A stretch of 63,500 nt of DNA, filler included, from Collodictyon triciliatum (lineage: Eukaryota): NCBI GenBank assembly GCA_043381765.1. It is 10 parts of 10 records of this genome, joined end to end, with 100 filler letters (N's around TTAATTAATTAA, not from the genome) between each part and the next. Parts side by side here need not be neighbours in the genome. Positions count along the whole stretch, not along the records: positions 1 to 6,667 come from JBHJMP010004321.1; positions 6,768 to 13,435 come from JBHJMP010004322.1; positions 13,536 to 20,203 come from JBHJMP010004323.1; positions 20,304 to 26,964 come from JBHJMP010004324.1; positions 27,065 to 33,731 come from JBHJMP010004325.1; positions 33,832 to 40,494 come from JBHJMP010004326.1; positions 40,595 to 45,003 come from JBHJMP010004328.1; positions 45,104 to 51,764 come from JBHJMP010004329.1; 2 more parts are not named here. One strand, 5' to 3'. The translations under genes and the position numbers were made by a program. The notes below the pieces were generated by a model. It saw only the letters and a list, made by a program, of their open reading frames with translations, had not been told where the DNA came from and ran no database searches. Positions 1-63,500 of this stretch are shown here, one piece after another. Positions within the stretch are counted from its first letter, which is position 1. Each line of letters begins with the position of its first letter.

Positions 1-72
<72 letters not shown>

Positions 73-1319
73 GGATTTATTGAGTTGTTATAGTTTTAAT
101 TGGTTTTCCTTCCTCTTGTCCGTCATTTACACGCCAAGCTTCTGAATCTCTTTTCTATGTTAAATTCCCACATTTCTCTTCCAAATGTCTGACACCATTT
201 ACTCTGGCTTATATCTTTCTATATTTCTATCTTTTCTATCTTTTCTATCTTTTCTATCTTTTCTATCTTTTCTATCTTTTCTTTTTTTAAAACATCAGTA
301 TTCTTTTTTTTCTTTCATTTTGTGAAACGTCAGTATTCTTTTTTTTCTTTCATTTTGTGAAACGTGATAGAGGTTTTGGNNNNNNNNNNNNNNNNNNNNN
401 NNNNNNNNNNNNNNNNNNNNNNNNNNNNNNNNNNNNNNNNNNNNNNNNNNNNNNNNNNNNNNNNNNNNNNNNNNNNNNNNNNNNNNNNNNNNNNNNNNNN
501 NNNNNNNNNNNNNNNNNNNNNNNNNNNNNNNNNNNNNNNNNNNNNNNNNNNNNNNNNNNNNNNNNNNNNNNNNNNNNNNNNNNNNNNNNNNNNNNNNNNN
601 NNNNNNNNNNNNNNNNNNNNNNNNNNNNNNNNNNNNNNNNNNNNNNNNNNNNNNNNNNNNNNNNNNNNNNNNNNNNNNNNNNNNNNNNNNNNNNNNNNNN
701 NNNNNNNNNNNNNNNNNNNNNNNNNNNNNNNNNNNNNNNNNNNNNNNNTTCCCCCAAAGCGCTCTATATTAATTTGATTGCAGCGCACACCATGACTGCA
801 ATATATGATGGCATTTATGACGCAAATGTCAAATTTTTTTTTTTCGAATAGGACTTCAGTGTCGTATCGGCAATTCAGAAGGCCAAATCCGCTTTTAAGT
901 CGTAGTTTTTGAACCACCACCTCTTACATGTATGTTTGTCTGGGCTTTTCCATTTCTTCCACATCAAACACAAGTCCTTAATCTAAAGCGCCAATCAATG
1001 AGGCAATAGATAGAGTAAAAAAAATTAAAGTTTTTTCGGCCAAGACAAATAATTTTTGCACCCACGTATTTCTATCAAAAGTACATGGAAAACTGAAGTG
1101 CGAGAGTATAGATGGCCAAAAAAGAAAGAAAAAAGGCTTGAAAATATATGAACAATAAAGGGGCAAGTTCGATAGTTATTTTTATGGGATATTTAAAAAT
1201 TATCTGTATCGAAGAGGAACAACAAATGTAGAGTTTTGATATAAAAAATGATAGTGAAATCGTGATTCCACATCCAAGTATCCCAATAGCAGTATTAATC
1301 CCAATTGTTCTCGTAATTT

Positions 1320-3125
1320 TCAAGGAATCCACTTTTTCTTCTCGCAGAATTTTTCCAAGTATATACCCAATAACATGCTTGCCGTGAATATCAAAGGCCC
1401 GATACTGCCGCTGGCAATACCAACAATAGCTGGGCCTGGACATAACCCTGCTATCCCCCAACCTAATAGAATCAGCAAATCAGAAAACGATCTATCTGCA
1501 CAGTAAGATTTTTTGAAGGATATTATGATTTAAACTTCACCGGATCCAAATAACGTGGCGCCTACCACAAGTTTGGCATCAATCACTTTGTTATTTGGTA
1601 CTGTAAACTTCTTCGCACAAACTGGCTTATCGAGTTTCAGGATATAGTGAAATGCTGTCACATTAATAGTAACCTAATATTTCATATATTATCATGGAAC
1701 TACTCTAATCTCAATATCTCGGACTGCACACTGAAAATCAAATTCATCACAAGACATAGAAAAAAAAGTATTACCCCAACACCCATAACAAATGCAAGCG
1801 AGGAATCCCATTCATCGATAAAGTTCAGGAAGCTGAGCACTTTATCTGGCTCTGTCCTGTTTATTGTACAATAATATGCTCATTTTATTTCGTATTTCAC
1901 CTTGTAGTTAAATTTCTGTAGATGTGGTGAAGAGAAAAATCTATTGTGTTGCTTGACTCACATTCCACTTAGGCACAGCCCCACCGCAAATATGAACCCA
2001 AAAACTACGCAATATGCATCGTAAAACCATGGGGCATTCCTGGATGAGACTTGGTCTTGGCTGCATGAGAGTAAAGATCTCTGATCAATCAAGGGCAATA
2101 TAGTTCGCAATGAAGACCTTTAATTTTCAATACCTCTCGCTCTTGTCTAGAAGCAAGTCTTTTTTTGGCATCTGCATCCAGGCGATTACGATTAAGGCGG
2201 CAGCAAGTACTATGGAGACTTCACTGTAGAGCATGCCATTGAATCTGTTATGTTCAATGTATGCAACAACTTCGTGTTATAATTTAAATATTATATCATG
2301 CTTACCCGAAATATGGTATATCCGGAATATCGGCATTTTTTTGGGATGATGGCAGCAGCTTGCTCCTTCCAATAGAAAAGAGAGATCCAAAAAACATAAA
2401 GAATCCTATGGCCACAAATGATCGAATCGAAAAGCGTGATAGTCCACACAGACCGTGGCCACTAGTGCATCCGTTAGACATCTAATCGATGATTTTTTTT
2501 ACCAAAAAAATTGCATTATTTTCATGGCATGAGCTCGCCAAGGATGAGTAGTTGATTGCTTCATAACTATGTATGATGATTGATTGATGGGAACTAACCA
2601 TAGCGCCAAATCCAACTATGAGGCCAGCAACTAAAGTAAGTGGAATACTTGTTGTGTAGGGGCCTAACCAGTCAGCTCCGGATATCTTTATCAGCCAGCC
2701 ACCCATAATCAAACCTGAAATGAAGTAGAGTCTATGTGTTTGGTATTAGAAGGATGCAGCTCGAATCATTTTTTCCTTTATTCGATTCAAAGTATGTAGC
2801 TCGAATCATAAATGTATTCTGCGAATTCAGACCTCCACGATCGTTCGTCGTTGGGTATCACAAAAGCATTTGCGACGATTCCACTTATACCTGTCTATAC
2901 CAATATATATGAGGTCTTTACATACACCATAGAATACTTTGCATTCGGGTTCATTATTCATAATACTTTTTCCTAAAATATTGCAGGTGGTAGATGGAAA
3001 AATTGCAGATATAGTTGTATAAGTAGTATTTATACTATTCTCCCAAAGAGGTACAAATTCATCAATGTGGAGACAGCCAAAACAGCTCCACCGACAGACG
3101 GGAGTAGGGGATCAAAAACAACCAT
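1320..3125 (-). CDS. Fused YeeE/YedE-family (thiosulfate/sulfur transporter, TsuA-like) membrane protein, multi-exon
   Basis: Manual splicing gives [41 protein letters not shown]...[11 protein letters not shown]...[20 protein letters not shown] (first half), then GLCLSGM...[21 protein letters not shown]...[27 protein letters not shown] (second half). These are the family's signature motifs. Internal exon boundaries are approximate. Confidence 0.85.
2754..2809 (-). mobile_element. 24-nt micro-retroinsertion (2770-2793) with 16-bp TSD, in an intron
   Basis: atgcagctcgaatcat [tttttcctttattcgattcaaagt] atgtagctcgaatcat. Confidence 0.8.
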
Positions 3126-4512
3126 GTGCTAGTGTTTTGTAAATGTACCGATGCCTCAAGAACTTCTGGAACTTTTTACGTTGAAGTAAGAAAAAAAAAG
3201 GATAACTAGAGTTGGCGTGCTCGCTAAAGAAGAAGCCTGTTTTCGACGTGTATAGGACTGATTGATAAAAGGAAATATATGATTAAAAATGCATATTCAG
3301 GAACGCGTATTTTTTCTTTTTTTTCTTTTTTCTCTTTTTTCTCTTTTTTCTCTTTTTTCTCTTTTTTCTCTTTTTTCTCTTTTTTCTCTTTTTTCTCTTT
3401 TTTCTCTTTTTTCTCTTTTTTCTTTTTTTCTTTTTTTCTTTTTTTCTTTTTTTCTTTTTTTCTTTTTTCTTTTACTTCTACTTTTCTTTATTTGCTGATC
3501 CTTATTAAGACTATTGAGAGAATAACTGCTCATTAGGATTTATTTTCTCTCAATGAACTGTTGAAAAGAAACCAAAAAAAAAAAAACTGCTCATTGGGAT
3601 TTAAACATTTGTTTTCCAAAGATACTCTGCTCTCATCTGAATGGCCCGAGATTATTGACTGGAAATGTCGCTCTGCTATGTTGGTGGGCCGTGTCTTTGG
3701 TTATGGTGGCGCCACGAACCGAACAAACTGCGTCTCAGACGCGTCCGCATGGCCTTGGATAACAGGTAACCGCTCGACTCTTTGCGGTGCATTCTCAAGT
3801 GTGTTTTTATATCCCAAAGCACCAGCACGGGAAATGCGTTTTCGCCACGTCCGGGTAAATTCGATCTTTTTTTTTTTCGGCGATAACATTTAGCCTAAAG
3901 TCTATCAAAAAAAAAATTGCACCGTAGCTATTACTAATTGTGGCTCTTTTTCTAATTAACAATTTAATTTTTTACCAGCCTATCTATGTGTTTGTCATTC
4001 TTTGTTACTTTTTTAAAGGCAGCTTTGTTTGCGCCCTAATGTCGAAAGAGAAAGATAATCGCCTGGTATTTCTTCTAGTACATGACTTGTTTAGTCCCCA
4101 CTATTACCACGTCAACCGAATATCATAAGTATTCTTTTGATTTCATTTAAAGTTTATGTAAAGAAAAAAGTATCTTTACAATAATAAAAAAAAAACGAAA
4201 AATACATTTGCCTCTAGGACAAAAATGAGCTGGGACAAGACAGTAGAAACCCCCCGGATTCTGTGGTTGGAGTTATTGTGTTTTGGGTGTAAGAAAAAGA
4301 AAAAAAAGATAGAAAGGAGATGAAAGTGGTCTCACAAGCAGACTATTCTACCCAAGGTGATTCAGCCCCAGTGTCTTTCTGGTTGTATTCGAGACTGATA
4401 GAAGAGCGGATAAAGTTGCCGGGTCGATGAAAGTTCGCACATGGCAGTTACTTTGAATATCGATTCCGACGAGTCCATTCAACCATCTATCTCAGACAAG
4501 GTTTACATCCTA

Positions 4513-5889
4513 TTACATTCCACTGGATGAGTCTTTTGAGAGGAACAACAAGTCGCTTTCCTTGCGTTTCTTGCTGGGCGACCCAGACAAAAAGCGATAC
4601 ATTGTTGTTTGTGTGGTATTATCGGAAGTGGCGCTTGACCGTCCCCTGGTTTCGGAGCCATGCGTAGCCGGCAATCGACTTTGCTTAACCAGAGTATGGA
4701 TACGCGTTTGTGGTTTTAGAAACATACACTCCTGCTTGCTCGGACTGTCTTTGGTGTGCGAAGTTCCAAGCTTGGATTCGATTTGTGCTGTCTCCTCTTG
4801 CTCCTTGGTTCTCGGTGCGACGGGCTGGGGCAGGATAAACGGACTATCTTTGGTGGGCGCTGGTTCTTGTGTTGCCTTCGCTTTAGAGTATCCTTTCGGA
4901 TAAGTAACGAAGACTGCCTTGAGGCCTCCTATGTTAACCATACTAACGTCATTCTGAATGGGTAGTTTAAGGGGATTTCTTTCGGGGTTTGGAGATGCGC
5001 TGCTCTTGGGTCTTGCGATGTGCGGGCTTGTCCGGTGTTGGCGGTGAAGGACTCGAGTGCGAGGATTCTGAAGAGGAACCGAGATTTCCTTCATATCACC
5101 GTCATCATCGTCGCTGTATGCGCGTATCTTCTGTGAGTCTTGCGGGCTCAGTTGTTGCCTGGCCTTGGCTTCCTTGTCTCCGTTGCTGCTTGTCTGCTTG
5201 GCAGGTGTATTCTTTTGCGGGGCTTTTACTTGTCGTTCGTTGTTCGTGGCTGGCGGATGCTCTTTGAGGATGCGCTTTGGACACTTTTTGCCCATGGCCG
5301 TAAACTTTGCAGAGGGCTGATTCTTGTGACAAAGAAGCTTCACCACGGCCGTGTCTGTGAAGAAGCCTTTTCCTTTTTTTATCTCTACGTGGGTCGGTCT
5401 GAACGGCTTCAGCTCCTCACGAATGAGTTGCGGCCACACGTCCAGCGGTAGTTGGTAGATCATCACCGAGGTCTCTGTTGGTTTACTTCTGCTGAAGCTG
5501 ATTGTAATATCGCTCAAACTTACTTGCCTCAGTTCCAGAAGCTTTCGGGCGTTCTCTGCAGTGCGGAAGGCAATCAGGCAAAGGCCTTAGATGTCTGGTA
5601 AGCGCAATTGGTTGGACCCTTCCCAAAGTTTGTTCGCTTTCAAGATGGAGGCGAGCGCATCTGTGAGCCTGCGGGCCTTGTTCTTGTTGTAAACGACTTG
5701 CTCGACCCCGTGAAAGAATCCTTTCCGCTCAGACAGACATGCAGGCGGCCTCCATGCACGGGTCTTCCTGGACTTACGTGAAACTTGGGGTTTTTCCGCG
5801 CCAGTGTTGGAACCAGAATAACTGGCTGCAACTTGCAAAGCCTTCGATGTGTCTCGGCCTACGTTTTCGTCGCGGCTCGTGTTTTCCAT
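4513..5889 (-). pseudogene. Intronless ~458-codon frame with one in-frame TAA (5587-5589); resembles ORF1 (gag-like, RRM-type) of an L1/Tx1 non-LTR retrotransposon
   Basis: ORFs 5587..6177 and 4513..5517 are in the same frame. The segment LIAFRTAENARKLLELRQVSLSDITISF...TSVMIYQLPLDVWPQLIREELKPF fits the LINE ORF1 pattern and is followed by a long disordered tail. No ORF2 is visible downstream. Confidence 0.4.
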
Positions 5890-6182
5890 CAGGCGCGGGA
5901 AGCTTGATATAAAACATTGACGGATTCTTGCATTGCATATCTTATCATTGCTACCCGCTTTTCTTCCGCCGGATAAACAAATAATAATGAAAATAATGAA
6001 AATAATGAAAATAATGAAAATAATGAAAATAATGAAAATAAAAACAAAAATAATGATAATAGTAGTAAAAAAATAAACAAAAAAAAAAAGGCAAACATCC
6101 AGCGAACCCCTCCTTCTAACAACCAAGCTCAACGAGGGAAACACGGGGTTTTCCCAGGCCAGCGACTGTATCCACACATAAG

Positions 6183-6510
6183 ATGCAGAAGATCATTCTG
6201 GGCTCCTCCAGCGAGTTCCGTAGGGCACTCGTGCGCAAGTTCTTCCGCGAGGAGATCGACACCGCCTCGCCTGACATCGACGGTACGCCACCATCGAACA
6301 CAGCAGCCGCTGCTCACAAACATGACTGTGGCGTCCTCACTTATCCACCCTTCGCTGCTCCGCCAACCTGCAGAAAAGGCGATTCGCCGTGATGATCCGA
6401 GTGACTTGGTGACGGCCATCGCCCTTGCTAAAGCCGAAGCTTTGGTTCCGCGGCTGGCTGCCTCAGGCTCAGACTCAGACTCAGGCGCCATCCTCATCAC
6501 GAGCGATCAG
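6183..6510 (+). CDS. maf: Maf-family nucleoside triphosphate pyrophosphatase, 5' part (truncated at contig end)
   Basis: MQKIILGSSSEFRRALV...SPDID/EKAIRRDDPSDLVTAIALAKAEAL...ILITSDQ. GT-AG intron at 6283-6373. Confidence 0.85.
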
Positions 6511-6667
6511 GTCTTATGGTGCTTGAAGCAAACATGACACATTATATCTCCTATCATATCATATCATATCATATCATCTCATCTCATCTCATCTCATCTC
6601 ATCTCATCTCATCTCATCTCATCTCATCTCATCTCATCTCATCTCATCTCATCTCATCTCATCTCAT

Positions 6668-6767
6668 NNNNNNNNNNNNNNNNNNNNNNNNNNNNNNNNN
6701 NNNNNNNNNNNTTAATTAATTAANNNNNNNNNNNNNNNNNNNNNNNNNNNNNNNNNNNNNNNNNNNN
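6668..6767. other. Artificial contig linker N-TTAATTAATTAA-N (nine in the window)
   Basis: Identical six-frame-stop 12-mer inside N runs at 6712, 13480, 20248, 27009, 33776, 40539, 45048, 51809 and 58567. Confidence 0.98.
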
Positions 6768-7026
6768 AAAGAAAAGAAAAGAAAAGAAAAGAAAAGAAAA
6801 GAAAAGAAAAGAAAAGAAAAGAAAAGAAAAGAAAAGAAAAGAAAAGAAAAGAAAAGAAAACAAAACGAAACAAAAGAAAACAAAAAACAAAATTTAATTT
6901 GCTTTTCATCTATCTAAAATTCATGTTATCATTATCTTCATGACTTATTCGATCTATATAATGTTATTTTATTCATGATTCTCTCTCTCTTTTTTTTGTT
7001 TGTTTGTTTGTTTTGTAAAATTCAGC

Positions 7027-10000
7027 GAATATATGTTAAATAATCTGTCTCATCTTTGACCAATACTGCCTGTTGAAATATACAGAATGATAATTTTTCG
7101 CTGCGTAAACAATGTGATTCTCTGACAGAGGCCAATAAGAGACTAAAAGAAGAAGTTGATCATGTATACCGTTTCTTCAAAATTTAATATAATCAACATA
7201 TGGTCCATACCCAACAAAAATCATCGACATATTTTTTTCTGAAATTGAAGTGGATGCATGTTTCGAATAAAGGAGAACAAAAGAAGTAAATGCATGATTG
7301 TAGGTAAAAAACGAAAATGACCAATTGTTTAAATTCATGGGGTCTGAGGTTACTCATTCCGTAAAGTAACTTTTGAAATTATTCTCTCTTAAATTTCTTT
7401 CAACAGCAAAATAACAAAATGTAATGTAACAAAAGAATTTTATATTATTGATATTTCCAGTTTAACTAAAACACAAATGTGCCAAAATTTTCTCAATCGT
7501 GTGCAACTAGAACCGGCCATATAAGTGAGAAGCAAACAACGTCGAGTGAGCTCCAAAGTTTGAAAGAAACAAAAATTAGGCTGTCCTTTCAGGTTCGCTG
7601 GATTTAAAATCAAACACACAAATATTGGAAAACCCATGAAAAGGTCCGATGTATAGGATAATATTTTTTTTTTTAAAATAATTGATCATTTATCATGGAG
7701 ACGTCCAATACTCACATGGCACAAATATTGAGTATTCCTGTCCCGTCATTTACCTCTATTCTCATATCATACTTTTTATATATACGCTTGGATAATTAGA
7801 TAGACAAAATAAAAAAGAAGCTAACAGAAACGGAAAAAGAATGTGAGACCGTCAAAAGGCTGAACACGTTGCTGAACATTCAAAACCAGAGGCTGAAGGC
7901 ACATATTCCAGAGAATATGCATGGGGCTATATTCCTTGCTGATTACAATACAACTACAAATACCACAGCCACAGGGTATGTGAATACACAAGGGAGCACT
8001 CGATCACTCCCAGATAGAGGTGTAAGTCCTTCGCAGATTGCGCCCAAGAAAAAAAAAGAGCCAGAAAGGAAGTACTCTGGTTCAGAGTCTGAAATTCAAG
8101 TTGAACTTTCAGAAACACAAAGCATATTAAAGCATGAATTACAAGCCAAGGAAGCCTTGCTGGCGTTGAATGAAAGCCTAAAAAGAGAACTTGAAGATGC
8201 AAGAAAAATTAGTGACGAAAAGTAAATTTTTACTTATTTTCACCAAAAAATTTTTACTTTTTTTTTTTTGTGTTGTTTCAGTGTAATCTTTTCTCGGCAG
8301 AAGAAAAATGCGGTGCAAAACTAAAATTCGGAATGATAAATTAAATCAATTTCGAAATTACGCAATTTTTTTATGGATATTAATTAACGTTTGTTTGTTT
8401 GTTTGTTTGTTTGTTTGTTTGTTTGTTTGTTTGTTTGTTTGTTTGTTTGTTTGTTTGTTTGTTTGTTTGTTTGTTTGTTTGTTTCTTTTTTAAAAAAAGG
8501 AAAAAAGTCGAGGAAATTGCCACGACTCAACAGAAACGTATCTCTGAACTACTTGTCGCTGCCGAAGAAATGGACCAGATTGTATTGAATTCAAAAGCGA
8601 AAGTTCAAGAGCAAAATACCAGAATACAGGTAATTTACCTTCTCATGATGTAATGATTTGTAGACATATGAATTAAAAATATGTCTCTAACCATGCAATA
8701 CTGTAATAGAGTATCATTAACTCTTATATGAAGTTGAAATTGGGAAATATTTACATATTGTTTAGATTTTGGAGTCTTGTAACAAGAATCTGGAATCTGA
8801 AATTATTAAAAAAGAAGATGAAATACTGAAGCATTTGAATGATATCCAACAACTTCGACAACAAATGATGGACATTACTGACAAACACGAAGCAGCCTCC
8901 CAAAACTATCAGTCCGACAAACAAAGAATTCAATCAACTACTGAGAGACTTCAAAAGCAAATCGAGTTGTTCAGAGAAGAGACTCTCAAGTGGAAGGAAA
9001 AATATGAATCTGAAGAAAAGGTTATTCTCATACTGAAGCAGTTCAAAGAGACGTTGACGAGTCAAATCATGGAATGATTAATTTTTAATAATTTTTAACG
9101 ATTATCATTGCCTTTTCTCCTTCGAATAAAGGAAAAAAATCATTTCCTTTTCTCTATCAAATATGTTTACAATTTATTTAAAAATTTTCATACACGCAAT
9201 TAAAATATAGATATTGGTATTCACGTGATTTATATTATAAGGTGCGCGGATCATACCAAGTGCAGGTTAATCAGCTCCAGGAAGAGCTCATCATCAGAGG
9301 AATAAATATCCAACAGCTTAGCACTAGCATGGAGGACTATGATAAGTTATACGGAATTGTTAATCAACAAGTATCAAGACTTTTGAAATTGGCAGAGTCA
9401 TACAATGCAGAGGTTCAGACTAGCAATTTGCCAGGGTCACGGTCTCTCATCTTGCCAGAACGCTTCGAAAGCCGCTATCAATCTGATGTAGCACAATATT
9501 TTGAGATGATCGGATACACTTTCCAATCTTGTATCAAAGGTTTGTCATAAACTGGTTACTCTAGTGCAATTATTGTTTTTTCTCTTTAATAATCGAATGC
9601 AAGAAACGTGATTTTTCCCAAAATTAGAATTAAATTAATAACAACAATAAAATTAATAACAAAAATAACAAAAAAAAGCCACAAAGATAACAAAAATAAC
9701 AAAAATAACAAAAATAACAATAACAACAATAACAACAAGAACAACAAGAACAAGAACAACAAGAACAAGAACACCAAGAACAAGAACAACAAGAACAACA
9801 AGAACAACAATAAAGATATAAAAATAAAGATATAAAAATAAAGATATAAAAATAAAGATATAAAAATAAAGATATAAAAATAAAGATATAAAAATAAAGA
9901 TATAAAATAAAGATATAAAATAAAGATATAAAAAAAGATAATGAAAATAATAATAATAAAAATACCAATAATAACGCATAGAAATATAAACACATGCGCA

Positions 10001-11975
10001 AATTCTCTCTTACTTTTTTCTTCTTCTATTAGAATATCAGTCGATAAAATGTATATCTGAAGAGATGAAAGCAGACTTGGATGAAAAAGTGATAGTCATA
10101 AGTGAGGTCAATCAGGAAAACCTTAATCTACGTGGAGAACTACAACAGAATTCCATCGACCAGTTTCGGTCAGTAAAAGCAGTAAAAGGCACACATGCGC
10201 CGATTAATCCACCCGCACAAGGCTCACGAAAAGAACATACACCAGGGGAGTTGAATCGCTTACTTGACCAAACAAGAGCCGAGCTCCTCCGTTCTCAAAG
10301 AATTATCGAATCGCAACAGACTACCGAGGACAATCTAAAACGAGAAGCAAGCAACCTCAGAAAAGACGTTTCGATGCGGGAAGAGGATGTAAATAAGCTC
10401 CAAAATCAGGTGCGCAATCTTGGGCACCAGCTGCAACAGTTAGACGAAAGCCATCGTCAAAACAAGCGAGAGCTGGCTTCCAAGCAAACTGCTTTGATGC
10501 AATCGCAAGAAGATGTGCGCAATCTCCACCAGAAGCTCGAGAAACAGCGACTTGTTGAAGCTGACTTGCGAGCGAAGCTTGAAAAATTAGTGGCTTTGGT
10601 CTCCGCCGAACGCTCCAGTTTGCATCAAATGGTCGGAAGCTTGGTTAATCAAGGCGTACCATCAAATGTCTCGGCAATATCAGTTGTGGAGGAAGGCGAT
10701 GGAGCGGCACAGTCTCGTTTGACTCTCGAGCAGATAATGGAGGGCGGGCCAAGAGGCTTGAAAGGGGCAAAAGAAGTTGCAGAAACTCAGTTGGCACGGG
10801 AAAGGAATCCGTTTATTCCACCCGACTTGATTCTATCTGGCGAAAATGAAGCACAAAACGGAACAGACAGCAACGCGGCAAACAGTGCGCATGACGGACA
10901 GCGCCGAAACAGCAGGTCGAGACGGTCTTTGAATCGTGTTGTTGAGAAAGCCACCACCCAGCTCGTGCTTGAAAGCATGGAGCACGCAGCTGCAAAGTCT
11001 GAGATATCATTATTACAGACCGAGTTGGAGGAGTTTGCGCAGGAGCTTCAAAATATGGATGCACAGTCAGGCTCGTTTTCTTCGTCGGTTCAGTCGCCCA
11101 TGATGTATTTGAATCAGTCGCAGAGCGGCATGGGCAACTCTACACTTGGAGAGAAATCCCTGCATAGTTCTGTGCCCGTAGTGACTTTGGATTTGACCCG
11201 CGATGAAGCAGGTCATTTTGGACATGAGGAGAGTCTGACACCAGCACATCCGCAATACGCACCTGTGATGAAAGAGTTCAAGAATAAGATGGCTTTGATA
11301 ATCGAGCATCTTGTTGAGACGTCAGCCTTGCGTTCCTTCCGTGATGAAATCATCCGCTGGAATGCAAAATACCAGAGGCAGCTGCATGACCTGATTCTTT
11401 ACGTAGAGTCCTTGGAAAGTAATGTAAGTTGTATCTCTGTTTGTGTGTACGAATCCCTTTTGGCTTTCTTCATTTCTTATATCCGCACCATCCAGAGATT
11501 CTCATAGCCAGAGTTTCGTCTTTTGCTCTCCAAGAATGTTTATCTTGTTTTGTACTTGTAACGTAGTGTGCGGAATACAAAGAAATGCTGCTGCAGGAAA
11601 GCAAAAAATCCAGCCAACTTGAATCAGAGCTGCATGTATCTTGCGCTTCTTTTTCATTCTAAACATGCACATGTCATGGGATATTCACTGAGCGCAAAGT
11701 ATATGTTTGTTTCGATTCACACACACACACATTCACGCGTTTGCATTCTGCAATAGAAAGAAGCAGACAAGCGGCGGCAAGTAGAGGCTGCCAAAAGCCT
11801 CTCGGACGCAGAACTCAGACTCATGCGCATGCAAATGACAAACACAACTACGCAGGCGCATACAACGCAGAGCAGAGCATCGTCTCGGGCGAGTTCGCCA
11901 CTCAGCCGCAAACTATCCTTCGATTCGCTGTCTTCTAATCCCGGACGACGGTTCTCAACACGAGACAACAACTGA
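7027..11975 (+). CDS. Long coiled-coil protein of unknown family, multi-exon, 5'-partial
   Basis: Successive heptad-rich E/Q/K/L exons (7800-8222, 8500-8629, 8766-9020, 9242-9539, 10033-11422, 11757-11975) separated by AT-rich introns; ends ...RRFSTRDNN*. Confidence 0.65.
7247..7296 (+). mobile_element. 22-nt micro-retroinsertion (7261-7282) with 14-bp TSD (2 mismatches)
   Basis: gaagtggatgcatg [tttcgaataaaggagaacaaaa] gaagtaaatgcatg. Confidence 0.65.
9104..9154 (+). mobile_element. 19-nt micro-retroinsertion (9120-9138) with 16-bp TSD (1 mismatch), in an intron
   Basis: atcattgccttttctc [cttcgaataaaggaaaaaa] atcatttccttttctc. Confidence 0.75.
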
Positions 11976-12382
11976 CAAACGCGAGCGTCTCACCCTTTCG
12001 CTATTCTTTAGAAGAAAAAACGAGAAGAAAAGACAGAAAAAGTCCATTCTTTCAGCTTTTGCTTATTCGCCAACAAGTACCTATGATGTACGCCGCTTGT
12101 ATATTAACCGCACGATGAAACGCGCTTCCCTTCCACGCATCCTGGCGGCTCTTTGCGTCAAACTGACACTGCTCATAAAAAGCTCCATGCATCCATCTCC
12201 CCGCATAAAAGATATATGAAAAAAAAAGAAAAGAAAAGAAAGAAAGAAGTCGCAACATAAACAAACAAACAAACAAACAAACAAACAAACAAACAAACAA
12301 ACAAACAACCAAAAAGCGAGCATCATTTATACACATCAGGCCGGGATATATATCGAAAAGAGAAAGGAGGGATTTAACTCTC

Positions 12383-12853
12383 TTAAGCGCGCCCGCATGT
12401 CGCGTGAGAGTCCACAGACGCGAGTGCCTCCTTCACTTTGAGAAGTTGGCTCTGCTTGCGTCGGATCACAAGGATGTTTTCCTCCACAGCCTGCTGCAGG
12501 TCAGGGTCGCTCGGGTCAAAGTCTAGCATTTCTCGGTTGGATCGCTCCAGGTGGGCGATTGCGTTTTCCAGCTCGAAGCGGTCACGTTCGAGAGTCGGGA
12601 TATCTGCAGAGACGGGCGCGGAGTACAACGCGTGGGTTGGCTCAGCGGCCTTTGCAAGAGATGCGGATGAAGCAGAAGGCAGTGTTTGTTGGGGACTCGG
12701 GTGATTGTGAGGGGTGGCAGGTTGGCTTTGACTCTGGCTTTGGCTTTGGCTTTGGCTTTGATTTTGATTTTGCTTTCGTCGGGTCAGGTACACACCATCA
12801 AAGACTTGGATTTCTTCTTCGTGGGTGGCAAGGTTGCTTCTGTTGGTTGACAT
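12383..12853 (-). CDS. Tma17/Adc17-like small protein
   Basis: FELENAIAHLERSNREM...DPDLQQAVEENILVIRRK resembles the fungal Tma17/Adc17 core (E-I/L-EN-x-I-x-HL-x-RSN ... ENxxV). Recognised from memory only. Confidence 0.5.
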   Translation of the reverse strand: MSTNRSNLATHEEEIQVFDGVYLTRRKQNQNQSQSQSQSQSQSQPATPHNHPSPQQTLPSASSASLAKAAEPTHALYSAPVSADIPTLERDRFELENAIAHLERSNREMLDFDPSDPDLQQAVEENILVIRRKQSQLLKVKEALASVDSHATCGRA

Positions 12854-13245
12854 CACCTGGAAGGAGTCAGGATAAAAGAAAAGGAGTGGATGAAAGCTGT
12901 GTGAAAGTCGGGCGTGAGAAACGAGATGGAGAGACTCGGTTGTGTTGTGGAATCGTTATTGTTTGTTCTCTTCGTCTCTCTTGATTGATGGTCTTTGTGG
13001 TGATTCGTTCTTGTACCGATCTTTTATTATTTTATCTGTTTAAATGCTGCATAATTGACGGAATCTGTTTTCTTTCCTTCTTTTCTTTTTTCCTTTTTCC
13101 TTATCCTTTTTCCTTTTTTCTTTTTTCTGTCTTTTTTCTATCTTTTTCATATCTTTTTTCCTTTTTTCTTTTCATCATTTCTTTTTTCTTTTCCCTTTCT
13201 TTTCCCTATTTTTCTTCCTTTTTTCATTTCTTTTCTCTTTTCATT

Positions 13246-13412
<167 letters not shown>

Positions 13413-13535
13413 TTGCTTGCCTTGGTTGAGGGCGGNNNNNNNNNNNNNNNNNNNNNNNNNNNNNNNNNNNNNNNNNNNNTTAATTAATTAANNNNNNNNN
13501 NNNNNNNNNNNNNNNNNNNNNNNNNNNNNNNNNNN

Positions 13536-16500
13536 TTGCTGAATATGATTCAGGAGAAAAACAAGTAATACTTGATTTTTTATGTCTATTTTAATGATTA
13601 AATCAGAAATCAAAATACTTTGAATCGAAGAAAAGAAAAATTGATAATAAATTGTGTATTATAGGGACGAGAAGTTTGTCTTCCTCATCGATGCCATCAA
13701 CCAAATACACCCGTCGCAAGGAACGCCAGCTCCGCATCTGCTGACCTGGTTGCCCAAAGAAACGCCACCTAATGTTGCCATGGTTGTGTCGACCATTCAT
13801 ACCCATGAATCTTGCGCGGTATTCATCATTTAATATTATTTTTTGGACATGTTTATTTTCTGCATAAAATTGATTTGAGTGGAAGGTTAATTAATCTATA
13901 TGCCACAAGTCTGCCAAGCAAAGTGGACTGGAGCCGATTCCTGTTGCCAAGTTGACCGAGGGCGAAATTAAGGATGGTGTCGAATCATTCCTCATTCGCT
14001 ATGACAAGACCCTGAACGAAAAGCAAGTTGGAATGATTCTGGCCGACATTGAAGATACAGGTCAGACATTTTTAATAGGAGTATATATTTTTATTAATTT
14101 TTTTTAAGGAATGATTAATTTATTCTTATCTGATATTTCCAAAGCCAACATCATCACCATCCTGCACAAAATTGAAAGGAAGAATAAAAAAAATATTCTT
14201 ATGTGATATTTTTTATAGGCCATCCGCTCTATCTACGCATTATTCTGGATGAGGTCAGGGTCTTTGGAGTTTATGAGAAGCTCGATGAAGAACTGAAAAC
14301 TCTGCTTTCGACGGATGGTGTTATTGAGCTTTACACTCTCATTATTAAACGCTGGCAACTGAAGTTTGACAGGAAAGGTGAGTTTTGATTTCATATTTCA
14401 AAAAAAAAAAAGGTGCAATATTATAATTGCCACTTTTATTGATTGATTCTTTTTTATTACAGTTTCCTCATCTGATGGAAAAGAGACAATGAAGGTCGAG
14501 TATGTGTCCCTCTCGATGAAGGTTCTCTTTGTCTCCCGCATCGGCCTGAGTGAAGGTGACTTGGACAAGTACATGAAAGATGCGATTGGCACAGAATTCG
14601 AGCTTGCTGAATGGTTTTCTTAATCTTGAATTTTAATATAATTAATATGTTTACTCCTTTCTTTTCTTATTTTAACTTATCTTTTATCCATTCAAACAGG
14701 AAATCCTTCTTCTTTACCCTCATCGAGTCGCTTTTCGTCCGCAATGGAAGGTTAGTGTTATTTCTCAGTCTTTTTTGTTCGTTAATCGGCGCTTTCGGTA
14801 TAATTTTATTTTGGATATAAAGCTAACTATTGTTTTCATAGATACATGTACTTCCACCAGCTGCTGTTGGAGACCACCAAAAAGGTCTACTTTTCCGAAA
14901 AGAAAGAGATGGAAAAAAGCCACGAAAAATACGGAAAATGGCTGTTTGGCCAGTATTCTGAGACTGCCGACGCAGATGAGGAGCTTGCTGCTGAGATTTG
15001 CTACCAACTTCTGAAGGGCAGTTCGTTTGAATTGCTTGTCGAATACATGAAGCAAAAACATGTAATTTTTTTTATTTTTTATTTACTCAATTACTTCAGT
15101 CATAATGAAACAATTTTCTCTGATTAAATTTTATATAATAGGTTATCAGTATCATGCTCAGTGGTCGCTATCGCTACGAATTCTTTGCATGCTGGAGAGC
15201 AATCAACGCAAGTGGAGTGGCAAACTACAAAGATGCTTATGGAAGCTTGGCCAAGGTAACTTGCTATTTAATTTTAATTTTTTGAAGGTTACTACTCACG
15301 AATTAAATTATCAATCATGATTTATCTATTAATTTTTATTTTTTTTTTATTAATTTTCAGTCTTTGGATAATGTGGGAGACCTGCTGGTTGGATTTTTCT
15401 TGGAGTCTTTTGAGAATTCGTTCTTGTTGTCTGTTCTGAATGTGCGTCTTGGAAAGCATCAGACAGAAGGTATGCAATTTATTGTCTTTTTGATGAATTT
15501 ATGTCATGAATATGAGTTTATATGGAGATATTCAATAATTTATCAATTTACAGATGCGAAGGCTGCTGATTACCTGAATCTTGGTCGTGTCTACAAGAAC
15601 CTTCAAAAGTAAAAAAAAAAAACATTATTGATTAAAATTAATACATGACATGACATGATGATTAAATCTATGATAATTTCTAAAATATAAAACTAAACAG
15701 CTGGGCTGAGTCCATGGTCTACTACAAGAGATGCCTCAATTCAGTTGAGAAAAATACAGACAATTCCCTGCGCATCGCCACCATTCACGAAGAAATGGGA
15801 ATCATCTACCAGCAACAGGACAAGTAAGGATCGTTTTCAATTGTAAATTAAATTATGAATAATGTTTCAAAAAGGAATTATTCTGATTTTCTTATTAAAC
15901 AGAATCGATGAAGCTCTTGATGAATACAAGAAATCACTGGAACTGAGAGTCAAACAACTGGGCGAGAACGACTTGCAAGTGGCCCAATCGCATGACCGCT
16001 TCGGAGACATCTACGCGAAACAGTCAAAGTAATATTTGAATCATCTATATTCGTTTTTTTTTTGCCTTTATTTTGTAAAAATATATTTATGTTGATCAAT
16101 TTTTTATGATAGGAATGAGCAGGCTCTGGTTGAATACACAAAGGCCATGGAAATCCGCCAAAAGAGAGTTGGAAACGAGCATCCTCTTGTCGCAACATCG
16201 TACCAGAACTATGGCCATGTCTCCTTGGATGGGAAAAAGTAGCACATTCATTCATTCATTAAAGACAGTTTTAAATATACTTATAATTTGAGATATTAAT
16301 ATGATTGAATCATCAAGGTATGAAGAATCTATTGAAAACTTCGAAAAGGCGAAATCAATCCTTGAAAAATCGCTGGGAGCTAAGCATGCATCTGTTGCCT
16401 CGACAATCCAGTTTATTGCGAGTGTTCATCTTGCCAGTGGAAAGTTTGGATTTCTAAACTACAGATATTTTCATAAAACAATAATTATTCAATTTGCAAA

Positions 16501-19500
16501 ATATATTTGGCATCATATCTTTCATTTGTATGGACTCTATTTGGGGTTAAGATTATGCATAATACAATACTAACTAAATAAATATCAAATAACTATCTTA
16601 TATAGGAAAACTGAGGCCTTGTCCTCATTAAAGCAATCGCTGGATATTTTCATGTCTGCCCTGGGTGAAAATCATCCCAATGTTGTGGCCTGCTATGAGA
16701 TGATTGGAGACATCAGCCATGATTTGAAGGAGTATCTCCATTTATTAATTATTATTACATATTTAATTGAAAAGAATAATTTATTTACTCTTATTATCTT
16801 AGCTTTAAGGGTGCTCTGGAGGCGTATATAAAGACGCAGGATATTCGCGTGAGAACATTGGGCGAAAGACATGCTGATTATGCTACTTGCCTGGAGAATG
16901 TTGGCCGAACAAACTTTGAGCTTCAAAGGTTTTTTTGTCTTTATATTAAAAGAAATTAAATATTTTATTAAAACCAATGAAAAAATACTTCAATAATAAC
17001 TAATGCACATACATCTAGTTCTGCTCAATGTGTTGATTGCTTCCAGAAGGCAGCTGCGTTCAGAAAGGAGACAAAGACTGCCATATCATTGAAAGATGGC
17101 TCACAAATTGACAACATTATCCGCCTCATGAAGGACAAGAAGGAGCATGAAGCCGTCATTCATCTTTACAAAACGCTGATTCATCTATTCAGCAAGCTTT
17201 ACTCCATAGATTATCTTGGAATATGGAACAGCTGCGAAGAAATCGACAAGATTTACAAGGAACTGAAGCAGCACAAGGAAGCAATGGCATTCTGGGCTGA
17301 GATGAGAGACAGATTTGCTGATAAACTTGGATGGATTCACCCCAGAACATTGAATTCGTGCGAATACTTGTCCGTCCATTCAAAAGAAATCGGAAACAAC
17401 AAAGAGCCTGTCGAGTTTACAAGAGTCAAGGAATTTATCAGTGAAACTCTTGATGATGCAAAACTGGATGAGATATGGAATCATGAGCTAATCATCGCAT
17501 TGTTATTCAGAATTGTCTACATGTCAAAGACTGATGAGAGCAAATCAAAGGCTGCATCTGATGCAATCACAGTTTTGAATTTCATGAATGTTTCGTTCGG
17601 TGGAATGGATTTATCAAACATCAAAATTCCGCATGCAAATCTCAGTAATTCAATCCTTGATGGTGCAAACCTCACTGGTGCCAACTTGGATGATGCTGAC
17701 TTCACGAATTCGATGCTTGGTGATTGTGTTTTTGATAATGCAAATATGAGTAATGCGAAATTCGGAATTCCTCATGATAAACTAGAAGGACATGCTGATT
17801 ATGTCTATAGTGTTTGCAGTATTCAAGGACCGAATGGTGAAAATTGGTTGGCTTCTGGGAGTTATGATAATACAATACGTATTTGGGATGTAGCCACAGG
17901 AAACCAAATCAAAACATTGGAAGGACATACAGAATGGGTCACTAGTGTTTGCAGCATTCAAGGACCGAATGGTGAAAAGTGGTTGGCTTCTGGGAGTTAT
18001 GATAATACAATACGTATTTGGGATGCAGCCACAGGAAGCCAAATTAAAACATTATATGGTCATACAAGGCCTGTCACTAGTGTTTGCAGTATTCAAGGAC
18101 CGAATAGTGAGAATTGGTTGGCTTCTGGAAGTAGTGATGCAACAATACGTATATGGGATGTAGCCACAGGAAGTCAAATCAATACATTAAAAGGTCATAC
18201 AAGTGGTGTCAGTAGTGTTTGCAGTATTCAAGGACCGAATGGTGAAAATTGGTTGGCTTCTGGAAGTAAAGATAACACAATACGCATTCGGGATGTAGCC
18301 ACAGGAAACCAAATCAATACATTAAAAGGTCATACAAGTGGTGTCAATAGTGTTTGCAGCATTCAAGGACCGAATGGTGAAAATTGGTTGGCTTCTGGGA
18401 GTTATGATAATACAATACGTATTTGGGATGTAGCCACAGGAAACCAAATCAAAACATTAAAAGGCCATGAAGGATACATTAAAAGTGTTTGCAGTATTCA
18501 AGGACCAAATGGTGAAAAGTGGTTGGCCTCTGGAAGTAATGATTATACAATACGTATTTGGGATATAGCCACAGGAAACCAAATCAAATCATTAGAAGGT
18601 CATACAAATGCTGTCAATAGTGTTTGCAGCATTCAAGGACCAAATGGTGAAAAGTGGTTGGCTTCTGGAAGTAATGATAAAACAATACGTATTTGGGATG
18701 TAACCACAGGAAACCAAATCAAAACATTAAAAGGTCATACAAGTCATGTCATGAGTGTTTGCAGTGTTCAAGGGCCGAATGGTGAAAATTGGCTGGCTTC
18801 AGGAAGTAGTGATTATATAATACGTATCTGGGATGTAGCCACAGGAAACCAAATCAAAACATTGGAAGGACATACAGAATCTGTCATGAGTGTTTGCAGT
18901 ATTCAAGGACCGAATGGTGAAAATTGGCTGGCTTCTGGAAGTAGTGATAATACAATACGTGTTTGGGATATAGCCACAGGAAACCAAACACACAGCCTGC
19001 AAAAATCAGAAGTGACCTACACCCAAGGAAAATACCTCGTCAAGAAAGAAAAGCCTGACGAAGTCATCGCAGTATTCAACAGGACAAGTGATGCGATGAA
19101 CATGATTGACACCAACAGAATCCAAGATGCAAGGACAGTCCAGATTATCGGCCCAAGAAAGCTGCAAGGTGGAAACATCCAAATCAGAAATGTCACAGGA
19201 TTGAGTCAATTTAACAAGACCATTCTACTTTCAATCGGTGCTGCTTCCTTTGATGCGGACTTTGCTGCGTATTGTGAGCAGGGTAAGTTCACGAAGTTCC
19301 AGGCTCAGATGATGGCTGAGTGCTGTGAGAACGGGTGGGGTGTTGAGAAAGACACTGAGAAGGCCTATTATTGGAGATATGTCGCCTTTCCAAAATTATC
19401 ATTAGACTTTGATGGATTGAAACAACTTGCACAACAAGGCTCAAAAGATGCATTCAGTATTTTGAAAGAATTTGCTGAAATGAAGGATAGATGGGAAGAA

Positions 19501-19812
19501 TACAAATATCCACAAGCTGTTTCTGTTGTTGCTGAATGTTATGACAATGGATGGAGTGTTGAGAAGGACACCGTGAAAGCAGCTGACTGGCTTGGAAAAG
19601 CTGAAAACTTTGAAAAATTGAAGCAACTAGCACAACAAGGCTCAAAAGATGCATTCAATGTTTTGAAAGAAATGGCTGAAATGAAGGATAGATGGGAAGA
19701 ATACAAATATCCACAAGCTGTTTCTGTTGTTGCTGAATGCTATGAGAATGGATGGGGTGTTGAGAAGGACACCGAGAAAGCAGCTGAGTGGAGACAGAAA
19801 GCCTCAGCTTAA
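13536..19812 (+). CDS. STAND/NLR-like protein, 5'-partial: NACHT C-terminal half (NPHP3/TTC41-type) + TPR repeats + pentapeptide repeats + 9 WD40 + SEL1-like repeats
   Basis: Walker B region FVFLIDAINQI...LLTWLPKETPPNVAMVVST (13665-13818). GHPLYLRIILDEVRVFGVYEKLDE (14219-14290). Many short TPR exons (e.g. ESIENFEKAKSILEKSLGAKHASVAST, LGENHPNVVACYEMIG). Then one 2.8 kb terminal exon, 17019-19812. Confidence 0.85.
14121..14210 (+). mobile_element. 56-nt family-2 retroinsertion (14138-14193) with 17-bp TSD (1 mismatch), in an intron
   Basis: tattcttatctgatatt [...ctgcacaaaattgaaaggaagaataaaaaaaa] tattcttatgtgatatt. Confidence 0.75.
17782..18996 (+). repeat. Nine tandem 135-bp (45-aa) WD40 units with high nucleotide identity
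   Basis: Consensus GHTxxVxSVCSIQGPNGE(N/K)WLASGSxDxTIRIWDVATGNQIKTLx, counted 9 times in the translation. Confidence 0.95.
19417..19809 (+). repeat. Tandem 201-bp duplication encoding SEL1-like repeats
   Basis: LKQLAQQGSKDAF...YPQAVSVVAECY(D/E)NGW(S/G)VEKDT(V/E)KAA(D/E)W occurs twice (units start 19417 and 19618), plus an upstream diverged copy AECCENGWGVEKDTEKAYYW. Confidence 0.9.
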
Positions 19813-20876
19813 CAAGGTAAGTAGTATAGTAAATGCATATAAATATATGTTCGTTAACTATATTCATTTTAGATGGATAGATTCTCTGGGTTTTTTTCAA
19901 GCAGACCTCCGCTTTTTTCCCACGAGGACGCTCCATGAAAACAGAATAAAACCATAAAAATGATAACAAAGCTGATCGATCTCTGTTGCAAGCTTTCCCT
20001 TTTCCTTTTTTCTTTTTTCTTTTTTCTCTTTTCTTTTCTTTTCTCTTTTTCTATTCTTTTTTCTTTTTTCTCTTTTCTTTTCTTTTCTCTTTTTCTATTC
20101 TTTTTTCTTTTTTCTTTTTTCTTTTTTCTTTTTTCTTTTTTTTCTTTTTTTTCTTTTTTTTCCTTTTTCTTTCCTTTTTCTTTCCTTTTTCTTTCTTTTT
20201 CTTNNNNNNNNNNNNNNNNNNNNNNNNNNNNNNNNNNNNNNNNNNNNTTAATTAATTAANNNNNNNNNNNNNNNNNNNNNNNNNNNNNNNNNNNNNNNNN
20301 NNNTTTTATCTTTTTATCTTTTTATCTTTTTATCTTTTTATCTTTTTATCTTTTTATCTTTTTATCTTTTTATCTTTTTATCTTTTTATCTTTTTATCTT
20401 TTGATTTTTGTTTTTGATTTTTGTTTTTTGTTTTTGATTTTTGTTTTTTGTTTTTTGTTTTTTGTTTTTGTTCTCTAAAGATATTTGTAAATGTGTCCAG
20501 AGTGAAACTCCAGATCTGTTTATGAAACCTGGATAAACTATATCATCAACTCTGGTAAAGTCTGATCATATAACATCCCAGAGAGACTGTAATCGGATTG
20601 AGCACTGCACAACATCAGTCCAACAGAATGCCGGGTAAAAGTTGGAGTGTATTCCGCATACACTTTATTAGATTGGCTACCTCCTAGTATTACAGATGAT
20701 GGATTCTCTTTCCGAATGACCCCTCCCCCTCCCCCACTTTTTTTTATTTTTTTATTCTTACTATTATCATTAGTGAGGTAACCTCCCATATACAGGTGCA
20801 TATACAAAATCTGACTATCAATTCATTTTATATTTTTGTCTCTTTTTTTTTTAAAAAAAAAAAACGACAACTACAG

Positions 20877-23050
20877 GACTTGACAGATTCTCATTTGGGT
20901 TTTGTGGCTATGATGGCTATATCCACCGTGGGTCATCTAGAGGGGTGATGTACGGCCCTTCGTTTGGTACTGGTGATGTTGTGGGTTGCTGTCTGGATTT
21001 TATCAATTGTGCTGTATTTTTTACAAAAAACGGAACGAAGCTTGGTATATTACATCTCTGCTTGCTAAATATATGTCTATAAAGCTACCTATGAATAAAT
21101 ATTTTATAACAATCACATTCGATCGTTTTTTTTTCTTTATTCTTCGTTTCAATTTAAGCAAAATGATGGGGATCAAATTCGATTATTTAATAAATTTTAA
21201 ATGTGTTTTACTCTCAATAAAAAAAAATCCGTCTCCCATAATTACTTCCTCTTTGTCAAAAGTAAAATGATAAAATTTTTTTTATTGATTCTTAATTCAT
21301 TGATTCATTGATTCATTTATGATGCAGGGAGTCTACAATTTTCTCATATTCAGCTCTGGACTCCGTGTGTTGGATTAAAAAGTTTCAACAGCAAAGTGGA
21401 ACTTAATTTTGGACAAGCACCATTTGTGTTTGACTTTGAAAGATATATTCAGGTTAGTCACTTCATTAAAGTTTATTAATCTGAACGTTTATTATTTATT
21501 CTCTAAAAGAATTTGTTCGTAATATCTGTGGTGACGCTTTCTTAAACTTGACAAAAAAAAAAAAAAAAAAAAAAAGAGAGAGAGAGATTTAAGAACTTTT
21601 GCGCTCCCACGATAATCGACACTGTTGTAATATACGTAAAATATTGCTTATTATCTTCTCAGTTTTGAAACTTATTTTCTTTGCAATTGAATTTTTCCAT
21701 TCATTTCTTCTAGGAAAAAAAGGAGCAAATCATAGTGGATGTTGTAAGACTGAAAAACATCTTTCATAAGGACATATGCGATAGAATTATTGTTGACTAT
21801 TTGGCCCATTCTAAATATAGGTGCCTTACCTATTCGGTTCATCTCATGGATTCATTCCTTGTTTATTAAATGATCACAATCACATTATGGATAAGAGTTA
21901 TAATGAATGTTTTTTTCCTTCTGTTATTGATATAGCAACACCTATGGAAAACTCAAAGAAAATCTTGGAATCAAGGAAGGCTTTTCGTATGAGATGGAAA
22001 GATTGAGAGCTCGAAAAAGTGAACGCTGCTAATATCACCAGTGTTTTAATCAAACAAACATATTCAGTTGATCATGTCAAATTTATTACATTCTTTTACA
22101 TGTTATCCAAAAGTTAAGATGGTCTAGAATAGATATTGCATCGTTTCTTGAGTCAGGAGACGTCGATTCAGCTTTACTGAGCATACAGGAGTCATTTCCA
22201 GAAATATTAAATACACGTCGAGACATCATATTCAAAGTATTGTTTTCCCTATACTCATTCATAACCGTGCGCAAATATATATATTAAAGACAACCTGGAA
22301 AAGTATAGCTGCATTGCCAGAAGTTTATTGACATCGTCCAAACTAATCGCATTCGGGATGCCATAGAATTCGGCAAAGCGAGGTTTTGCATCTGTATTTG
22401 AGACATTTGTTTCTTCCTTTTTAGTACCCGAAATAAAATATTCAAAATTTATATAAACTGGTGAATTAGTTTGGTGAACATCATGTTGAGCGAGGATGAA
22501 GAGCGCTATCGAACAGAGGTCTTTAGTCTTCTTGCATATCCTGACTTGCTCGCATCTCCCATGGCTTATTTACTCTCCCAGAAGCAACGCTTGGAAGTGG
22601 CAGAGCTGGTTGATAGATCTATTTTAAGTCCGTTTTATTTTATTTTTTTTTTTACCATTAAAGAATGGTTACGAATATTCAGAGGCACCTGTTAAAAACA
22701 AAAGTGTGAATTTCTTTCAGAGATGTCACTGCGCACAAGAATTTTTTTTTTCCATTATTCGATTCAAAGACGCTGCGCACAAGAATAATACATGTGCAGT
22801 TTGATATACAATTCTGTTTTTCATTCTGTATAATACTAGATGCTACTATTTGTCATTCGTGTTGTTTATGTATACTTGTCTTTAACAGTTCATTAAATTT
22901 CAATTGATGCAATTTGATTATGCAGCATTATACAGTCGGAGTCATAGTGTGCTAGAAAGGGTCGCACAGCAAGCTGAGTGTGTCATGTCACACCTCCAGC
23001 TTTTAGGATGTTCAAAACATCTGGGGCTGCACATGAAGGACTTCATGTAG
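20877..23050 (+). CDS. RANBP9: RanBP9/RanBP10 (Gid1)-like SPRY-LisH-CTLH-CRA protein, 5'-partial, multi-exon
   Basis: SPRY: YGPSFGTGDVVGCCLDFINCAVFFTKNG, PCVGLK...NFGQAPFVFDFERYI. LisH: RIIVDYLAHSKY. CTLH: LESGDVDSAL...LHCQKFIDIV. CRA: FSLLAYPDLLASPMAYLLSQKQRLEVAELVDRSIL. Confidence 0.85.
22727..22786 (-). mobile_element. 28-nt micro-retroinsertion (22743-22770) with 16-bp TSD (1 mismatch), in an intron
   Basis: cactgcgcacaagaat [tttttttttccattattcgattcaaaga] cgctgcgcacaagaat. Confidence 0.8.
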
Positions 23051-23478
23051 CAAGAAAATAAACATGGAATTGTGATGGCTATTTTTGGCTTAATGTCTTT
23101 GACTTAAAATATTGATGTATGTATGTATGTATGTATGTATGTATGTATGTATGTATGTATGTATGTATGTATGTATGTATGTATGAAAAAAATATTAGGA
23201 TATTAGGTGTATACCGAATATGAACAAAATATTTAGTTCATATTACATACCCTCTTTTCAGATTTTTTTATCAGCCGTCATGAATTATAAACGAAAAACA
23301 TCCACAAAAGGATTAAACGATAACAAAGACCACAGATAGTTTTCTCCATTTCAAAAGCCAGACGAGTCTGAGGCCAAAGAATATGATGAAATTTCATCCG
23401 CAACAAAGAATCGAAACTGCTTGCATTTAAAACCTACTCGATTGAATACATAAAGGTTTTGAATTCAGAGCTTGTTCT

Positions 23479-24006
23479 TTATGCTTCGTCTGTGGGAATG
23501 GGCTCTGGGGAGAAGCAGAGAAGTCGAGATATTTGATCTGCCATTTGAGCGAATGCTTCACAGAGAGGACCCGCTGCAGCCGATTCGGTGTTTGCGAAGC
23601 TCTCAAGTCGCTCTAAACACCTGGAAGTGATTTATAATTAGTTTAGCCTTGCTGTCAGAGTCTCATATTCTTGTTATGTGGATAGATAAGCAAGTGCGTA
23701 TTTGAGCGTTTCATTGCCGCACATATGCTTTAAAGAGGATGTATTGGTTGTTGGATGCACTTGGTTGAAATTTTATACAGAGGGAATGTAATATTTAAAC
23801 GTCCAAAGATGGCTAATTCATGTTCAACTTACTCTGAACAGATGAGAGCAACGCTGCGCTTCAAATCTTCATCAAGTGCTAGCATGAATGATATGTACTG
23901 CACAAAAATCATAATGTTATGAACAGGTGTGAAAAAATAATAATCAACGATTCCTGTTCTCGAGAAGTATTTCAATTAGTTAAGAACCAGAAAATGTAAA
24001 TCAATA

Positions 24007-24102
<96 letters not shown>

Positions 24103-26140
24103 CAGCCAAGCATATCAGAAAAGGAATAACTAACACGCAAAATTTTTTGAACGTCATTTGAAGTCAATCGAGAATTGCCTGATACCGTCTGATTAAGACA
24201 TTGTCATAATTTTAATAAAGTATGTACTGCAGGCTTTATTAAATCAATAATACAGATGTGATGTATAAAACTATAATGAAGTGAAAAAGATATAAAAAAT
24301 CATTCAAATTAAATGAAAATAATTTAGCTTACACTTAGAATAATTTTAATTTGTAAAAAAGAATGTTATACGCGATACATTTTTCTGTTTTAAAAATATA
24401 GAGAAGAAAATAATCGACCTCATCTATAATCATCGCTTGTGTATTCAAATCGTGGTAAATGTATCCAAACAGAAATTCTTGGCAGTGCGGCTGAGACTGT
24501 AAGTAGAATAAATATTCCATTAACTTTCGAAGAAAAATTGTCAAATGAATGGGTATATTTCTCACTCCTCTCGGCAGATCAAAACTTTGGGGAGAAGAAA
24601 GATATAAACTTTCATACCTGGAGAACGAAAGAAGTGATATCAGACAGCGGAGTGACATGCCGAAGTGCTATTTCACTATTTTGAAGGACACCAACCACAA
24701 TTTCTATCAAAATACGAACCTCTACAAAATAAAAAAAAATGTAGAGAATGTTGTATTATCAGTCATCAGTGATATATTGTTTTCTCCAGTAAAAAAAATA
24801 AAAATTGTATGACTTGTTAACAAAGAGAAAAAGAAATAGTAAAATAGCACCATTTAAGCGATTAGGAGCAGATGGCTTAAATATTGTCACATCACCTGAT
24901 TTCGTTCCTGAAAATGCACTAACGTTCGATGATATTGAATGCAGTAGAGAAAGAGACATAAACTCGCTTCTTCGTGTAACAAATACAGTAAGAAGCGCTT
25001 ATGATTTTTTTTTAGATTAACAAGGAAAATATTAGTAAAATTATCATACCAATACAAAGAAAAATGCAGGGGTGATTAAATTCATTAGCAAATAGGCATA
25101 TCACACTCTAGTTAAACACAACGGTTACTATGTATAATACCTGCTTTGGAAACAACAGGATTTTTTTCATACGAGAGTCCAAACTGAAGTATTGTCAGGA
25201 TAACATTTTCGATATGTCCATAAAAATCTTTTCTAAAAGGAAATCTTGTTTTAATGACTCTTTTTTTTTAAAAAAAAAAAACCACTAGGAATTGCTAATT
25301 AAATGATAAATTACATTGATTGATTCTGGTGGTTTCTGTTTTTTAGACGGATGGGGATCGGCTCGAGTAGAAGATTAACTTGCAAAATACTATCCATAAG
25401 TAGTATAAAATGAGGTCCATATATCTAAATTGTATGCCCATGTACAACAAAAGGTTCTCAGTGTAAAATTATATGTCAATACTCATCGATTCTAATAATG
25501 AATTAAAGCTAGATAGATAATGAATTGGCTCATGAAAATTGTGGAGATAGATTCATTCATGATAAACAATTGCTTTACGTATGTGAACATATTCAAGCAC
25601 TTATAAGAAAAAAATAAGTGTTTCCTATTACTCATCGACATGTTCACTTTGGGCGAGGTGGCGTGCTTGCTCGAAATTAACATAATGCTCTACATATTTG
25701 TGGAGCTTCATCTGGTCATCAAGAACATATATACCAATCTAATTATCATTTATAGGTAGTGGTAAGTAATTCACAAGTATTGCTTATATAATCAACACAA
25801 TTTAATTATGAACAATTTCTTTCGGGTAGAAAAAGATGTGCTGCTCTTGGGTCATTATTATAGACTTACTGCATCAAGAATATTCGAGAACAATACGCCC
25901 TCTATTTCATATTTTGTCATCAGATCGAAAAGGAATTCAGGTAAATACTATTTGATTGAAAGGCAAATATTTAATGATAGGGAATAAATGAAAGCTTTAA
26001 TCTTGTGAACGAGAATATATATGAATGCAAATAAGTGTATTGCAATTCGTGTGCTAGATAAAAGTATATATTAGGAGAGCTACTGAAAAATCAGCCCGAG
26101 GGCTTGTATGTCCTCGGCTTGATTCTGTATCGTATGCCAT
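23479..26140 (-). CDS. Hypothetical multi-exon gene (unidentified)
   Basis: Short open exon-like segments bounded by AG/GT on the minus strand (e.g. PEFLFDLMTKYEIEGVLFSNILDA, YISFMLALDEDLKRSVALICS, CLERLESFANTESAAAGPLCEAFAQMADQISRLL). Both ends are uncertain. Confidence 0.4.
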
Positions 26141-26649
26141 AATGGATTGAATGAAAAGCTAATGTAAATTATATACATAAAAAAACCAAGTCAAATTATG
26201 AATTGAAAAATCCACAATCATGTGGGCTTAGTTTTTCGAAAAGTATATATATTGAGATGATATTTAAAACATTTCGATAAATTTAATAGTATAGATGTGA
26301 CAGAATACTAAGAACCTCTACAAATTTGGTCATATGATTGAAACCCGCATCGCTCAGAGAACATAAATACTGCTCATTTTTTTATGTAAAAATTATAAAA
26401 AAACGAGTGTCATTTTTATTTTCTGTAATTAAAACTGCCAATATTATTATTGCTATCATCATTATTATTTAGATCTATATTTAGATTCATAATATAATCA
26501 TAATAAAGTCAATTAAGACAGTGCGCTTACATCACATATCGGCTTGAAATTAGTTACAGAAAAGAACACTTGAAGGTCTGACTGGGCACCAATAAATTTA
26601 TTCAGATACCTAAATGTTCAAGATTAAGGTTTCTTTCTTATCCATGATT

Positions 26650-26964
<315 letters not shown>

Positions 26965-28168
26965 NNNNNNNNNNNNNNNNNNNNNNNNNNNNNNNNNNNN
27001 NNNNNNNNTTAATTAATTAANNNNNNNNNNNNNNNNNNNNNNNNNNNNNNNNNNNNNNNNNNNNCTTCTTCGTGAGAAAAATCTCAAGAAAGCCCAGCAA
27101 TAAACGCACTCTGTCACCACAATAAATATACAAAATTAATATTGCTGCATATTTCCTTCAACAGAACGTTTTTTATCACTAAAATGTAGTAGCTTCCTCC
27201 CGCTTTTATTGTTGGGTCCAGTGTAAGGACATCCTTAATGCAGCGAGCTCAAACAATAGGAAACATTTGAACCAAATACTTCCTTATTGTTGATGCGAAG
27301 CAACCAAAGCACTAATCGGGTACATGGAGTTGGGTCAATTGCCGCGTCCTACTTTGCCTCAGGGTCGTCTCCTTTTCTTAAAAAAAAACAAATAAATCAT
27401 TAATATGCACTTTTAATTCGCTTATTATCTATCTTCCCTGTGATGCCACTCAATTGCAACGGCCCGTACAAGCTTTTCTAATTAATCCGAAAAAGAAAGT
27501 TGACGAGGGCTTTATACAAAATCATGTAAGGACAAAGTAACGCCCATTTCATTCCGTCGCTTCAAAATGATGTCTTCAAAGGTAACTGTGACACTCGGTC
27601 ATGCCGTTTTCTGTTTCCTGCTCTTGTTCATTCTTTCTTGTTTATTTTCCGGGTCGAGGGTGAATATAACTGAACTGTTCCGCGCTATTTGTGTGTCGGA
27701 ATTGCAAAAGCCTACGTCCGAAGACCGTGAGATAATCATCTCTGGAACAGGCCAACCAGAGAATACTTTTTTTTTTCCTTTTTTTTTCTTCTTTATGTCC
27801 AGCTTTAACTTGGCAACAGAATATGCGCTCAGGGAAGGGATTTTCGCTCTTTGGGTAGACTGACCAGTTATTCTTTGTCTGGATGCACTGCATAGAATAT
27901 TCAAAAAGAAATCGACAGACTTCGAAGTTGAATGCATTTAATGAGTGAAAACAGTCCCCAATGAGTGGGAAGGCGTGCTTTTGAGGGGAAAATGTGTAAA
28001 ATTGGGATTTCATCGTCTAATTTGCACTTTTCTTTTGTTCTATTTCTTTACCTCGTTCTTTCCGGAAATGTAATTTTTGTTTGACAACTAGATGTTTTTT
28101 TTTATTTTTTGAAAGGCTTGTGTTTATTATTGTTTGTTTATTTATTTATTTATTTATTATTATTATTA

Positions 28169-28247
<79 letters not shown>

Positions 28248-28536
28248 TATCATTATCATTATTTGCATTCATCGACTGTAGCCCTCCTCCTTAGGCCGCA
28301 TCGCCTCGTAAAGAAGAAAACTTTTACCCTCCCTTCAAGCCTCCGCGTCGCCCTTGATCATCACGCCCATCCCAGCGAGGAAGCGAAACCGCTCTTTCCA
28401 GCCTTCTTCTTGGTTCTGAATTCCGTTACAAACCACCCCGCCAAGGAAGGTCGAGTCTCCCGAATCGTGTGACGAATCTAGTACGAAGGACAGAAGCACC
28501 CGGCAAACTCAAGAACAGCCCTACTTCAAGCGGAAG

Positions 28537-29737
28537 ATGCACCAACCGCGACAAGTGATCATGCGCCACTGGCTCGACAGTCCCGAAGCTCCCGACATTG
28601 TCCTGCGCCCAACAATGCACGTAGACGTTCCTTCGCCTGTGCCGAGGCCAGCGGCTTCGTCCTCTGTCGCTGTGCTCTCTGTGATCGACCGCGAGTCCAC
28701 AATCTCGCGTAGAGCGTAAGCAGTTTGATTTTTCTATCCTTCCCCTGACACTTTGCGGATAGGCTGCAAGGGTTAAGATATTTGAATAGTAGCATAGTCT
28801 GCCTGTCTTTTACATATGTATTAAAAAAAAAAAAAGAATTTTCATGCTGTTTTATTTGGTTTTAAAAATAATGTAATGACTCGTTGGGTTATCAGAGCCA
28901 GCACATCACCCGTCATTCGAGATCTTCCTAAGGTGATGTTAGAAAATAGACAGCCTAGAATGAACCTGCTAAGGTACGGATTACTGTTTTTTGTTCGTTT
29001 GTTGTTCGTTAAGTTGTCCTTTAATTATGATGTGATATCAATATATACTTAATATTAAGTATATATTGATATCACTTTAACCCTGCAATCTCGAAATTTC
29101 ACCCGGAAACCGTTCGCTGATACTATATTTGNNNNNNNNNNNNNNNNNNNNNNNNNNNNNNNNNNNNNNNNNNNNNNNNNNNNNNNNNNNNNNNNNNNNN
29201 NNNNNNNNNNNNNNNNNNNNNNNNNNNNNNNNNNNNNNNNNNNNNNNNNNNNNNNNNNNNNNNNNNNNNNNNNNNNNNNNNNNNNNNNNNNNNNNNNNNN
29301 NNNNNNNNNNNNNNNNNNNNNNNNNNNNNNNNNNNNNNNNNNNNNNNNNNNNNNNNNNNNNNNNNNNNNNNNNNNNNNNNNNNNNNNNNNNNNNNNNNNN
29401 NNNNNNNNNNNNNNNNNNNNNNNNNNNNNNNNNNNNNNNNNNNNNNNNNNNNNNNNNNNNNNNNNNNNNNNNNNNNNNNNNNNNNNNNNNNNNNNNNNNN
29501 NNNNNNNNNNNNNNNNNNNNNNNNNNNNNNNNNNNNNNNNNNNNNNNNNNNNNNNNNNNNNNNNNNNNNNNNNNNNNNNNNNNNNNNNNNNNNNNNNNNN
29601 NNNNNNNNNNNNNNNNNNNNNNNNNNNNNNNNNNNNNNNNNNNNNNNNNNNNNNNNNNNNNNNNNNNNNNNNNNNNNNNNNNNNNNNNNNNNNNNNNNNN
29701 NNNNNNNNNNNNNNNNNNNNNNNNNNNNNNNNNNNNN

Positions 29738-29834
<97 letters not shown>

Positions 29835-32800
29835 GGATTGGAATTTAGTTATATTGAGCAATTTGAATAGACCTTCAATACCATATTTCTCTTTCACTTC
29901 CTCAAATCAAATTATAAGAAATCTTATGCCATTAAAGGGTTGGGCCAGATCCAGTTCGATTGGAGGTATTCAAAACTTGCTTTGGTACGTGGAGTGTCGC
30001 TGCTGAGCGACTTCTTGTTTATTACATTTCAATGTCGTATTCTAATCAGACAACTAATGCAATTCCTAAATTATTAACAGAATTTTTTGAAATCCGCACA
30101 TTATGTTGCTTCAATAATGCATAAGCTCGTTAAATTGTAGATATATTTAATGAAAGCTTTACTACGTACAAGCCCATTCTCGCACGAATCAAATATGAAT
30201 ATGACAGCTTAGTTGGGGAATATTCAAGGAAAATACAAGAATTGTACATTTTATTCTCAATTAAGTTTTAAATAATTCTAGGAATTCATGTACATACTTT
30301 GTCGTAATTCTATCGGCGAAATTCTAATATACGTTCTTTTTTCTTTTTCTTTTTCTTTTTCTTTTTCTTTTTCTTTTTCTTTTTCTTTTTCTCTTTCTCT
30401 TTCTCTTTCTCTTTCTCTTTCTCTTTCTCTTTCTTTTTCTTTTTCTTTTTCTTTTCTTTTTCTTTTTCTTTTTCTTTTTCTCTTTCTCTTTCTTTTTCTT
30501 TTTCTTTTTCTTTGTCTTTGTCTTTGTCTTTGTCTTTGTCTTTTATCTTTTATCTTTTATCTTTTATCTTTTATCTTTTATCTTTTATCTTTTATCTTTT
30601 ATCTTTTATCTTTTATCTTTTATCTTTTATCTTTTATCTTTTATCTTTTATCTTTTATCTTTTATCTTTTATCTTTTATCTTTTATCATCTTTTCTTTTG
30701 GGGAACGGTCAAAGGGAGCCCTTAGAAATCCAAATAAAAAGCGTAACTGGAGAATGTCAAAGAAAAGTTCAGATGTATTCGCAACAATACGAGCAAAATA
30801 TGTAAACATATAACATATCTCATATTTTGTCTATGTCATGAAAGAAATCATTTTATTAGCTCAGTGTATTCGATTTGATAAGCCTATCATCCAAGAGTTA
30901 CCAGTAAATTTGCCACAATATCATTTCGTAGGTCTGAGTTGGAGAAGGAACGCGAAAATGTTAAGAGGCTTGAAGGAGTTATCGAAAGTCTCAATCTTGA
31001 GATTCGAGATTTCAAAAGAAAGATAAGTGCCCTCGAAAATGAGCTTAATGAAGTAAACGAGACAAATCAAATTTTGGAAAGGAAGCTTCGCACCTTGCAA
31101 GTGAGACATGGATTCGTCGAATCATAATTTTCAATTTTGCTTTGGAAACCCTCTTTAAACTATATGATTTAATCCCAAAAAAAATGCAACTCGTATCTAG
31201 AATGAAAATCAGGAAATGAGCCTCGAGCTTCAAGATCGTAAGAATTTTTATCAATTTGAATGACAATGACCATAGGCCCTTCATGCATGTAATTTTTTTA
31301 TTGTCAAAAATATTCACATTTATCAAAAACATGTCGTGGCTTTGTCTCTTGCCAAATGATTACTACATATGTTTCAGTTCGGATACGTTATGAGGACAGG
31401 AATGCTGAAGCAGAGTATCTCCAGTCGCAAATAGAACAAATGGTACTTAGGGCGTATTTAGATCGATCAGAAAACGAGTTACGCCGAGCCAGAGAGGACT
31501 TTAACATTCAGGTAATAAAAGACGTTATTGCATGTAACTTTTTTTCCCCCTTTATTCGATTCAAAGTATTGCATGTAACCTCAACATATATCCTGATATT
31601 TACCCAAAAACATAAATTATTGAAGATATTTCAGTGTATAAAAATCATTTTTAAATCTTTCATTGCCTGAATTCCATCTTCAGCTAAATGAATGTAAAGT
31701 GCACTCCGAACGATTGAATTTATGTGAAGCTGAAGTTGTCGAAAAGAATGCCAAGATACAAATTTTTGAGGTGTTTACTCAAATTTGATTTCGTGAACGA
31801 ACCATTAAGAATCTGTAGTTATATGTTTGAGATAACATAGCTATCTGTATAGGAACAATTCACACCAAGACCCAAATGGGACGATGTGCCTATCGTATTC
31901 CATGATTTACCTCAAATGCAAGGAAGAAGTGTTGACTTATTGGTCCAAGTTACAAATTCACATCAAACAGTATGTAATCTTTTGCTTTTGCTTTTGCTTT
32001 TGCTTTTGAAGTTTTCATATATATATGAATTACAGAGTTATCTCATCGAACGCATTGAAATCATGTAATATTTCTTTGTATTTAGTTACAGCAGGAGCTC
32101 AGAATTCTTAAAGATCACATAATTGATATCAGTTTTATGCTCAAGTATTACTATTTATTGTACATGAGCCTTCAATTTTTCTCAATAAAAAAGAAAAATA
32201 CTCCTTTATTAGACTCAAATTCTTTGTTGTAAAACATAAACTGAAAATTATTACATGTATATCGGTTTCCTATCTATGCAGTCGTGTTGACAAAGAGAAA
32301 ATGCGAACTAAGGGCGATGATTATATCATTCCCCCTGGGGTAGAGGAGACAATACCAAAGTTTTTAAGGTCTTCAAAAACTATTGCATATATCATATAAT
32401 TTCTAAACTTACTGGTTTTCATTTAAAAAAAACCTATAAAAAAAGGTGGCATGGGAAGGTAAAAAATCACCACCTACTCAAGGCTCAAGCTGAGAATTTT
32501 ATTCGAGAAATAATGAATAGTCGAATTTCTCTCTCAGAAGATGAGTCTCGCCCATTGGTAATGAATAAATCATCAATCAATTGACTTTACTTTTTTTTCT
32601 CCTTTTACTACGACTTTTTTCAAATGACTCGATCTATAAATTTTGGTACGAAGCCTTTTATATTAGCTCTGTTTCTTTGAAGGTCTTCGTTCTTGATGGA
32701 TAGTTTTTTTTTAAAAAAAAAATGGCCATCAACTTAGATAGGTGACTTCATATACGACTATCTGCATAGGAGATTACTCATACCATCCCTGGTAATTGAA

Positions 32801-33602
32801 TGGGGATGCAGTATAATGGAAACTTGTAAAAGAAATGAATATGACCCTGGCATTTCCCTCTTCATGCATTTGATTGAAAGTACAGCATTTTTTATAATAA
32901 TATTTTCATCTTATTTTACAATTTCAGTGCACTTTGTTATATTAATCTGATTTGATTTCAATCGTTCATAAATATTGTGCCTTTTCAGATAGTGTCGACG
33001 AAGAGGTTTACTTGGACATGATGAGAGTACCAGAAAAGATTCATAAAGTTGCTGTGAAATCAGATGCTGATTTGAATTCTGGAAAAGTTACTGGGACAAT
33101 ATCAAAGGCCGAAATGAAGTTTGTTGGATCCTTTAAACATATTAACATAAATGAAATATGAAATGTACTCAAAATCATGACACTACTTAAACCAATTAGG
33201 AATGTATTCAAAAAGGTATTTCCGGCAAAAACTGAAGACGACGTACTTGCCTTGTGCAAGGTTTGAAATTGGAAAACTATACTATTAATACGTGCATTTT
33301 TGGTCGATAAATCTTTTAAAAAAATGAATTTGATTATTTATAATATAATATAATGGTTTGCATACAACATCAAATATTTTACAGACCTATGAAAATGAGT
33401 TCAACGGAAGTAACATTGAATACGAGAGAATTTTTACCGAAGGAAAAGAAGGAGAACAATCATTCGTAAGTTAACTCATTTATATGAATAAATGTATATT
33501 TAAGTGATATGTAGATTAAAAGATAACGAATATGGTTAGGCAACATTTTTTAGTGAGCTCAGAATGCAGTTTCTTCGAGAACGAGAGCAATATCTACGGG
33601 AT
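28537..33602 (+). CDS. TSNAXIP1: Translin-associated factor X-interacting protein 1 homolog (flagellar-associated), multi-exon, 3'-partial, spans an N gap
   Basis: AFTTYKPILARIKYEYD, FTPRPKWDD, GVEETIPKFLR/WHGKVKN, EWGCSIMETC...YDPGISLF, VFPAKTEDD, IEYERIFTEGKEGEQS match TSNAXIP1 motifs. Start codon is tentative. Confidence 0.8.
29032..29075. repeat. Perfect 44-bp palindrome
   Basis: gtgatatcaatatatacttaat|attaagtatatattgatatcac. Confidence 0.95.
31526..31579 (-). mobile_element. 28-nt micro-retroinsertion (31539-31566) with perfect 13-bp TSD, in an intron
   Basis: tattgcatgtaac [tttttttccccctttattcgattcaaag] tattgcatgtaac. Confidence 0.8.
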
Positions 33603-33859
33603 GTTGATGTTTGTTTGTTTTTTATCTCCTTTTCTCTTTTCTCTCTTCTCTCTTCTCTCTTCTCTCTTCTCTCTTCTCTCTTCTCTCTTCTCTCTTCTCT
33701 CTTCTCTCTTCTCTCTTCTCTCTTCTCTCTTNNNNNNNNNNNNNNNNNNNNNNNNNNNNNNNNNNNNNNNNNNNNTTAATTAATTAANNNNNNNNNNNNN
33801 NNNNNNNNNNNNNNNNNNNNNNNNNNNNNNNTTTTTTTCCATATATTTTTGTTTTTCCC

Positions 33860-33891
<32 letters not shown>

Positions 33892-34020
33892 TTTTTCTAA
33901 CCTTCTTACCGTTCCGAAACCAAGCTTTTTCTTTCACCAACAAGCGTTGGTTAGGAGTTGATATATATTATTATTTTTTTTTTTAAAAAAAATAAGGGGT
34001 ATTCTTTCTCCTAGTGGACG

Positions 34021-37000
34021 ATGCCTAAGCCCGACCAGAAAAAGAGGCCGGTGGCCGAAGTGAATGAAGGAAAAAATCCAGCCGATTCAAAACCTGCAAC
34101 ACTGCCGCCGAAACAAGGGGCCCAAGGAGAAAAGGCTTTTTTTCTTCTTCATAGCTTCATTTTGAATTTCTCATTATTTTTGTATTTGAGATATCCCTGG
34201 TTCGCTGATAGCTTGATTCAACTGAAGATGATTAAGTATGTTCATATCTTTAGACCTCTGAGAAGGCAGTCTCTCCCAAGGACAAGGAAGCAACACACGA
34301 AATTATTCAATACGAATGGAAAGCAGGAAGATACTTGGATGAAAGCGACGAAGGTCTTATTATATCTTGAGCTCATTTTCTGCACAGATCGCTTTGGAAG
34401 AGTGAAATCTCCACATGAAACATTCAATCTTACAGTCTACATACTCGCTTGATTACATATCGCTTCCTTGAAATATGTAGCTATAAGATGACAAACTGTA
34501 TCTTGGGGTTCCTTCCATTTTTAATGTCTTAATTGATATCCCCATCTAGACGAAGCGGATAATACTGAAGAAGCTACAGAATATACCAGCGAACAAGATG
34601 TATTATTTCGTGATCGATATATCTTAGCCTAAAATATATTTTCTGTAAACTCTATTCTTGCGTTTAAATATTATCGTTTTTTGTATTAAGGATTTTGGAG
34701 AAAGTGAAGAAAATGAGGATAATGAGGGAAGTGAAGATCAAGACAATGATGAAGACGACGACGAAGTCGATAATGACGATGATGACGATGATGACGAAGA
34801 CGAAGAAGATGATGAAGGAGAAGAAGGCGAAGATGACAAAGAAGGCGAAGGCGATGAAGATGAAGATGAAGAAGAAGAGGGCGATGAAGATGAAGATGAA
34901 GATAGTGATGGGGACAGTGACAAAAATGAGTTTTTGAGAAGCAAGCCATCAAATTCTCACCCAAAGTCTGCATCTCCACCCCAATTCAAAAAAGCTGTGG
35001 TTGATGAGAGTGACTCTTCCGAGGAAGAGGTCTATCTTCTCTTAAATTATGCAAAGCATACATTAATCACTTATCGAGATATCTTAAAGAAAATAAGATT
35101 TCTAAAGCCTGCTCTTTTTTCCCCACAGGTCGAAAATCGTGTTGGTGATATTCCAATGTGGTGGTACGATGAATATAACCACATTGGTTACAACGTCGAC
35201 GGACAGAAGATTGCGCGCAAAACAAACAAAATGGACAAACTTGACGAATTTATGCAGCAACAAGAAAAAGACAGCTTGTATTCATTTTTGCTATCATAAG
35301 CACCCTCACATATAGAAACATGGATATGCAATGAAGTTACTGAAAAATTGATAAAAATTTAAAGGCGAAACGTATATGATGAGGTGAATGACAAGGTCGT
35401 GCGATTGACCGATGAGGAAATGGAAATGATTCGTCGGATTCAAAAAGGTCAGGTCGCAGACCCCAAGTTTGATCCTTATGAGGTAATTGTTATTCCTTTC
35501 TCATGAATAAAGCATCGCCAATATTTCCTTCATTTTCTTTATTTTGAAGGGGTGTCCTACTTTATATAATAAATGCCATTCTCTAAAACTTCATCGAATA
35601 TTTAATAATGGCGTTCAATATCTCAATATGTTTATTTCTCATTCTTTTGAACATTCTACTACATCGCCAGGACATCGGCCTTATATACGATCGATCAGAC
35701 AGCATTCATCCCTTGACTAGTGGCTATGAACCCAAACGCCGTTTCATTCCATCAAAATGGGAAGCTAAGGCGGTATGCTTTCTTGTTTCCCTGTTTAGTA
35801 TTATCAATTCCGAGACATATGAATGTTTTCTCTCAATTTTATTACACTGCCCCGAATATGCAGATTGTGAGGCTTGTTCGATCTATTCGAAATGGCCATA
35901 TCAAACCCAAGAAAGAACAAAAAGACAAGAAACCCAAATTCTATGATGTAATTGTTCCATTAAATCCCCCTCCCCCCTCCCATATTCACAGTTTCCCCCA
36001 TTTATTCGATTTAAAGTCCTACATATCCCAGTTTAAACACCATGAATTGAAATTGTGGCATATATGTCATTATACTTCTTGTATTAAATCTGACAATATT
36101 GTCTATATCTTATAATAATATCTATGTATTTTTGAATTGATATTCCTATTCAACGCGAATTTTTTTTGTTCTTCTTGTTGTGAATCACTCATTGAAGGAT
36201 ATGTAGATAACACAATTATATACCATTAGATATGGAAGGACTCTGACTCAAATGCGAAGGGACGTGGAAGTGACATGCCTGCACCTAAAGTCAAGTAAAT
36301 ATTCTAGGATTCCTTTGAATATCACACATGCATATCTACAAAAAGAAGGTGTATTTTTTTTTTCGGCTTTTGAGGAATTTTCATTGTATACCAACCAAAC
36401 ACTAGACCCCCAGGACACAATGAATCATACAACCCACCAGAAGAGTACTTACCAACGCCCCAAGAAGCTGAAGCCTGGCTCAAAGCACATCCAGAGGACC
36501 GCGAAACCAACTTTTTACCCAAAAGGCAAGGCTATATATATAATCATAAAAAATGGAACATGTTAGCATATACATACGCTAGGGACCAGTTAACTCGGGG
36601 ACAATTTTTTTCTAAAGATTACAATTCATTATATACATTAATTAGCTGATAAATATTTCAAAATTTAGATATGGCGCCCTTCGATCTGTCCCAGCTTATA
36701 GCGACTTTGTAAAGGAACGTTTTGAGAGGTGCCTCGATCTTTACCTCTGCCCTCGTGCTGTTCAAAAGAAGGTGGCGAGCCAAATCTACAATGCCAAATG
36801 TCTACATCAATTCAATCACATTTTCTCATTTGTATGGAAACTTTTTATCATACTCTTTCATTTTTGATACCAAGAAATAACTTTAGTTTTCATTCCCAAT
36901 CGCAAACTCAGGCAACAATCGACCCTGAATCGCTCATTCCCAAGCTTCCATCTCCATCAGAATTGAAGCCTTTCCCATCTGAAATTGTCCTTGAATTCAC

Positions 37001-39578
37001 TGGACACACAGAAAAGGTTGATATCTCCTTTTCATTCTTTACTAGTCTCTACCACCTTTTTTTTTTTTTTTTTTGTAAAACTATTATAGCCTTTTTCTTC
37101 TCATTTGTTCCCAAAACCACGAATACCCTCAAAAAATAAGGTATTGGCTGTCCTCTTCTCATTTTCGTATATACATACACATACATATTCGTAATTAATT
37201 GCAAAGCAAACATCATTTTCACTTCTAGGTGCGCTCTGTATCTGTTGACCCAACTGGTCAGTACTTATTATCAGGTCAGCGCCTTTTTCTTTTCCATTCT
37301 ACGTCAGAAAGCTATTGTTGAATTTATATGAGAGAAAGAGTTAACATTTATAAAAGAATTTTAGATTAAACAGTCAAGTAAAGCGTAAATATGTGCATAC
37401 CATAAATCATTCACCTTTCGATAATTAAGGTTCGGACGACCACACAGCCCGTATTTGGGAAATATCCACTGGACGTTGCTGTTTCGTTTATCAAGCACCA
37501 AATGTAATTCAAAAAGTAGCCTGGAGCCCAAGCACATCTATAAATGTCATCGCAGTTGCAAGGTTCTTTCTTCTCCTAATAGCTTTACCGATGCCCGTTC
37601 GTTCCTTTGATTATTCTCGTAATAGAAATATATGTATTTTCTGTCTTTGTAGTTGCATTAAAAATACATGAATACATTTCTTGTTAGTAATGTAAATTTC
37701 TTATTGAGCAGCATCTCCGATGTGATCCTACTGAATCCTCCTCTGGGTAATATGGAGATAGTCGAGTTTACAAATGAAATATACAGCCAGAAGTTTGACA
37801 CTGCAGGTTTGATTCTGTTAGCGTATTATCCATATACCATTTATTTCAAGTCTGATGATTCCAATATTTTTCTTTCGCTCCTGGTTAAATAACCTGCGCT
37901 TCAAATTATGTATTTAAGTGAATCCCAATTTCCAGGAAATGAGGAACGCACAGGTATGTTATGGAGAAAGCCATCGCCGTCAGAGTACAAGAAGGGAGTC
38001 CTTGCAACAGTCACGCACCCAAAGGTGGTTTTTTGTTCGCTTTTTATCTGGTTTGATAAATGGACATTTTCTTACAAACCAAATGAAGTGCGAGCATACC
38101 TCATTTATATTTTGGGTACTACATGTTTCCGTACTTAATTTCTTCCCTTTTCTCCTCTCTATCATATTTCCACATGCCAATTGTATGAGTCTAAACCAGC
38201 CTCATCTCCCGTCAATTAGGACATCTCATATATGTCGTGGCATGCAAAGGGAGATTACTTGGCTACAGTTTGCTCTGACCGTATCCATTTTTGGTTGAAG
38301 TTTTTTTCTAATTTTTTTTATTTTTTTAAATTGAACAATATGGACAATAAAAACATAGCGTTAATCCGCATTTATAACCTTAATATTGATTGAAAAGCCA
38401 CATCCACGATTGTCTCCATACACCACGTTCAGAAGTTTGCATCTCAGATTCCCTTCCGGAAAAACAAAGAGCCGGTGCAGTGCATCCGATTCCACCCAAC
38501 AAAGCCCCAATTCTTTGTTGCCACCCAAAGAAGTTTGATTCTATTCTATTCAAACTTGCAGTGAAGGCATCCTTACGACTATTTGTGTTGGGAATGAAAA
38601 CAAGCTTATGCCTCTTTCTGTCATCAGCTCAACCTAATGACCAAATTTTCATTACCCAGCTGTGAGTCTTTACGATTTGATGAAGCAGCGACTGATTAAG
38701 AAATTGACGTGTGGAGTGCAGTGGATTTCATCCATCGACATTCATCCAGGAGGTACTCAACTGAATAGTTACTCTCATGCATTCCCAAATGCCGATTTAT
38801 CAGGATTAATAACTCTTTATTGCTTTCCTTCCGCCATTCTATTGTAGGAGATAACTTCATCGTTGGCAGCTACGACCGCCGTGTTGTCTGGATGGACCTT
38901 GACTATTCTTCAAAACCATACAAGATAATGAGGTCTCTAGAACCAAAGCGAACTTTAATCCGTGAAATAGAAAACAAAAGAAAAAGTCACATGAATAGAA
39001 TGCAGAAAAGTTCAATTATGTATGGTTTTTGGGGTTGTATGAGTATTCTGTGCACGGAGCGCTGTATTGCTAACTTTTTTGACATTATATATTTTTAACA
39101 ACATAGAAATCACCATATGGCCGTGAGGCAAGTAATGTATCACAAGAAATATCCCCTTTTTGCGTCATGCTCGGATGACTGTGGGGTTCATGTTTTCCAC
39201 AACACTGTATGTCATATCAAACCACATCATATTGCCGGTGAAATTGAAGCATACTTGATTGCAAATACAAACTCTTCAAACGGCAGGAGCAATGTTCTAA
39301 TGTCCAATGTCCAATGCCTGATTAGGTGTATGACGACCTGTCAAAGAATGCGTTGATTGTTCCTCTCAAAATCCTTCGTGGGCATAAAAAAACAGACGAC
39401 CTTGGTAATGGACAAGCACATCGCCCTCAACATCGCATATCACTTTTGCTCCATTGACTTCAAAACCTCGTTTCTCACACGTAACTTTGCAACAGGTATA
39501 TTGGATTTTACGTTCCATCCTACACAGCCGTGGATTATTACAGCCGGAGCAGACACAACAATCAAGCTATATGCATAA
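34021..39578 (+). CDS. BOP1: Ribosome biogenesis protein BOP1/Erb1, complete, about 23 exons
   Basis: Acidic N-terminus. [90 protein letters not shown]40 C-terminus ending [21 protein letters not shown]. Confidence 0.97.
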
Positions 39579-40074
39579 ACACTATGCGGACACATAAAAT
39601 GAACGACACTTTTTCAAAATCCGTGTTCTTTTTTTGATTCTCCTATTTTTGTGTAAACATCACGTTGTTGTTTCTCAGTCACTATAGGAGTGGTGCCCGT
39701 TCGTTCCCCTTGTTTTGGGTGTAGTTTGCAATATACTAATTTATTAATGACTTCAACAGTCTTTGCAATCACCCGTAGACAAACGTCAGATGCACCAGCG
39801 CTTCGGAAACGAGGATTTTGCAAGAAAAAAAAAAAAGAACCAGATGATGAACGAGCGACTATCTAGCTGAAACGACCCAAACTTCACCAGGATGGGCGTG
39901 TGGAAATCAAGTTTTCAAGATAGATGGCGGGGACGAGAATCTCTTATGTGGGAATCAATAGTATGAATCAGGGTCTAGGTTTTCTGTTTGTGAATTAGTG
40001 TTGGGAGCTGTGAAGAGACTGACAGCACGTAAAGCGCCTCAGGGACAAAGAGACACGCCACTTTCAAGGCTTCA

Positions 40075-40230
40075 TCACGAAGCATTTTCTATGATGGTTT
40101 CCCACGAGCGGATGTTGGTTTCCATGCGGTCTATGCAGATGCGGAGCGACGGGAATATCTCCGCCATGCGATTCCATAATGGACTCACGACGTATTTGAT
40201 GAAATTGATGTTCAGATTCGCCTTGGATAT
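40075..40230 (-). CDS. Last exon of a class I cyclic-nucleotide phosphodiesterase
   Basis: After a CAG acceptor: ISKANLNINFIKYVVSPLWNRMAEIFPSLRICIDRMETNIRSWETIIENAS*, matching the PDEase_I C-terminal helices (F-I-x-x-V-V-x-PL ... N-x-x-x-W). The rest of the gene is off-contig. Confidence 0.65.
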   Translation of the reverse strand: MSKANLNINFIKYVVSPLWNRMAEIFPSLRICIDRMETNIRSWETIIENAS

Positions 40231-42295
40231 CTGGTATTTAGGGCGAAGGGATAAGGATTAGCTAGCAAGCAGGAAGCAGCTATCTTTGGGGCTATGCGGG
40301 AGGTTGGCATCTTTGTGGAAGGAAAGAGAAGTGAAAGAGGTGTTTTGTAGGATGTTCAAATAGAACCAAAAATAATAGGAATAGGAATAGGAATAGGAAT
40401 AGGAATAGGAATAGGAATAGGAATAGGAATAGGAATAGGAATAGGAATAGGAATAGGAATAGGAATAGGAATAGGAATAGGAATAGGAATAGGANNNNNN
40501 NNNNNNNNNNNNNNNNNNNNNNNNNNNNNNNNNNNNNNTTAATTAATTAANNNNNNNNNNNNNNNNNNNNNNNNNNNNNNNNNNNNNNNNNNNNTCTGAA
40601 GGGATGAGGAATTGAAATGCCCCCCCCCCCCCCCCCCCCCCCTTCCCCGAAGCATGCGTCATCGAGAAGATGGTCAAAAGTCATCAAATGAAATAAACGT
40701 ATCAAGCATTTGCATTATTGATGCTGTATGTGAATGGATTTGAGCCATTAGAACAAAGACAACCAAGAAGAAGAAAAACACCCCTGTTTAACCACCACTC
40801 CAGTTTGAATCTAGGATAGGGCACCGCGAAAGAGAAGAATCGGGAATCATAACGCACAGAAAATGAAAGGAATGAAAAGTTTGAGGAGACCCGTATAGGC
40901 CTACAACCAAGAGGAAAATAAAGAAGTGAGGCAAGCAGCCCATCCCCCCACCGAATTGTGACATCTTTCAAAAGAGAAAGCAATAAAGAAAAAGGGGAGA
41001 GGCAGAGAGGAAGGAAGGAAGGAGGGAAAATAAATAGGATGCCTTACAATGACTTAAGGGAAGGTTTAAAATGAATGAGAAAGGGCGAGAATGAAAAACA
41101 ATAATAACAGAAGTATGAGGGGGGAAAAAAGTATGATGTCTTTTATTTCGAATAAGAATCGAGAAGAATAATAAGCGATTCAAGAAACAGGATGTAAATA
41201 TTATGATATATGTTGTGCTACTGATAAAGTAAAATGAAAATAGAATAAAAGAATAAAAAAATATATATATAAAAAAAAAGGGAGGGGGAAAAGGGGAAAA
41301 TGAAGACCAGGTGAACTTCAGTGTAGAAGAGAGGAGGCCGCCAAAGGATCGGGGCGCGGGTGTGCAACCCTGACCCACACAGAATGCGACCAAACGGACA
41401 AACGAACTTTGGGCGTTTTCCTCTCCTGCAACGACACATCCGACACCGAAACAGCCAACTGAAATTGGACGAAAAAGAAAGAAAAAAAGTCCTGTAGAAA
41501 TTGTCATTCTCGAGGCAAACAAGGCTGAAGAAATAACCTACAAGCGAAAGCGGAAGAAGACAGCAACGTTCAATTCTTTATGTGGAATGACAATTTCGGC
41601 CACAACCAACACCACAAACTCGGCCTGCTAAATATATCTCTTTGCCTGCTTTTGTACAGAGCACTGACATAAATCAAATGTGGAATAAATAGCACTAAAA
41701 TGTTAATCCTGGCAAGGTTCGTACAGCACCGCATTGGTGAAGAAAAAATAGTACAAGGTATGTCAGTTACATTGTACAGGTATAATTGATTTTCTTCCTT
41801 TGAAGCCGTGAATTGCGGGTGGGTTATTTATATCAATAATAAGTGACTAGAAGGGTGGCGAGTGTTTGTTTCTGTTTGCTGCAGCCCAGTTGGAATCTTC
41901 CATCTGCCTGCTCTTGACTTGCTAATCTTTGGAATGAGCGGTTGACCTTTCACTTTTTTTTTTTTTACACCGGATCTTATTGTGTTTTTTTATTTTATTT
42001 TTTTTCCATTTATTTATTGAAATGGCCACCTACATTTCAATCAGTGAGCAAAAGCTAACAAAGATGCCTATTCCACGATTCAAATAAAACAAAAAGATTA
42101 AATATACATACACACATAAAACTCGTTTTTGATTCGATGAACATACGAAATGGTATTAGTAAATACGAGTAAATGAATGATGCTGTGGCAGTGGGTCATG
42201 AGTTGCCTATGAGAAGCAAAGCATTAATCGGGATGACACAAGTACTTACATGAAACTCGGGCCTATTTTCCTTTTGCCCAGTGGGTAGAAAAGGC

Positions 42296-42544
42296 TTATT
42301 CCCCTGAACTCTTTCTTCCATGGTTGGAACCCAGTGTTGTTTCGGAGGAGCTTGCTTCACGGGTGGACTTTGGCTTAGTTGGAGACTTTGGTGGAGTAAA
42401 CTCGACTCCTGTCGTTTTCCTCAGCTCATGAACATTGCTCTCCACCTTCATGCGCATGGACTGGGAAACCCAGAACGACCCTGCAAACATGAAGAGAAGG
42501 AGTGGTACTCCCGTGCGCAAGAATGTCCGGTCGCTGATGGCCAT
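42296..42544 (-). CDS. COX16: COX16-like cytochrome c oxidase assembly factor
   Basis: 82 aa. FLRTGVPLLLFMFAGSFWVSQSMRMKVE fits the COX16 N-terminal TM motif (GxPxLxxxxxGSF). The C-terminus is divergent. Confidence 0.5.
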   Translation of the reverse strand: MAISDRTFLRTGVPLLLFMFAGSFWVSQSMRMKVESNVHELRKTTGVEFTPPKSPTKPKSTREASSSETTLGSNHGRKSSGE

Positions 42545-43193
42545 TACTTGTATGAGGAGAAAAAAGAAAGAAAGAAAAAAAAAAGAGAAAAAAAAAGGAC
42601 AAGGGCGTTAGAACAAGGAAAAGGGGGGGAATAAACTGAAAGGAAGGATAGGGAAAAAATCCTGAGAGCAAGAAGGAGGTATGTACAACCGCCACCCACA
42701 GCAACAGTGACAGGATAGGGACAACGCCACAATGCGCCCAGGCAAGGGACAAAAAAGAAAATGAAGACCATTGCGTTCGAGCTAGTGATTGCGTTGCAAG
42801 CAGAACTTCATCCTCTGCGAGCAAAGAAATAATAAATTGCGGTCACTGATTTCCGAGACCGGAATACGTCCACAACGCCCGAACCCCGCCGCGAGCTCCG
42901 AGCGCGCTTCCTTTACGCAGATTAAATAAAAAAAAAAATGTGTGTCAAACAAATAAAAAAAAAAGAAGGGGGTATAGAGTGAGAGACACATGGTACCCGA
43001 CTCGACCGTCACACAAACTAAACAAAACAAAACAAACGGTTTGAGCAAGCAAACAAGCGACGAAGCCGACAGGGAACAGAAGTCACAGACTGCAGTTGTT
43101 AACTTTAGTGGCGGGCGTCGCGGAGAGGACGGGGGGATCGGGCAATGAAGGGCAGGGCAGGGCAGGGCAGGGCAGGGCAGGGCAGGGCAGGGC

Positions 43194-44176
43194 TTACTCT
43201 TGGGCGGGCTGGACGGCAGGGGCGGCCGGCTTGGCGACGGGGACGGCCTTCTTGATGGTCAGGGTGCGGCCTCCAACGACGACCTCCTGCAGCTTGTCGT
43301 AGGCGGCATCGCGGGCGGCGGCAGTCTCAAACTCGACAAAGCCGAAGCCCTTGCTGCGTCCGCGGGGGCGGGTGGCCACACGGCCGGAGACCGCGCTGAA
43401 CTGCTGGAAGATGCTGNNNNNNNNNNNNNNNNNNNNNNNNNNNNNNNNNNNNNNNNNNNNNNNNNNNNNNNNNNNNNNNNNNNNNNNNNNNNNNNNNNNN
43501 NNNNNNNNNNNNNNNNNNNNNNNNNNNNNNNNNNNNNNNNNNNNNNNNNNNNNNNNNNNNNNNNNNNNNNNNNNNNNNNNNNNNNNNNNNNNNNNNNNNN
43601 NNNNNNNNNNNNNNNNNNNNNNNNNNNNNNNNNNNNNNNNNNNNNNNNNNNNNNNNNNNNNNNNNNNNNNNNNNNNNNNNNNNNNNNNNNNNNNNNNNNN
43701 NNNNNNNNNNNNNNNNNNNNNNNNNNNNNNNNNNNNNNNNTGGGGCCGGCGGCGCGGCGCGGGCGGCGGGGGCGGTTGCGGTAGGGCGAGGCGGAGCGGG
43801 AGCGGGAGCGGGAGTGGGAGCGGGGCTTCCTCTCCTCGCGGTCGGCCTGGGGCCTGCGGGGGCGGGCGGGCTGCAGGCGCAGGGCGCGGCCGTCCAGCTC
43901 CTTGTCGTTGAAGTCCTTGAGGGCCTGCTGGGCGCTGGCCTCGTCCGCAAAGGTCACGAAGCCGTAGCCCAGTGCGCGGCGGCCGCGGGCGGCAACAGTC
44001 GCATCCGTGGGCTGCAGCGCTCCAAAGAACTCGCGCAGGCCCTCCTTGGTCGTCTTGAACGGCAGGTTGCCCACAAAGACGCGGTTCGAGGGCGCGGCGG
44101 GGGCGGCGGCGGCGGCGGCGGCGGCAGGGGCAGGGGCGGCGGGGGCGGCGGCGGCAGCTGCGTCGGTGGTGGCCAT
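43194..44176 (-). CDS. Two-RRM RNA-binding protein with RS-rich linker (internal N gap), very GC-rich
   Basis: RRM1: RVFVGNLPF...LGYGFVTF...ELDGRALRL. Linker RSHSRSRSRSASP. RRM2: RSKGFGFVEF...VVGGRTLTIKKA. Confidence 0.85.
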
Positions 44177-45103
44177 GGGGGCGGGCAGGCGGGCGAAGAG
44201 ACTGGGGCTGGGGTGGGCTTAGTACTCTCGCGGGCTGGACACTATGCGCACTCGGCTTGCTTTGTTTTGCTTCGCGCGTGGTTTTCTTTTCTTTTGGTTT
44301 GTTATGTTGGTTCTTTGATCGGTTGCTTTCGTCGCTCTGGTTGACTGGGTTCTCTGCTTGCGGCTCTGCTTCTTGGCCCGGCTGCGGTCGCTGCGTGATC
44401 GCGCCTGGGCTTTGTGCTGATTCATCTCTGGTGCCGTGGCCACAGGGGCGGGCGTGTGCGTTTGTGCGGATTGATTGGGGGCGCGAGTGTGCTTGGCTTT
44501 GGGCGGGTGCGTTTGTGACTGGGAAATAAGGGGGGAGGCGCGGTTTGCGTACTTTCTCTGTGCTTCGGTTGTCAATGTCTCGGAAATCGCGGCTGGGCGG
44601 GTCGTGTGCGGAGGGGCGACCAGTTTGCGGATTTTTTTTTTCTTATTCATTGAATTTGTGGTCAAATGGTTCGGGTCGCTCGCCGCATGGGTGCTGTATT
44701 CACTGAATTGGATGAAATAAATATATGTGATGTGTAATTATATATCATAACACATAATACATACTATCTTGATCAATAAGCATCAATTTAAAGTATTTTG
44801 AAAAATTGTGGAATATATTCCGCTTCTGGATTAACGCTCAGCCTTTTTTTTCCGGGTTGCGTTTTACATAAACCACCTGGGCTACATTTCTTCACTATCT
44901 CCCTCACGTTTCTTAGCCTTCTCACAAAAAAACAAAAAACAAAAAACAAAAAACAAAAAACAAAAAACAAAAAACAAAAAACAAAAAACAAAAAACAAAA
45001 AACNNNNNNNNNNNNNNNNNNNNNNNNNNNNNNNNNNNNNNNNNNNNTTAATTAATTAANNNNNNNNNNNNNNNNNNNNNNNNNNNNNNNNNNNNNNNNN
45101 NNN

Positions 45104-47497
45104 CAAGTAACCTCAGGAGTTGTAACCAGGTCACAAAGCAAACAAGCAAGTGAAGCACCATCTCAGCAAGAGTCAAAAAAACCGTCACCTGAAAAAGAAA
45201 AACCAAAGACTCCTCCAAAACCTGCACCAACTTTAGATATAGAAGCCGTATTAAAAAGCCCAAAGTTAAAACCATTAATTGAAAAGAAAAAGTCAAAAAA
45301 ACCACCAAAACCAGTGGTTGATGAATCAGAGAATTTTGTAGCTGCTGACAAATTTGATTTTGAAGGGAACAGACCTAAAGATACACCTTCACCTCCAAAA
45401 GAAAAAACTCCTCCTCCAAAAGCAAAAACTCCATCTCCTCCAAAAGAAAAAACTCCACCCACAAAATCAACACCACCGAAACAACCAACACCCCAAGCAA
45501 AGCCAATTGTAAAAAAAAAATTAACTTTTTCACCGATGGAAGGGTCACCTAAAGAACGTCGCAAATCATTATATGAAACAAAACAGGAGCCATATAAACA
45601 ATCGTTGATGCAAAGGTGGGGCAATCAATTAAAAATAATGTACAGCACTAAAACTACTGTATCAAAGTTTTTAGGTGTGCTGAGTGATTTTCTTGAAACA
45701 ACAGCAATTCCTGACAAAGTAAAAAAGCGAAAGTTTTTGTTAAAGAAAATAGGTTTTTTGTTGGGTGAGGATTCTCATAAGTTTTTTAATAAAGCATTTG
45801 GATTTAGGATTCCTGACATGGATAATGATGCTGATATAGATGGGGACGACTTGGTCATGGATTTAAAAGACTTTGTAATGACAAAACAGGTTGAACAGCC
45901 TGCGACAATTGAAAAGTTTATTAATTATATTATGTCTATATCACCACAAAGTGAAGCTATAAAGGGAGTTAAAGCTGTTGAAGCAGAAGCTACACCTGTT
46001 AAATCAGACGCAGTTAGAAAAAGTTTTAAAAGCCAGAAGCAACCGGCTATGGAAGAGGAGCTTGCAAAGGCAGCAAAAGAGAAGGAGGAGAAATCAAGAA
46101 AGGCTATAGCTGAACAAGAAGAAAGGAAGGAGCAGATAAAAAAAGAAAAAGAGCGGATTGAAAGAGAAATATTTGCGCATGCAAAACACCAGGCAGTAAA
46201 TAGAGATAAAACAGAAAAAGATAAAGAGGAAGAATTAGAATATCAAAAAATTCCATTGATGGACCGATTTAAGTATAATAAAACAGACGATAGTTATCGG
46301 TTTGTGACTAGCCAAATCTTGACTAGCATTGATACACTACCTCCAGAAAACGAAAGTTTAAGGCAGTCATTCTTAAGACAATTGTACACGGAATTTCAAA
46401 AAGTTTTAGAACGATTGGGATATGATTTTAGTAGAGATAGGTTAGGATTTAATTATCTAACTTTGGATATTGTAGATGACCCTGAAGACCGATTGAATTT
46501 TACAAATAATATATACTTTGCAGTATTTAACGAACTGAATACATTAACTGATATTAGTGTTACACGAGTTGTAAGAAATTTGGGTCAGTTGAGACCCTAT
46601 ATAATTGAAAATATGAATCAATATGCCCTTGAGTATAGTAGAGCTAGATTTGGTGATACATATACTATGGTTGAAGCCAAAAAAAGCAAGGGGTGAAAAA
46701 GAAGTAGATATATCCGAGTTGTATGGGACTGCTAAAAAAATACCTCTAGTAAAGTTGTTTGAGTTGGGTGATGAGACAATTGGTTCAAACACTATTTTTG
46801 ATTGGGACTATGATATTTCAATATATTTTGAGGACGCTGAAGATATAGTCAATGCTATTGCAAAAGGAAAAGCAGACCGTGTCACCATAAATATTTTTGC
46901 AGAGAATGTTGGTAATCAATCGGCAATGCATAAGATGTCTTATGATAATATTAAAATAGTCAAAACATTTTTTGAAGCTATTAATGAAACGTTGGAAATT
47001 CCATTTGGTCAAGAACAATATTCATTATTTCCATTATACCCTTGGTCTTTAGACGCAAGAGCCGCATCTATGTTTTTAAAAGCAGTTCGTGATTTATTTT
47101 TGGATTTACAAGTTGAAGATAGCTTTGAGAAGTATTTAAGATTCATTGATATATATCGAAAAAAATGTGGGCAATCTCAGACCATACGGCGGGGTATCAT
47201 GTTGATGATGATTTGAATATATCCGATGTCACAAGATATGGACAACAGGAAGACGATTGTGTAGACGCCCAGACGGATTTCAATACGACACTTAATACGG
47301 TGTTAGCAGAGGATGTTGATTTGCTAGAAGACTTTGGAATAGAACCAGATGATCGACAGGGTATAGTTGAAAGTAAAAAATCTTCAGCGCGTCCAGTATC
47401 TATAAAATATAGGAGTATTGCAAAAGGAGAATCAAAATATTTATTTAAAATCTGGTTAGATGATAATAAAATAAGATTTATAGGTATAACTGCATAA
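45104..47497 (+). pseudogene. Large ORFan (>790 aa, 5'-partial, Pro/Lys-rich N-terminus) split by two frameshifts at A7 runs
   Basis: The frame is open from the contig edge to 46696. A +1 shift at gccAAAAAAAgc (~46679-46685) joins ORF 46623..47216. A -1 shift at cgAAAAAAAtg (~47159-47165) joins ORF 47165..47497. Confidence 0.55.
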
Positions 47498-47517
47498 ATA
47501 AATTTCTCTTTATGTAT

Positions 47518-48066
47518 ATGAATACAAGTGGGGATACAATAGAATATACAGGCAAAGGAACTCGAGGAACAGGAAGAAAAGGTACAATTGTAAGAGAGGT
47601 AGGTTAACGTGCCTCTCGTGAAGATGAGGGAGACCCAGTTGGTGAGTTTACATTAAGTGAATTTAAAATTGCAATTGCTGAGGGATTTCGTATGGCCCAG
47701 GGTGAAGATTTTGAAGCTGAATTGACAAAAGTAAGACCGGGTGAAAATATACCAACGAGAAATCTGTCTGACTTTATTATAAGTCTTAATGACCCAGATG
47801 TATCTTTACAACAAAAGAAACAGAATCTAATCAAACAATTTGAAGAGCTAGGAGCACAATATATTCAATTCCCTAATGAAACTAATAGGGATATTGTAAG
47901 ACGACTAGACTTTATTAAAAAAAAAATAAAGATACAGAACGAAGCATATGCATCTATGCGCACAGGTGAGCCTTTGAAATTAGATAAAGGATTTATCCAA
48001 ACATCTGAATTTTCCCAGGAAAAGATTTTATCCAGCGCAGTGAATGGCAGCCCCTGTGGAAATTGA
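47518..48066 (+). pseudogene. Viral-type ORFan with one in-frame TAA (47605-47607)
   Basis: MNTSGDTIEYTGKGTRGTGRKGTIVREVG*RASREDEGDPVGEFTLSEF... continues in frame into ORF 47692..48066. Confidence 0.5.
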
Positions 48067-48098
48067 AACTCCATAATATATAGTTTCAATTTCCACAG
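48054..48098. other. 17-bp perfect inverted repeat with 11-nt loop
   Basis: ctgtggaaattgaaact-ccataatatat-agtttcaatttccacag. Confidence 0.9.
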
Positions 48099-48253
48099 CG
48101 GCCTTTTCAACCCGCCAAATTATGTCCTTTATATACTGTCTTCCGCCCTTGACCACAAAACATTACACCCTTAATTAACGCTTACCTTCCATATGCGGCC
48201 GCCTTCCACCCTTAAACAACGGACACCTTCCATATATGGTATGTGTGGTCGGT

Positions 48254-48499
48254 TTATTTCTTCAGCTTGGACGCGGCGACAACCAGTCTCTGCCCTTCTG
48301 CCATCTTCTTCTTTTGCAATGCTATCTTGAGCAATTCTCGACGCGCAGCCTTGTCTCCGTCTTTTATCACGGCATCTTTGTTTTGCAGTTGTGGATGCTG
48401 ATGCTCGATTACGTTCTCTACATTCAAATCAGTCACGCACGTTTCGGCCACCGGCTTGAATCCTTTATTTTGATGGCGATAGAAAGAACGGCTGCTCAT
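48254..48499 (-). CDS. Small basic ORFan of the viral element (81 aa)
   Basis: acaATG start; stop overlaps AATAAA; divergent from 48589. Confidence 0.55.
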   Translation of the reverse strand: MSSRSFYRHQNKGFKPVAETCVTDLNVENVIEHQHPQLQNKDAVIKDGDKAARRELLKIALQKKKMAEGQRLVVAASKLKK

Positions 48500-48588
48500 T
48501 GTAATCTATTTGATATGGTTAGTACGGCATTAATTACATACTTAAAACTTTGCGTTTGATTTGTATAAAACTAATCTTTCAATTTGAT

Positions 48589-49170
48589 ATGCCGCCCCGC
48601 AAGTATGTCCGCAAAACCCACAGCGAAGATGACGCCAAGAAACCCAAGACCAAGACTGCCTTGCCTACCAACGACAAGGACTACACAAAAGTTCAATACA
48701 GTGACCTTAAGAAAGGTGACTACATTATGTACGAGATGAAAGCTCGCACGTACAAAGACAAGGAATATCCAGCCAAGGTCAACCAAGGGTTCGTGTCTCT
48801 GATTCAGAATGAAGTGGGAGACGCTCTCTGGAAAGACCAAGACGGCAAGGTCCTCGGCATGACAAACTATGGCAAATCGTGGACCAACAACACCAAGGAC
48901 ATCGGCGACATTTACCGACAGAGTGATGAAGCCAACATAGCCAAGCGAGAGAAAGGATTGAAAAAACATATGGACAATGCTCCTGCCCGTGCAGAGAAAC
49001 GCAAGGTTGTAGCCAAGGTCGAAAAAATGCTTCAAGAAGAAGAGAAAGATGAAGCACAGAAAAAAGAGAAAAAGCCGGACGAGCTTATTGCCCTGGCCAA
49101 GGAGATCGGTACTGAGATTAAAAAATCTAAGAAGCCTGCGAAGAAACCACGGTCATCTTCCGACGCTTGA
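48589..49170 (+). CDS. Lys-rich ORFan of the viral element (193 aa)
   Basis: ATG at 48589 (MPPRKYVRK...); coherent codon usage; 3' end overlaps the integrase 3' end by 44 nt. Confidence 0.7.
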   Translation: MPPRKYVRKTHSEDDAKKPKTKTALPTNDKDYTKVQYSDLKKGDYIMYEMKARTYKDKEYPAKVNQGFVSLIQNEVGDALWKDQDGKVLGMTNYGKSWTNNTKDIGDIYRQSDEANIAKREKGLKKHMDNAPARAEKRKVVAKVEKMLQEEEKDEAQKKEKKPDELIALAKEIGTEIKKSKKPAKKPRSSSDA

Positions 49171-50581
49171 TCGGTTTGATTGGCTCTACGGTTATCGGTT
49201 TGCTTACAGCTACCTCTTCCATAGGCTGCACCTGCAATAAAGTGCCTAAAATTCTTTTCAACTTATTAAAGTTTTTAGTTTGTAGCGTTGTCATTTTAGG
49301 GTTATCTCCGTGCTTAGCAATAAACGCATTATATGCTTGCTTGACTTTCGGTTCTAATCTATCGAGCTCGGCTTGTCGCCCTGGCTTGCTCGGAGCATTC
49401 TTGCCAGTGCGGTTTGTGAAATTTTTTGTGTCTGATGTCCACACGTTCTTATCAAAGTCAGCGCGAGCATCCTGCACGTTCGGAGCCAAATACGGCCCCT
49501 TCTTTTTTTTTACACTAGCAGCGTCTCGCTTCAGCAAATCAACCTTTGGCGTAAAGTCTTTGTCTGTGTCTTTGTCCACAGGCTGCAGGTCCCTGCGCAG
49601 AAATTTCTTCCCCTTCAATACACTCGAGTCACTTTCATTCAGCGCCTTTAGTTTATATGTGGGTGCTTTGAATCCGTCCTTCGAGACTTCGCGGCTTATA
49701 ATTTTAAACAACGCAACAGTGAATTTCGGGATCCAGTTTTTATTGGTCTTGAATTTATTGCGCTCTTGCGTTGTCAAGTTTGTTTTCTTCAGGTTCACAC
49801 GCACTAGTTGGCCAACCTCGAGTAAGTCGTCCTTGACTGAAGTGGCTGCTCGGTCTAATTTTTTCTGGTTAGCTTCTATTAACTTTGTCAAGTTTTCTTC
49901 TGTAGCTGCATTGTTGGGAATGACCCCGGTGTCACGGTTCGGCTGATCATTGATGCTGTCTGCAGTTTTTTCTAGCACTTCTTTCGTTAAGGTTTCCCCT
50001 GTCTTTTGGTGGTACTTGTACAAACTATTCTTCACCACACTATTCATGCGCTCCACGTATGCCTGGCTCGTAGGGTTGTACGCACTCGACTTGACTTGCT
50101 TGAGGCCGTGTTCTTGCAGCCACGCTTTCTCGTACTTGAACTCTGTGCCGTTGTCGCTCTGGATGACCTTGAGGGCAGGATAATCCTTCTTAAACTCAAG
50201 CACAGCTTTTTTGCTTTCGGCCAGAGTCTTGTCAGTCAGCGGGTACAGAAACACCTTGCGTGTTAAAAGCACGACACATGTCATTAGATAATTGTATTTC
50301 ACTCCAGTATGGTCTTCTGGGTACAGTCCCTTGGTATATATCAAATCTATCTGTGCGTACGACGGATCAGTGACATTAAAGGAAGTGACGTCCTTGCTTT
50401 TGTAAGCAGGCTTGCTAATTTGTTGATAGGGATTCTTTTTCATCCATGCCTCAATGTAACTGCGAGGTATCTCCTTGTTGAAGTGGTGATACATAGCATC
50501 AACACTGTTTACTTGCCCTGGGTCATTAAACCTTTTCTGTAGCCTCTCGTTATATTGGTCACTGGTACTTGGGTTACTCAT
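49127..50581 (-). CDS. Retroviral-like (rve) integrase, Polinton/Maverick/mavirus type, apparently intact
   Basis: Catalytic D (YAQIDLI), D (IQSDNGTEF) and E (AYVERMN). Followed by INDQPNRDTGVIP and the Polinton-type C-terminal domain LEVGQLVRV...WIPKFTVALFKI...TYKL...FLRRDLQPV. No RT or LTR context. Confidence 0.92.
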   Translation of the reverse strand: MSNPSTSDQYNERLQKRFNDPGQVNSVDAMYHHFNKEIPRSYIEAWMKKNPYQQISKPAYKSKDVTSFNVTDPSYAQIDLIYTKGLYPEDHTGVKYNYLMTCVVLLTRKVFLYPLTDKTLAESKKAVLEFKKDYPALKVIQSDNGTEFKYEKAWLQEHGLKQVKSSAYNPTSQAYVERMNSVVKNSLYKYHQKTGETLTKEVLEKTADSINDQPNRDTGVIPNNAATEENLTKLIEANQKKLDRAATSVKDDLLEVGQLVRVNLKKTNLTTQERNKFKTNKNWIPKFTVALFKIISREVSKDGFKAPTYKLKALNESDSSVLKGKKFLRRDLQPVDKDTDKDFTPKVDLLKRDAASVKKKKGPYLAPNVQDARADFDKNVWTSDTKNFTNRTGKNAPSKPGRQAELDRLEPKVKQAYNAFIAKHGDNPKMTTLQTKNFNKLKRILGTLLQVQPMEEVAVSKPITVEPIKPIKRRKMTVVSSQAS

Positions 50582-50670
50582 TACAATAACAATACTTTTT
50601 TTTGTGTAAAAAACGCAGCTTAAAAACTATTCAAAATCATAGATTAACTAAACAAGCATTTGCACCCACA

Positions 50671-51174
50671 ATGGCACGCACGTTAACTAGACAAGAACAC
50701 GACGACATGACAACCCGCACCTTGACCGGAGAAGAGCAAGCAAGACTCAACTACCTGTGTTTCATCGAATGGGGAGAAAACCTAGACGGCGTGCGACAGA
50801 TGGTTACAATTGCAAGGCGCTTACGCAAAAGCACTCATAAAAACTACATCAAGAGAAAAGAGAAAAGGAAACATACCAATGGCTCACATGAATTTCAAGT
50901 CGTCGAAGCGCCCGTCACTAAGATGCCCCTTGTCGATTACACAGGAATTTCTTCTAGTTCCTCGGGCTCTTCGCTCGACTCTGGCAGCCCAGACTCTCTA
51001 CGTGCTGCTGCCGAACGCGTCCGCAAAGCCCTGACCCCTCCTGCCTCTCCCCCTAAAATTTCTTACTCTCTCAAATCAACACCGACCCCCAGTCCTGTTA
51101 CATGCGGTTTTGACATGATGGAAGTATTGCCAACAGGCATGCACTCCAGTAACTTCATAAGATGCAAAGAATAA
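50671..51174 (+). CDS. ORFan of the viral element (167 aa, Ser/Pro-rich C-terminus)
   Basis: acaATG at 50671, divergent from the integrase; stop overlaps AATAAA. Confidence 0.6.
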   Translation: MARTLTRQEHDDMTTRTLTGEEQARLNYLCFIEWGENLDGVRQMVTIARRLRKSTHKNYIKRKEKRKHTNGSHEFQVVEAPVTKMPLVDYTGISSSSSGSSLDSGSPDSLRAAAERVRKALTPPASPPKISYSLKSTPTPSPVTCGFDMMEVLPTGMHSSNFIRCKE

Positions 51175-51187
51175 AATGTCTTTCACT

Positions 51188-51764
51188 TTATTCTTTTGTG
51201 CGTGCTCTCTTGGAGCTGCTGACGATCGTATCAGTAGAGAAATGCCCGTGTAAATTGGCTCCGTCTGTCATTAAAGCGCGTACCTTCGGGTAATCAATCT
51301 CATACTTGCTGTGTTTAATTTTTATATGGTCCTTGTATTGTGTTTTAAAACTCATCCATCGTTCGCTATTGGTGAACGACCTATACTCGAGCACTTTTCG
51401 ACTGGGCAATCTTTTGTTGCTAAACAGCTTGTATATGTCGTATATTTGATCAATGGCAAGTTCAAATGGAGCGCCATTGTGCCACTTACACTTACCTATG
51501 AAGAAGAGGTCGAAGCTGTCCACCGCATAGTCATTCCATTCAACAAATATGAACCTGATAAACTGTTCAACAGGGTCGGCATGTTTTTCTGCCAGTGTCT
51601 CGCATGTCTCCCTTTTTGGAAACGCGTTAAAGTTAAATTTCGCATCATACTCATTCAACAAAACCTTAACAAAAACCTTGACAAAGTCGGGGTCGCCTGT
51701 TTCGTTTGTTAATTGCTCTATTTCTTCTTCGTCAAGTCGGTGCTCTCGTACGTCAAACACCGGG
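51188..51764 (-). CDS. C-terminal part of a D5-like/SF3 primase-helicase (5'-truncated)
   Basis: PVFDV...EQLTNETGDPDFVKVFVKVLL...FNFNAFPKRE...DPVEQFI...IDQIYDIYKLF resembles the region after the SF3 helicase core in PLV/virophage primase-helicases. Walker motifs are off-contig. Confidence 0.6.
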
Positions 51765-51864
51765 NNNNNNNNNNNNNNNNNNNNNNNNNNNNNNNNNNNN
51801 NNNNNNNNTTAATTAATTAANNNNNNNNNNNNNNNNNNNNNNNNNNNNNNNNNNNNNNNNNNNN

Positions 51865-52260
51865 TGACATCCTGTTTGGCCCACAATACCAAATGACCCA
51901 CGACTCTAGAATACTCTGGACAGTCACAAGGGGACATATGCTGTGGTTCTTATGGAGTGTGCGCATTCTCTCGCTCTTATGATTCACCCGAACGAGAAAT
52001 CAATGTATCGAGGCTTGAGAGCCTCGTGCAATACAGCTTCCTGAACAGCCTGCTGAAACACGCCCCCATTCTTCGCTACTCTGACTGCAAGCGAAGAGAG
52101 ATGTGGAAATGTGTCGTGCGATATCTCCCACAGCATATTCAAACCCTCGCTACCCACGCAACCAATCAACCAGTTATGTTGCCCACCTGACCAACTCGCT
52201 ATCACTGATTTCTTTCCCTTGATTTCATCATCATTACCAATCAGCATCACACAAAAAGGG
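51865..52260 (+). mobile_element. Degenerate 3' end of L1/Tx1-like LINE ORF2
   Basis: Frameshifted DILFG...ILWTVTRGHMLWFLWSVR...WKCVVRYLPQH...PPDQLAITDFFP, with the LWxxWxxR motif typical of LINE ORF2 C-termini. A homologous copy lies at 55060-55200 (-). Confidence 0.55.
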
Positions 52261-53204
52261 AACTCATACACGCATCTTCTGATTGTAATCCACTGTTGTA
52301 TTTATTATATATGTCCTAGCGATAAATTTATGTAATTGTGAAATATTGCAAGATATGATATTGTATATATAATTAATCATTCATATTTTCCACTTTTAAA
52401 TTTTTCATCTGGAGCGTAAATCAGATCTCGTTAAAAACAACGAACTAACAATCAGACTAACCCGAATCCTGCCTTCTTTCACAACGGTCACAACACATAT
52501 GTGCCATCGGAAAAACTCGTCTGCTTGGCTGTTCAACAGTTGGAAAGAGCAGAAGAACAAAGCAAAATAAAAAAGGAGTACATGAGAATAGAACAACCCT
52601 ATTATATGCCAGGAGTTTCTCGACTTTAAAAAAGCATAGTTTTCTCGTTATTCGTGCAGTATCCTGCTTGTTTAAGTTCGCTCCACATAATCGGATGAAT
52701 GCAATAACATATATCCTTTCATGGTTGTTTATTTTTAATTCTGAGTTGATTAAAGTTGGAGCCATGTTTTATTTTAGCTCAAACGCAGCTCTAAGTCCTT
52801 TTTTTAAACAAAAGAATGCTCCGTCCTGAGCCAAAGTCGATCTCTCTAAATCGCTGAGTCTGCACTGTTAAATTATGCTGTCATGTGTACGTACAAGAAA
52901 GTTTGCCTTTTACTATATTCGATTCAATCTTCAAGAGATTCAACTTTACAATGGTGGACAAGGCGTGAATGGCCGAGAGCAGAGGTGAATCGAAGAGATA
53001 ATCGAGGAAGCCAAATTATGGAAAAGAAGAAAGAGGCGGTGAGTTAGATAGGCGAGCTGTACACATGAGAACAGCAGGAATTTTTACTTCTGCACATACT
53101 CCTATGTAAACGTCTATTTAATGCTTTGTTGTACTTTATCGACGCTCAGTGCTCGTAATGAATTAACTTTTTAAAGTGTGCTTGCTCTTTTGCGTAGCTG
53201 AATT

Positions 53205-53740
53205 ATTTTTTTTTTATATTTCCTTTCAGTTTATACAAAGTGGAGGTTGTATTGTTCTGAAAGAGTCCATAATCGATTTTTAAACACGACTTTGCTTGTT
53301 GTTGAAGAGAGGCTCATTCTCTTGAACCCATTTCAAACTGGTTTGTTACAGCAACAATACCAACTCGCTTTTCCATAAAAATGTAATAGAGGGAGGTTTT
53401 TGTACTGATTCGTCGGAATTCGTTTGCTCGAGCACTAATCAGGGACTTGAGACGAAGAAGTTGTCGGTTATCGGAAATTGTATCCTGTGGGTTGGCCTGT
53501 AATCTGGGTCTTGTGCTTGCATCAAAGAGATAAGGCGAGGTTTAGTCTCTTTTCAGCCTTCTTTATGGATGTCTTTTCTCATAGGATGTTTGTAATTACG
53601 AACGTGGATGTGGCGAAGTAGGCCTTGATGAAAGAGAATTGTATGATGTCATCTAGTCTATATCGGCTATGGTGGGTGAGTGTTAAATCTTGAAATTCTT
53701 CAATTCTATACTTATAAATATTGAATAGGATGTTACTGAA
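53205..53740 (-). mobile_element. Degenerate poly(A)-tailed fragment sharing the family-2 3' tail
   Basis: Ends ctttgtataaactgaaaggaaatat(a)n. Upstream is stop- and frameshift-ridden coding-like sequence. Confidence 0.35.
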
Positions 53741-54083
53741 GTAGATAATTGCAATTAATGATGGGGTTAATAATTTTTTTTTATTTTTTTCAGCATCCGC
53801 CATGCACTTTAGTAGTCACGAGTGTAACAAGATACAATTAGTCCTCGCTTACATACATCATGCAACATGGTATGATATTCTTGGGTGAATAACTCAGTAT
53901 CTTAGATTTCATTTTATTTGACGTGATCTGTAATAATTTTGCATATTTCTTAAGCTGAACATTTTGTAAAAATGTTTTGGATTGTGTGATGAAACGTAAT
54001 CATTTTTATGGTATGGATTAAATTACCGTGCTGTATTTGATTGAATTTTTATCTTCATCTGATTGCAACCTGTTTAAATGTAT

Positions 54084-54480
54084 TTTATTCTCCCTATCGG
54101 TTTGTACAAAATAGCAAAGGCTTTGGCTCTGGTTCACTAGCCATCATGGCATGGACGCTACTTGTTGACCAGATGACGGACCAGTAGTCGTTTATCAAGA
54201 ATTACACCTGCAGCATGACCCGTAGTCTGGGTCTTATGGTTGCATAAATGAGAGAGGCGAGGCGAAATTTCATGACTTTCTCAACCTCTTCCCACATGTC
54301 TTTTCTCGCAGGGTCTGAGCGACAAAGAATGTGCAGAAGGAGAAGGAGGCCATTGAGGAAAGAGATGATAAGGTGTCATCTAATATTATTGTCAGGATTG
54401 GGTGGTGGATTGTTGAATCTTGCTTCCTGTGAGTATATCGCGTTATCCACATACTCCTTAGAAAATTACCTCTGCTATAT
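54084..54480 (-). mobile_element. Degenerate retroelement 3' fragment (family 2)
   Basis: Ends ...catgccatgatggctagtgaaccagagcc...tattttgtacaaaccgatagggagaataaaa, homologous to the intronic inserts at 63137-63242 and 14138-14193. Confidence 0.5.
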
Positions 54481-54944
54481 TTACATATTTTTGTCGTTGG
54501 TTTGATGTAAGATGTAGTATGATGTCTTAAAAGACCAGCATATGTACCATTTTGTTAAAAGAAAAAATGTAGGCTATATGAGCGTAAGAGTGAGAGGATT
54601 CGGCATGCCAAATGAACTCGACTTCTAATCGTCAGTACCTGCATGGAGCGAGGGAAACACTCGTGTGACTTGATATGGGTACTCCGTACTGATGGACATT
54701 GTGTGAGATGGACTTATCTGCGCTGTGCTGCAAACGTATTTTTATTTTCTTTTTCAAATAAATATAATCGAATTGAGCCTGAGAAACATTCAGACATCAA
54801 AGGAATGTGGGGATATTCGTTTACTAAGATTATGGCTCCTTTCTGAGATTATACATGTCAGATATAGGCGTATAGTTTTTATTGCGGATTCATCCATTAT
54901 ATGCGATGTAATTTATACTAATGCAGCACTAGTTTTGCTCTTTT

Positions 54945-55200
54945 ATCTTTTAATTTTCCTATTATTCGATTCAAAGTGCACCAATGCTATGCCATACAAG
55001 AGGCGAGATAGGTGTGCATGGTAGAGAGCAAACACGAGTAGGAGAGGACGCTATTGTGGAGAAGCAAGCACTGGATAGAAATCAGTGATAACGAGTTGGT
55101 CAGGTGGCGATTCCAACTGGTTGATTAGTTGCGTGGGTAGCAGGGGTTGAGCATGTTGTGGAAAGTATCTCACGACACATACCCACTTTGCTCTTGTATG
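54945..55200 (-). mobile_element. 5'-truncated LINE copy (family 1): ORF2 end + 3'UTR ending ...GCACTTTGAATCGAATAATAGGAAAA
   Basis: WVCVVRYFPQHAQPLLPTQLINQLESPPDQLVITDFYPVLASPQ* aligns with 52100-52230 and runs into the same terminal motif found in the micro-insertions. Confidence 0.65.
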
Positions 55201-55241
55201 TAATTTAAACTTCTGTCATCATAAAGTGTCTTTATTTAAAT

Positions 55242-55302
55242 ATGTTTAAATTGAAATTACTTTGAATCGAATAAAGGAAAAAAAATGTTTAAATTGAAAT
55301 TA
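55242..55302 (+). mobile_element. 25-nt micro-retroinsertion (55260-55284) with perfect 18-bp TSD
   Basis: atgtttaaattgaaatta [ctttgaatcgaataaaggaaaaaaa] atgtttaaattgaaatta. Confidence 0.85.
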
Positions 55303-56788
55303 AAAAAACTTTCTATCAGAACGATTCATGCCGATGCAACCCGTACTTGAGGGTGGATGTAATTTAAAAAAGTATCAGTCGGTAAGATATATCAATTTTT
55401 ATTATTTCCAAAGAATATTATCGAATATTTTTATGAAAAATGCAAAAAAAAATAGAAAGAAACGAAGAAAAAAAGGGATTATGATTTATATTTTTATAAA
55501 TGCCAAAAGGGTTGTGGTAACTTAATCGTGGTGATTAAAAGAACCTCTTATCTATTTGTATCTACTACCCTGTACTTTCATCAATTTTCCCTTCCATATC
55601 AAAATTTCTTCGACGCTTATGGAAGTGATGGAATCAAGTTGTTATGTCCTTCAAATCAAAATTTTGAATTTTCAAAAATCGAGAATGGGCATGTTTCTGT
55701 CACGAAGGATGTTGCAGCCCAAGGTTCAAGCATATATGAGGTTCTGTCGTCTTTAGTTGGCGGTTGAGAGCCTCGTGCGTGTCTGTGGATGGATTTGATG
55801 ATTATCATAATCACTCCAACCCTGCCGAGACGACGGAAGAATGTATTACAACACAATGCACAAGCAACCTGCGGACGGGGCACAAACCCTCTGTAAGCCT
55901 TTAAATTATCATGATTAACATCTGTATCTATTGACCCAAATTCTTGCGCTTCATAAATCCCCCAACAAAGCCAACTAGTCAAATAGAACATCCTCTCATC
56001 ATCCATCCATTCATGTAGGCTATCCTTGCCGGGTTAAGAAGGGTAGGCGGGCGTTGAGCGCGGCGTTGTGGAGTTCATTGGATGGCTCCGGCGCTCCACG
56101 CAGCGCGTATCTTTCTTATCATGGGATGGTCGAGGTTTGTAGCGCTCCACAGTTGGAACCCGTCCTCGCTGAGAACTGAACCACTAAAGGGAGCCATTAC
56201 GCAAACTGGTGGGGTATTTTCCAACGGTTATGCGCGGTGCCGTATCCCGACTCGGTGGGGAGCGGCCCCGTGGCTTCAGCAAGGCTCCTGACAGTAGTGT
56301 CTGCTGTGGGATACAACGCACCCAACAGGTACGTCCCATATGCAAACTATACCCTCAAATTTCTTGTTTTCTTTGTTCTGTTCTCTTTCTGCGTGTGGTT
56401 TAAAGAATACAATAAAGAACAACGAAATAAACACATCAAACAATAGACCTAATCCAATTAATTTTTGCTTTTCCTTTGATCATTTTGACAATTACTATTA
56501 TATTCCACATTAAACATACAAATATGTTATGTCTTAATCTATGAACTTCAATCACATCGAATCTATGCATCGAATCCAATCTGACCCGATTTTTTTCCCA
56601 TCCCCATCCAGGCACTACTACCAGGCAACCCTTGCTGGGCCCACGGGTAAACTGCTCCTCATTCGGGCAACGCCTTTGTACATAAAGAGTCGGGATAAAG
56701 CTGTATGTAAACCTCGGTAACGCTAAGCCTGTGCGATCAGAGTTATCCGTTTATTCAAGTTTCGTACCCTTTTTTTTCGTTCTTTTCA

Positions 56789-56817
56789 AGGCGGGCGGCT
56801 TCGGCAGCCGCCCGCCT
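56789..56817. other. GC-rich 12-bp hairpin between T-tracts
   Basis: aggcgggcggct-tcggc-agccgcccgcct. Confidence 0.85.
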
Positions 56818-57750
56818 CGCATGCGCGATCCTTTTTTTTTGCAGCAGCCGGCCAGTCGCCAACCAGTCTCGAGTCTCGAGACGAGTCGACCTGCAAATGT
56901 CGTCTGCAACACTCAGCTACTCGCACAAGCAACGCAACGCGGACTCACGAGCACACACACTCCTGCACACACTCCTGCACGCATGAGACTCGAAAATCCG
57001 CAAAGGCTCTACTATGCCGGAATACGATGAAGTTTGATTCACACCAGCACAAGGAAGAATACGAACTCGCTGCGGCAAAGATGAAAGGTTCACTCACCAT
57101 TATACAAGCCATGTAACACCCTCACAGCACGAAAAAAAAAGATAGAAATAAACACGGACATTAATGGCATGAAGAAGCAAATTTTCATCCAAAAAGGGAA
57201 TGAAGTAATTTACACTCTGTACAATCATCACCATACAATTTTCAATCTGTGGAATTTACAGCATATACAAATTTTATGGTGCATGTCGAATACTGTGTCA
57301 TAAATTTTCCGAATATTTGTAGCAGGAATACACGTCGTCCATCATGGAGAAATATTGCACCCGGAGCATTCGAGAATGTTCTGCCTTCCCAATCACCACA
57401 CGAGCGACACACCGCCCAATCCGCCCACTATATGTTAAGATGGCCACATCTTCATTCGGACAGAAAATTCGCCGGCCTTTGTGGGATATTTAACCTTCGT
57501 CCCGTCGAAATCGCTGCTGACCTGCGCTTTTTCTTTCTCGCTACCTTATCACACCACTCATTCACAATGCGCATTCTATTCTCTGTGTGCACAACCGCAC
57601 TGCTCTCACCCAAGCAACGCCAGTCTGTGTGACCTGTCAAGTGCATTCACAAAACAAATAAACACTGCTGTGCACTAACACAACCCAGTCCACTCGTCCC
57701 ACACAACACCCAGAACCCGTCCAAACCACCCCCGCCCCACTTCTGTCGGC

Positions 57751-58522
57751 ATGGCCGACGAGGCCGCGCTTTTAGAAGAAGTCCGAAAGATCACCGGGAA
57801 AGACGACATCGCCTCTTTAAAAAGCTCCGAGAGTCTAGACTTGGGCGGGATAGGCTTAACTTCCGTTCCTCATGGTGTGTTTTTGTTGTCTGGTCTGAAA
57901 GAATTGGGCCTTTATAACAATCAGTTGCCATCGCTTCCTGCACAAATATCGTGCTTGACTGGTCTCACTGAGCTTGGTGTTGGTTACAATCAGTTGTCAT
58001 CGCTTCCTGCACAAATATCGTGCTTGACTGGTCTCACGTGGCTTGGTGTTGAAAACAATCTGGTATGTTATTATTCATTTAATTTTACTATTTTTGTTTA
58101 TGTTGAAAGATAAAGTTACTGACAACGATACGTGCAGATGGAGGAGCTTCCACCACAAATTACTGCGCTCACAAATCTGAAGAGGCTCTGGATGGAAAAC
58201 AGAGGAATAGTTAACATAAAGAGAGCGCCGCGTGGCATTACAGCCCTTCCAGTGTGGAACAACACAGAGAAATACGGAGAAATGACACGGAGTTTTGCCG
58301 ACGCCCTCCGAAAGCTGCAGCTCTACGACCCCGTAAGCACACAAAGAGATAAAATAAAAAACAAAAAAGTATCCTAAAACACACAACAAAAACAGGAAGA
58401 CGAAATTCTAAAGCCAGGATGGACACCAAGCGAGGCATATATCCAGCTCCACTCGCTGAATTTCACGGGAAGAAACATCTCCGTGCTTCCAGCCAACATC
58501 TCCCTCCTGGTGAATCTGAGCT
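57751..58522 (+). CDS. Leucine-rich repeat protein, 3'-partial, 3 exons visible
   Basis: 23-aa LRRs (LKELGLYNNQLPSLPAQISCLTG, LTELGVGYNQLSSLPAQISCLTG). Introns at 58063-58137 and 58333-58396. Confidence 0.85.
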
Positions 58523-58622
58523 NNNNNNNNNNNNNNNNNNNNNNNNNNNNNNNNNNNNNNNNNNNNTTAATTAATTAANNNNNNNNNNNNNNNNNNNNNN
58601 NNNNNNNNNNNNNNNNNNNNNN

Positions 58623-58712
<90 letters not shown>

Positions 58713-59882
58713 TCCTCTTGCACAAATTGAGAGGAATGATTTTTTTTTAAAAAAAATCTTAGATGGTTGATGGATTTTCAATTTACAATAATCATAGGTT
58801 GTGGTTTGTTCAAAGTATTTATTAGTATTCTTGTTGTTTAAGTAGTCGAGTTTAAGACTCATATTAATGTAGCTCCTTTTTCGTGAATAAAATCGGACTA
58901 TAGGTCTACAACGTAGTCGAAATATTTGCATCGTCGAAAGGTAAATGCGAAAGTAAGTAGATAAAGTGAAATCGAATACGAGGCAATGTTGATCCTGCGT
59001 CTTGGCAACCCGAAGCCCGCTTCGCACAAAAGAAACGCATAAATTATATATTCCGCAAATAGGTTAAAGAATTATACTTCCACATATGTCGTTTTGCCAA
59101 ACCATACTGTTGAAGAAGGATTGCTCCGGGATAATGGGAGCACAGGAAATATCAAGTTCCCTCTAGAAAGGAATAAAAAATAGCCCTGAACTTGGGCACA
59201 CCTCTTTTCCCATGACCTAACCGACATCCAATTCAAAATTCGATTGACAGATTCACCCACCGCCGCGCAACCTCCAACTTTCGTCCTAATTTGTCATGAA
59301 GCAACCTTTCAGTCGACCAACCAGCACTTGCAGCAACAAAGCGCACCAATCGCACACACCCGCATCAATCTTCACTCGTTCTTTTTCATATATCTGAGGG
59401 ACTTACAAGAGGCTTATACACAACCTCCAGCGCCTAGTTTTTTTTTTAGAGTGATTCATTTTACAGACACGAGTAGTCGAGGGTGGTGTTGGTCTGGCTG
59501 CTGATCGTGAAAGCAAGGAGCGTTTTATGTCGGTTGTTTGATCGGCCTGGTTTTATTTGGGTGGGGTTAGGCCCTTCGAAGCATCTGCAGCCCGCGTTTA
59601 TTGTTTTTCTCTCAGGGCTGATCTTTTTACGACTCCATTTCACTACCACAAAATAAAGAATTGCTTCTTTTTTATTTTAGAAAAGAAACTGGACTATTAT
59701 GCATCTTCACTGACGCAATCCTTCAATACATATGAATACGTAGAAGACAGAGAGCATATATTCCTTCATTCTTTCCAGGTAAGAGCGAATATACGTATAT
59801 ATTTATTAAAAATGCGTCCATTTCTCATCATATTACGAGACTTGTTGCAAATTAGCATTTTTTACTTCGTATACGTATATGT

Positions 59883-60003
<121 letters not shown>

Positions 60004-60893
60004 GACGATGACATCTTCTACTTCAATATGAAGGTATTAAAGTGTTTGACGGCCTTTACATATCAGCAATTACGCTCTCAGCTGCTCTTTTTGTTATCAG
60101 TAATATATGAGCCTTTACTTTCTAATCATGTATTATTTATACTATGCCTCTTAATCCACTACACTATCATATTAAAATCGCTAAAAAGTATGGCCTACAG
60201 TCAAGCGATATGAATAGGCTTCCTAGTTAAGGTATTGAGTTTATTTGTATCAAGTTGAACGAAACACAGCTGCTGGATAATTTTTAAAGCCTTGGGTATG
60301 CAGTAAAATTGTATAAAATTATCTCATTTGAAACAATCATTGATTTACCAAGTTATTTTTCTCTAATTGATATAAATTTTAACGCATATGCACCAAAATG
60401 CAAAGGCGTGAGTAACCAGGGACTATATACCATTTTACATAATCAAAATGTGTTTTTGAACAACATGCATCATTAATGCCATCCCTTTGATCAAATAATA
60501 TATATATTATGTGTGCGGGTGTGAGGGGTTTAAAGTTTATATATAATGTGATATCAGCCGAGCATTTCTTAAATATATACTTGTTTATAAACGAGTCTTT
60601 CGGGCATAATTTCTTCTATACAACCCTACATTATTTTTAAAAATCAGTAGTGAATTAATATTCAATATAATTGGGTCTACTCTAAAGAATAATTTGGTTG
60701 GGTCAACTTTTAAAAAAGCTTTTTATTCAGAATGGGATTTATCGTACACAAAAGTTTAATTATACTTCAATTACATACACCGTGGGATGTTCTTGATTGG
60801 AAATATATATTCGACTAATATTGGAGAAATAAAGTGATTAAAAAAACTAGAGAATAACAAGCCTTTACTCTTATAGACGAAGAACTCTGAAGA

Positions 60894-63380
60894 ATGTCCG
60901 AAAGTAAATCAAGCACCGAGACTAATTTTAATTTAGTCACTGTTGATGATGTGAGTTCATAATTTACTTACAGTTTTCGTTCTTTATTTTTTTTGAAAAA
61001 TATGTTTCATTTCCGTAACTTGACTCCTCTGCTGAATACAGGCTGTCCTCGAGTGGGTTAATTACCATCTAGGAAAAATTGAGCTCAAGGCGAAGAACAT
61101 TCGCGACGATTTCATGGATGGATTCTTTTTGGCCATGTTGATAGAGATGGTCACCGCAAAATCCTTGGGGAGTTACCATTCCCGATTGTTTGCGTATGCT
61201 TTACAACTTTATTAAACGTACACCATTATTTGATTTTGGATTACTGAATTTTGGATACTCTATTAACAAATAGCGACGAAGCCATTGAAGGGGAGATTCT
61301 CGTGGAAGAGAATCAAAAGCTCATAGCTGATTGGTTTTTGAAATCTGGCGTATGCGATGAGGCTATCGCTCCTGATGTCTGTTATCCGGGTCAGGATTAC
61401 TTCCTTGTATAATTTCTGTTCGCGCTTACAGATTCTTTAAGACATACAGCTGATATATTTCCATAGATTTGATTGATTCCATCATCTGGTACCTTATTGT
61501 AAGAAGTGTTGGTCATCTGGGAAGTCTTAAGGTAATATGAATTTTTTGCTTTACTAAGGTGATTTCAAAAAAAACTATGAGTGATATACAGTTCGAAAAA
61601 AAAAAAAAACAGCTAATCTTCGAATATAGAAAAAGTGCCGTGAAAGGTATGAAATTTCCAAGATTCTGTATGAAAGAACGAAAGCTCCATTCCCGTTTCA
61701 AGGCAAGTTTTTATAATCCTTTCATTTTTTTGAAAATTATGAATTTCTATGAAATTTCATAAAAGAAAAATATTCGTATTGAGGCTAAAAATTCAAATAT
61801 AACATTATCAGGATTTGGTTTGGAGGATAAAGGCTCTGTGGTCCTTGTCCGCACTTGCATCCTTCTTGAAAAGGTATACATGGAAAAGTTAGAATTAATT
61901 CTCACATGAACTCTAGTCACCTTTTATTCAATCAATTTGAAAAAAAATATCAATCCATTTACAAAATCAGATGAAACTCGCCCGAGAAGACTTGAAGGAA
62001 AGACAATACAAAAAGTGGAATCCAGCGCCACAGAGATACGAAACTGCTACAAAATTGCCTACAATCGTTTTTGATGAGCGCGTAATTCGCGTATTCCTAT
62101 CATCCACTTTTCGTGACATGCAACGAGAAAGAGATGAGTTCTTCAAGCACGGAGCTCCAGAGTAATTTTTATTTCATAATGCTGTTTTCCGCGTCATATA
62201 AACACACTTTTGGGCAAATTTTATCTTGAATGTTTTTAGGTTGAAAAAGTTTGCGAAATCAAAAGGACTGGATCTCGTTTTCATTGATTTACGCTGGGGA
62301 CTGACTTCAGAAGACAGCAGTGAAGGATGGGTGAAAATTCCTTGATTTATTTCCCTAAAAATAATTTTTTACTTCTAAATAACTAATCGCTCATTTATAG
62401 GTTGTAATTCGCTGCTTGGACTCCATTGGAAAATGCCCATACTTTGTGTGCTCCCTCGGTGCGCGTTATGGTTGGATTCCCGACCAAAACAAAACTGAGT
62501 TGAATAAAGAAGCCCGCCTAGAGGAAATGATGAAAATCAATCCTAGTGCTGCTGTGAAGGATGTTTGGGTGGAATGGCACAGCGAGACAAACGCTCGCTT
62601 CCCTTTCATTAATGAAATACCTGGGCTAAGTGTGACAGAGTATGAGGTAAATCTAGTTGATGAGTTTTCATTTATCTATTCAAGTAAAATCGAAATAATA
62701 GCCGTCATGGATAGTAAATGTAATCTTTTTAGATTCAATATGCCTGCCTGATCGGCAAACCAGCATGCAGCCGTGCCTTTTTCTATCTTCGCGATGAGGA
62801 ATATGCCATCCGACACGCCAAGAACGAGGAAGAGAGAAAATTGTTTCAAGCCGAAAGTGAAGAGGCTGTAAAAATTCGTTAAAAATTAACCATAAGCATT
62901 TCATGATATTACAAGAGAATTAAATTCATTTTATTTCTTGCAGCGTACAAGACAGGAGGAGCTCAAAGAAAAAGTCAAGGCTAAATACGGTCACATAGTC
63001 TATAAAGGGGCAAAAGAATACTCTGACTTTGTAACTTACCATCTGACCTATGCCATCGAACGAGACTTTGGACATCATATTGTAATCTTCTCATCAAATC
63101 ATAAATATTTTATTATTTTTTTTAAAAAAAATAATGCTTTTCTGCCACCCGGACATCAAGAAGCGCCCATGCAAATGACGGCTAACGAACCAAATCCATA
63201 ATCCTCATTATCTTGTACAAATTGAAAGGAACAATAAAAAAATTTGTTGATAAAAATAATGTCCAACCAAATAATAACTAGGCGAGAAACCCAGAAGACC
63301 AAGCACAATATCAGTTCAAAATGCACCGACTGGCTGGTTTCGGTGGAAGAGAGGAGCTCCTAAAGAGAATCATGGAGCAA
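60894..63380 (+). CDS. Calponin-homology + DUF4062 protein leading into a NACHT domain (NPHP3/TEP1/NWD1-type), 3'-partial, multi-exon
   Basis: CH: AVLEWVNYHLGK...NIRDDFMDGFFLAMLIEMVTAKSL...LIDSIIWYLI. DUF4062: IRVFLSSTFRDMQRERDEF...FIDLRWGLT...RCLDSIGKCPYFVCSLGARYGWIP...SVTEYEI. Ends FGGREELLKRI, the motif that precedes a NACHT Walker A. Confidence 0.85.
63137..63242 (+). mobile_element. About 105-nt family-2 retroinsertion in an intron
   Basis: Encodes ...PMQMTANEPNP* then cttgtacaaattgaaaggaacaataaaaaaa; degenerate flanking repeat (aaaaataatg). Confidence 0.6.
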
Positions 63381-63425
63381 GTGAGTTTCTTGTCATTAAA
63401 AATGGAGAATGTCCTTCGAAGCCAG

Positions 63426-63478
<53 letters not shown>

Positions 63479-63500
63479 CTTTTTATTTTTTTTTTTTTTT

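What the first reader, a model, noticed from the sequence alone, without database searches (positions are those of the whole stretch)
2754..55302. Family of ultra-short (19-28 nt) retro-insertions with long TSDs, traced to a LINE 3' end
Seen: at least six copies on five contigs (2770, 7261, 9120, 22743, 31539, 55260; degenerate candidates at 35995 and 13618) of (A)CTTTGAATCGAATAAAGG(A)n, each flanked by a 13-18 bp direct repeat, mostly in introns. The same motif ends the longer LINE-like copy at 55200->54945 and a diverged copy near 52910. Four of six start at the same point (CTTTGAATCG). Known: poly(A) plus variable-length TSD is the signature of target-primed reverse transcription. Inference: either extreme, site-preferential abortion of TPRT (possibly at the base of a 3'UTR stem, tgcac...gtgca, just upstream in the parent; possibly host restriction) or retroposition of a defined ~20-nt RNA. 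About one per 10 kb implies very many copies that repeat finders would miss.
Basis: partly seen in the sequence, partly recalled or inferred. Interest (0 to 1): 0.75.

Follow-up and report, generated by a model that had tools for sequence, protein, structure and literature searches.

The report
Retrotransposon tips cut at base 18
In this unnamed eukaryote an L1-type jumping gene has left roughly a thousand insertions holding only its last 18-19 bases plus a few A's between duplicated target bases, which likely means its copying step often halts at one fixed, very early point and gives a natural test case for why such elements get truncated.

Summary
Real. All six copies and their 13-18 bp target-site duplications (TSDs) are present; two are 11-13-nt tips, four end at nt 18-19. 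They are the 3' tip of an L1-superfamily LINE (APE endonuclease, RT, zf-RVT; ~95-nt 3'UTR). Genome-wide exact counts of the tip fall 2399 (15 nt), 1830 (18), 745 (20), 582 (22), 428 (28): 59% of copies stop within two bases, so truncation is not smooth. TSDs flank 77 of 153 sampled copies versus 1 of 279 control A-runs; six copies sit in repeats whose paralogues show the empty site. Junctions show no microhomology excess, discrete 15-18 bp TSDs, no cap-G, and no link between end point and tail length. A related family B has its own hot spots (nt 33, 42; 42 replicated in 5 of 20 fresh loci). Best reading: TPRT stopped at a sequence-anchored early barrier; run-off from a pre-cut RNA is the close rival. 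This scan already reported family A in other windows of this genome; my nine literature searches found no such case.

The parts
2754..2809 (-). Family A tip insertion: 19 nt + A5 (2770-2793) between 16-bp TSD copies (15/16)
7247..7296 (+). Family A 11-nt tip + 2 extra bases + decayed tail (7261-7282), 14-bp TSD (12/14), probably intronic
9104..9154 (+). Family A 11-nt tip + 2 extra bases + A6 (9120-9138), 16-bp TSD (15/16), probably intronic
22727..22786 (-). Family A 18-nt tip + 1 extra base + A9 (22743-22770), 16-bp TSD (15/16)
31526..31579 (-). Family A 18/19-nt tip + GGG + A7 (31539-31566), 13-bp perfect TSD
55242..55302 (+). Family A 18/19-nt tip + A7 (55260-55284), 18-bp perfect TSD
35975..36035 (-). 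Degenerate family A tip (35999-36016) with decayed repeats, inside an intron skipped by an RNA contig (35947-36230)
13618..13635 (+). Degenerate motif match, no TSD found; uncertain
54954..55195 (-). Old 243-nt family A copy (ORF2 end + 3'UTR), 82% to parent; carries the private GGTGCAC variant
52913..53060 (-). Strongly diverged family A-like 3' end; weak support
51865..52217 (+). Family A ORF2 C-terminal fragment, 91.5% over 355 nt, at a contig start
14121..14211 (+).

Best explanation
These are 5'-truncated insertions of an L1-type LINE that keep only the last 18-19 bases plus oligo(A), likely because reverse transcription at the target stops at a fixed early barrier on the element's own RNA. 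Shown: LINE identity, TSDs, T/A nick preference, empty paralogous sites, the sharp stop, its independence of tail length, near-blunt junctions, family-specific stop positions. From established TPRT biochemistry (PMC7617806): the endonuclease nicks the bottom strand, then the top strand 15-18 nt away, the A-tail primes cDNA, and an early switch to second-strand synthesis gives a truncated copy. Inferred: the barrier is a protein contact on the poly(A)-proximal 3'UTR or a pause site (nt 18-19 and about 28 in family A, 33 and 42 in family B); the stalled cDNA is handed to the already nicked, still protected top strand without resection. The copies are dead on arrival and persist mostly in introns and spacers because 25 bp costs little (inferred).
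For: Parent has RVT_1 and zf-RVT; a relative 80% identical in RT has an APE endonuclease before RT, best solved match human L1 ORF2p, E 7.6e-45. Genome counts 2399/1830/745/582/428 for the last 15/18/20/22/28 nt, reversed controls 0: per-base survival 0.91, 0.64, 0.88, 0.95. Sample hazard 63/170 at nt 18-19 against 83/1463 elsewhere in 11-45, p 3e-28; TSD-bounded bodies 17-19 nt in 40 of 86. TSD 15-18 bp in 79 of 99; T before and A at the TSD start in 59 and 77 of 84. Overlap >=1 nt in 40 of 77 junctions against 47% simulated, p 0.23. End point versus tail length rho -0.11, p 0.51, n 41. Extra-G tails in 31 of 94 short (17-20) and 26 of 74 longer (21-45) copies. Family B: 9 ends at nt 33 and 8 at nt 42 among 59, max-bin p 0.007; 5 of 20 fresh loci end exactly at 42, threshold set beforehand (p 0.043).
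Against: No barrier is identified: the only fold with its base at nt 18 is -0.3 kcal/mol and no better than shuffles; the tip is not more conserved than the upstream 3'UTR in 19 diverged copies (0.84 against 0.71-0.85). Blunt junctions, discrete TSDs and 1-3 extra bases (22 of 99) are what human full-length insertions show (PMC11702581), which fits run-off from an RNA end equally well. The junction set is conditioned on a clean TSD, so resected events are under-counted. Exact-match counts mix truncation with mutation and with a sister family that shares only the last 16 nt.
Confidence: 0.5

Rival explanations
1. The template is already short: LINE RNA is cut or decayed 5' to 3' down to an ORF2p/PABP-protected 18-19 nt + poly(A) stub, and RT copies it to its end, so each insertion is a complete copy of a fragment.
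For: Near-blunt junctions, discrete TSDs, 22 of 99 with extra bases, as for human full-length insertions (PMC11702581 section 6); short copies keep clean TSDs more often than long ones, 118 of 159 against 12 of 31, p 2e-4; no cap-G (3 of 15 single extra bases are G), so an uncapped end.
Against: No RNA end data. Long copies that have a TSD are also mostly blunt, so bluntness is not special to the 18-mer. The long set is older and selected differently.
Confidence: 0.3
2. Ordinary smooth, very early truncation, with selection removing longer copies from a compact intron-rich genome; the peak is an artefact of subfamily boundaries.
For: Hazard is high throughout the first 45 nt and falls to 0.3-0.5% per base beyond 60; solo poly(A) and 5-nt tips with perfect TSDs exist; a sister family diverges upstream of nt 16.
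Against: TSD-bounded physical lengths peak at 17-19; a two-base step from 1830 to 745 cannot come from a smooth length cost; empty paralogues confirm 17-19-nt bodies in three copies.
Confidence: 0.08
3. A weak terminal RNA or cDNA hairpin (CUUUG with UAAAG), stabilised by protein, ends synthesis once it has been copied.
For: The 5' base of this 5-bp stem is exactly nt 18.
Confidence: 0.07
4. An independent tiny SINE or small-RNA gene of about 20 nt is mobilised in trans.
For: One dominant start point.
Against: Sequence identical to the LINE tip; continuum of lengths; shared tail polymorphism; no room for a promoter; no shared upstream flank; no Rfam match.
Confidence: 0.05

Closest known systems
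5'-truncated insertions of human LINE-1 made by TPRT (PMC7617806; PMC11702581)
   Same: APE-RT-zinc knuckle ORF2, A-tail directly after AATAAA, T/A nick site, variable TSD under 20 bp, most copies truncated.
   Different: Human de novo L1 insertions had median 712 bp, broad TSDs or deletions and microhomology when truncated (PMC11702581). Here the mode is 18 nt, set to within 1-2 bases, with discrete 15-18 bp TSDs and no microhomology excess.
Clustered 5' truncation of Alu (PMC4666360)
   Same: Non-random truncation points with little microhomology, proposed there to follow ORF2p pausing at structure or bound SRP9/14.
   Different: A minority (about 16%) of Alu copies, in broad zones near the 5' end of a structured SINE; here the majority class, at the extreme 3' tip of an autonomous LINE with no stable fold.
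Tailless retropseudogenes (PMC5322556)
   Same: Short L1-made inserts with TSDs and hot-spot breakpoints.
   Different: Those are 3'-truncated, tail-less copies of structured RNAs; these are 5'-truncated and tailed.
SINEs sharing a LINE 3' end (general knowledge)
   Same: Thousands of short non-coding copies ending like a LINE.
   Different: No head, no promoter, no own master; just the LINE tip.

Membership tests
L1 superfamily LINE (parent) | APE endonuclease N-terminal to RT in one ORF | tested here: met
   L240: Exo_endo_phos then RVT_1; this copy is 80% identical in RT to L090, a close relative rather than the same copy
L1 superfamily LINE (parent) | C-terminal zinc knuckle (zf-RVT), no RNase H | tested here: met
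   L090: zf-RVT E 1.6e-7, no RNase H hit
L1 superfamily LINE (parent) | Poly(A) tail after AATAAA; variable TSD; T/A nick preference | tested here: met
L1 superfamily LINE (parent) | ORF1 upstream of ORF2 in a full-length element | tested here: inconclusive
   No full-length copy found in the fragmented assembly; the repeated ORF at window 4513-5586 was not in the expected position in eight RT loci
L1 superfamily LINE (parent) | RT phylogeny (L1 versus Tx1 clade) | not tested
   Only similarity: human L1 ORF2p best among solved structures, far above R2
Canonical 5'-truncated L1 insertion | Smooth, broad length distribution | tested here: not met
   Step 1830 to 745 in two bases; hazard test
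Canonical 5'-truncated L1 insertion | Microhomology and variable or lost TSD at the 5' junction | tested here: not met
   40 of 77 with overlap against 47% by chance; TSD 15-18 in 79 of 99; set conditioned on a detectable TSD
TPRT insertion | Empty site with a single target copy | tested here: met
   6 of 121 complex-flank copies (190 tested) lie in repeats whose other copies lack the insert; allelic empty sites not seen
SINE | Own pol III promoter or RNA-derived head, own master | tested here: not met
   Insert is wholly the LINE tip; no Rfam match in the parent 3' end
Tailless retropseudogene | 3'-truncated, no A-tail | tested here: not met
   All end in the LINE 3' end plus A-run, median 7
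Copy of a capped short RNA | Extra 5' G | tested here: not met
   3 of 15 single extra bases are G

The most novel reading that the evidence does not exclude
L1-type retrotransposition in this lineage has a base-precise early checkpoint: a host or element factor ends the reaction (or cuts the RNA) at family-specific positions 18-42 nt from the tail, so the main product is a 25-bp scar. It would be a defence or licensing step that lets elements nick and insert but not spread, and such scars would be an unseen class in many genomes because repeat finders cannot call them.
Probability: 0.25. Interest if true: 0.8.

Novelty: new variant of a known kind. Interest (0 to 1): 0.5.

Why it matters
Why most LINE copies are 5'-truncated is unsettled (premature second-strand switch versus host repair). 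Here the outcome is concentrated at one base, in about a thousand copies, with a second family stopping at other bases, so an in vitro or transgene test can separate enzyme, RNA and host causes. Practically, thousands of 20-50 bp insertions fall below repeat-annotation limits, bias estimates of LINE activity, carry AATAAA into introns, and are good presence/absence markers.

Tried and rejected
Helical periodicity of end points: family B best period 10.75, p 0.096; family A 23-43 p 0.40: not claimed. Ruler from the nick: no tail-body correlation. Cap-G: none. Tip conservation: not higher than upstream. A rule 'stop before a template A' looks enriched (family A 23-60: 27/301 against 35/1501) but is post hoc and confounded with distance. 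Allelic empty sites: public runs held at most 0.15 of the words and the four laid were contigs covering mostly exons, so no allele test. Metagenome scan: 2 hits; L383 is a long family A copy whose flank was not found in G000, L384 has no TSD or tail and looks like chance. Limits: loci came from the first-listed contigs; many were chosen around 18-mer hits, so the sample under-counts copies shorter than 18 (genome counts are the fair measure there); the script allowed A/G one position off, which affects only a few copies beyond nt 21; the empty-site output was cut and re-summarised. Literature: searches (open-licence PMC and bioRxiv only; three returned nothing) listed no LINE with a modal insertion this short.
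Full report
Observation. The window joins ten contigs of a 75-Mb, 14,576-contig eukaryote assembly, G000. The 18-mer CTTTGAATCGAATAAAGG matches 8 places at up to 3 mismatches against 0.18 expected. A motif-blind direct-repeat scan recovered four of the six copies and the other two were read from the sequence. TSDs are 13-18 bp with 0-2 mismatches. Four copies start at nt 18 or 19 counted from the end of AAAGG; 7261 and 9120 hold only the last 11 nt plus two other bases. The 35999 candidate has decayed repeats; 13618 has none. An RNA contig 99% identical to the exons skips 35947-36230 with GT..AG ends, so the 35999 copy is intronic; for 7261, 9120 and 31539 intron position is inferred from ORFs and splice dinucleotides.

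Parent. Longer copies extend into an ORF that ends about 95 nt before the tail. L090 carries RVT_1 and zf-RVT; a relative 80% identical in RT has an APE endonuclease ahead of RT and matches human L1 ORF2p best among solved structures. The RT search gave 141 matches (lower bound). No full-length element or ORF1 was established.

Genome-wide shape. Exact matches to the last 15, 18, 20, 22 and 28 nt number 2399, 1830, 745, 582 and 428, with 0 for each reversed control. Per-base survival is 0.91, 0.64, 0.88 and 0.95; 1085 copies, 45% of those with 15 nt, stop matching at nt 18-19. These counts mix truncation with mutation and subfamily differences, so I mapped ends in fetched DNA. Of 200 distinct copies with the exact 11-mer, 153 lay in loci not chosen by long patterns; 86 had a strict TSD and 40 of those had TSD-bounded bodies of 17-19 nt; TSDs within 40 nt were found for 77 of 153 copies and 1 of 279 control A-runs. 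Hazard is 63/170 at nt 18-19 against 83/1463 at other positions 11-45 (p 3e-28; the sample under-counts copies below 18 nt). Among 99 copies of at least 22 nt (13 cut by contig ends) there are lesser clusters at 28-31 and 35-37, and hazard drops to 0.3-0.5% per base beyond 60 nt.

Proof of insertion. Of 190 TSD-bounded copies, 121 had complex flanks and 6 lay inside other repeats whose paralogues show one target copy and no insert: three family A (17-19 nt bodies) and three family B. Allelic empty sites could not be tested.

Junction anatomy. TSDs are 15-18 bp in 79 of 99, with T before and A at the start in 59 and 77 of 84. Of 99 junctions 22 have extra bases; of the other 77, 40 overlap by at least 1 nt (47% expected for blunt joins, p 0.23) and 17 by at least 2 (18% expected, p 0.24). 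Single extra bases are A 6, C 5, G 3, T 1, so no cap-G. End point does not track tail length (rho -0.11, n 41), so the stop is anchored to the RNA sequence, not to distance from the nick. Extra G's before the tail occur in 31 of 94 short and 26 of 74 intermediate copies, so both come from the same templates. Copies up to 45 nt keep a TSD more often (118 of 159) than longer ones (12 of 31), though the latter are older and differently selected. All junction statistics are conditioned on a detectable TSD.

Other families. A motif-blind scan found family B (974 exact 18-mers; one copy at window 14121-14211), whose ORF end is 36% identical to family A. Of 102 copies 68 had TSDs and 59 of these were 15-47 nt, with 9 ends at nt 33 and 8 at nt 42 (max-bin p 0.007, periodicity p 0.096). 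With a threshold noted beforehand, 5 of 20 fresh loci ended exactly at 42 by homology, 7 if TSD-bounded length is also accepted (p 0.043 against 10%). Tips of at least three further families, a 5-nt tip and solo poly(A) inserts with perfect 17-bp TSDs also occur. Very short products are thus general here, and the sharp stops are family-specific.

Mechanism. TPRT itself is established; the human L1 structure paper proposes that the top strand is nicked early and that a premature switch to second-strand synthesis gives truncation (PMC7617806: passages and Discussion read). In human cells truncated insertions show microhomology and broad TSDs, full-length ones discrete 12-18 bp TSDs and little microhomology (PMC11702581: passages and section 6). 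The tips here look like the latter. I rank first a stall at a sequence-anchored barrier with immediate hand-over to the protected top strand (0.5), second run-off from a pre-cut or decay-protected RNA stub (0.3); genome sequence cannot separate them. Stable RNA structure is not supported, although a -0.3 kcal/mol hairpin has its base at nt 18. Alu's clustered truncations, attributed to pausing at structure or bound protein, are the nearest precedent (PMC4666360: passages). PMC5322556 and PMC4859970 were read as passages only; no supplements were read.

Novelty. A new variant of a known kind: known chemistry and element class, unusual modal length and precision. Nine searches of the open-licence library listed no comparable case; subscription papers were not covered. 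This scan had already reported the same family, and a second one, in at least eight other windows of this genome; those notes are not independent support. Added here: the genome-wide survival steps, the junction tests, the empty paralogues, the replicated family B hot spot and the rejection of the stem. Interest 0.5.

Noticed in passing
window 14121-14211 (+); 63137-63242 (+); 54083-54472 (-); 53453-53693 (-): Family B LINE: one clean 47-nt tip insertion and three diverged 3' fragments.
   Followed up: yes
window 3521-3595 (+); L222, L081, L151, L241: Tip of a further family ending CTGTTGAAAAGAAACC + A-run, with TSD; longer copies exist.
   Followed up: partly
L168 7520; L149 3581; L058 405: Solo poly(A), G + poly(A) and 5-nt-tip inserts with 17-bp TSDs.
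   Followed up: partly
L125, L141, L162, L170, L259, L355: Sister family sharing only the last 16 nt with family A (upstream CCCTTCCTTCC), also mostly short.
   Followed up: partly
L042, L048, L067, L069, L086 and window 55195: Six longer family A copies stop at about nt 231-243, a possible further hot spot or a short non-autonomous form.
   Followed up: no
L066, L077, L283: Another short A-tailed family ending in TGTCGTGAAT, with TSDs.
   Followed up: no
window 4513-5586 (-): 357-aa ORF without Pfam match, repeated at about 90% in many loci; possibly an ORF1 or another mobile gene; family A tips have inserted into two of its copies.
   Followed up: partly
window 47608-51763 (-): Intronless gene cluster with an rve integrase-like ORF (49127-50626, E 3e-6, below cut-off), suggestive of a Polinton-like or viral-type element.
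   Followed up: no
window 16981-19812 (+): Intronless 943-aa ORF with pentapeptide-like, highly repetitive WD40 and Sel1-like repeats.
   Followed up: partly
window 33900-38200 (+): Intron-rich gene with 13 splice joints seen in RNA contigs.
   Followed up: partly

Follow-up and report, generated by a model that had tools for sequence, protein, structure and literature searches.

Nine tandem WD40 units in a gene of the freshwater protist Collodictyon triciliatum, a relative of Diphylleia, are interpreted, with a probability of about 0.6, as the propeller with which a large NLR-like STAND protein senses its ligand, the repeat scaffold having been homogenised and the binding face diversified by selection. 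The array occupies positions 17782–18996 (plus strand) of the window, i.e. the entire stretch of 63,500 nucleotides that was analysed, composed of ten joined parts of the genome assembly. It is a real feature, and the homogenised WD40 sensor design that it follows has precedents among receptors of fungi and bacteria.

The WD40 array and its gene

The array consists of nine in-frame units of 135 bp (45 codons), unit i starting at 17782 + 135(i − 1) and codon k at 3(k − 1) nucleotides from the start of its unit. Tandem Repeats Finder returned a single array (17802–18988, period 135, 8.8 copies, 87% matches, score 1707), and a 39-nt core of the unit occurs nine times at three or fewer mismatches, compared to zero occurrences in 100 shuffles. 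All nine units are contained in an open frame of 943 codons (16981–19812). Their WD40 identity, proposed in an earlier sequence-only reading, is confirmed by Pfam (WD40, E = 1.7e-90, 294 bits, nine stretches). That reading also spoke of nine near-identical 135-bp repeats; the nine in-frame units stand, whereas “near-identical” is somewhat generous for a mean DNA identity of 85.5% (pairwise range 78.5–93.3%). Every pair of units shows at least nine differences per 135 bases, and the pairwise protein identity ranges from 68.9 to 91.1% (mean 78.9%). The loop IQGPNGENW represents the A–B loop and is three residues longer than in the 42-residue units of HET-E and HET-D as well as HET-R. In the WD motif of unit 4, R replaces the conserved W. 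Translation of units 1–9 exactly reproduced the loop strings reported before, that is, ADYVY, TEWVT, TRPVT, TSGVS, TSGVN, EGYIK, TNAVN, TSHVM and TESVM after GH, and YDN, YDN, SDA, KDN, YDN, NDY, NDK, SDY and SDN in GSxDx.

The gene is rich in introns, and the array sits in its last exon. The contig start (13536) truncates the 5′ end of the gene, leaving the P-loop and the N-terminal effector off the contig. The visible order, all on the plus strand, is the C-terminal part of a probable STAND NTPase, seven TPR units, a linker, a pentapeptide segment, the nine WD40 units, a spacer, and Sel1-like repeats. Exon borders represent a model, placed by TPR register and homology rather than by RNA support. 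The probable STAND (NACHT-like) NTPase's C-terminal portion, together with helical domains, extends from 13536 to 15608 over at least nine short exons, as judged from Pfam, tblastn and alignment. A Walker B-like FVFLID is found near the contig start, Walker A lying beyond the contig edge, and Pfam NACHT matched the exon 13651–13830 with E = 0.011 and 16 bits (cut-off 26.7). With residues 745–1117 of the Diphylleia rotans homolog P0210 as tblastn query, exon-sized matches were obtained at 13666–13818, 13922–14065, 14218–14379 and 14504–14620, and further P0210 matches at 14701–14775, 14840–15070 and 15142–15594; identity was 51–77% for the first six of these seven. The gene model is colinear with P0210 from residue 735 of the latter (46% identity, 674 columns).

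The TPR_12-type array (15554–16928) comprises seven 42-residue units, identified from Pfam (TPR_12, E = 1e-6 to 1e-4 on five of 15 frame pieces), the exon model, which yields the 42-residue register with GT–AG borders, and matches to P0210. The units are arranged one per 126-nt exon and lack homogenisation. A phase-2 exon of 123 nt (15701–15823) is accompanied by five phase-2 exons of 126 nt each (15903–16028, 16113–16238, 16318–16443, 16606–16731 and 16803–16928). Since the TPR register carries on across the splice into 17019, the last exon (2.8 kb) begins with the remainder of the final TPR unit and a helical linker peculiar to this family (17019–17577). When the linker was searched against 1.84 billion representatives, three matches were found at E ≤ 1e-30, all from Diphylleia rotans. 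The pentapeptide-repeat segment (17578–17763, frame residues 200–261) directly precedes the propeller and is matched by Pfam Pentapeptide above its cut-off (E = 6.2e-11, residues 210–243) as well as by Pentapeptide_4. Downstream of the array, the spacer domain (18997–19299) corresponds to no family in the Pfam search; it is conserved near the C-terminal end of the Diphylleia homologs, aligning to residues ~2490–2580 of P0210 and ~1085–1180 of P0325. Three Sel1-like repeats and the stop codon (19810–19812) follow at 19300–19812 (Pfam Sel1, E = 1.2e-17, 64 bits, three stretches), a part that holds a 201-bp tandem duplication according to Tandem Repeats Finder (19416–19791, 1.9 copies, 93% matches). 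C-terminal superstructure-forming repeats are represented by TPR_12, Pentapeptide, WD40 and Sel1. A comparison of the N-terminal residues of the model with 204 WD40 proteins gave no significant match. A bacterial origin of the gene was ruled out, as the frame of the array continues from spliced 126-nt TPR exons. A eukaryotic, NLR-like gene that is closest to Diphylleia rotans transcripts is supported.

Variable codons and mosaic units

Codons 5, 6, 7, 9, 28 and 30 of the unit are hypervariable and codon 37 is moderately variable, the five highest values of non-synonymous diversity being those of codons 7, 6, 9, 28 and 30. The variation is concentrated in the post-GH and GSxDx sites, as had been noticed, and this concentration is well beyond chance: the summed non-synonymous diversity of the a priori codons 7, 9, 28 and 30 was reached by one in 100,000 random four-codon sets. 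The Nei–Gojobori dN/dS amounts to 1.93 at the six variable codons and 0.23 at the 39 scaffold codons, where the non-synonymous to synonymous ratio falls between 0.23 and 0.28. For codons 7, 9, 28 and 30, fixed beforehand from HET-E, dN/dS is 1.77 compared to 0.31 at the other 41. Minimum-change counts for the variable codons (28 non-synonymous changes on 14.8 sites versus 22.5 synonymous changes on 28.4 sites) provide a ratio of 2.4 (one-sided binomial p = 0.0014), with two of the six codons chosen after inspection of the data and the counts resting on only six codons. The per-codon check suggested along with the sequence-only reading, performed on the aligned repeats, gave approximately twice as much non-synonymous as synonymous change at the variable codons. 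The synonymous divergence (dS) of ~0.26 among units means that they were not homogenised very recently, and pS is 0.33–0.37 in the variable codons versus 0.22 on the scaffold.

The AlphaFold2 model of the array contains 36 strands, equivalent to nine blades (pLDDT 84.8, pTM 0.71). Codons 5–7 are located between strands D and A, codon 9 specifies residue two of strand A, and the B–C turn holds codons 28 and 30. Mapping of the variable sites on a predicted propeller, likewise suggested earlier, supports placement in the D–A loop and B–C turn at the level of secondary structure, from which the loop positions were read rather than from coordinates. The variable residues are predicted ligand-contact sites of the propeller. 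The same six positions are also among the more variable ones in ordinary Diphylleia arrays (entropy ranks 6, 2, 11, 9, 4 and 21 of 45), and part of the pattern is therefore expected of any duplicated WD40.

The units are mosaics, which points to between-unit recombination within the gene. All four gametes were present at 47 of the 78 informative-site pairs in the four-gamete test. Units 1 and 5 are identical in the 3′ 69 nt and show 11 differences in the 5′ 66 nt, and no correlation exists between the distance matrices of 5′ and 3′ halves (r = 0.07). Agreement at consecutive polymorphic sites extends over at most 33 of 53, a length reached in one of 5000 permutations; this test is inflated by clustering of the differences in two short stretches; the weighted version yielded 176 of 5000. 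Moreover, the B–C turn YDN is common to units 1, 2 and 5, each of which carries a different D–A loop.

The mean identity among the units is 79% here, compared to 41% for the 19 units of P0210 and 42% for the seven units of P0325. As the Diphylleia repeats are only 41–42% alike, homogenisation is particular to this gene. Identity of a unit from the array to any Diphylleia unit never exceeds 67%. In a repeat tree, the nine units do not strictly form one clade, since the first unit of P0210 nests inside with a long branch. A fragment of 132 residues, P0406, is 74% identical to the array overall. Its first unit differs at all six variable positions, and over the 38 residues aligned these make up six of the 10 differences (p = 7.6e-5 for the enrichment, hypergeometric).

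Homologs and comparable systems

The Diphylleia rotans transcripts EP00002 P032243/P032246 (P0210), P040976 (P0218) and P021718 (P0325) are true homologs. They share the colinear layout from NTPase through TPR, linker, pentapeptide, WD40 and spacer to Sel1, as well as a 45-residue WD40 unit with the GPNGE.W loop. The identity is 46% from NTPase to TPR and 45% for the stretch that begins with the linker and runs into the array; for P0325 it is 40%. Conversely, the Diphylleia repeats are ordinary diverged blades with variation over many positions, the number of units is 19 (P0210), ~23 (P0218) and 7 (P0325) as opposed to nine, and a single Sel1-like unit is found at the end rather than three. 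P0210 starts with a CH domain (E = 5.8e-11) and DUF4062 (E = 7.4e-11, residues 379–470), followed by the NTPase at ~620–845; for HET, Pfam gave no match in this closest full-length homolog. The NTPase of P0210 carries GIGKS as P-loop, then FIFLVD, and scored just under the cut-offs of NACHT (25.4 bits, cut-off 26.7), nSTAND1 (24.5, cut-off 27.1) and NPHP3_N (23.1, cut-off 24.8). The NTPase is NPHP3/TEP1-like, a group whose animal members have non-immune roles. We assume that DUF4062 of P0210 possibly equals the TeTIR effector of TEP1/NWD/NPHP3-type NACHT proteins. DUF4062 is not mentioned in the accessible text of the TeTIR preprint (10.64898/2026.09.21.753143). Between the Diphylleia isoforms P0210 and P0473 there are 10 residue differences, all outside the WD region of 855 residues.

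In the Podospora HNWD/NWD proteins, too, a WD40 array with homogenised scaffold comes after a STAND NTPase. According to the available text of two reports, the hypervariable residues of HET-E and HET-D form a D–A loop pair around a conserved V and a B–C turn pair around a conserved D, and the arrays show more non-synonymous than synonymous change and mosaic units (PMC1805685, PMC12222747). In our register conversion, the codons 7, 9, 25 and 27 of Paoletti map onto hypervariable codons of the present array (PMC1805685), and positions 10, 11, 12, 14, 30, 32 and 39 of Ament-Velasquez become 5, 6, 7, 9, 28, 30 and 37 (PMC12222747). Of the Podospora-type pattern proposed for the array, the position of the variable codons holds: they fall on the sites published as selected in HET-E/HET-D. 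Selection at D–A loop and B–C turn codons, as in HNWD proteins, is seen here as well (dN/dS 1.77–1.93 versus 0.23–0.31). The unit is different: Podospora units have 42 residues and a protein identity over 80–100%, whereas the nine units described here have 45 residues and a mean of 79%, which is also below the 85% threshold given for fungal “HiC” repeats (PMC4986451). Podospora HNWD proteins start with HET, while P0210 starts with CH and DUF4062. Unlike in Podospora HNWD, the protein is encoded by a protist, combines TPR, pentapeptide and Sel1 modules with WD40, and has an NPHP3/TEP1-like NTPase. The gene is not a member of the HNWD family: its unit has 45 residues, its NTPase is of another type, and the head of the closest full-length homolog comprises CH and DUF4062.

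Hu et al. (2017; PMC5587647) defined “Highly-Repetitive” WD40 proteins by an internal identity cut-off of 0.7 and, in the text available, described 305 of them as young repeat duplications with diverse hotspot sites. The array exceeds this cut-off with a mean of 0.79, calculated as plain pairwise identity, where the paper used the WDSP procedure. With this class, which spans bacteria, fungi and protists, the array shares conserved units and predicted hotspots that are diverse. The class is defined by sequence statistics only and makes no claim on function, whereas gene context, mosaicism and homologs were worked out here. NACHT-pentapeptide-WD40 proteins (P0137 Nostochopsis, P0100, P0263 Mortierella), with which bacterial NACHT anti-phage proteins were grouped as comparators, show the same order of linker, pentapeptide and WD40. 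Their hallmark, a pentapeptide repeat segment that lies after the NTPase-associated helical region and before WD40, is present in our gene, and the linker is colinear into the array with that of the cyanobacterial NACHT protein P0137 (32% over 713 columns). In precomputed Pfam annotations, the bacterial and mucoromycete proteins combine PF05729, PF00805 and WD40. They differ in having no TPR between NTPase and pentapeptide, no Sel1 tail, and units of 42 residues, and are only 30–50% identical to this gene. The NB-ARC-TPR and LRR-ROCO candidate receptors of Ectocarpus, another host that is neither animal, plant nor fungus, are described with one repeat per exon and diversifying selection (Zambounis et al. 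2012; PMC3341825). One TPR per 126-nt exon is found here too, but diversification falls on a WD40 array free of introns as opposed to the one-per-exon repeats of Ectocarpus (PMC3341825).

In wider searches, the loop QGPNGE[NK]W was not found in one genome each of 185,579 prokaryote species, no protein with the same motif was found in the range of 518–4715 residues, and a degenerate DNA pattern of it had zero matches in JGI metagenome contigs. With the array as query, 12 pattern matches in JGI metagenome contigs and seven in prokaryote genomes were all unrelated. In a word-index search among proteins of 518–1651 residues, the 120 matches listed for the array were all generic WD40 arrays with an identity of 52% or less, and those of the pre-array region were all pentapeptide proteins (84 matches). 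The Diphylleia relatives surfaced only with longer protein lengths and an exhaustive search. In a word-based screen of sequencing reads, none of the 12 runs listed contained more than 0.17 of the words sampled, shares that bear on neither habitat nor expression. Among the papers listed in literature searches, none dealt with NLRs in Diphylleia or Collodictyon, and none joined “protist” with “high internal conservation” for WD40/NACHT NLRs.

Alternative explanations and proposed mode of action

An unlikely, albeit by no means negligible, alternative is the young tandem amplification of one unit from an older array in a protein with an ordinary cellular role (e.g. flagellar or signalling), as in animal relatives of NPHP3 or TEP1, where structurally unconstrained top-face residues underwent drift or a single adaptation to an unchanging partner. 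The young duplications with diverse hotspots of Hu et al. (PMC5587647) fit this explanation, as do the variability of the same positions in diverged Diphylleia arrays and the dS of ~0.26, by which the units are not rapidly homogenised. The NTPase of P0210 matches NPHP3_N and nSTAND1 as well as NACHT, and none of the 10 differences between P0210 and P0473 affects the WD region. Still, plain duplication and point mutation do not predict mosaic units, and the ~2.4-fold excess of non-synonymous change at the variable codons contrasts with a ratio of at most 1. The several diverged Diphylleia paralogs (9, about 7, 19 and about 23 units) are also unlike a housekeeping orthologue.

The elevated pS in the variable codons, as if escaping conversion, would agree with old, blade-specific contact residues under purifying selection that are conserved between strains, gene conversion homogenising the scaffold only. 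This is quite improbable given that P0406 departs from unit 1 at each variable position despite its overall similarity, and that the YDN turn joined to three D–A loops indicates reshuffling and not fixed blades. A collapsed or chimeric assembly of several similar loci, which would render order, number and mosaicism unreal, is regarded as very improbable. Contigs of ~6.7 kb are joined by N44-TTAATTAATTAA-N44 linkers, most contig ends are simple repeats, and high-identity WD40 arrays are mis-assembled from short reads and were not recovered from Illumina assemblies in the work of Ament-Velasquez et al., as far as its available text goes (PMC12222747). Yet the frame is open across nine units into a conserved C-terminal domain, the array flanks are colinear with the Diphylleia homologs, and with at least nine base differences between any units the array is far easier to assemble than those of Podospora.

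If the array is a homogenised and diversifying sensor, unequal crossing-over or gene conversion between 135-bp units would homogenise the scaffold and reshuffle half-units, while selection would, like in Podospora HET-E/HET-D, favour new binding-face residues. Other STAND proteins suggest by analogy that a ligand on the propeller may free the NTPase to oligomerise and switch on the N-terminal effector. The latter is off the contig; in the closest homolog, the head comprises CH and DUF4062 and is possibly TIR-like. A defence or non-self role would be the most likely use of the protein. Rather tentatively, diphyllatean protists may have established HET-E-type receptor diversification on an NPHP3/TEP1-like NACHT chassis with a composite sensor and possibly a TIR-like head, the propellers of individual members being repeatedly homogenised and reshuffled through recombination among their units as selection pushes the binding face to vary. 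If true, homogenisation of the scaffold and diversification of the face would be a general, perhaps ancestral route for STAND immune receptors and not a fungal peculiarity, and the family would offer “frozen” (Diphylleia) and “active” (this gene) states for comparison.

A uniform scaffold with changing contact residues is the best understood fungal route to new recognition specificities. Diphyllateans belong to CRuMs, a deep branch next to Amorphea, and the gene provides a worked example from this eukaryotic supergroup, which has received little study; its NTPase is of another subtype and its sensor combines four modules. Its non-homogenised homologs are a natural contrast for when and why homogenisation starts. 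The data support the view of NLR-like sensing with fast-evolving propellers as widespread among microbial eukaryotes, which in itself does not demonstrate an immune function. Similar arrays are already catalogued in bacteria and, statistically, in protists, and 2YMU, a solved Highly-Repetitive WD40 example, is the top Foldseek match of the array model (E = 2e-30).

Repeat structure of the array and position of its variation

The WD40 array at 17782–18996 (+) is a real feature. Tandem Repeats Finder returned it as a single array (17802–18988; period 135, 8.8 copies, 87% matches), and a 39-base unit core occurs nine times at ≤3 mismatches but not at all in 100 shuffles. Cut at 17782, with numbering from the L of L-x-G-H, all nine units are in frame within a 943-codon open frame (16981–19812). 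Their translation reproduced the residue strings of the sequence-only reading. Its observation of an array was confirmed, although the term “near-identical” is slightly too strong: unit pairs share 78.5–93.3% of their DNA (mean 85.5%) and 68.9–91.1% of their protein sequence (mean 78.9%), with 22 of the 45 unit positions invariant in protein. Non-synonymous diversity is highest at codons 7, 6, 9, 28 and 30 and then, well below, at 2, 44, 5 and 37. A separate peculiarity is found at codon 35 of unit 4 (18187–18321), where IRIRD replaces the IRIWD or IRVWD of the other eight units. This loss of the WD-motif tryptophan may be tolerated or may weaken the blade, or it may stem from an error in the sequence.

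For the Podospora HET-E/NWD proteins, Paoletti et al. (PMC1805685) describe four strongly positively selected codons, 7 and 9 flanking conserved codon 8 and 25 and 27 flanking conserved codon 26, and place them on the propeller top, in the strand d-to-a loop and the b–c turn. Seven positions (10, 11, 12, 14, 30, 32 and 39, in another register) are used by Ament-Velasquez et al. (PMC12222747). By our own conversion, which allows for the register shift and for an A–B loop three residues longer in the present unit, the published sites correspond to codons 5, 6, 7, 9, 28, 30 and 37. All six variable codons of the array (5, 6, 7, 9, 28 and 30) fall within this set, which was settled in advance of the comparison. 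Of 100,000 random four-codon sets, only one reached the diversity in non-synonymous change seen at codons 7, 9, 28 and 30. Measured against the sites given in these two reports, the proposed concentration of variation at HET-E-like positions is borne out.

Selection, mosaic units and predicted fold

A per-codon dN/dS comparison had been suggested with the sequence-only reading. By the Nei–Gojobori method, the ratio is 1.93 at the six variable codons versus 0.23 at the 39 scaffold codons (scaffold dS about 0.26), and 1.77 at the four a-priori codons versus 0.31 at the other 41. Changes were also counted on a minimum spanning tree of codon states for each position, which assumes no single tree. 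This gave 28 non-synonymous changes over 14.8 sites at the variable codons and 22.5 synonymous changes over 28.4 sites across all 45 codons, i.e. a rate ratio of 2.4 (one-sided binomial p = 0.0014), with a scaffold ratio of 0.28. As the estimates of both kinds concern six codons, two of them picked post hoc, they are indicative, not final.

The units are moreover mosaic. Thirteen informative biallelic sites form 78 pairs, and all four combinations occur in 47 of these; when sites in variable codons are left out, a hand count gives 16 of 28 pairs. Units 1 and 5 have no differences in the 3′ 69 bases and 11 in the 5′ 66 bases, while units 4 and 5 differ by 2 bases in one half and 7 in the other. 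Half-unit distance matrices are uncorrelated (r = 0.07, a value equalled or exceeded in 3878 of 10,000 permutations), and the turn YDN is common to units 1, 2 and 5, each with a different D–A loop. In a GENECONV-like test the longest agreeing run, again in units 1 and 5, covers 33 of 53 polymorphic sites and was reached in 1 of 5000 site-order permutations, a figure that is too optimistic because the differences cluster in two short stretches; weighted by pair divergence, 176 of 5000 permutations reached the observed value. Adjacent units are barely closer than distant ones (18.4 vs 20.0 differences). Combined, the mosaic tests support the reading that parts of units have been exchanged through recombination or conversion.

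An AlphaFold2 model of 17746–19020, run without an alignment, has a mean pLDDT of 84.8 and a pTM of 0.71. It contains 36 strands, four per unit (A, 8–15; B, 21–27; C, 31–36; D, from 42 up to position 2 of the unit that follows). These strand borders put codons 5–7 in the predicted D–A loop and codons 28 and 30 in the predicted B–C turn, with codon 9 second in strand A. The D–A loop and B–C turn are top-face elements according to PMC1805685, in line with the proposed mapping of variable sites to the propeller top, here placed by the secondary structure of the model. The A–B loop is predicted to be made up of the residues that lengthen the unit, IQGPNGENW. Among known structures, the model best matches the cyanobacterial propeller 2YMU, which is highly repetitive, and designed propellers with eight blades (TM 0.78–0.79 on target). 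These matches and the number of strands no more than hint at closure of the array into one nine-bladed ring.

Gene model and Diphylleia homologs

On the plus strand, numerous short open pieces precede the long exon. A weak NACHT match (13651–13830, +) has a Pfam E of 0.011, below cut-off, and TPR_12 matches 5 of 15 upstream pieces (+). On the same strand, Pfam places pentapeptide repeats directly before the array (E 6.2e-11) and three Sel1 repeats after it (E 1.2e-17); the array itself matches WD40 in nine stretches (E 1.7e-90). The hand-refined splice model has seven 42-residue TPR units, with exons at 15701–16928 (one of 123 nt, five of 126 nt) in phase 2 throughout and one predicted unit per exon; two of these exons use GTT donors (16444 and 16929). 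In the model the last TPR exon splices into 17019 and the TPR register continues into the long exon, and the TPR and WD40 parts therefore belong to one gene. The TPR units are not homogenised, as Tandem Repeats Finder gave no tandem-repeat row there. The Sel1 tail contains a second young internal duplication (19416–19791; 201 bp in tandem, 1.9 copies, 93% matches); the Diphylleia homologs end after a single Sel1-like unit. Owing to the contig end, some 740 N-terminal codons of the gene are cut off, where effector and P-loop would lie.

Word-index searches of 518–1651-residue proteins returned pentapeptide proteins alone for the pre-array region (84 matches) and generic WD40 arrays alone for the array, at ≤52% identity among 120 listed. 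A search of longer proteins gave three Diphylleia rotans EukProt transcripts, P0210 (2619 residues), P0218 (2520) and P0325 (1219). The same three were recovered by an exhaustive HMMER search of the 198-residue linker against 1.84 billion representatives (152 matches at E ≤ 0.001, 12 at ≤1e-10, 3 at ≤1e-30). The gene model is colinear with P0210 from residue 735 of the latter to its end, with 46% identity over 674 columns from NTPase to TPR and 45% over 667 columns from linker into array; spacer and Sel1 tail are kept. Tblastn with P0210 on the contig recovered the exons, including three partly missed by the model. Within its first 1100 residues P0210 carries CH (E 5.8e-11), DUF4062 (E 7.4e-11) and an NTPase just under cut-offs (NACHT, 25.4 vs 26.7 bits; nSTAND1; NPHP3_N). 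Between the two Diphylleia isoforms there are 10 residue differences, all outside the array.

A strict 45-residue period and the GPNGE.W loop also mark the Diphylleia proteins, which makes this type of unit an old trait of the family. Within these proteins the units are alike to only 41% in P0210 (19 units; 54% for units 9–16) and 42% in P0325 (7 units), with variation scattered across many positions. A window unit reaches at most 67% identity to any Diphylleia unit, versus a minimum of 69% for pairs from the window array itself. A maximum-likelihood tree of 36 units, which rests on 45 columns and leaves most forks open, groups the nine window units with the single unit of P0406, a related fragment, and, on a long branch, with the first unit of P0210 (support 96/95); strictly, then, the window units do not form one clade. 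In P0210, too, the variable positions of the window array rank fairly high in entropy (6, 2, 11, 9, 4 and 21 of 45), with a Spearman correlation of 0.59 across the full unit. The variation pattern is thus partly common to WD40 arrays, the uniform scaffold being the special trait of the window array, and homogenisation appears particular to this gene. By eye, two adjoining units of P0218 (residues 2098–2182) seem to stand out from the remainder of that array by their clear similarity to each other, and local homogenisation may occur in Diphylleia too.

P0406 (132 residues), a protein encoded on an ENA contig of 512 bp, is 74% identical to the window protein over 125 residues. It spans the linker end, the pentapeptide region and the first unit, with 65/87 identities outside and 28/38 inside the unit (own count from the alignment). 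All six variable positions differ, making up 6 of the 10 differences in the unit (hypergeometric p = 7.6e-5), which fits faster change at binding-face positions between related genes. The loop motif QGPNGENW is thus present in at least one other sequence; searches of JGI metagenome contigs and of one genome each of 185,579 prokaryote species gave no occurrence of the loop motif.

Known systems and setting of the array

This kind of system is already known. As reported in PMC4986451, fungal NLRs are enriched in high internal conservation of WD40, TPR and ANK repeats, which goes with positive selection and length polymorphism; a preprint extends such conservation to bacterial NLRs (10.1101/2020.01.06.895854). 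Of the 305 “Highly-Repetitive” WD40 proteins (identity >0.7) catalogued by Hu et al., half come from bacteria and a third from fungi, with none from animals or plants; the same paper describes protist contributions to high-internal-identity WD40 proteins as well as hotspot sites that remain diverse (PMC5587647). TPR and LRR receptors of brown algae are described with one repeat per exon and diversifying selection (PMC3341825). The order linker–pentapeptide–WD40 is common to the window gene and to cyanobacterial and mucoromycete NACHT proteins. New are the lineage, a relative of Diphylleia within CRuMs, the chassis of NPHP3/TEP1-like type, a unit of 45 residues and a sensor of four modules, together with the contrast between this array and its non-homogenised homologs. 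In the best reading, which we consider roughly 60% probable, the array serves as sensor propeller in an NLR-like STAND protein, with recombination keeping the units alike while the binding face diversifies. From the HET-E-like reading, the selection contrast and mosaic units are retained; an immune or non-self role, which we infer, is plausible.

The array sits on contig 13536–20203 of a chain of ~6.7-kb contigs (one of 4.5 kb), whose ends are mostly simple repeats. Linkers N44-TTAATTAATTAA-N44 lie at 6668–6767, 13436–13535, 20204–20303, 26965–27064, 33732–33831, 40495–40594, 45004–45103, 51765–51864 and 58523–58622. As the contigs are joined by linkers, adjacent genes are not genomic neighbours and lend the array no genomic context. 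GC per kb spans 0.10 to 0.52 across the pieces. The long frames 4513–5583, 9990–11504 and 45056–46693 gave no Pfam match. Other contigs hold an integrase-core (rve) frame (49127–50623, −; E 3.3e-6), an RRM-containing frame in a piece of 50% GC (43194–44639, −) and a frame with the BOP1 N-terminal domain (34649–35296, +).

Follow-up and report, generated by a model that had tools for sequence, protein, structure and literature searches.

Two nested elements on one contig

The window is a 63,500-nt stretch of Collodictyon triciliatum DNA (filler included), in which positions 45104-51764 are one whole contig, G000:C4329, bounded by linker gaps on both sides and belonging to a fragmented assembly of 14,576 contigs. 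Its coding is dense and introns leave no sign, in agreement with the original prediction, but the contig is not the single viral fragment that had been supposed. A boundary at 48054/48055 separates two elements of different base composition (GC 34.8% to the left, 44.3% to the right): positions 48055-51764 are the integrase end of an endogenous Polinton-like virus (PLV) of ~18 kb, a length summed over the sister contigs C2416 and C2008 and not read from one sequence, and this PLV interrupts a gene that belongs to another, broken PLV (45104-48054; Table 1). The five unrecognised ORFs originally counted were a miscount, in that the three on the left are frameshifted pieces of one gene and a 124-aa ORF is part of the 260-aa gene cut by the insertion. 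The nesting, the terminal palindrome and the lone scars had been missed in that earlier reading.

Table 1. Features of the two elements on the contig, in order of position (strand "." where none applies).
Feature	Position	Strand	Evidence
Family-B long gene in three frames (45104-46696, 46623-47216, 47165-47497), cut by contig start	45104..47497	+	Sister-contig matches
Family-B 260-aa gene, interrupted after ~residue 180	47521..48054	+	tblastn 90.5% to C3512 residues 3-180
Target-site duplication (TSD), 5 bp (GCCCC)	48050..48054	.	Once in empty target, at both junctions (C4329 and C3401)
Terminal palindrome H, 43 bp (16-11-16), AT-rich asymmetric spacer, TG..CA	48055..48097	.	Adjoins TSD
Inner TIR, 140 bp (whole TIR ~183 bp)	48098..48237	.	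93.6% identity to capsid end on C3401
81-aa ORF, variable slot	48254..48499	-	90% identity on C2008
ORF193, 193 aa, conserved integrase neighbour	48589..49170	+	Adjoins integrase in close and distant families
Intact rve/DDE integrase, 484 aa	49127..50581	-	Open frame; Pfam rve; D79/D143/E177
ORF167, 167 aa, unrecognised family	50671..51174	+	64-80% identity in seven sister contigs
Primase-helicase, C-terminal 191 aa, cut by contig end	51188..51764	-	94% identity to C2008 protein

The three frames of the family-B target correspond to residues 84-619, 615-777 and 775-886 of a single open frame on C3512, and their DNA is 89-93% identical to C3512, C962, C5539 and C8443. C962 encodes a 593-aa MCP relative along with an integrase, a helicase and an ATPase. 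The capsid end of the insertion lies on contig C3401, together with the remainder of the interrupted 260-aa gene; the two junctions have a common TSD and jointly restore the target gene, and the empty site is present in four sister contigs and in the public runs X2, X3 and X7. This is the only end pair proven by target continuity, and among the contigs of this genome none holds the whole element. An assembly chimera, a free-virus contaminant or an integrase of Ginger/LTR type is extremely improbable. The fragmented assembly and the lack of host genes on the contig itself speak for a chimera or contaminant; the shared TSD and restored gene speak against it, as do sister copies that adjoin non-viral DNA, which supply the host junctions of an integrated element, and an independent run that breaks at the same base, 48055, with other flanking DNA.

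The integrase is complete, as predicted, with 33 residues between the second D and the E. Its match to Pfam rve (E=3.3e-6, 27.7 bits) is under the curated cut-off of 32.6, its top PDB match is a foamy-virus integrase (E=2e-4), and its alignment has a conserved C-terminal block, which may resemble that of Polinton integrases. The genome contains 36 matches to it, of which 15 are 88-100% identical. In a quick tree with long branches, and with neither a Ginger nor a Polinton reference among its rows, it belongs to a clade of 27 PLV-linked integrase rows (SH-aLRT 96) that leaves out the four LTR-type rows. Matches of LTR polyproteins cover only 18-34% of it, and as a stand-alone ORF linked to MCP and ATPase genes it is unlike a Ginger or LTR polyprotein or a capsid-less transposon, which argues against the Ginger/LTR assignment.

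The helicase-like C-terminus that had been placed one ORF from the integrase is confirmed by the complete 768-aa replicase on C2008, which matches the helicase-type family DUF5906 above its cut-off. This primase-helicase is likely of the PolA-like (TVpol)-S3H type: its N-terminal region aligns with invariant D-x-x-N-x-H, K, Q/E and DG columns that, on our assumption, fit PolA motifs. PDB and Pfam HMM searches did not confirm a PolA identity for this region, which in the atlas matched unnamed viral clusters (0.93) and a D5_N cluster (0.87). ORF167 and the 81-aa ORF have no Pfam match, and the slot of the latter holds unrelated ORFs of 126, 144 or 163 aa in other copies. ORF193 is predicted to form a small beta-barrel (SH3/Sm-like) followed by a long helix (model pLDDT 82; 32 relatives in a 1.84-billion library). 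This is a common fold, for which the best PDB match reached Z 7.2 and none Z >=8; Foldseek gave weak matches to uncharacterised Mimiviridae proteins (E ~2e-4, TM 0.3), and the atlas gave no match.

Viral class of the inserted element

Read over sister contigs, the gene order is H-TIR, capsid, large ORF, fibre-like ORF, putative penton, ATPase, primase-helicase, ORF167, integrase, ORF193, TIR-H. The 529-aa MCP on C3401 is modelled as a double jelly-roll (pLDDT 80, pTM 0.81), and the top Foldseek matches of the model are the MCPs of iridovirus, PBCV-1, Sputnik and mavirus (E 3e-16 to 6e-11), at only 6-13% identity; those of Sputnik and mavirus (9-11%) rank under iridovirus and other double jelly-rolls. 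The protein has no match in Pfam, and no relatives of it were found in IMG/VR. On C2008, which is 91% identical to the element at 48055-51764, a 240-aa ORF encodes an A32-like packaging ATPase (Pox_A32, E=2e-8, 34.5 bits vs a cut-off of 22.8). A 255-aa ORF with 35 genome matches is a putative penton or minor capsid protein (DUF5901, E=7.7e-5, under the cut-off). No protease family was found among 40 ORFs scanned, drawn from partial elements, and the pPolB family PF03175 matches three contigs of the genome, none with a close copy of the integrase; the replicase slot of family A, that of the inserted element, holds the primase-helicase, not pPolB.

The prediction of an endogenous PLV-type virus is thus upheld by the double jelly-roll MCP model and A32 ATPase on sister contigs, by the host junctions, TIRs and 5-bp TSDs, and by the grouping of the integrase with PLV-linked ones; neither of the two outcomes named beforehand as refuting it was observed. 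PLVs have a double jelly-roll MCP, A32 ATPase, primase-S3H, rve and TIRs in 15-30 kb (PMC4642659, PMC10120064, PMC12220804, bioRxiv 10.64898/2026.06.19.733378), and the summed length and ~183-bp TIR of this element agree; as far as these texts go, it may also share with PLVs a minor capsid protein and, none having turned up in the 40 ORFs, the lack of a protease, and it is unlike them in the divergence of its MCP and in its 5-bp TSD. The Polinton/Maverick pairing of pPolB with rve is incomplete, the integrase being present and pPolB absent, and the 6-bp TSD of Polintons is not seen: among 31 non-end palindrome sites none has a duplication at 6 bp and 24 have one at 5 bp. Mavirus and the EMALEs of Cafeteria burkhardae likewise have rve, an S3H helicase, TIRs, TSDs of similar length and many copies (PMC8547959, PMC10945749, PMC3671162, in the portions available). 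The likeness to them that had been put forward is nevertheless not supported, as pPolB is absent in this family and no protease was found in the 40 ORFs. As to a new lineage, the element is a hitherto unnamed PLV, but PLVs are a known group and its metagenome relatives are 40-96% identical.

Terminal palindromes and lone copies

The palindrome H forms a 16-bp stem when folded (z=-8.2 and -7.9 vs 200 shuffles), and the genome holds 20 H sites of the contig's subfamily vs none for a reversed control pattern. Its spacer is seen in both orientations at both element ends (within the subfamily, 1 vs 5 integrase ends and 4 vs 3 capsid ends). End pairs matched by TSD number six vs a null mean of 0.9 (P=0.0002) and, after removal of one poly-A cross-family pair, comprise three direct and two inverted. 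In two of the matched pairs the arm variants differ between the ends, each end being internally symmetric, and in one of these the inner TIRs are unalignable; the two inverted and the two differing-arm pairs are assigned from TSD matching only.

In X4, an independent public metagenome run, a 71-nt unitig reads as a fold-back junction, TIR'-H-TIR, at a depth of 37, with the TIR beside it at 65.7, or 1.8 times the junction depth. Element depth in that run is 120-165 vs at most 3.3 for the target part, and none of its five records has a host-like junction. A hairpin, a circle or a concatemer would each account for the X4 junction. One explanation is that the free form is a circle or concatemer in which a single palindrome lies between inverted repeats; packaging or integration would then double the palindrome, much as with a short LTR, and recombination between the TIRs would flip it. 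This agrees with the X4 junction and TIR depth and with three of the five plausible end pairs being direct. However, two pairs are inverted, and two have arms that differ between the ends but are symmetric within each, one of the latter with unalignable inner TIRs (all matched by TSD only). One shared palindrome cannot yield this, and we regard the explanation as distinctly improbable.

Palindromes of family A occupy 60 sites, comprising 29 ends and 31 non-ends. A perfect 5-bp duplication flanks 24 of the 31 non-ends (23 distinct loci), at a chance expectation of 0.0023 per site, and none has one at 4, 6 or 7 bp. No TIR and none of the PLV proteins tested lies within up to 1.5 kb of any of the 31. 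Lone palindromes with 5-bp duplications thus exist, and their two arms often stem from different ends: such hybrids are found in 6 of the 23 perfect solos vs 0/29 ends (P=0.005), or in 9 of 27 if at most one TSD mismatch is allowed (P=0.0006), in counts that omit C14504, C3935 and C9244 (TSD unclear) and C5985 (the locus of C2974). Hybrids make up 8/9 of the spacer class whose ends show both arm variants vs 0/13 of the other class (P=3e-5). Solos recur in other PLV families (9/15 and 10/18 fetched sites, and one more in family B), giving over 40 sites with a TSD in at least four PLV families, although in the AT-rich families some TSDs lie within simple repeats and may be chance. No hybrid spacer occurs among the 27 solos, where random crossover in inverted pairs would give an estimated ~4; exchange may therefore need matching spacers.

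Because the ends are symmetric and 9 of 27 lone copies hybrid, as expected of excision scars, the lone palindromes are likely the scars of excised whole viruses. The PLV at 48055-51764 entered another PLV and duplicated 5 bp of it, and we propose that its 43-bp tips are probably unfolded hairpins and also excision sites that leave a scar. The free genome would be linear with its ends folded back; copying through the tips would give flip and flop spacers and preserve the self-complementarity of each tip even as the two diverge from one another. The rve integrase would nick after CA at the hairpin foot and join the target with a 5-bp stagger, repair would open the integrated hairpin out into 43 bp, and exchange between both terminal palindromes, which would act, much as in solo LTR formation, as a pair of short direct repeats, would leave one behind. 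Whether the excised piece is live virus we consider about evenly balanced. A solo LTR is one terminal repeat with its TSD, left after element loss; the repeat here differs in being a 43-bp palindrome at the TIR end of a DNA virus without reverse transcriptase. The hairpin termini of poxviruses and parvoviruses have an incompletely paired AT-rich tip in two reverse-complement forms (flip and flop), and the tips here likewise occur in flip and flop, with covalent closure putative.

More specifically, and rather unlikely in our judgement, these may be hairpin-telomere viruses whose retrovirus-type integrase opens the hairpin to integrate and whose provirus is freed by telomere resolution at the palindromes, a hybrid 43-bp scar staying on the chromosome. 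The freed virus would take the inner arms as its new hairpin ends, and the resolving activity, a switch that wakes the provirus, could be the integrase, ORF193 or a giant-virus junction resolvase. If so, the scars would be a countable record of past reactivations.

The loss may instead be passive. Host repair or recombination may delete the provirus between two near-identical 43-bp repeats that are prone to break as cruciforms, with no virus released and reactivation by copying in place, which we hold possible but not probable. Solo LTRs arise by such recombination-type deletion between repeats, and no viral recombinase was found among the ORFs scanned, nor any match to the tyrosine recombinase family PF00589 in the genome, whose assembly is incomplete. 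Solos also look older than ends (12/345 vs 5/435 mismatches in the other arm pairs), and hybrid arms are predicted equally well. Yet, a few decayed copies aside, the solos retain a length of exactly 43 bp and a spacer of parental type, by search patterns that would miss imprecise scars, and this is a precise outcome for host repair acting on 43 bp of homology; nor are the flip and flop forms and the X4 junction explained by passive loss alone.

It is improbable that the lone copies never held a virus and that the integrase instead took a circularised genome, cut its left-right junction at both CAs and inserted just the 43-bp piece. With TG..CA at both ends, H would be a minimal integrase substrate; the X4 junction is of the form needed, a left-right junction could bear hybrid arms, and no locus was found in both full and solo states among the fetched contigs. 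Same-end junctions, however, would give symmetric solos, in conflict with the 8/9 hybrids of the informative class, and if a lineage went through hybrid left-right junctions, some of its ends should be hybrid, and none of the 29 is.

Known systems, public runs and metagenomes

PLVs with rve and primase-helicase are already known, as are terminal palindromes, from a 2026 preprint. There, Halocafeteria seosinensis virophages and PLV subtype 4 have TIR-end palindromes beside the TSD, and these go with RVE integrases and with replicases other than pPolB; hairpin priming is proposed, with the analogy to poxviruses and parvoviruses, replicase genes are swapped, elements are nested, and tests of the hairpin model are called for (bioRxiv 10.64898/2026.07.28.741278). 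The elements of the present genome agree with those in palindrome position, replicase and integrase, the palindrome being 52 nt there vs 42-44 bp here; the word "solo" is absent from the main text of the preprint, and spacer inversion and hybrid scars are absent from its section 7. The available text of PMC10120064 and PMC12220804 contains neither "palindrom" nor "hairpin", and we found no literature report of lone palindromic scars or a flip/flop spacer in PLVs. PolA-S3H and AEP-S3H replicases are described as replacing each other in small eukaryotic DNA viruses (bioRxiv 10.64898/2026.10.13.758929, in the part available), whereas the swap here is between copies with 93-97% identical integrases in one genome.

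These results bear on how PLVs and virophages replicate their ends without a terminal protein and how they exit, or are purged from, host chromosomes, and they offer measurable handles: flip and flop tips, symmetric ends that evolve independently, and lone scars with intact TSDs. In the available text of PMC8547959, EMALE loss by recombination or excision is listed as a possibility only, whereas scars are countable in this genome. Because the 27 scars of family A outnumber the ~15 proviruses implied by its 29 ends, surveys of capsid genes would undercount past invasions; and since the substrate is 43 bp long and the integrase known, the mechanism is testable in vitro.

In raw-read run X14, only two reads could be placed. 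None of 18 public runs is listed as RNA; X7 may be RNA, but it counts here toward the empty site and not toward expression. The palindrome has no match in IMG/VR or in JGI metagenomes, and the contigs of 11 MCP loci from the JGI collection stop before any terminal palindrome; three of the 11 match the inner TIR near their ends.

A Polinton-like virus inserted in a second one

The window is a chain of contigs of about 6.7 kb with N-linkers between them, and the viral locus fills one entire contig, C4329. The original prediction took this contig for a single mavirus-like fragment, a reading that has to be given up: two elements meet at 48054/48055. Sister integrase contigs align solely from 48055 rightwards, and the left part forms a repeat of its own, four copies of which match at 89–93% identity. 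It is another Polinton-like virus (PLV), as shown by the gene content of contig C962, where the same repeat accompanies an integrase, a helicase, an HNH gene, an ATPase and a 593-aa relative of the capsid protein. In the window copy, the long gene of this family B is split into three frames and its 260-aa gene is interrupted at 48054; contig C3401 holds the gene's remainder together with an identical GCCCC, and beyond these five bases the opposite end of the inserted virus. The uninterrupted target is present in four sister contigs and in sequencing runs X2, X3 and X7.

Features of the window, with positions along the whole stretch
Feature	Position	Strand	Remarks
Left-hand element (family B)	45104-48054		
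Right-hand element (family A)	48055-51764		
ORF193	48589-49170	plus	193 aa
rve integrase	49127-50581	minus	open frame, 484 aa, D79, D143, E177
RRM-like gene	43259-44650		GC-rich, on a shorter contig
Long open frame	16981-19812		943 aa

Contig C5043 carries an independent insertion in the same 260-aa gene, 22 bp away (C5043:5557-5655 and window 48050-48054), and two insertions about 10 bp apart (C14504:325 and C5834:199) lie in another repeat, common to C5539 and C4516; repeats with such clustered independent insertions are possible hot spots. Elsewhere in the window, where GC content is otherwise 30–45%, the RRM-like gene may come from another organism, and the long open frame has, by eye, apparent pentapeptide, WD40-type and Sel1-type repeats.

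That the right-hand element is an integrated PLV is close to certain, and the claim of an endogenous PLV was borne out by a linked capsid protein and A32 ATPase on sister contigs. Behind the C3401 end lies a 529-aa gene whose product has a predicted double jelly-roll fold (pLDDT 80), with Foldseek E-values down to 3e-16 (PDB) and 4e-20 (BFVD) at 6–13% identity; the genome contains 91 matches to it, and 40 relatives, unnamed or hypothetical, have 40–96% identity. Contig C2008, 91% identical to the window element over 3.7 kb, bears the ATPase, the putative penton and a fibre-like ORF beyond the shared part, and the sum of C2416 and C2008 gives an element length of about 18 kb. The truncated ORF at the right end of contig C4329 matches the C-terminal part of the C2008 primase-helicase (768 aa) at 94% identity. 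The integrase is intact, as predicted, with 33 residues between D143 and E177, and has 36 matches across the 75-Mb assembly, 15 of them at 88–100% identity; a quick tree, built without Polinton or Ginger references, placed it in a clade of PLV-linked integrases, separate from four LTR-type rows. ORF193 accompanies the integrase in every family seen, and several of its relatives, like some integrases, end in RGRP motifs, which we take to be AT-hook-like.

Copies with 93–97% identical integrases bear different replicases: that of C5043 is a distant version of the C2008 type, those of C4630 and C2077 are of an unrelated type with a different N-terminal domain, and nucleotide identity among the four ends on either side of the replicase gene. 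The conserved columns of the C2008 type presumably fit PolA motifs, an assignment for which HMM searches gave no confirmation, and we take the motifs of the C4630/C2077 type to be AEP-like. A genome-wide profile search for pPolB matched three contigs only (C7968, C10997 and C4366), none of this element; a relative of the putative penton, at 37%, lies on C4366 too, and a pPolB-bearing relative may exist in the same genome. No protease was found among 40 ORFs scanned. The fibre-like genes (C2008:105-2816, C2077:5478-7931, C3494, C1066 and C3928) have a common N-terminus but differ in length (about 540–904 aa); the adjoining gene, of 1,300–1,670 aa, has just 25–30% identity, approximately, among close relatives.

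Earlier papers describe PLVs with rve integrase and primase-helicase (PMC10120064, PMC12220804, PMC4642659) and replicase swapping (10.64898/2026.10.13.758929; further related papers are PMC12747079, PMC3671162 and 10.64898/2026.06.19.733378). The virus itself belongs to a known kind, within which the structure of its ends and the scars mark it as a variant.

Terminal palindromes

From 48055 the element opens with a palindrome that runs from TG to CA, two reverse-complementary 16-bp arms around an 11-bp spacer, and continues into 140 bp of terminal inverted repeat (TIR); its target-site duplication (GCCCC, on C4329 and C3401) is 5 bp, within the 5–6 bp anticipated. A genome-wide pattern search yielded 20 sites of the window's subfamily and 40 of a diverged one, against none in the control, and the arms vary between subfamilies yet remain complementary. 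By the presence of the inner TIR, 29 of the 60 sites are element ends. The spacer occurs in either orientation at either end: counts for the window's subfamily are 1 vs 5 (integrase end) and 4 vs 3 (capsid end), and for the other subfamily 9 vs 6. Six pairs of ends match in their duplications (0.9 expected, P=0.0002), the window's pair being proven by target continuity and the others resting on that matching; of the five that remain once a poly-A cross-family pair is set apart, three are direct and two inverted, and in two of the five the arm variants differ between the element's two ends. Palindromes likewise lie beside target-site duplications in Halocafeteria elements, for which hairpin priming has been proposed (10.64898/2026.07.28.741278). 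The family-B-type cassette (C5660:4739-4782, C12219, C10300 and others) seems to start with TCT and finish with AGA rather than TG..CA, which suggests a different integrase end specificity.

Lone palindromes

The other 31 sites have neither TIR nor any PLV protein tested up to 1.5 kb away. A perfect 5-bp duplication (chance 0.0023 per site) flanks 24 of them, at 23 distinct loci; four more have a duplication with one mismatch and three lack a duplication, and duplications of 4, 6 or 7 bp are absent from all 31. One such solo, on C102, sits in a repeat whose remaining copies are empty. It is likely that the solos are footprints of lost elements.

Arm position 4 is G or C among the ends, each of which is self-complementary there (hybrids, 0/29). 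Solos can be hybrid, with one arm of each type: 6 of the 23 perfect ones are (P=0.005), as are 9 of 27 when up to one mismatch in the duplication is allowed (P=0.0006). Every other arm position has at most three mismatches. Hybrids make up eight of nine solos of the spacer class that has both variants among its ends, vs none of 13 in the remaining class (P=3e-5), a distribution that point mutation leaves unexplained; joined outer arms of two different ends explain it. Passive deletion would leave the same scars, and overlaps with the excision reading.

The PLV family that includes C27:16399-16440 has 27 sites, and of the 15 fetched, nine carry a perfect 5-bp duplication. A further family has 78 strand matches, with such duplications at 10 of 18 fetched. 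Some of these duplications fall within simple repeats, and the non-solo sites of both families adjoin PLV genes. Because the 42-bp palindrome of the C27 type is perfect or near-perfect, there is no flip/flop in that family, which still shows solos with 5-bp duplications. If its cassette is read as 3 bp longer per side, family B yields a single solo out of nine sites. A literature search to which subscription papers were mostly closed returned no account of terminal palindromes standing alone, or of flip/flop tips, in PLVs.

Probable fold-back ends and the fate of the element

The combination of symmetric tips, unlike each other at an element's two ends, with free spacer orientation points to a free genome that is linear with fold-back ends; a single shared junction in place of two separate tips would not yield it. 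Hairpin ends on the virus are, on balance, the favored reading. Judging from DDE chemistry, the integrase would nick after CA at the stem foot and join the ends to target DNA at a 5-bp stagger; subsequent repair would unfold the hairpin. The two tips could thereafter serve as near-direct repeats of 43 bp, recombination between which would delete the element, leaving the hybrid palindrome and original duplication that we observe. If the solos are footprints, the release of live virus is a slightly less than even prospect. Several results count against this reading: no whole element was found on one contig, nor a full/solo allele pair at one locus among the contigs fetched, nor a hybrid spacer (0/27 solos); no enzyme for excision was identified, and a search of the assembly returned no tyrosine recombinase. 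In their available text, PMC8547959 gives loss of endogenous virophages just as a list of possibilities and PMC10945749 mentions excision for nested retrotransposons only; the end structure and scars make this issue accessible to a simple test.

Independent samples also contain the tip. Run X4 holds a relative of the right-hand element at a depth of 120–165, vs at most 3.3 for the left part. A 71-nt unitig (depth 37; adjoining TIR, 65.7) contains the spacer and 30 bases on each side, with TIR flanking both ways, and none of the run's five records has a host-like junction; the junction is either fold-back or head-to-head, a hairpin and a circle looking alike in contigs. A 74-nt record from X3 joins other AT-rich DNA exactly at 48055, and thus the tip occurs in an integrated state as well as at a fold-back or head-to-head junction.

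Follow-up and report, generated by a model that had tools for sequence, protein, structure and literature searches.

Does the genome of the flagellate Collodictyon triciliatum encode a calponin-homology (CH) domain fused to a DUF4062 domain in front of a NACHT-type ATPase, and what would such a protein do? The stretch of DNA analyzed here (63,500 nucleotides, hereafter the window) consists of roughly 10 small scaffolds with N/TTAATTAATTAA linkers between them, and the gene in question lies on the last of them (58623-63500), where it is cut by the window end. It occupies positions 60894 to 63380 of the plus strand and comprises 12 exons (Table 1), whose frame is open over 1425 nt, that is, 475 codons. 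In the sequence, an in-frame TGA (60888-60890) precedes the ATG start codon at 60894, and the open frame runs up to 63380, where a GTGAGT donor follows. The encoded order is a 19-residue leader, one CH domain, a helical linker, the DUF4062 domain (NIR), and a pre-NACHT segment, a helix located ahead of the NACHT P-loop. The explanation that we favor as a whole, with a probability of roughly 0.6, is that the locus represents the transcribed 5' part of a eukaryotic gene of the NLR-like STAND type, rich in introns and coding for a CH-NIR protein with a putative effector mechanism.

Table 1. Features of the CH-DUF4062 gene and of the related contig, in window coordinates, with the evidence for each.
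Feature	Position	Strand	Evidence
Exon 1: ATG and 19-residue leader	60894-60950	+	Joint 60950>61042, GT..AG ends, one X2 contig
Exon 2: N-terminal part of CH	61042-61193	+	Pfam CH, CH_2; joints on both sides
Exon 3: middle of CH	61274-61389	+	Joints 61193>61274 and 61389>61467 (X1 record 1); aligned with P0006 and P0001 CH
Exon 4: last CH helix, conserved Trp	61467-61531	+	X1 joints; alignment
Exon 5: helical linker	61630-61702	+	X1 joint 61531>61630
GC-AG intron	61703-61811	+	Joint 61700>61810 (X1, X2; 3-letter ambiguity) plus sequence
Exon 6: helical linker	61812-61873	+	Joints X1, X2; frame open only if exon 6 is included
Exon 7: linker end, start of NIR/DUF4062 (~62082 onward, STFRD motif)	61971-62161	+	Pfam, tblastn, X1/X2 joints
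Exon 8: NIR, DLRWG motif	62240-62330	+	X1/X2 joints; near-invariant family columns retained
Exon 9: NIR core, RYG motif, family-specific insert, predicted catalytic motif	62401-62646	+	Pfam DUF4062; tblastn
SVTEYE motif; second Glu (62644-62646) corresponds to catalytic E1008 of human TEP1	62629-62646	+	Profile alignment to 11gz_A
Exon 10: C-terminal part of NIR	62733-62867	+	X1/X2 joints; 71% identity to P0006
Exon 11: helical region after NIR	62944-63081	+	Joints; tblastn
Exon 12: pre-NACHT, last coding exon in the window	63282-63380	+	Joint 63081>63282 in X1; tblastn
Start of intron 12: GTGAGT donor, long poly-T to window end	63381-63500	+	Sequence; loose end 63382
Walker B, winged-helix/TPR, pentapeptide, WD40, Sel1 of the same family	13536-19812	+	tblastn with P0001 827-1245, P0006 745-2608

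All 11 introns were recovered as joints in spliced contigs from two public runs (10 of 11 in X1, 7 of 11 in X2). The DNA runs X3 and X4 contained none of the 11 joints, and collinear exon-intron pieces were found there instead. X1 and X2 are called RNA-derived here because their contigs are spliced, their run records allowing only a guess at their RNA nature. One X1 contig of 752 nt (record 1) spans CH exon 2, the linker, and NIR exons 7-8, thus corroborating the CH-DUF4062 fusion proposed in the preliminary description, and a second one (record 2) runs from exon 9 through exon 12 and continues for 135 nt past 63382 into sequence outside the window. A pseudogene is a highly improbable reading of this locus, as is an error of assembly or annotation such as the merging of two neighbouring genes. 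The CH score of exon 2 taken alone is just under the Pfam threshold, and X2 yielded unspliced low-depth contigs upstream (60100-60830), but no stop interrupts the 475 codons spread over 12 exons, every splice joint is present, a single contig extends from CH to NIR, and the same fusion occurs in two Diphylleia rotans transcripts and in one Collodictyon fragment. Bacterial promoters and terminators, which have no bearing on a eukaryotic gene, were matched no more often than by chance.

The closest relatives of the gene belong to the freshwater flagellates Diphylleia and Collodictyon. Over 459 residues, the spliced window protein shares 54% identity with P0006 of D. rotans (EukProt EP00002 P032243, 2619 aa), and over 455 residues 49% with P0001 of the same species (EP00002 P039414, 1245 aa). 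Both, as well as the fragment P0044 of C. triciliatum, display the same CH-linker-NIR-NACHT order; all three are undescribed transcriptome predictions, and their identity to the window protein is too low for them to be called the same gene. Their N-termini also differ, since P0006 begins with 180 residues and carries two CH stretches, and P0001 begins with 270 residues of low complexity, whereas the window gene has one CH domain behind a 19-residue leader. The complete order put forward in the preliminary description (CH-DUF4062-NACHT-TPR-pentapeptide-WD40-SEL1) is present on one polypeptide, P0006, and DUF4062 leads into a NACHT/STAND module in both full-length relatives, as had been expected. 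P0001 passes the Pfam thresholds of NACHT (27.4 bits, cut-off 26.7) and nSTAND1 (32, cut-off 27.1) on a single polypeptide, and its STAND module gave a weak match to Avs1b (E 5e-6) in PADLOC/NCBIfam, where the only matches were weak Avs1b ones.

When nine single-exon translations were compared with Pfam, three (exons 2, 7, and 9) gave matches and the other six none. Exon 2 alone matched CH (PF00307) with an E-value of 4.3e-5 and 24.1 bits against a cut-off of 26, and CH_2 with an E-value of 0.0013; it is 55% identical to P0006 189-239. The CH threshold is passed by the relatives, with 47.1 bits for P0006 (two stretches) and 34.1 bits for P0001. A phmmer search of the PDB with the P0001 segment returned 42 sequences at E<=1, 40 of which were CH-domain proteins; the best solved CH matches were plectin, alpha-actinin-4, and MACF1 (E 4e-6 to 6e-5, about 100 residues), and among the matches listed the P0001 segment lay on the first CH in tandem-CH entries. 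The signature Trp and the DG..L..L motifs are present in the alignment of the window CH. The CH part of the structure models was of low confidence, with pLDDT of 37-64 in a model of the paralogue segment and 53-80 in a model of the CH region, whose mean of 52.8 is too poor for a firm fold call; with this low-confidence CH model, the top Foldseek rows were the actin-binding domains of filamin, utrophin, and actinin, at weak E-values (0.13-1). By sequence comparison, the nearest counterparts of the single predicted CH domain of the window gene are the CH1 domains of plectin and alpha-actinin.

The best solved match is the first CH of tandem-CH actin-binding domains, such as those of plectin, alpha-actinin, filamin, spectrin, and MACF1. 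In contrast to these proteins, the window gene carries one CH, directly after the 19 residues of the leader, followed by about 80 residues of other helices. No tandem CH1+CH2 pair was found in the gene, the linker giving no Pfam CH match, and no upstream exon matched the long N-termini of P0001 or P0006 at E<0.4. One CH domain on its own does not establish binding to actin, which is putative for the window protein.

For DUF4062, exon 9 scored above the Pfam cut-off (PF13271, E 1.8e-5, 25.3 bits against 24.7), and exon 7 contributed a further match (E 6.8e-4, 20.2 bits). P0001 also passes this threshold (42.9 bits), and DUF4062 was absent among the 25 Pfam families listed for P0006, to which exon 9 is 70% identical by tblastn (63% for P0001). 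The TIR-like structure of TEP1 (11gz_A) was matched with an E-value of 1.6e-16 by a single sequence and 3.8e-61 by a profile. All 36 near-invariant family positions tested are retained in the window protein. The second Glu of the SVTEYE motif, kept in 69 of the 70 aligned family members, is aligned with residue 115 of the 11gz_A chain, equivalent to E1008 when residue 1 of the chain is set to TEP1 894. We adopted this numbering because R908 and R976 then coincide with the conserved Arg of the STFRD and RYG motifs, and both Arg equivalents are present in the window protein. The counterparts of this catalytic Glu are E1008 in TEP1, E108 in PsAvs2, and E97 in KpSwz.

AlphaFold modeled the NIR part of the paralogue segment with a pLDDT above 90. 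This part resembles TIR domains (Z 9.8-10.0, rmsd 3.4-3.6 over 137-141 residues), as well as MilB (Z 9.3) and deoxyribosyltransferases (Z 8.9; range 8.9-9.3). A Foldseek search with the whole model gave no row at E<=0.001, and its weak rows included TIR and CMP-glycosidase structures at a probability of 0.92-0.98. In the ESM Atlas, solely DUF4062 clusters were retrieved, none with CH, at scores of 0.78-0.79 that lie below a meaningful level. As judged from the alignments and the paralogue model, the NIR domain has a predicted TIR-like NAD+ hydrolase fold with the catalytic Glu and two active-site Arg intact, and it may well be an active NADase. The earlier suggestion that DUF4062 is a TIR- or nucleoside-deoxyribosyltransferase-like effector fits this model and has experimental backing in two 2026 preprints, which describe NIR as an NAD+-cleaving effector common to bacterial antiphage systems and eukaryotic NLR-like proteins, report DUF4062 NADase activity in bacterial defence and in TEP1, and consider most eukaryotic NIR proteins to be NLR-like (bioRxiv 10.64898/2026.05.01.722283; 10.64898/2026.09.04.749371).

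Because the P-loop exon and the sensor repeats lie outside the contig, the only view of the STAND part of the window gene comes from its relatives and from 30 letters displayed by an RNA contig. Exon 12 aligns to P0001 689-722 and P0006 608-640 (59-64% identity by tblastn), and the GIGKS P-loop of both proteins is found about 20-25 residues past this equivalent; the window gene was therefore rightly described as ending just before Walker A. The P-loop exon is situated past position 63500, outside the window, and the X1 contig displays the first 30 letters of the next exon. It had likewise been claimed that another contig of the window, 13536-20203, begins just before Walker B, and an exon with the FVFLIDA motif, aligned to P0001 827-876, was indeed located at 13666-13815. 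This contig also contains WD40 repeats (a unit of 135 nt in 8.8 copies, with 87% matches at the DNA level), pentapeptide repeats (Pfam, 1.3e-20), and Sel1 repeats (2.9e-18).

The preliminary description went on to suggest that the CH-DUF4062 gene is perhaps the 5' half of the gene at 13.5-19.8 kb, in which case the P-loop exon or exons would lie in an assembly gap. P0001 and P0006 align collinearly and without overlap to both contigs, P0001 through residues 272-722 and 827-1245, and P0006 through residues 189-640 and 745-2608, so that about 94-104 residues, including the P-loop, are covered by neither contig. Contig 13536-20203 also opens within an exon, of which 29 nt remain ahead of a GTAATA donor, and its gene therefore lacks a 5' part as well; tblastn with P0001 and P0006 gave no other family member elsewhere in the window. 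Nevertheless, almost every scaffold piece measures 6658-6668 nt, which suggests a file sorted by length, where adjacent pieces may be unlinked. The family is also multi-copy, D. rotans having three or more close paralogues (P0001, P0006, and P0011), and four different Walker-A exon fragments (P0158-P0161) are found in public data. Two of these (P0158 and P0159), whose N-termini reach the start of the Walker-A exon, mismatch the 10 residues after exon 12 in the X1 contig, and six short variant contigs from run X3 stack on 62399-62495. The X1 contig that extends past exon 12 ends after its 135 nt, and no bridging read, contig, or protein was found: when the Walker B exon was used as a word-index query for longer proteins, there was none among 2 candidates, and residues 600-800 of P0006 compared with shorter proteins gave 9 matches among 1064 candidates, none of which bridges the gap. 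The collinearity of the two contigs with their relatives thus stands, the union of the two into one gene is doubtful, and it is somewhat more likely that contig 13536-20203 is a paralogue than that it is the 3' half of the window gene. The small Walker-A fragments P0158-P0161 were rejected as the gap sequence, as they are other family members.

One argument offered earlier for joining the two contigs, a common family-2 retro-insert, was not upheld. The element in intron 11 (63190-63242) is a 54-nt, 81% identical match to 14139-14192 and belongs to a short dispersed repeat (roughly 50 nt), of which positions 53209-53238 hold a partial copy; this weakens the case for one gene. In runs X1, X2, and X4, contigs match this repeat by itself, with loose ends on both sides.

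If the gene is an NLR-like STAND gene, as we favor, its mode of action may be sketched by analogy with bacterial Avs-NIR systems and human TEP1. The C-terminal repeats (TPR, pentapeptide, WD40, and Sel1 in the relatives) would bind a trigger, the NACHT module would then oligomerise, and the NIR domains brought together in this way would hydrolyse NAD+, whose loss could stop the growth of an infected or damaged cell or kill it. The CH domain might hold the receptor on actin filaments or serve as bait for factors that attack them. We infer that the protein may act as an NLR-like sensor that depletes NAD+, with CH as an actin anchor or bait; activation by oligomerisation, an immune role, and cytoskeletal binding are each putative.

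Among known proteins, human TEP1, NWD1, NWD2, and NPHP3 share a NIR/DUF4062 domain placed immediately before a NACHT-type STAND ATPase, with WD40 or TPR repeats behind it. TEP1's catalytic Glu and the equivalents of its R908 and R976 are retained in the window family, which differs by its additional pentapeptide and Sel1 repeats. A CH domain is not reported for any of these four human proteins in the main text of the NIR preprints. TEP1 has TROVE and vWA domains upstream instead. For NWD1, NWD2, and NPHP3, three of the four human NIR proteins assayed in vitro, no NADase activity was observed under the assay conditions, and the authors bring up binding to other proteins as a role (10.64898/2026.05.01.722283; 10.64898/2026.09.04.749371).

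These inactive human domains lend some weight to a different explanation, according to which the window protein would be a constitutive cytoskeletal or ciliary scaffold like NPHP3 or NWD1, with NIR as a non-catalytic interaction module and CH as a plain cytoskeletal attachment. P0001 has a weak match to NPHP3_N (E 5.9e-4, below the cut-off), P0007 matches both NPHP3_N and TPR_NPHP3, and the closest named relatives, Diphylleia and Collodictyon, are flagellates with elaborate cytoskeletons. We nonetheless consider such a scaffold unlikely, given the conservation of the catalytic Glu and of both Arg, and the multi-copy nature of the family, with its variable N-termini and the near-identical tandem WD40 units of contig 13536-20203. 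Multiple copies, variable N-termini, and near-identical WD40 units are together more typical of diversifying receptors, such as fungal NLRs, and they may be signs of receptor-like diversification here.

The preferred NLR-like reading finds a functional likeness in the bacterial NIR systems (PsAvs2, Swarozyc/KpSwz, Vulcan, and Vesta), which carry an N-terminal NIR NADase effector; PsAvs2 also has a STAND ATPase and C-terminal sensor repeats, like the window family. These systems are, however, prokaryotic, intron-less, devoid of CH, and equipped with other sensors; the STAND likeness holds at the superfamily level. Activation of bacterial NIR systems depletes NAD+ (10.64898/2026.05.01.722283; 10.64898/2026.09.04.749371).

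Two further likenesses come from other eukaryotes. Plant NLR-IDs carry integrated domains, and their unusual extra domain fused to an NLR-like core is comparable with the CH of the window family; fungal NLRs have highly similar WD40 repeats, recalling the units of contig 13536-20203. Both belong to other lineages and other NTPase clades, and a decoy role in the window family is only a likeness.

Although the general NIR-NLR class is known, no description of the CH-NIR-NACHT combination was found in the literature. Searches for calponin homology together with NACHT and NLR returned, as judged from titles and abstract openings, only unrelated proteomics or gene-list studies, and nothing was retrieved for calponin as an NLR integrated domain or for NACHT proteins of Diphylleia rotans. 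The words calponin and cytoskeleton are absent from the main text of both NIR preprints, whose supplementary architecture tables could list CH-NIR proteins. A single word-start match to "actin" in 10.64898/2026.09.04.749371 did not concern actin.

In a bolder version of the preferred reading, the protein would be a cytoskeleton-coupled NADase immune receptor, in which CH keeps the NLR-like protein on actin filaments or imitates a target that binds actin. When a virus, an intracellular parasite, or a prey toxin disturbs the cytoskeleton, oligomerisation of NACHT and an NIR-driven collapse of NAD+ would then follow. We regard this version as a long shot, and the idea that the window gene guards the cytoskeleton as speculation. 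If true, it would mean that an integrated decoy or guard design arose independently in a deep-branching protist lineage. The locus draws its interest from a CH domain that fronts an NIR domain apparently competent for catalysis, as far as its residues indicate, and from its occurrence in flagellates that live freely and are only distantly related to animals, plants, and fungi. Should CH tie NAD+ depletion to the state of actin, this would provide an example of guard-type immunity outside plants, and a handle on what eukaryotic NIR-NLRs sense. Otherwise, the locus would represent an annotation case, in which two contigs hold complementary parts of one family and a correct gene model requires 12 short exons, with one GC-AG intron among the introns.

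Finally, a metagenome scan with the Walker-A fragment alignment matched 116 stretches, from which one locus (L001) was confirmed. This intron-less DUF4062-STAND gene, with a GC content of 54% and 31% identity, is unrelated to the gap and was rejected as its missing sequence. The stretch from RYG to SVTE measures 20 residues in this metagenome relative, compared with about 49 in the window family.

The CH-DUF4062 gene begins with an ATG at 60894, which follows an in-frame TGA by two codons, and its 12 exons give a stop-free frame of 1425 nt (475 codons) that ends at 63380 and is followed by a GTGAGT donor. When the contigs of four public sequencing runs (X1 to X4) were aligned to window positions 60100-63425, all 11 introns were found as contig joints, 10 of them in X1 and seven in X2. 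Ten of the joints had GT..AG ends, with introns of 70-200 nt; the other (61700>61810, three ambiguous letters), once compared with the sequence, proved to be a GC-AG intron (61703-61811) between exons 5 and 6, backed by spliced contigs of two runs. No joints were found in the metagenome DNA runs X3 and X4, which instead contained collinear exon-intron pieces (e.g., 62111-62381 and 61113-61263), and X1 and X2, which carry the spliced form, were thus taken as RNA-derived, the run records being silent on this point. The first X1 record (752 nt) runs from the CH-encoding exon 2 through exons 3-6 to exons 7-8, placing CH and DUF4062 in one transcript contig and bearing out the fusion proposed in the preliminary description. 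The second X1 record spans exons 9-12 and extends 135 nt outside the window; the first 30 letters of this extension are in-frame and similar to the stretch preceding the P-loop in relatives. Upstream of the start codon, X2 contained unspliced, collinear, low-depth contigs at 60100-60830, which may represent an extended 5' UTR, unprocessed RNA, or DNA carry-over. A long TA/TG-type microsatellite lies at 59884-60003, some 0.9 kb ahead of the gene.

Positions of the features discussed, counted along the window
Feature	Position	Strand	Remark
Exons 1-4, CH-DUF4062 gene	60894-60950, 61042-61193, 61274-61389, 61467-61531	+	
Exons 5-8, CH-DUF4062 gene	61630-61702, 61812-61873, 61971-62161, 62240-62330	+	
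Exons 9-12, CH-DUF4062 gene	62401-62646, 62733-62867, 62944-63081, 63282-63380	+	
S-x-T-E-x-E motif	62629-62646	+	encoded in window
Piece with CH-DUF4062 gene	58623-63500		last piece; cut by window end
Piece with 13.5-19.8 kb gene	13536-20203		third piece (contig 3)
Dispersed repeat	63190-63242, 14139-14192		~50 nt, A-run at end; introns of both NLR contigs
Dispersed repeat, partial	53209-53238		third contig carrying it
WD40 tandem array	17802-18988		contig 3; 135-nt unit, 8.8 copies, 87% matches
Sel1-like end	19416-19791		contig 3; 201-nt unit, 1.9 copies, 93% matches

Nine single-exon translations were scanned against Pfam, which matched CH in exon 2 (E 4.3e-5, slightly below threshold) and DUF4062 in exons 7 and 9, with no match for the other six. 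A word-index search with exon 9 led to P0001, a transcript-derived protein of 1245 residues from Diphylleia rotans in which CH, DUF4062, NACHT, and nSTAND1 each score over the Pfam cut-off. Along a shared stretch of about 455 residues that takes in the CH region, the spliced window protein is 49% identical to P0001 and 54% identical to P0006, another D. rotans protein. When 1.84 billion representatives were searched with HMMER, using the P0001 segment from CH to NIR (the new name of DUF4062) as query, 7912 proteins matched at E<=0.001. Of the best 150, only P0006 aligned from CH on (query 9-471, 62% identity), P0044 from Collodictyon and P0015 reached the C-terminal half of CH or the linker, and the other 147 began at least at query residue 167. 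With so few CH-reaching matches among the best 150 of 7912, the CH-NIR fusion looks limited to this lineage, weaker cases being possible further down. NIR-NLR-like proteins are widespread in eukaryotes according to a EukProt search (bioRxiv 10.64898/2026.09.04.749371), so the protein class is already known, and the proteins nearest to that of the window already figure among public transcriptome data. The main text of neither that preprint nor bioRxiv 10.64898/2026.05.01.722283 mentions an N-terminal CH on such a protein, and our literature search found no apparent description, supplementary architecture tables aside.

The unusual part of the gene is its CH domain, CH1-like and standing alone. 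Its nearest solved structures are the first CH domains of plectin, alpha-actinin, and MACF1 (E 4e-6 to 6e-5), but with a single CH domain the gene falls outside the tandem-CH class. The CH part had low confidence in an AlphaFold model of the P0001 segment and also in a second model directed at the CH region, which gave only weak filamin/actinin matches. CH1 by itself can bind F-actin weakly, and the domain may serve as an actin anchor, a decoy, or a plain interaction module. The N-termini of the relatives differ from that of the window gene, since P0006 has a second CH-like stretch (residues 1-120) N-terminal to the main CH and P0001 has a low-complexity, coiled-coil-like extension (residues 1-270), both absent from the window gene.

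The NIR part matched the TIR-like domain of human TEP1 (11gz_A) with E 1.6e-16 as a single sequence and 3.8e-61 as a profile. It was modelled with pLDDT >90 in the P0001 segment, and VIA-align placed this model close to TIR domains (Z 9.8-10.0), the CMP N-glycosidase MilB (9.3), and nucleoside deoxyribosyltransferases (8.9), in keeping with the fold previously assigned to DUF4062. NIR domains hydrolyse NAD+ in bacterial defence proteins and human TEP1, an activity that requires one Glu (TEP1 E1008) and to which TEP1 R908 and R976 contribute (bioRxiv 10.64898/2026.05.01.722283; 10.64898/2026.09.04.749371). In our alignment with chain 11gz_A (offset 893), R908 and R976 coincide with the conserved arginines of STFRD and RYG, both present in the window protein. 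E1008 coincides with the second Glu in S-x-T-E-x-E, a residue kept in 69 of 70 rows of the family alignment (first Glu, 63 of 70). Since this Glu, both arginines, and all 36 near-invariant family positions tested are kept, the window NIR domain looks catalytically competent, its activity being predicted from sequence. The main functional rival is a non-immune scaffold role, as for NPHP3 or NWD1; neither these proteins nor NWD2 had NADase activity in the conditions used (bioRxiv 10.64898/2026.05.01.722283; 10.64898/2026.09.04.749371), while the residues kept here favour an enzyme. The best-supported reading is a STAND sensor of NLR-like type whose effector is a NIR NADase. In such a sensor, the C-terminal repeats would recognise a trigger, leading to NACHT oligomerisation, which would bring NIR domains into proximity and switch on their activity, with NAD+ loss as the outcome. 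This scheme is modelled on PsAvs2 (bioRxiv 10.64898/2026.09.04.749371) and on the TEP1 domain, whose activation depends on concentration (bioRxiv 10.64898/2026.05.01.722283).

Contig 3 had previously been proposed as possibly the other half of the gene. As had been stated, this contig starts shortly before Walker B, with 29 nt of exon followed by the Walker B exon, and then encodes TPR-like helices and pentapeptide (E 1.3e-20), WD40, and Sel1 (E 2.9e-18) repeats. The two contigs are complementary, P0001 aligning with residues 272-722 on the CH-DUF4062 contig and 827-1245 on contig 3, and P0006 with 189-640 and 745-2608, which leaves a gap of about 94-104 residues of the relatives. The suggested order CH-DUF4062-NACHT-TPR-pentapeptide-WD40-Sel1 therefore holds on one polypeptide in a relative, but not yet for the two contigs as one gene. 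Three close D. rotans paralogues make the family multi-copy, the four public Walker-A exon fragments all differ, and the two that reach the exon start are both unlike the sequence after exon 12 in X1. Six short contigs of X3, a freshwater metagenome, with 2-6 differences each, were stacked on 62399-62495 (the RYG-containing, conserved part of exon 9), where X2 depth also peaked (40, against about 6-12 in other places), which points to several paralogues or related strains. The retro-insert invoked as a link was not upheld: it matches, over 54 nt at 81%, a short dispersed repeat that sits in non-equivalent introns and has unrelated flanks in three runs. No bridge over the gap was found by protein searches with the Walker B exon and the P0006 gap region or by a metagenome scan. 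Because of the multi-copy family, the dispersed repeat, and the missing bridge, identity as one gene is unproven, and we regard it as possible but somewhat improbable. The WD40 and Sel1-like arrays of contig 3 look as if the sensor repeats had recently been amplified or homogenised. Near-identical WD40 units, for which fungal NLR repeats offer a comparison, and variable paralogue N-termini fit a diversifying receptor family.

The window consists of about 10 small scaffolds separated by N/TTAATTAATTAA linkers and represents more than one locus. Eight of the nine complete pieces measure 6658-6668 nt and one 4409 nt; such near-equal lengths suggest a length-ordered file, in which adjacent pieces need not be genome neighbours. 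The pieces look like a length-sorted short-read assembly whose order carries no positional information. Microsatellites terminate most of them. The AT-rich, intron-rich DNA indicates a eukaryotic origin. An intron-less DUF4062-STAND gene was found on a metagenome contig of 54% GC (L001, 3454-4341); it shares 31% identity with P0006 across 337 residues, and its RYG-to-SVTE spacing is about 20 residues, compared with about 49 in P0006.
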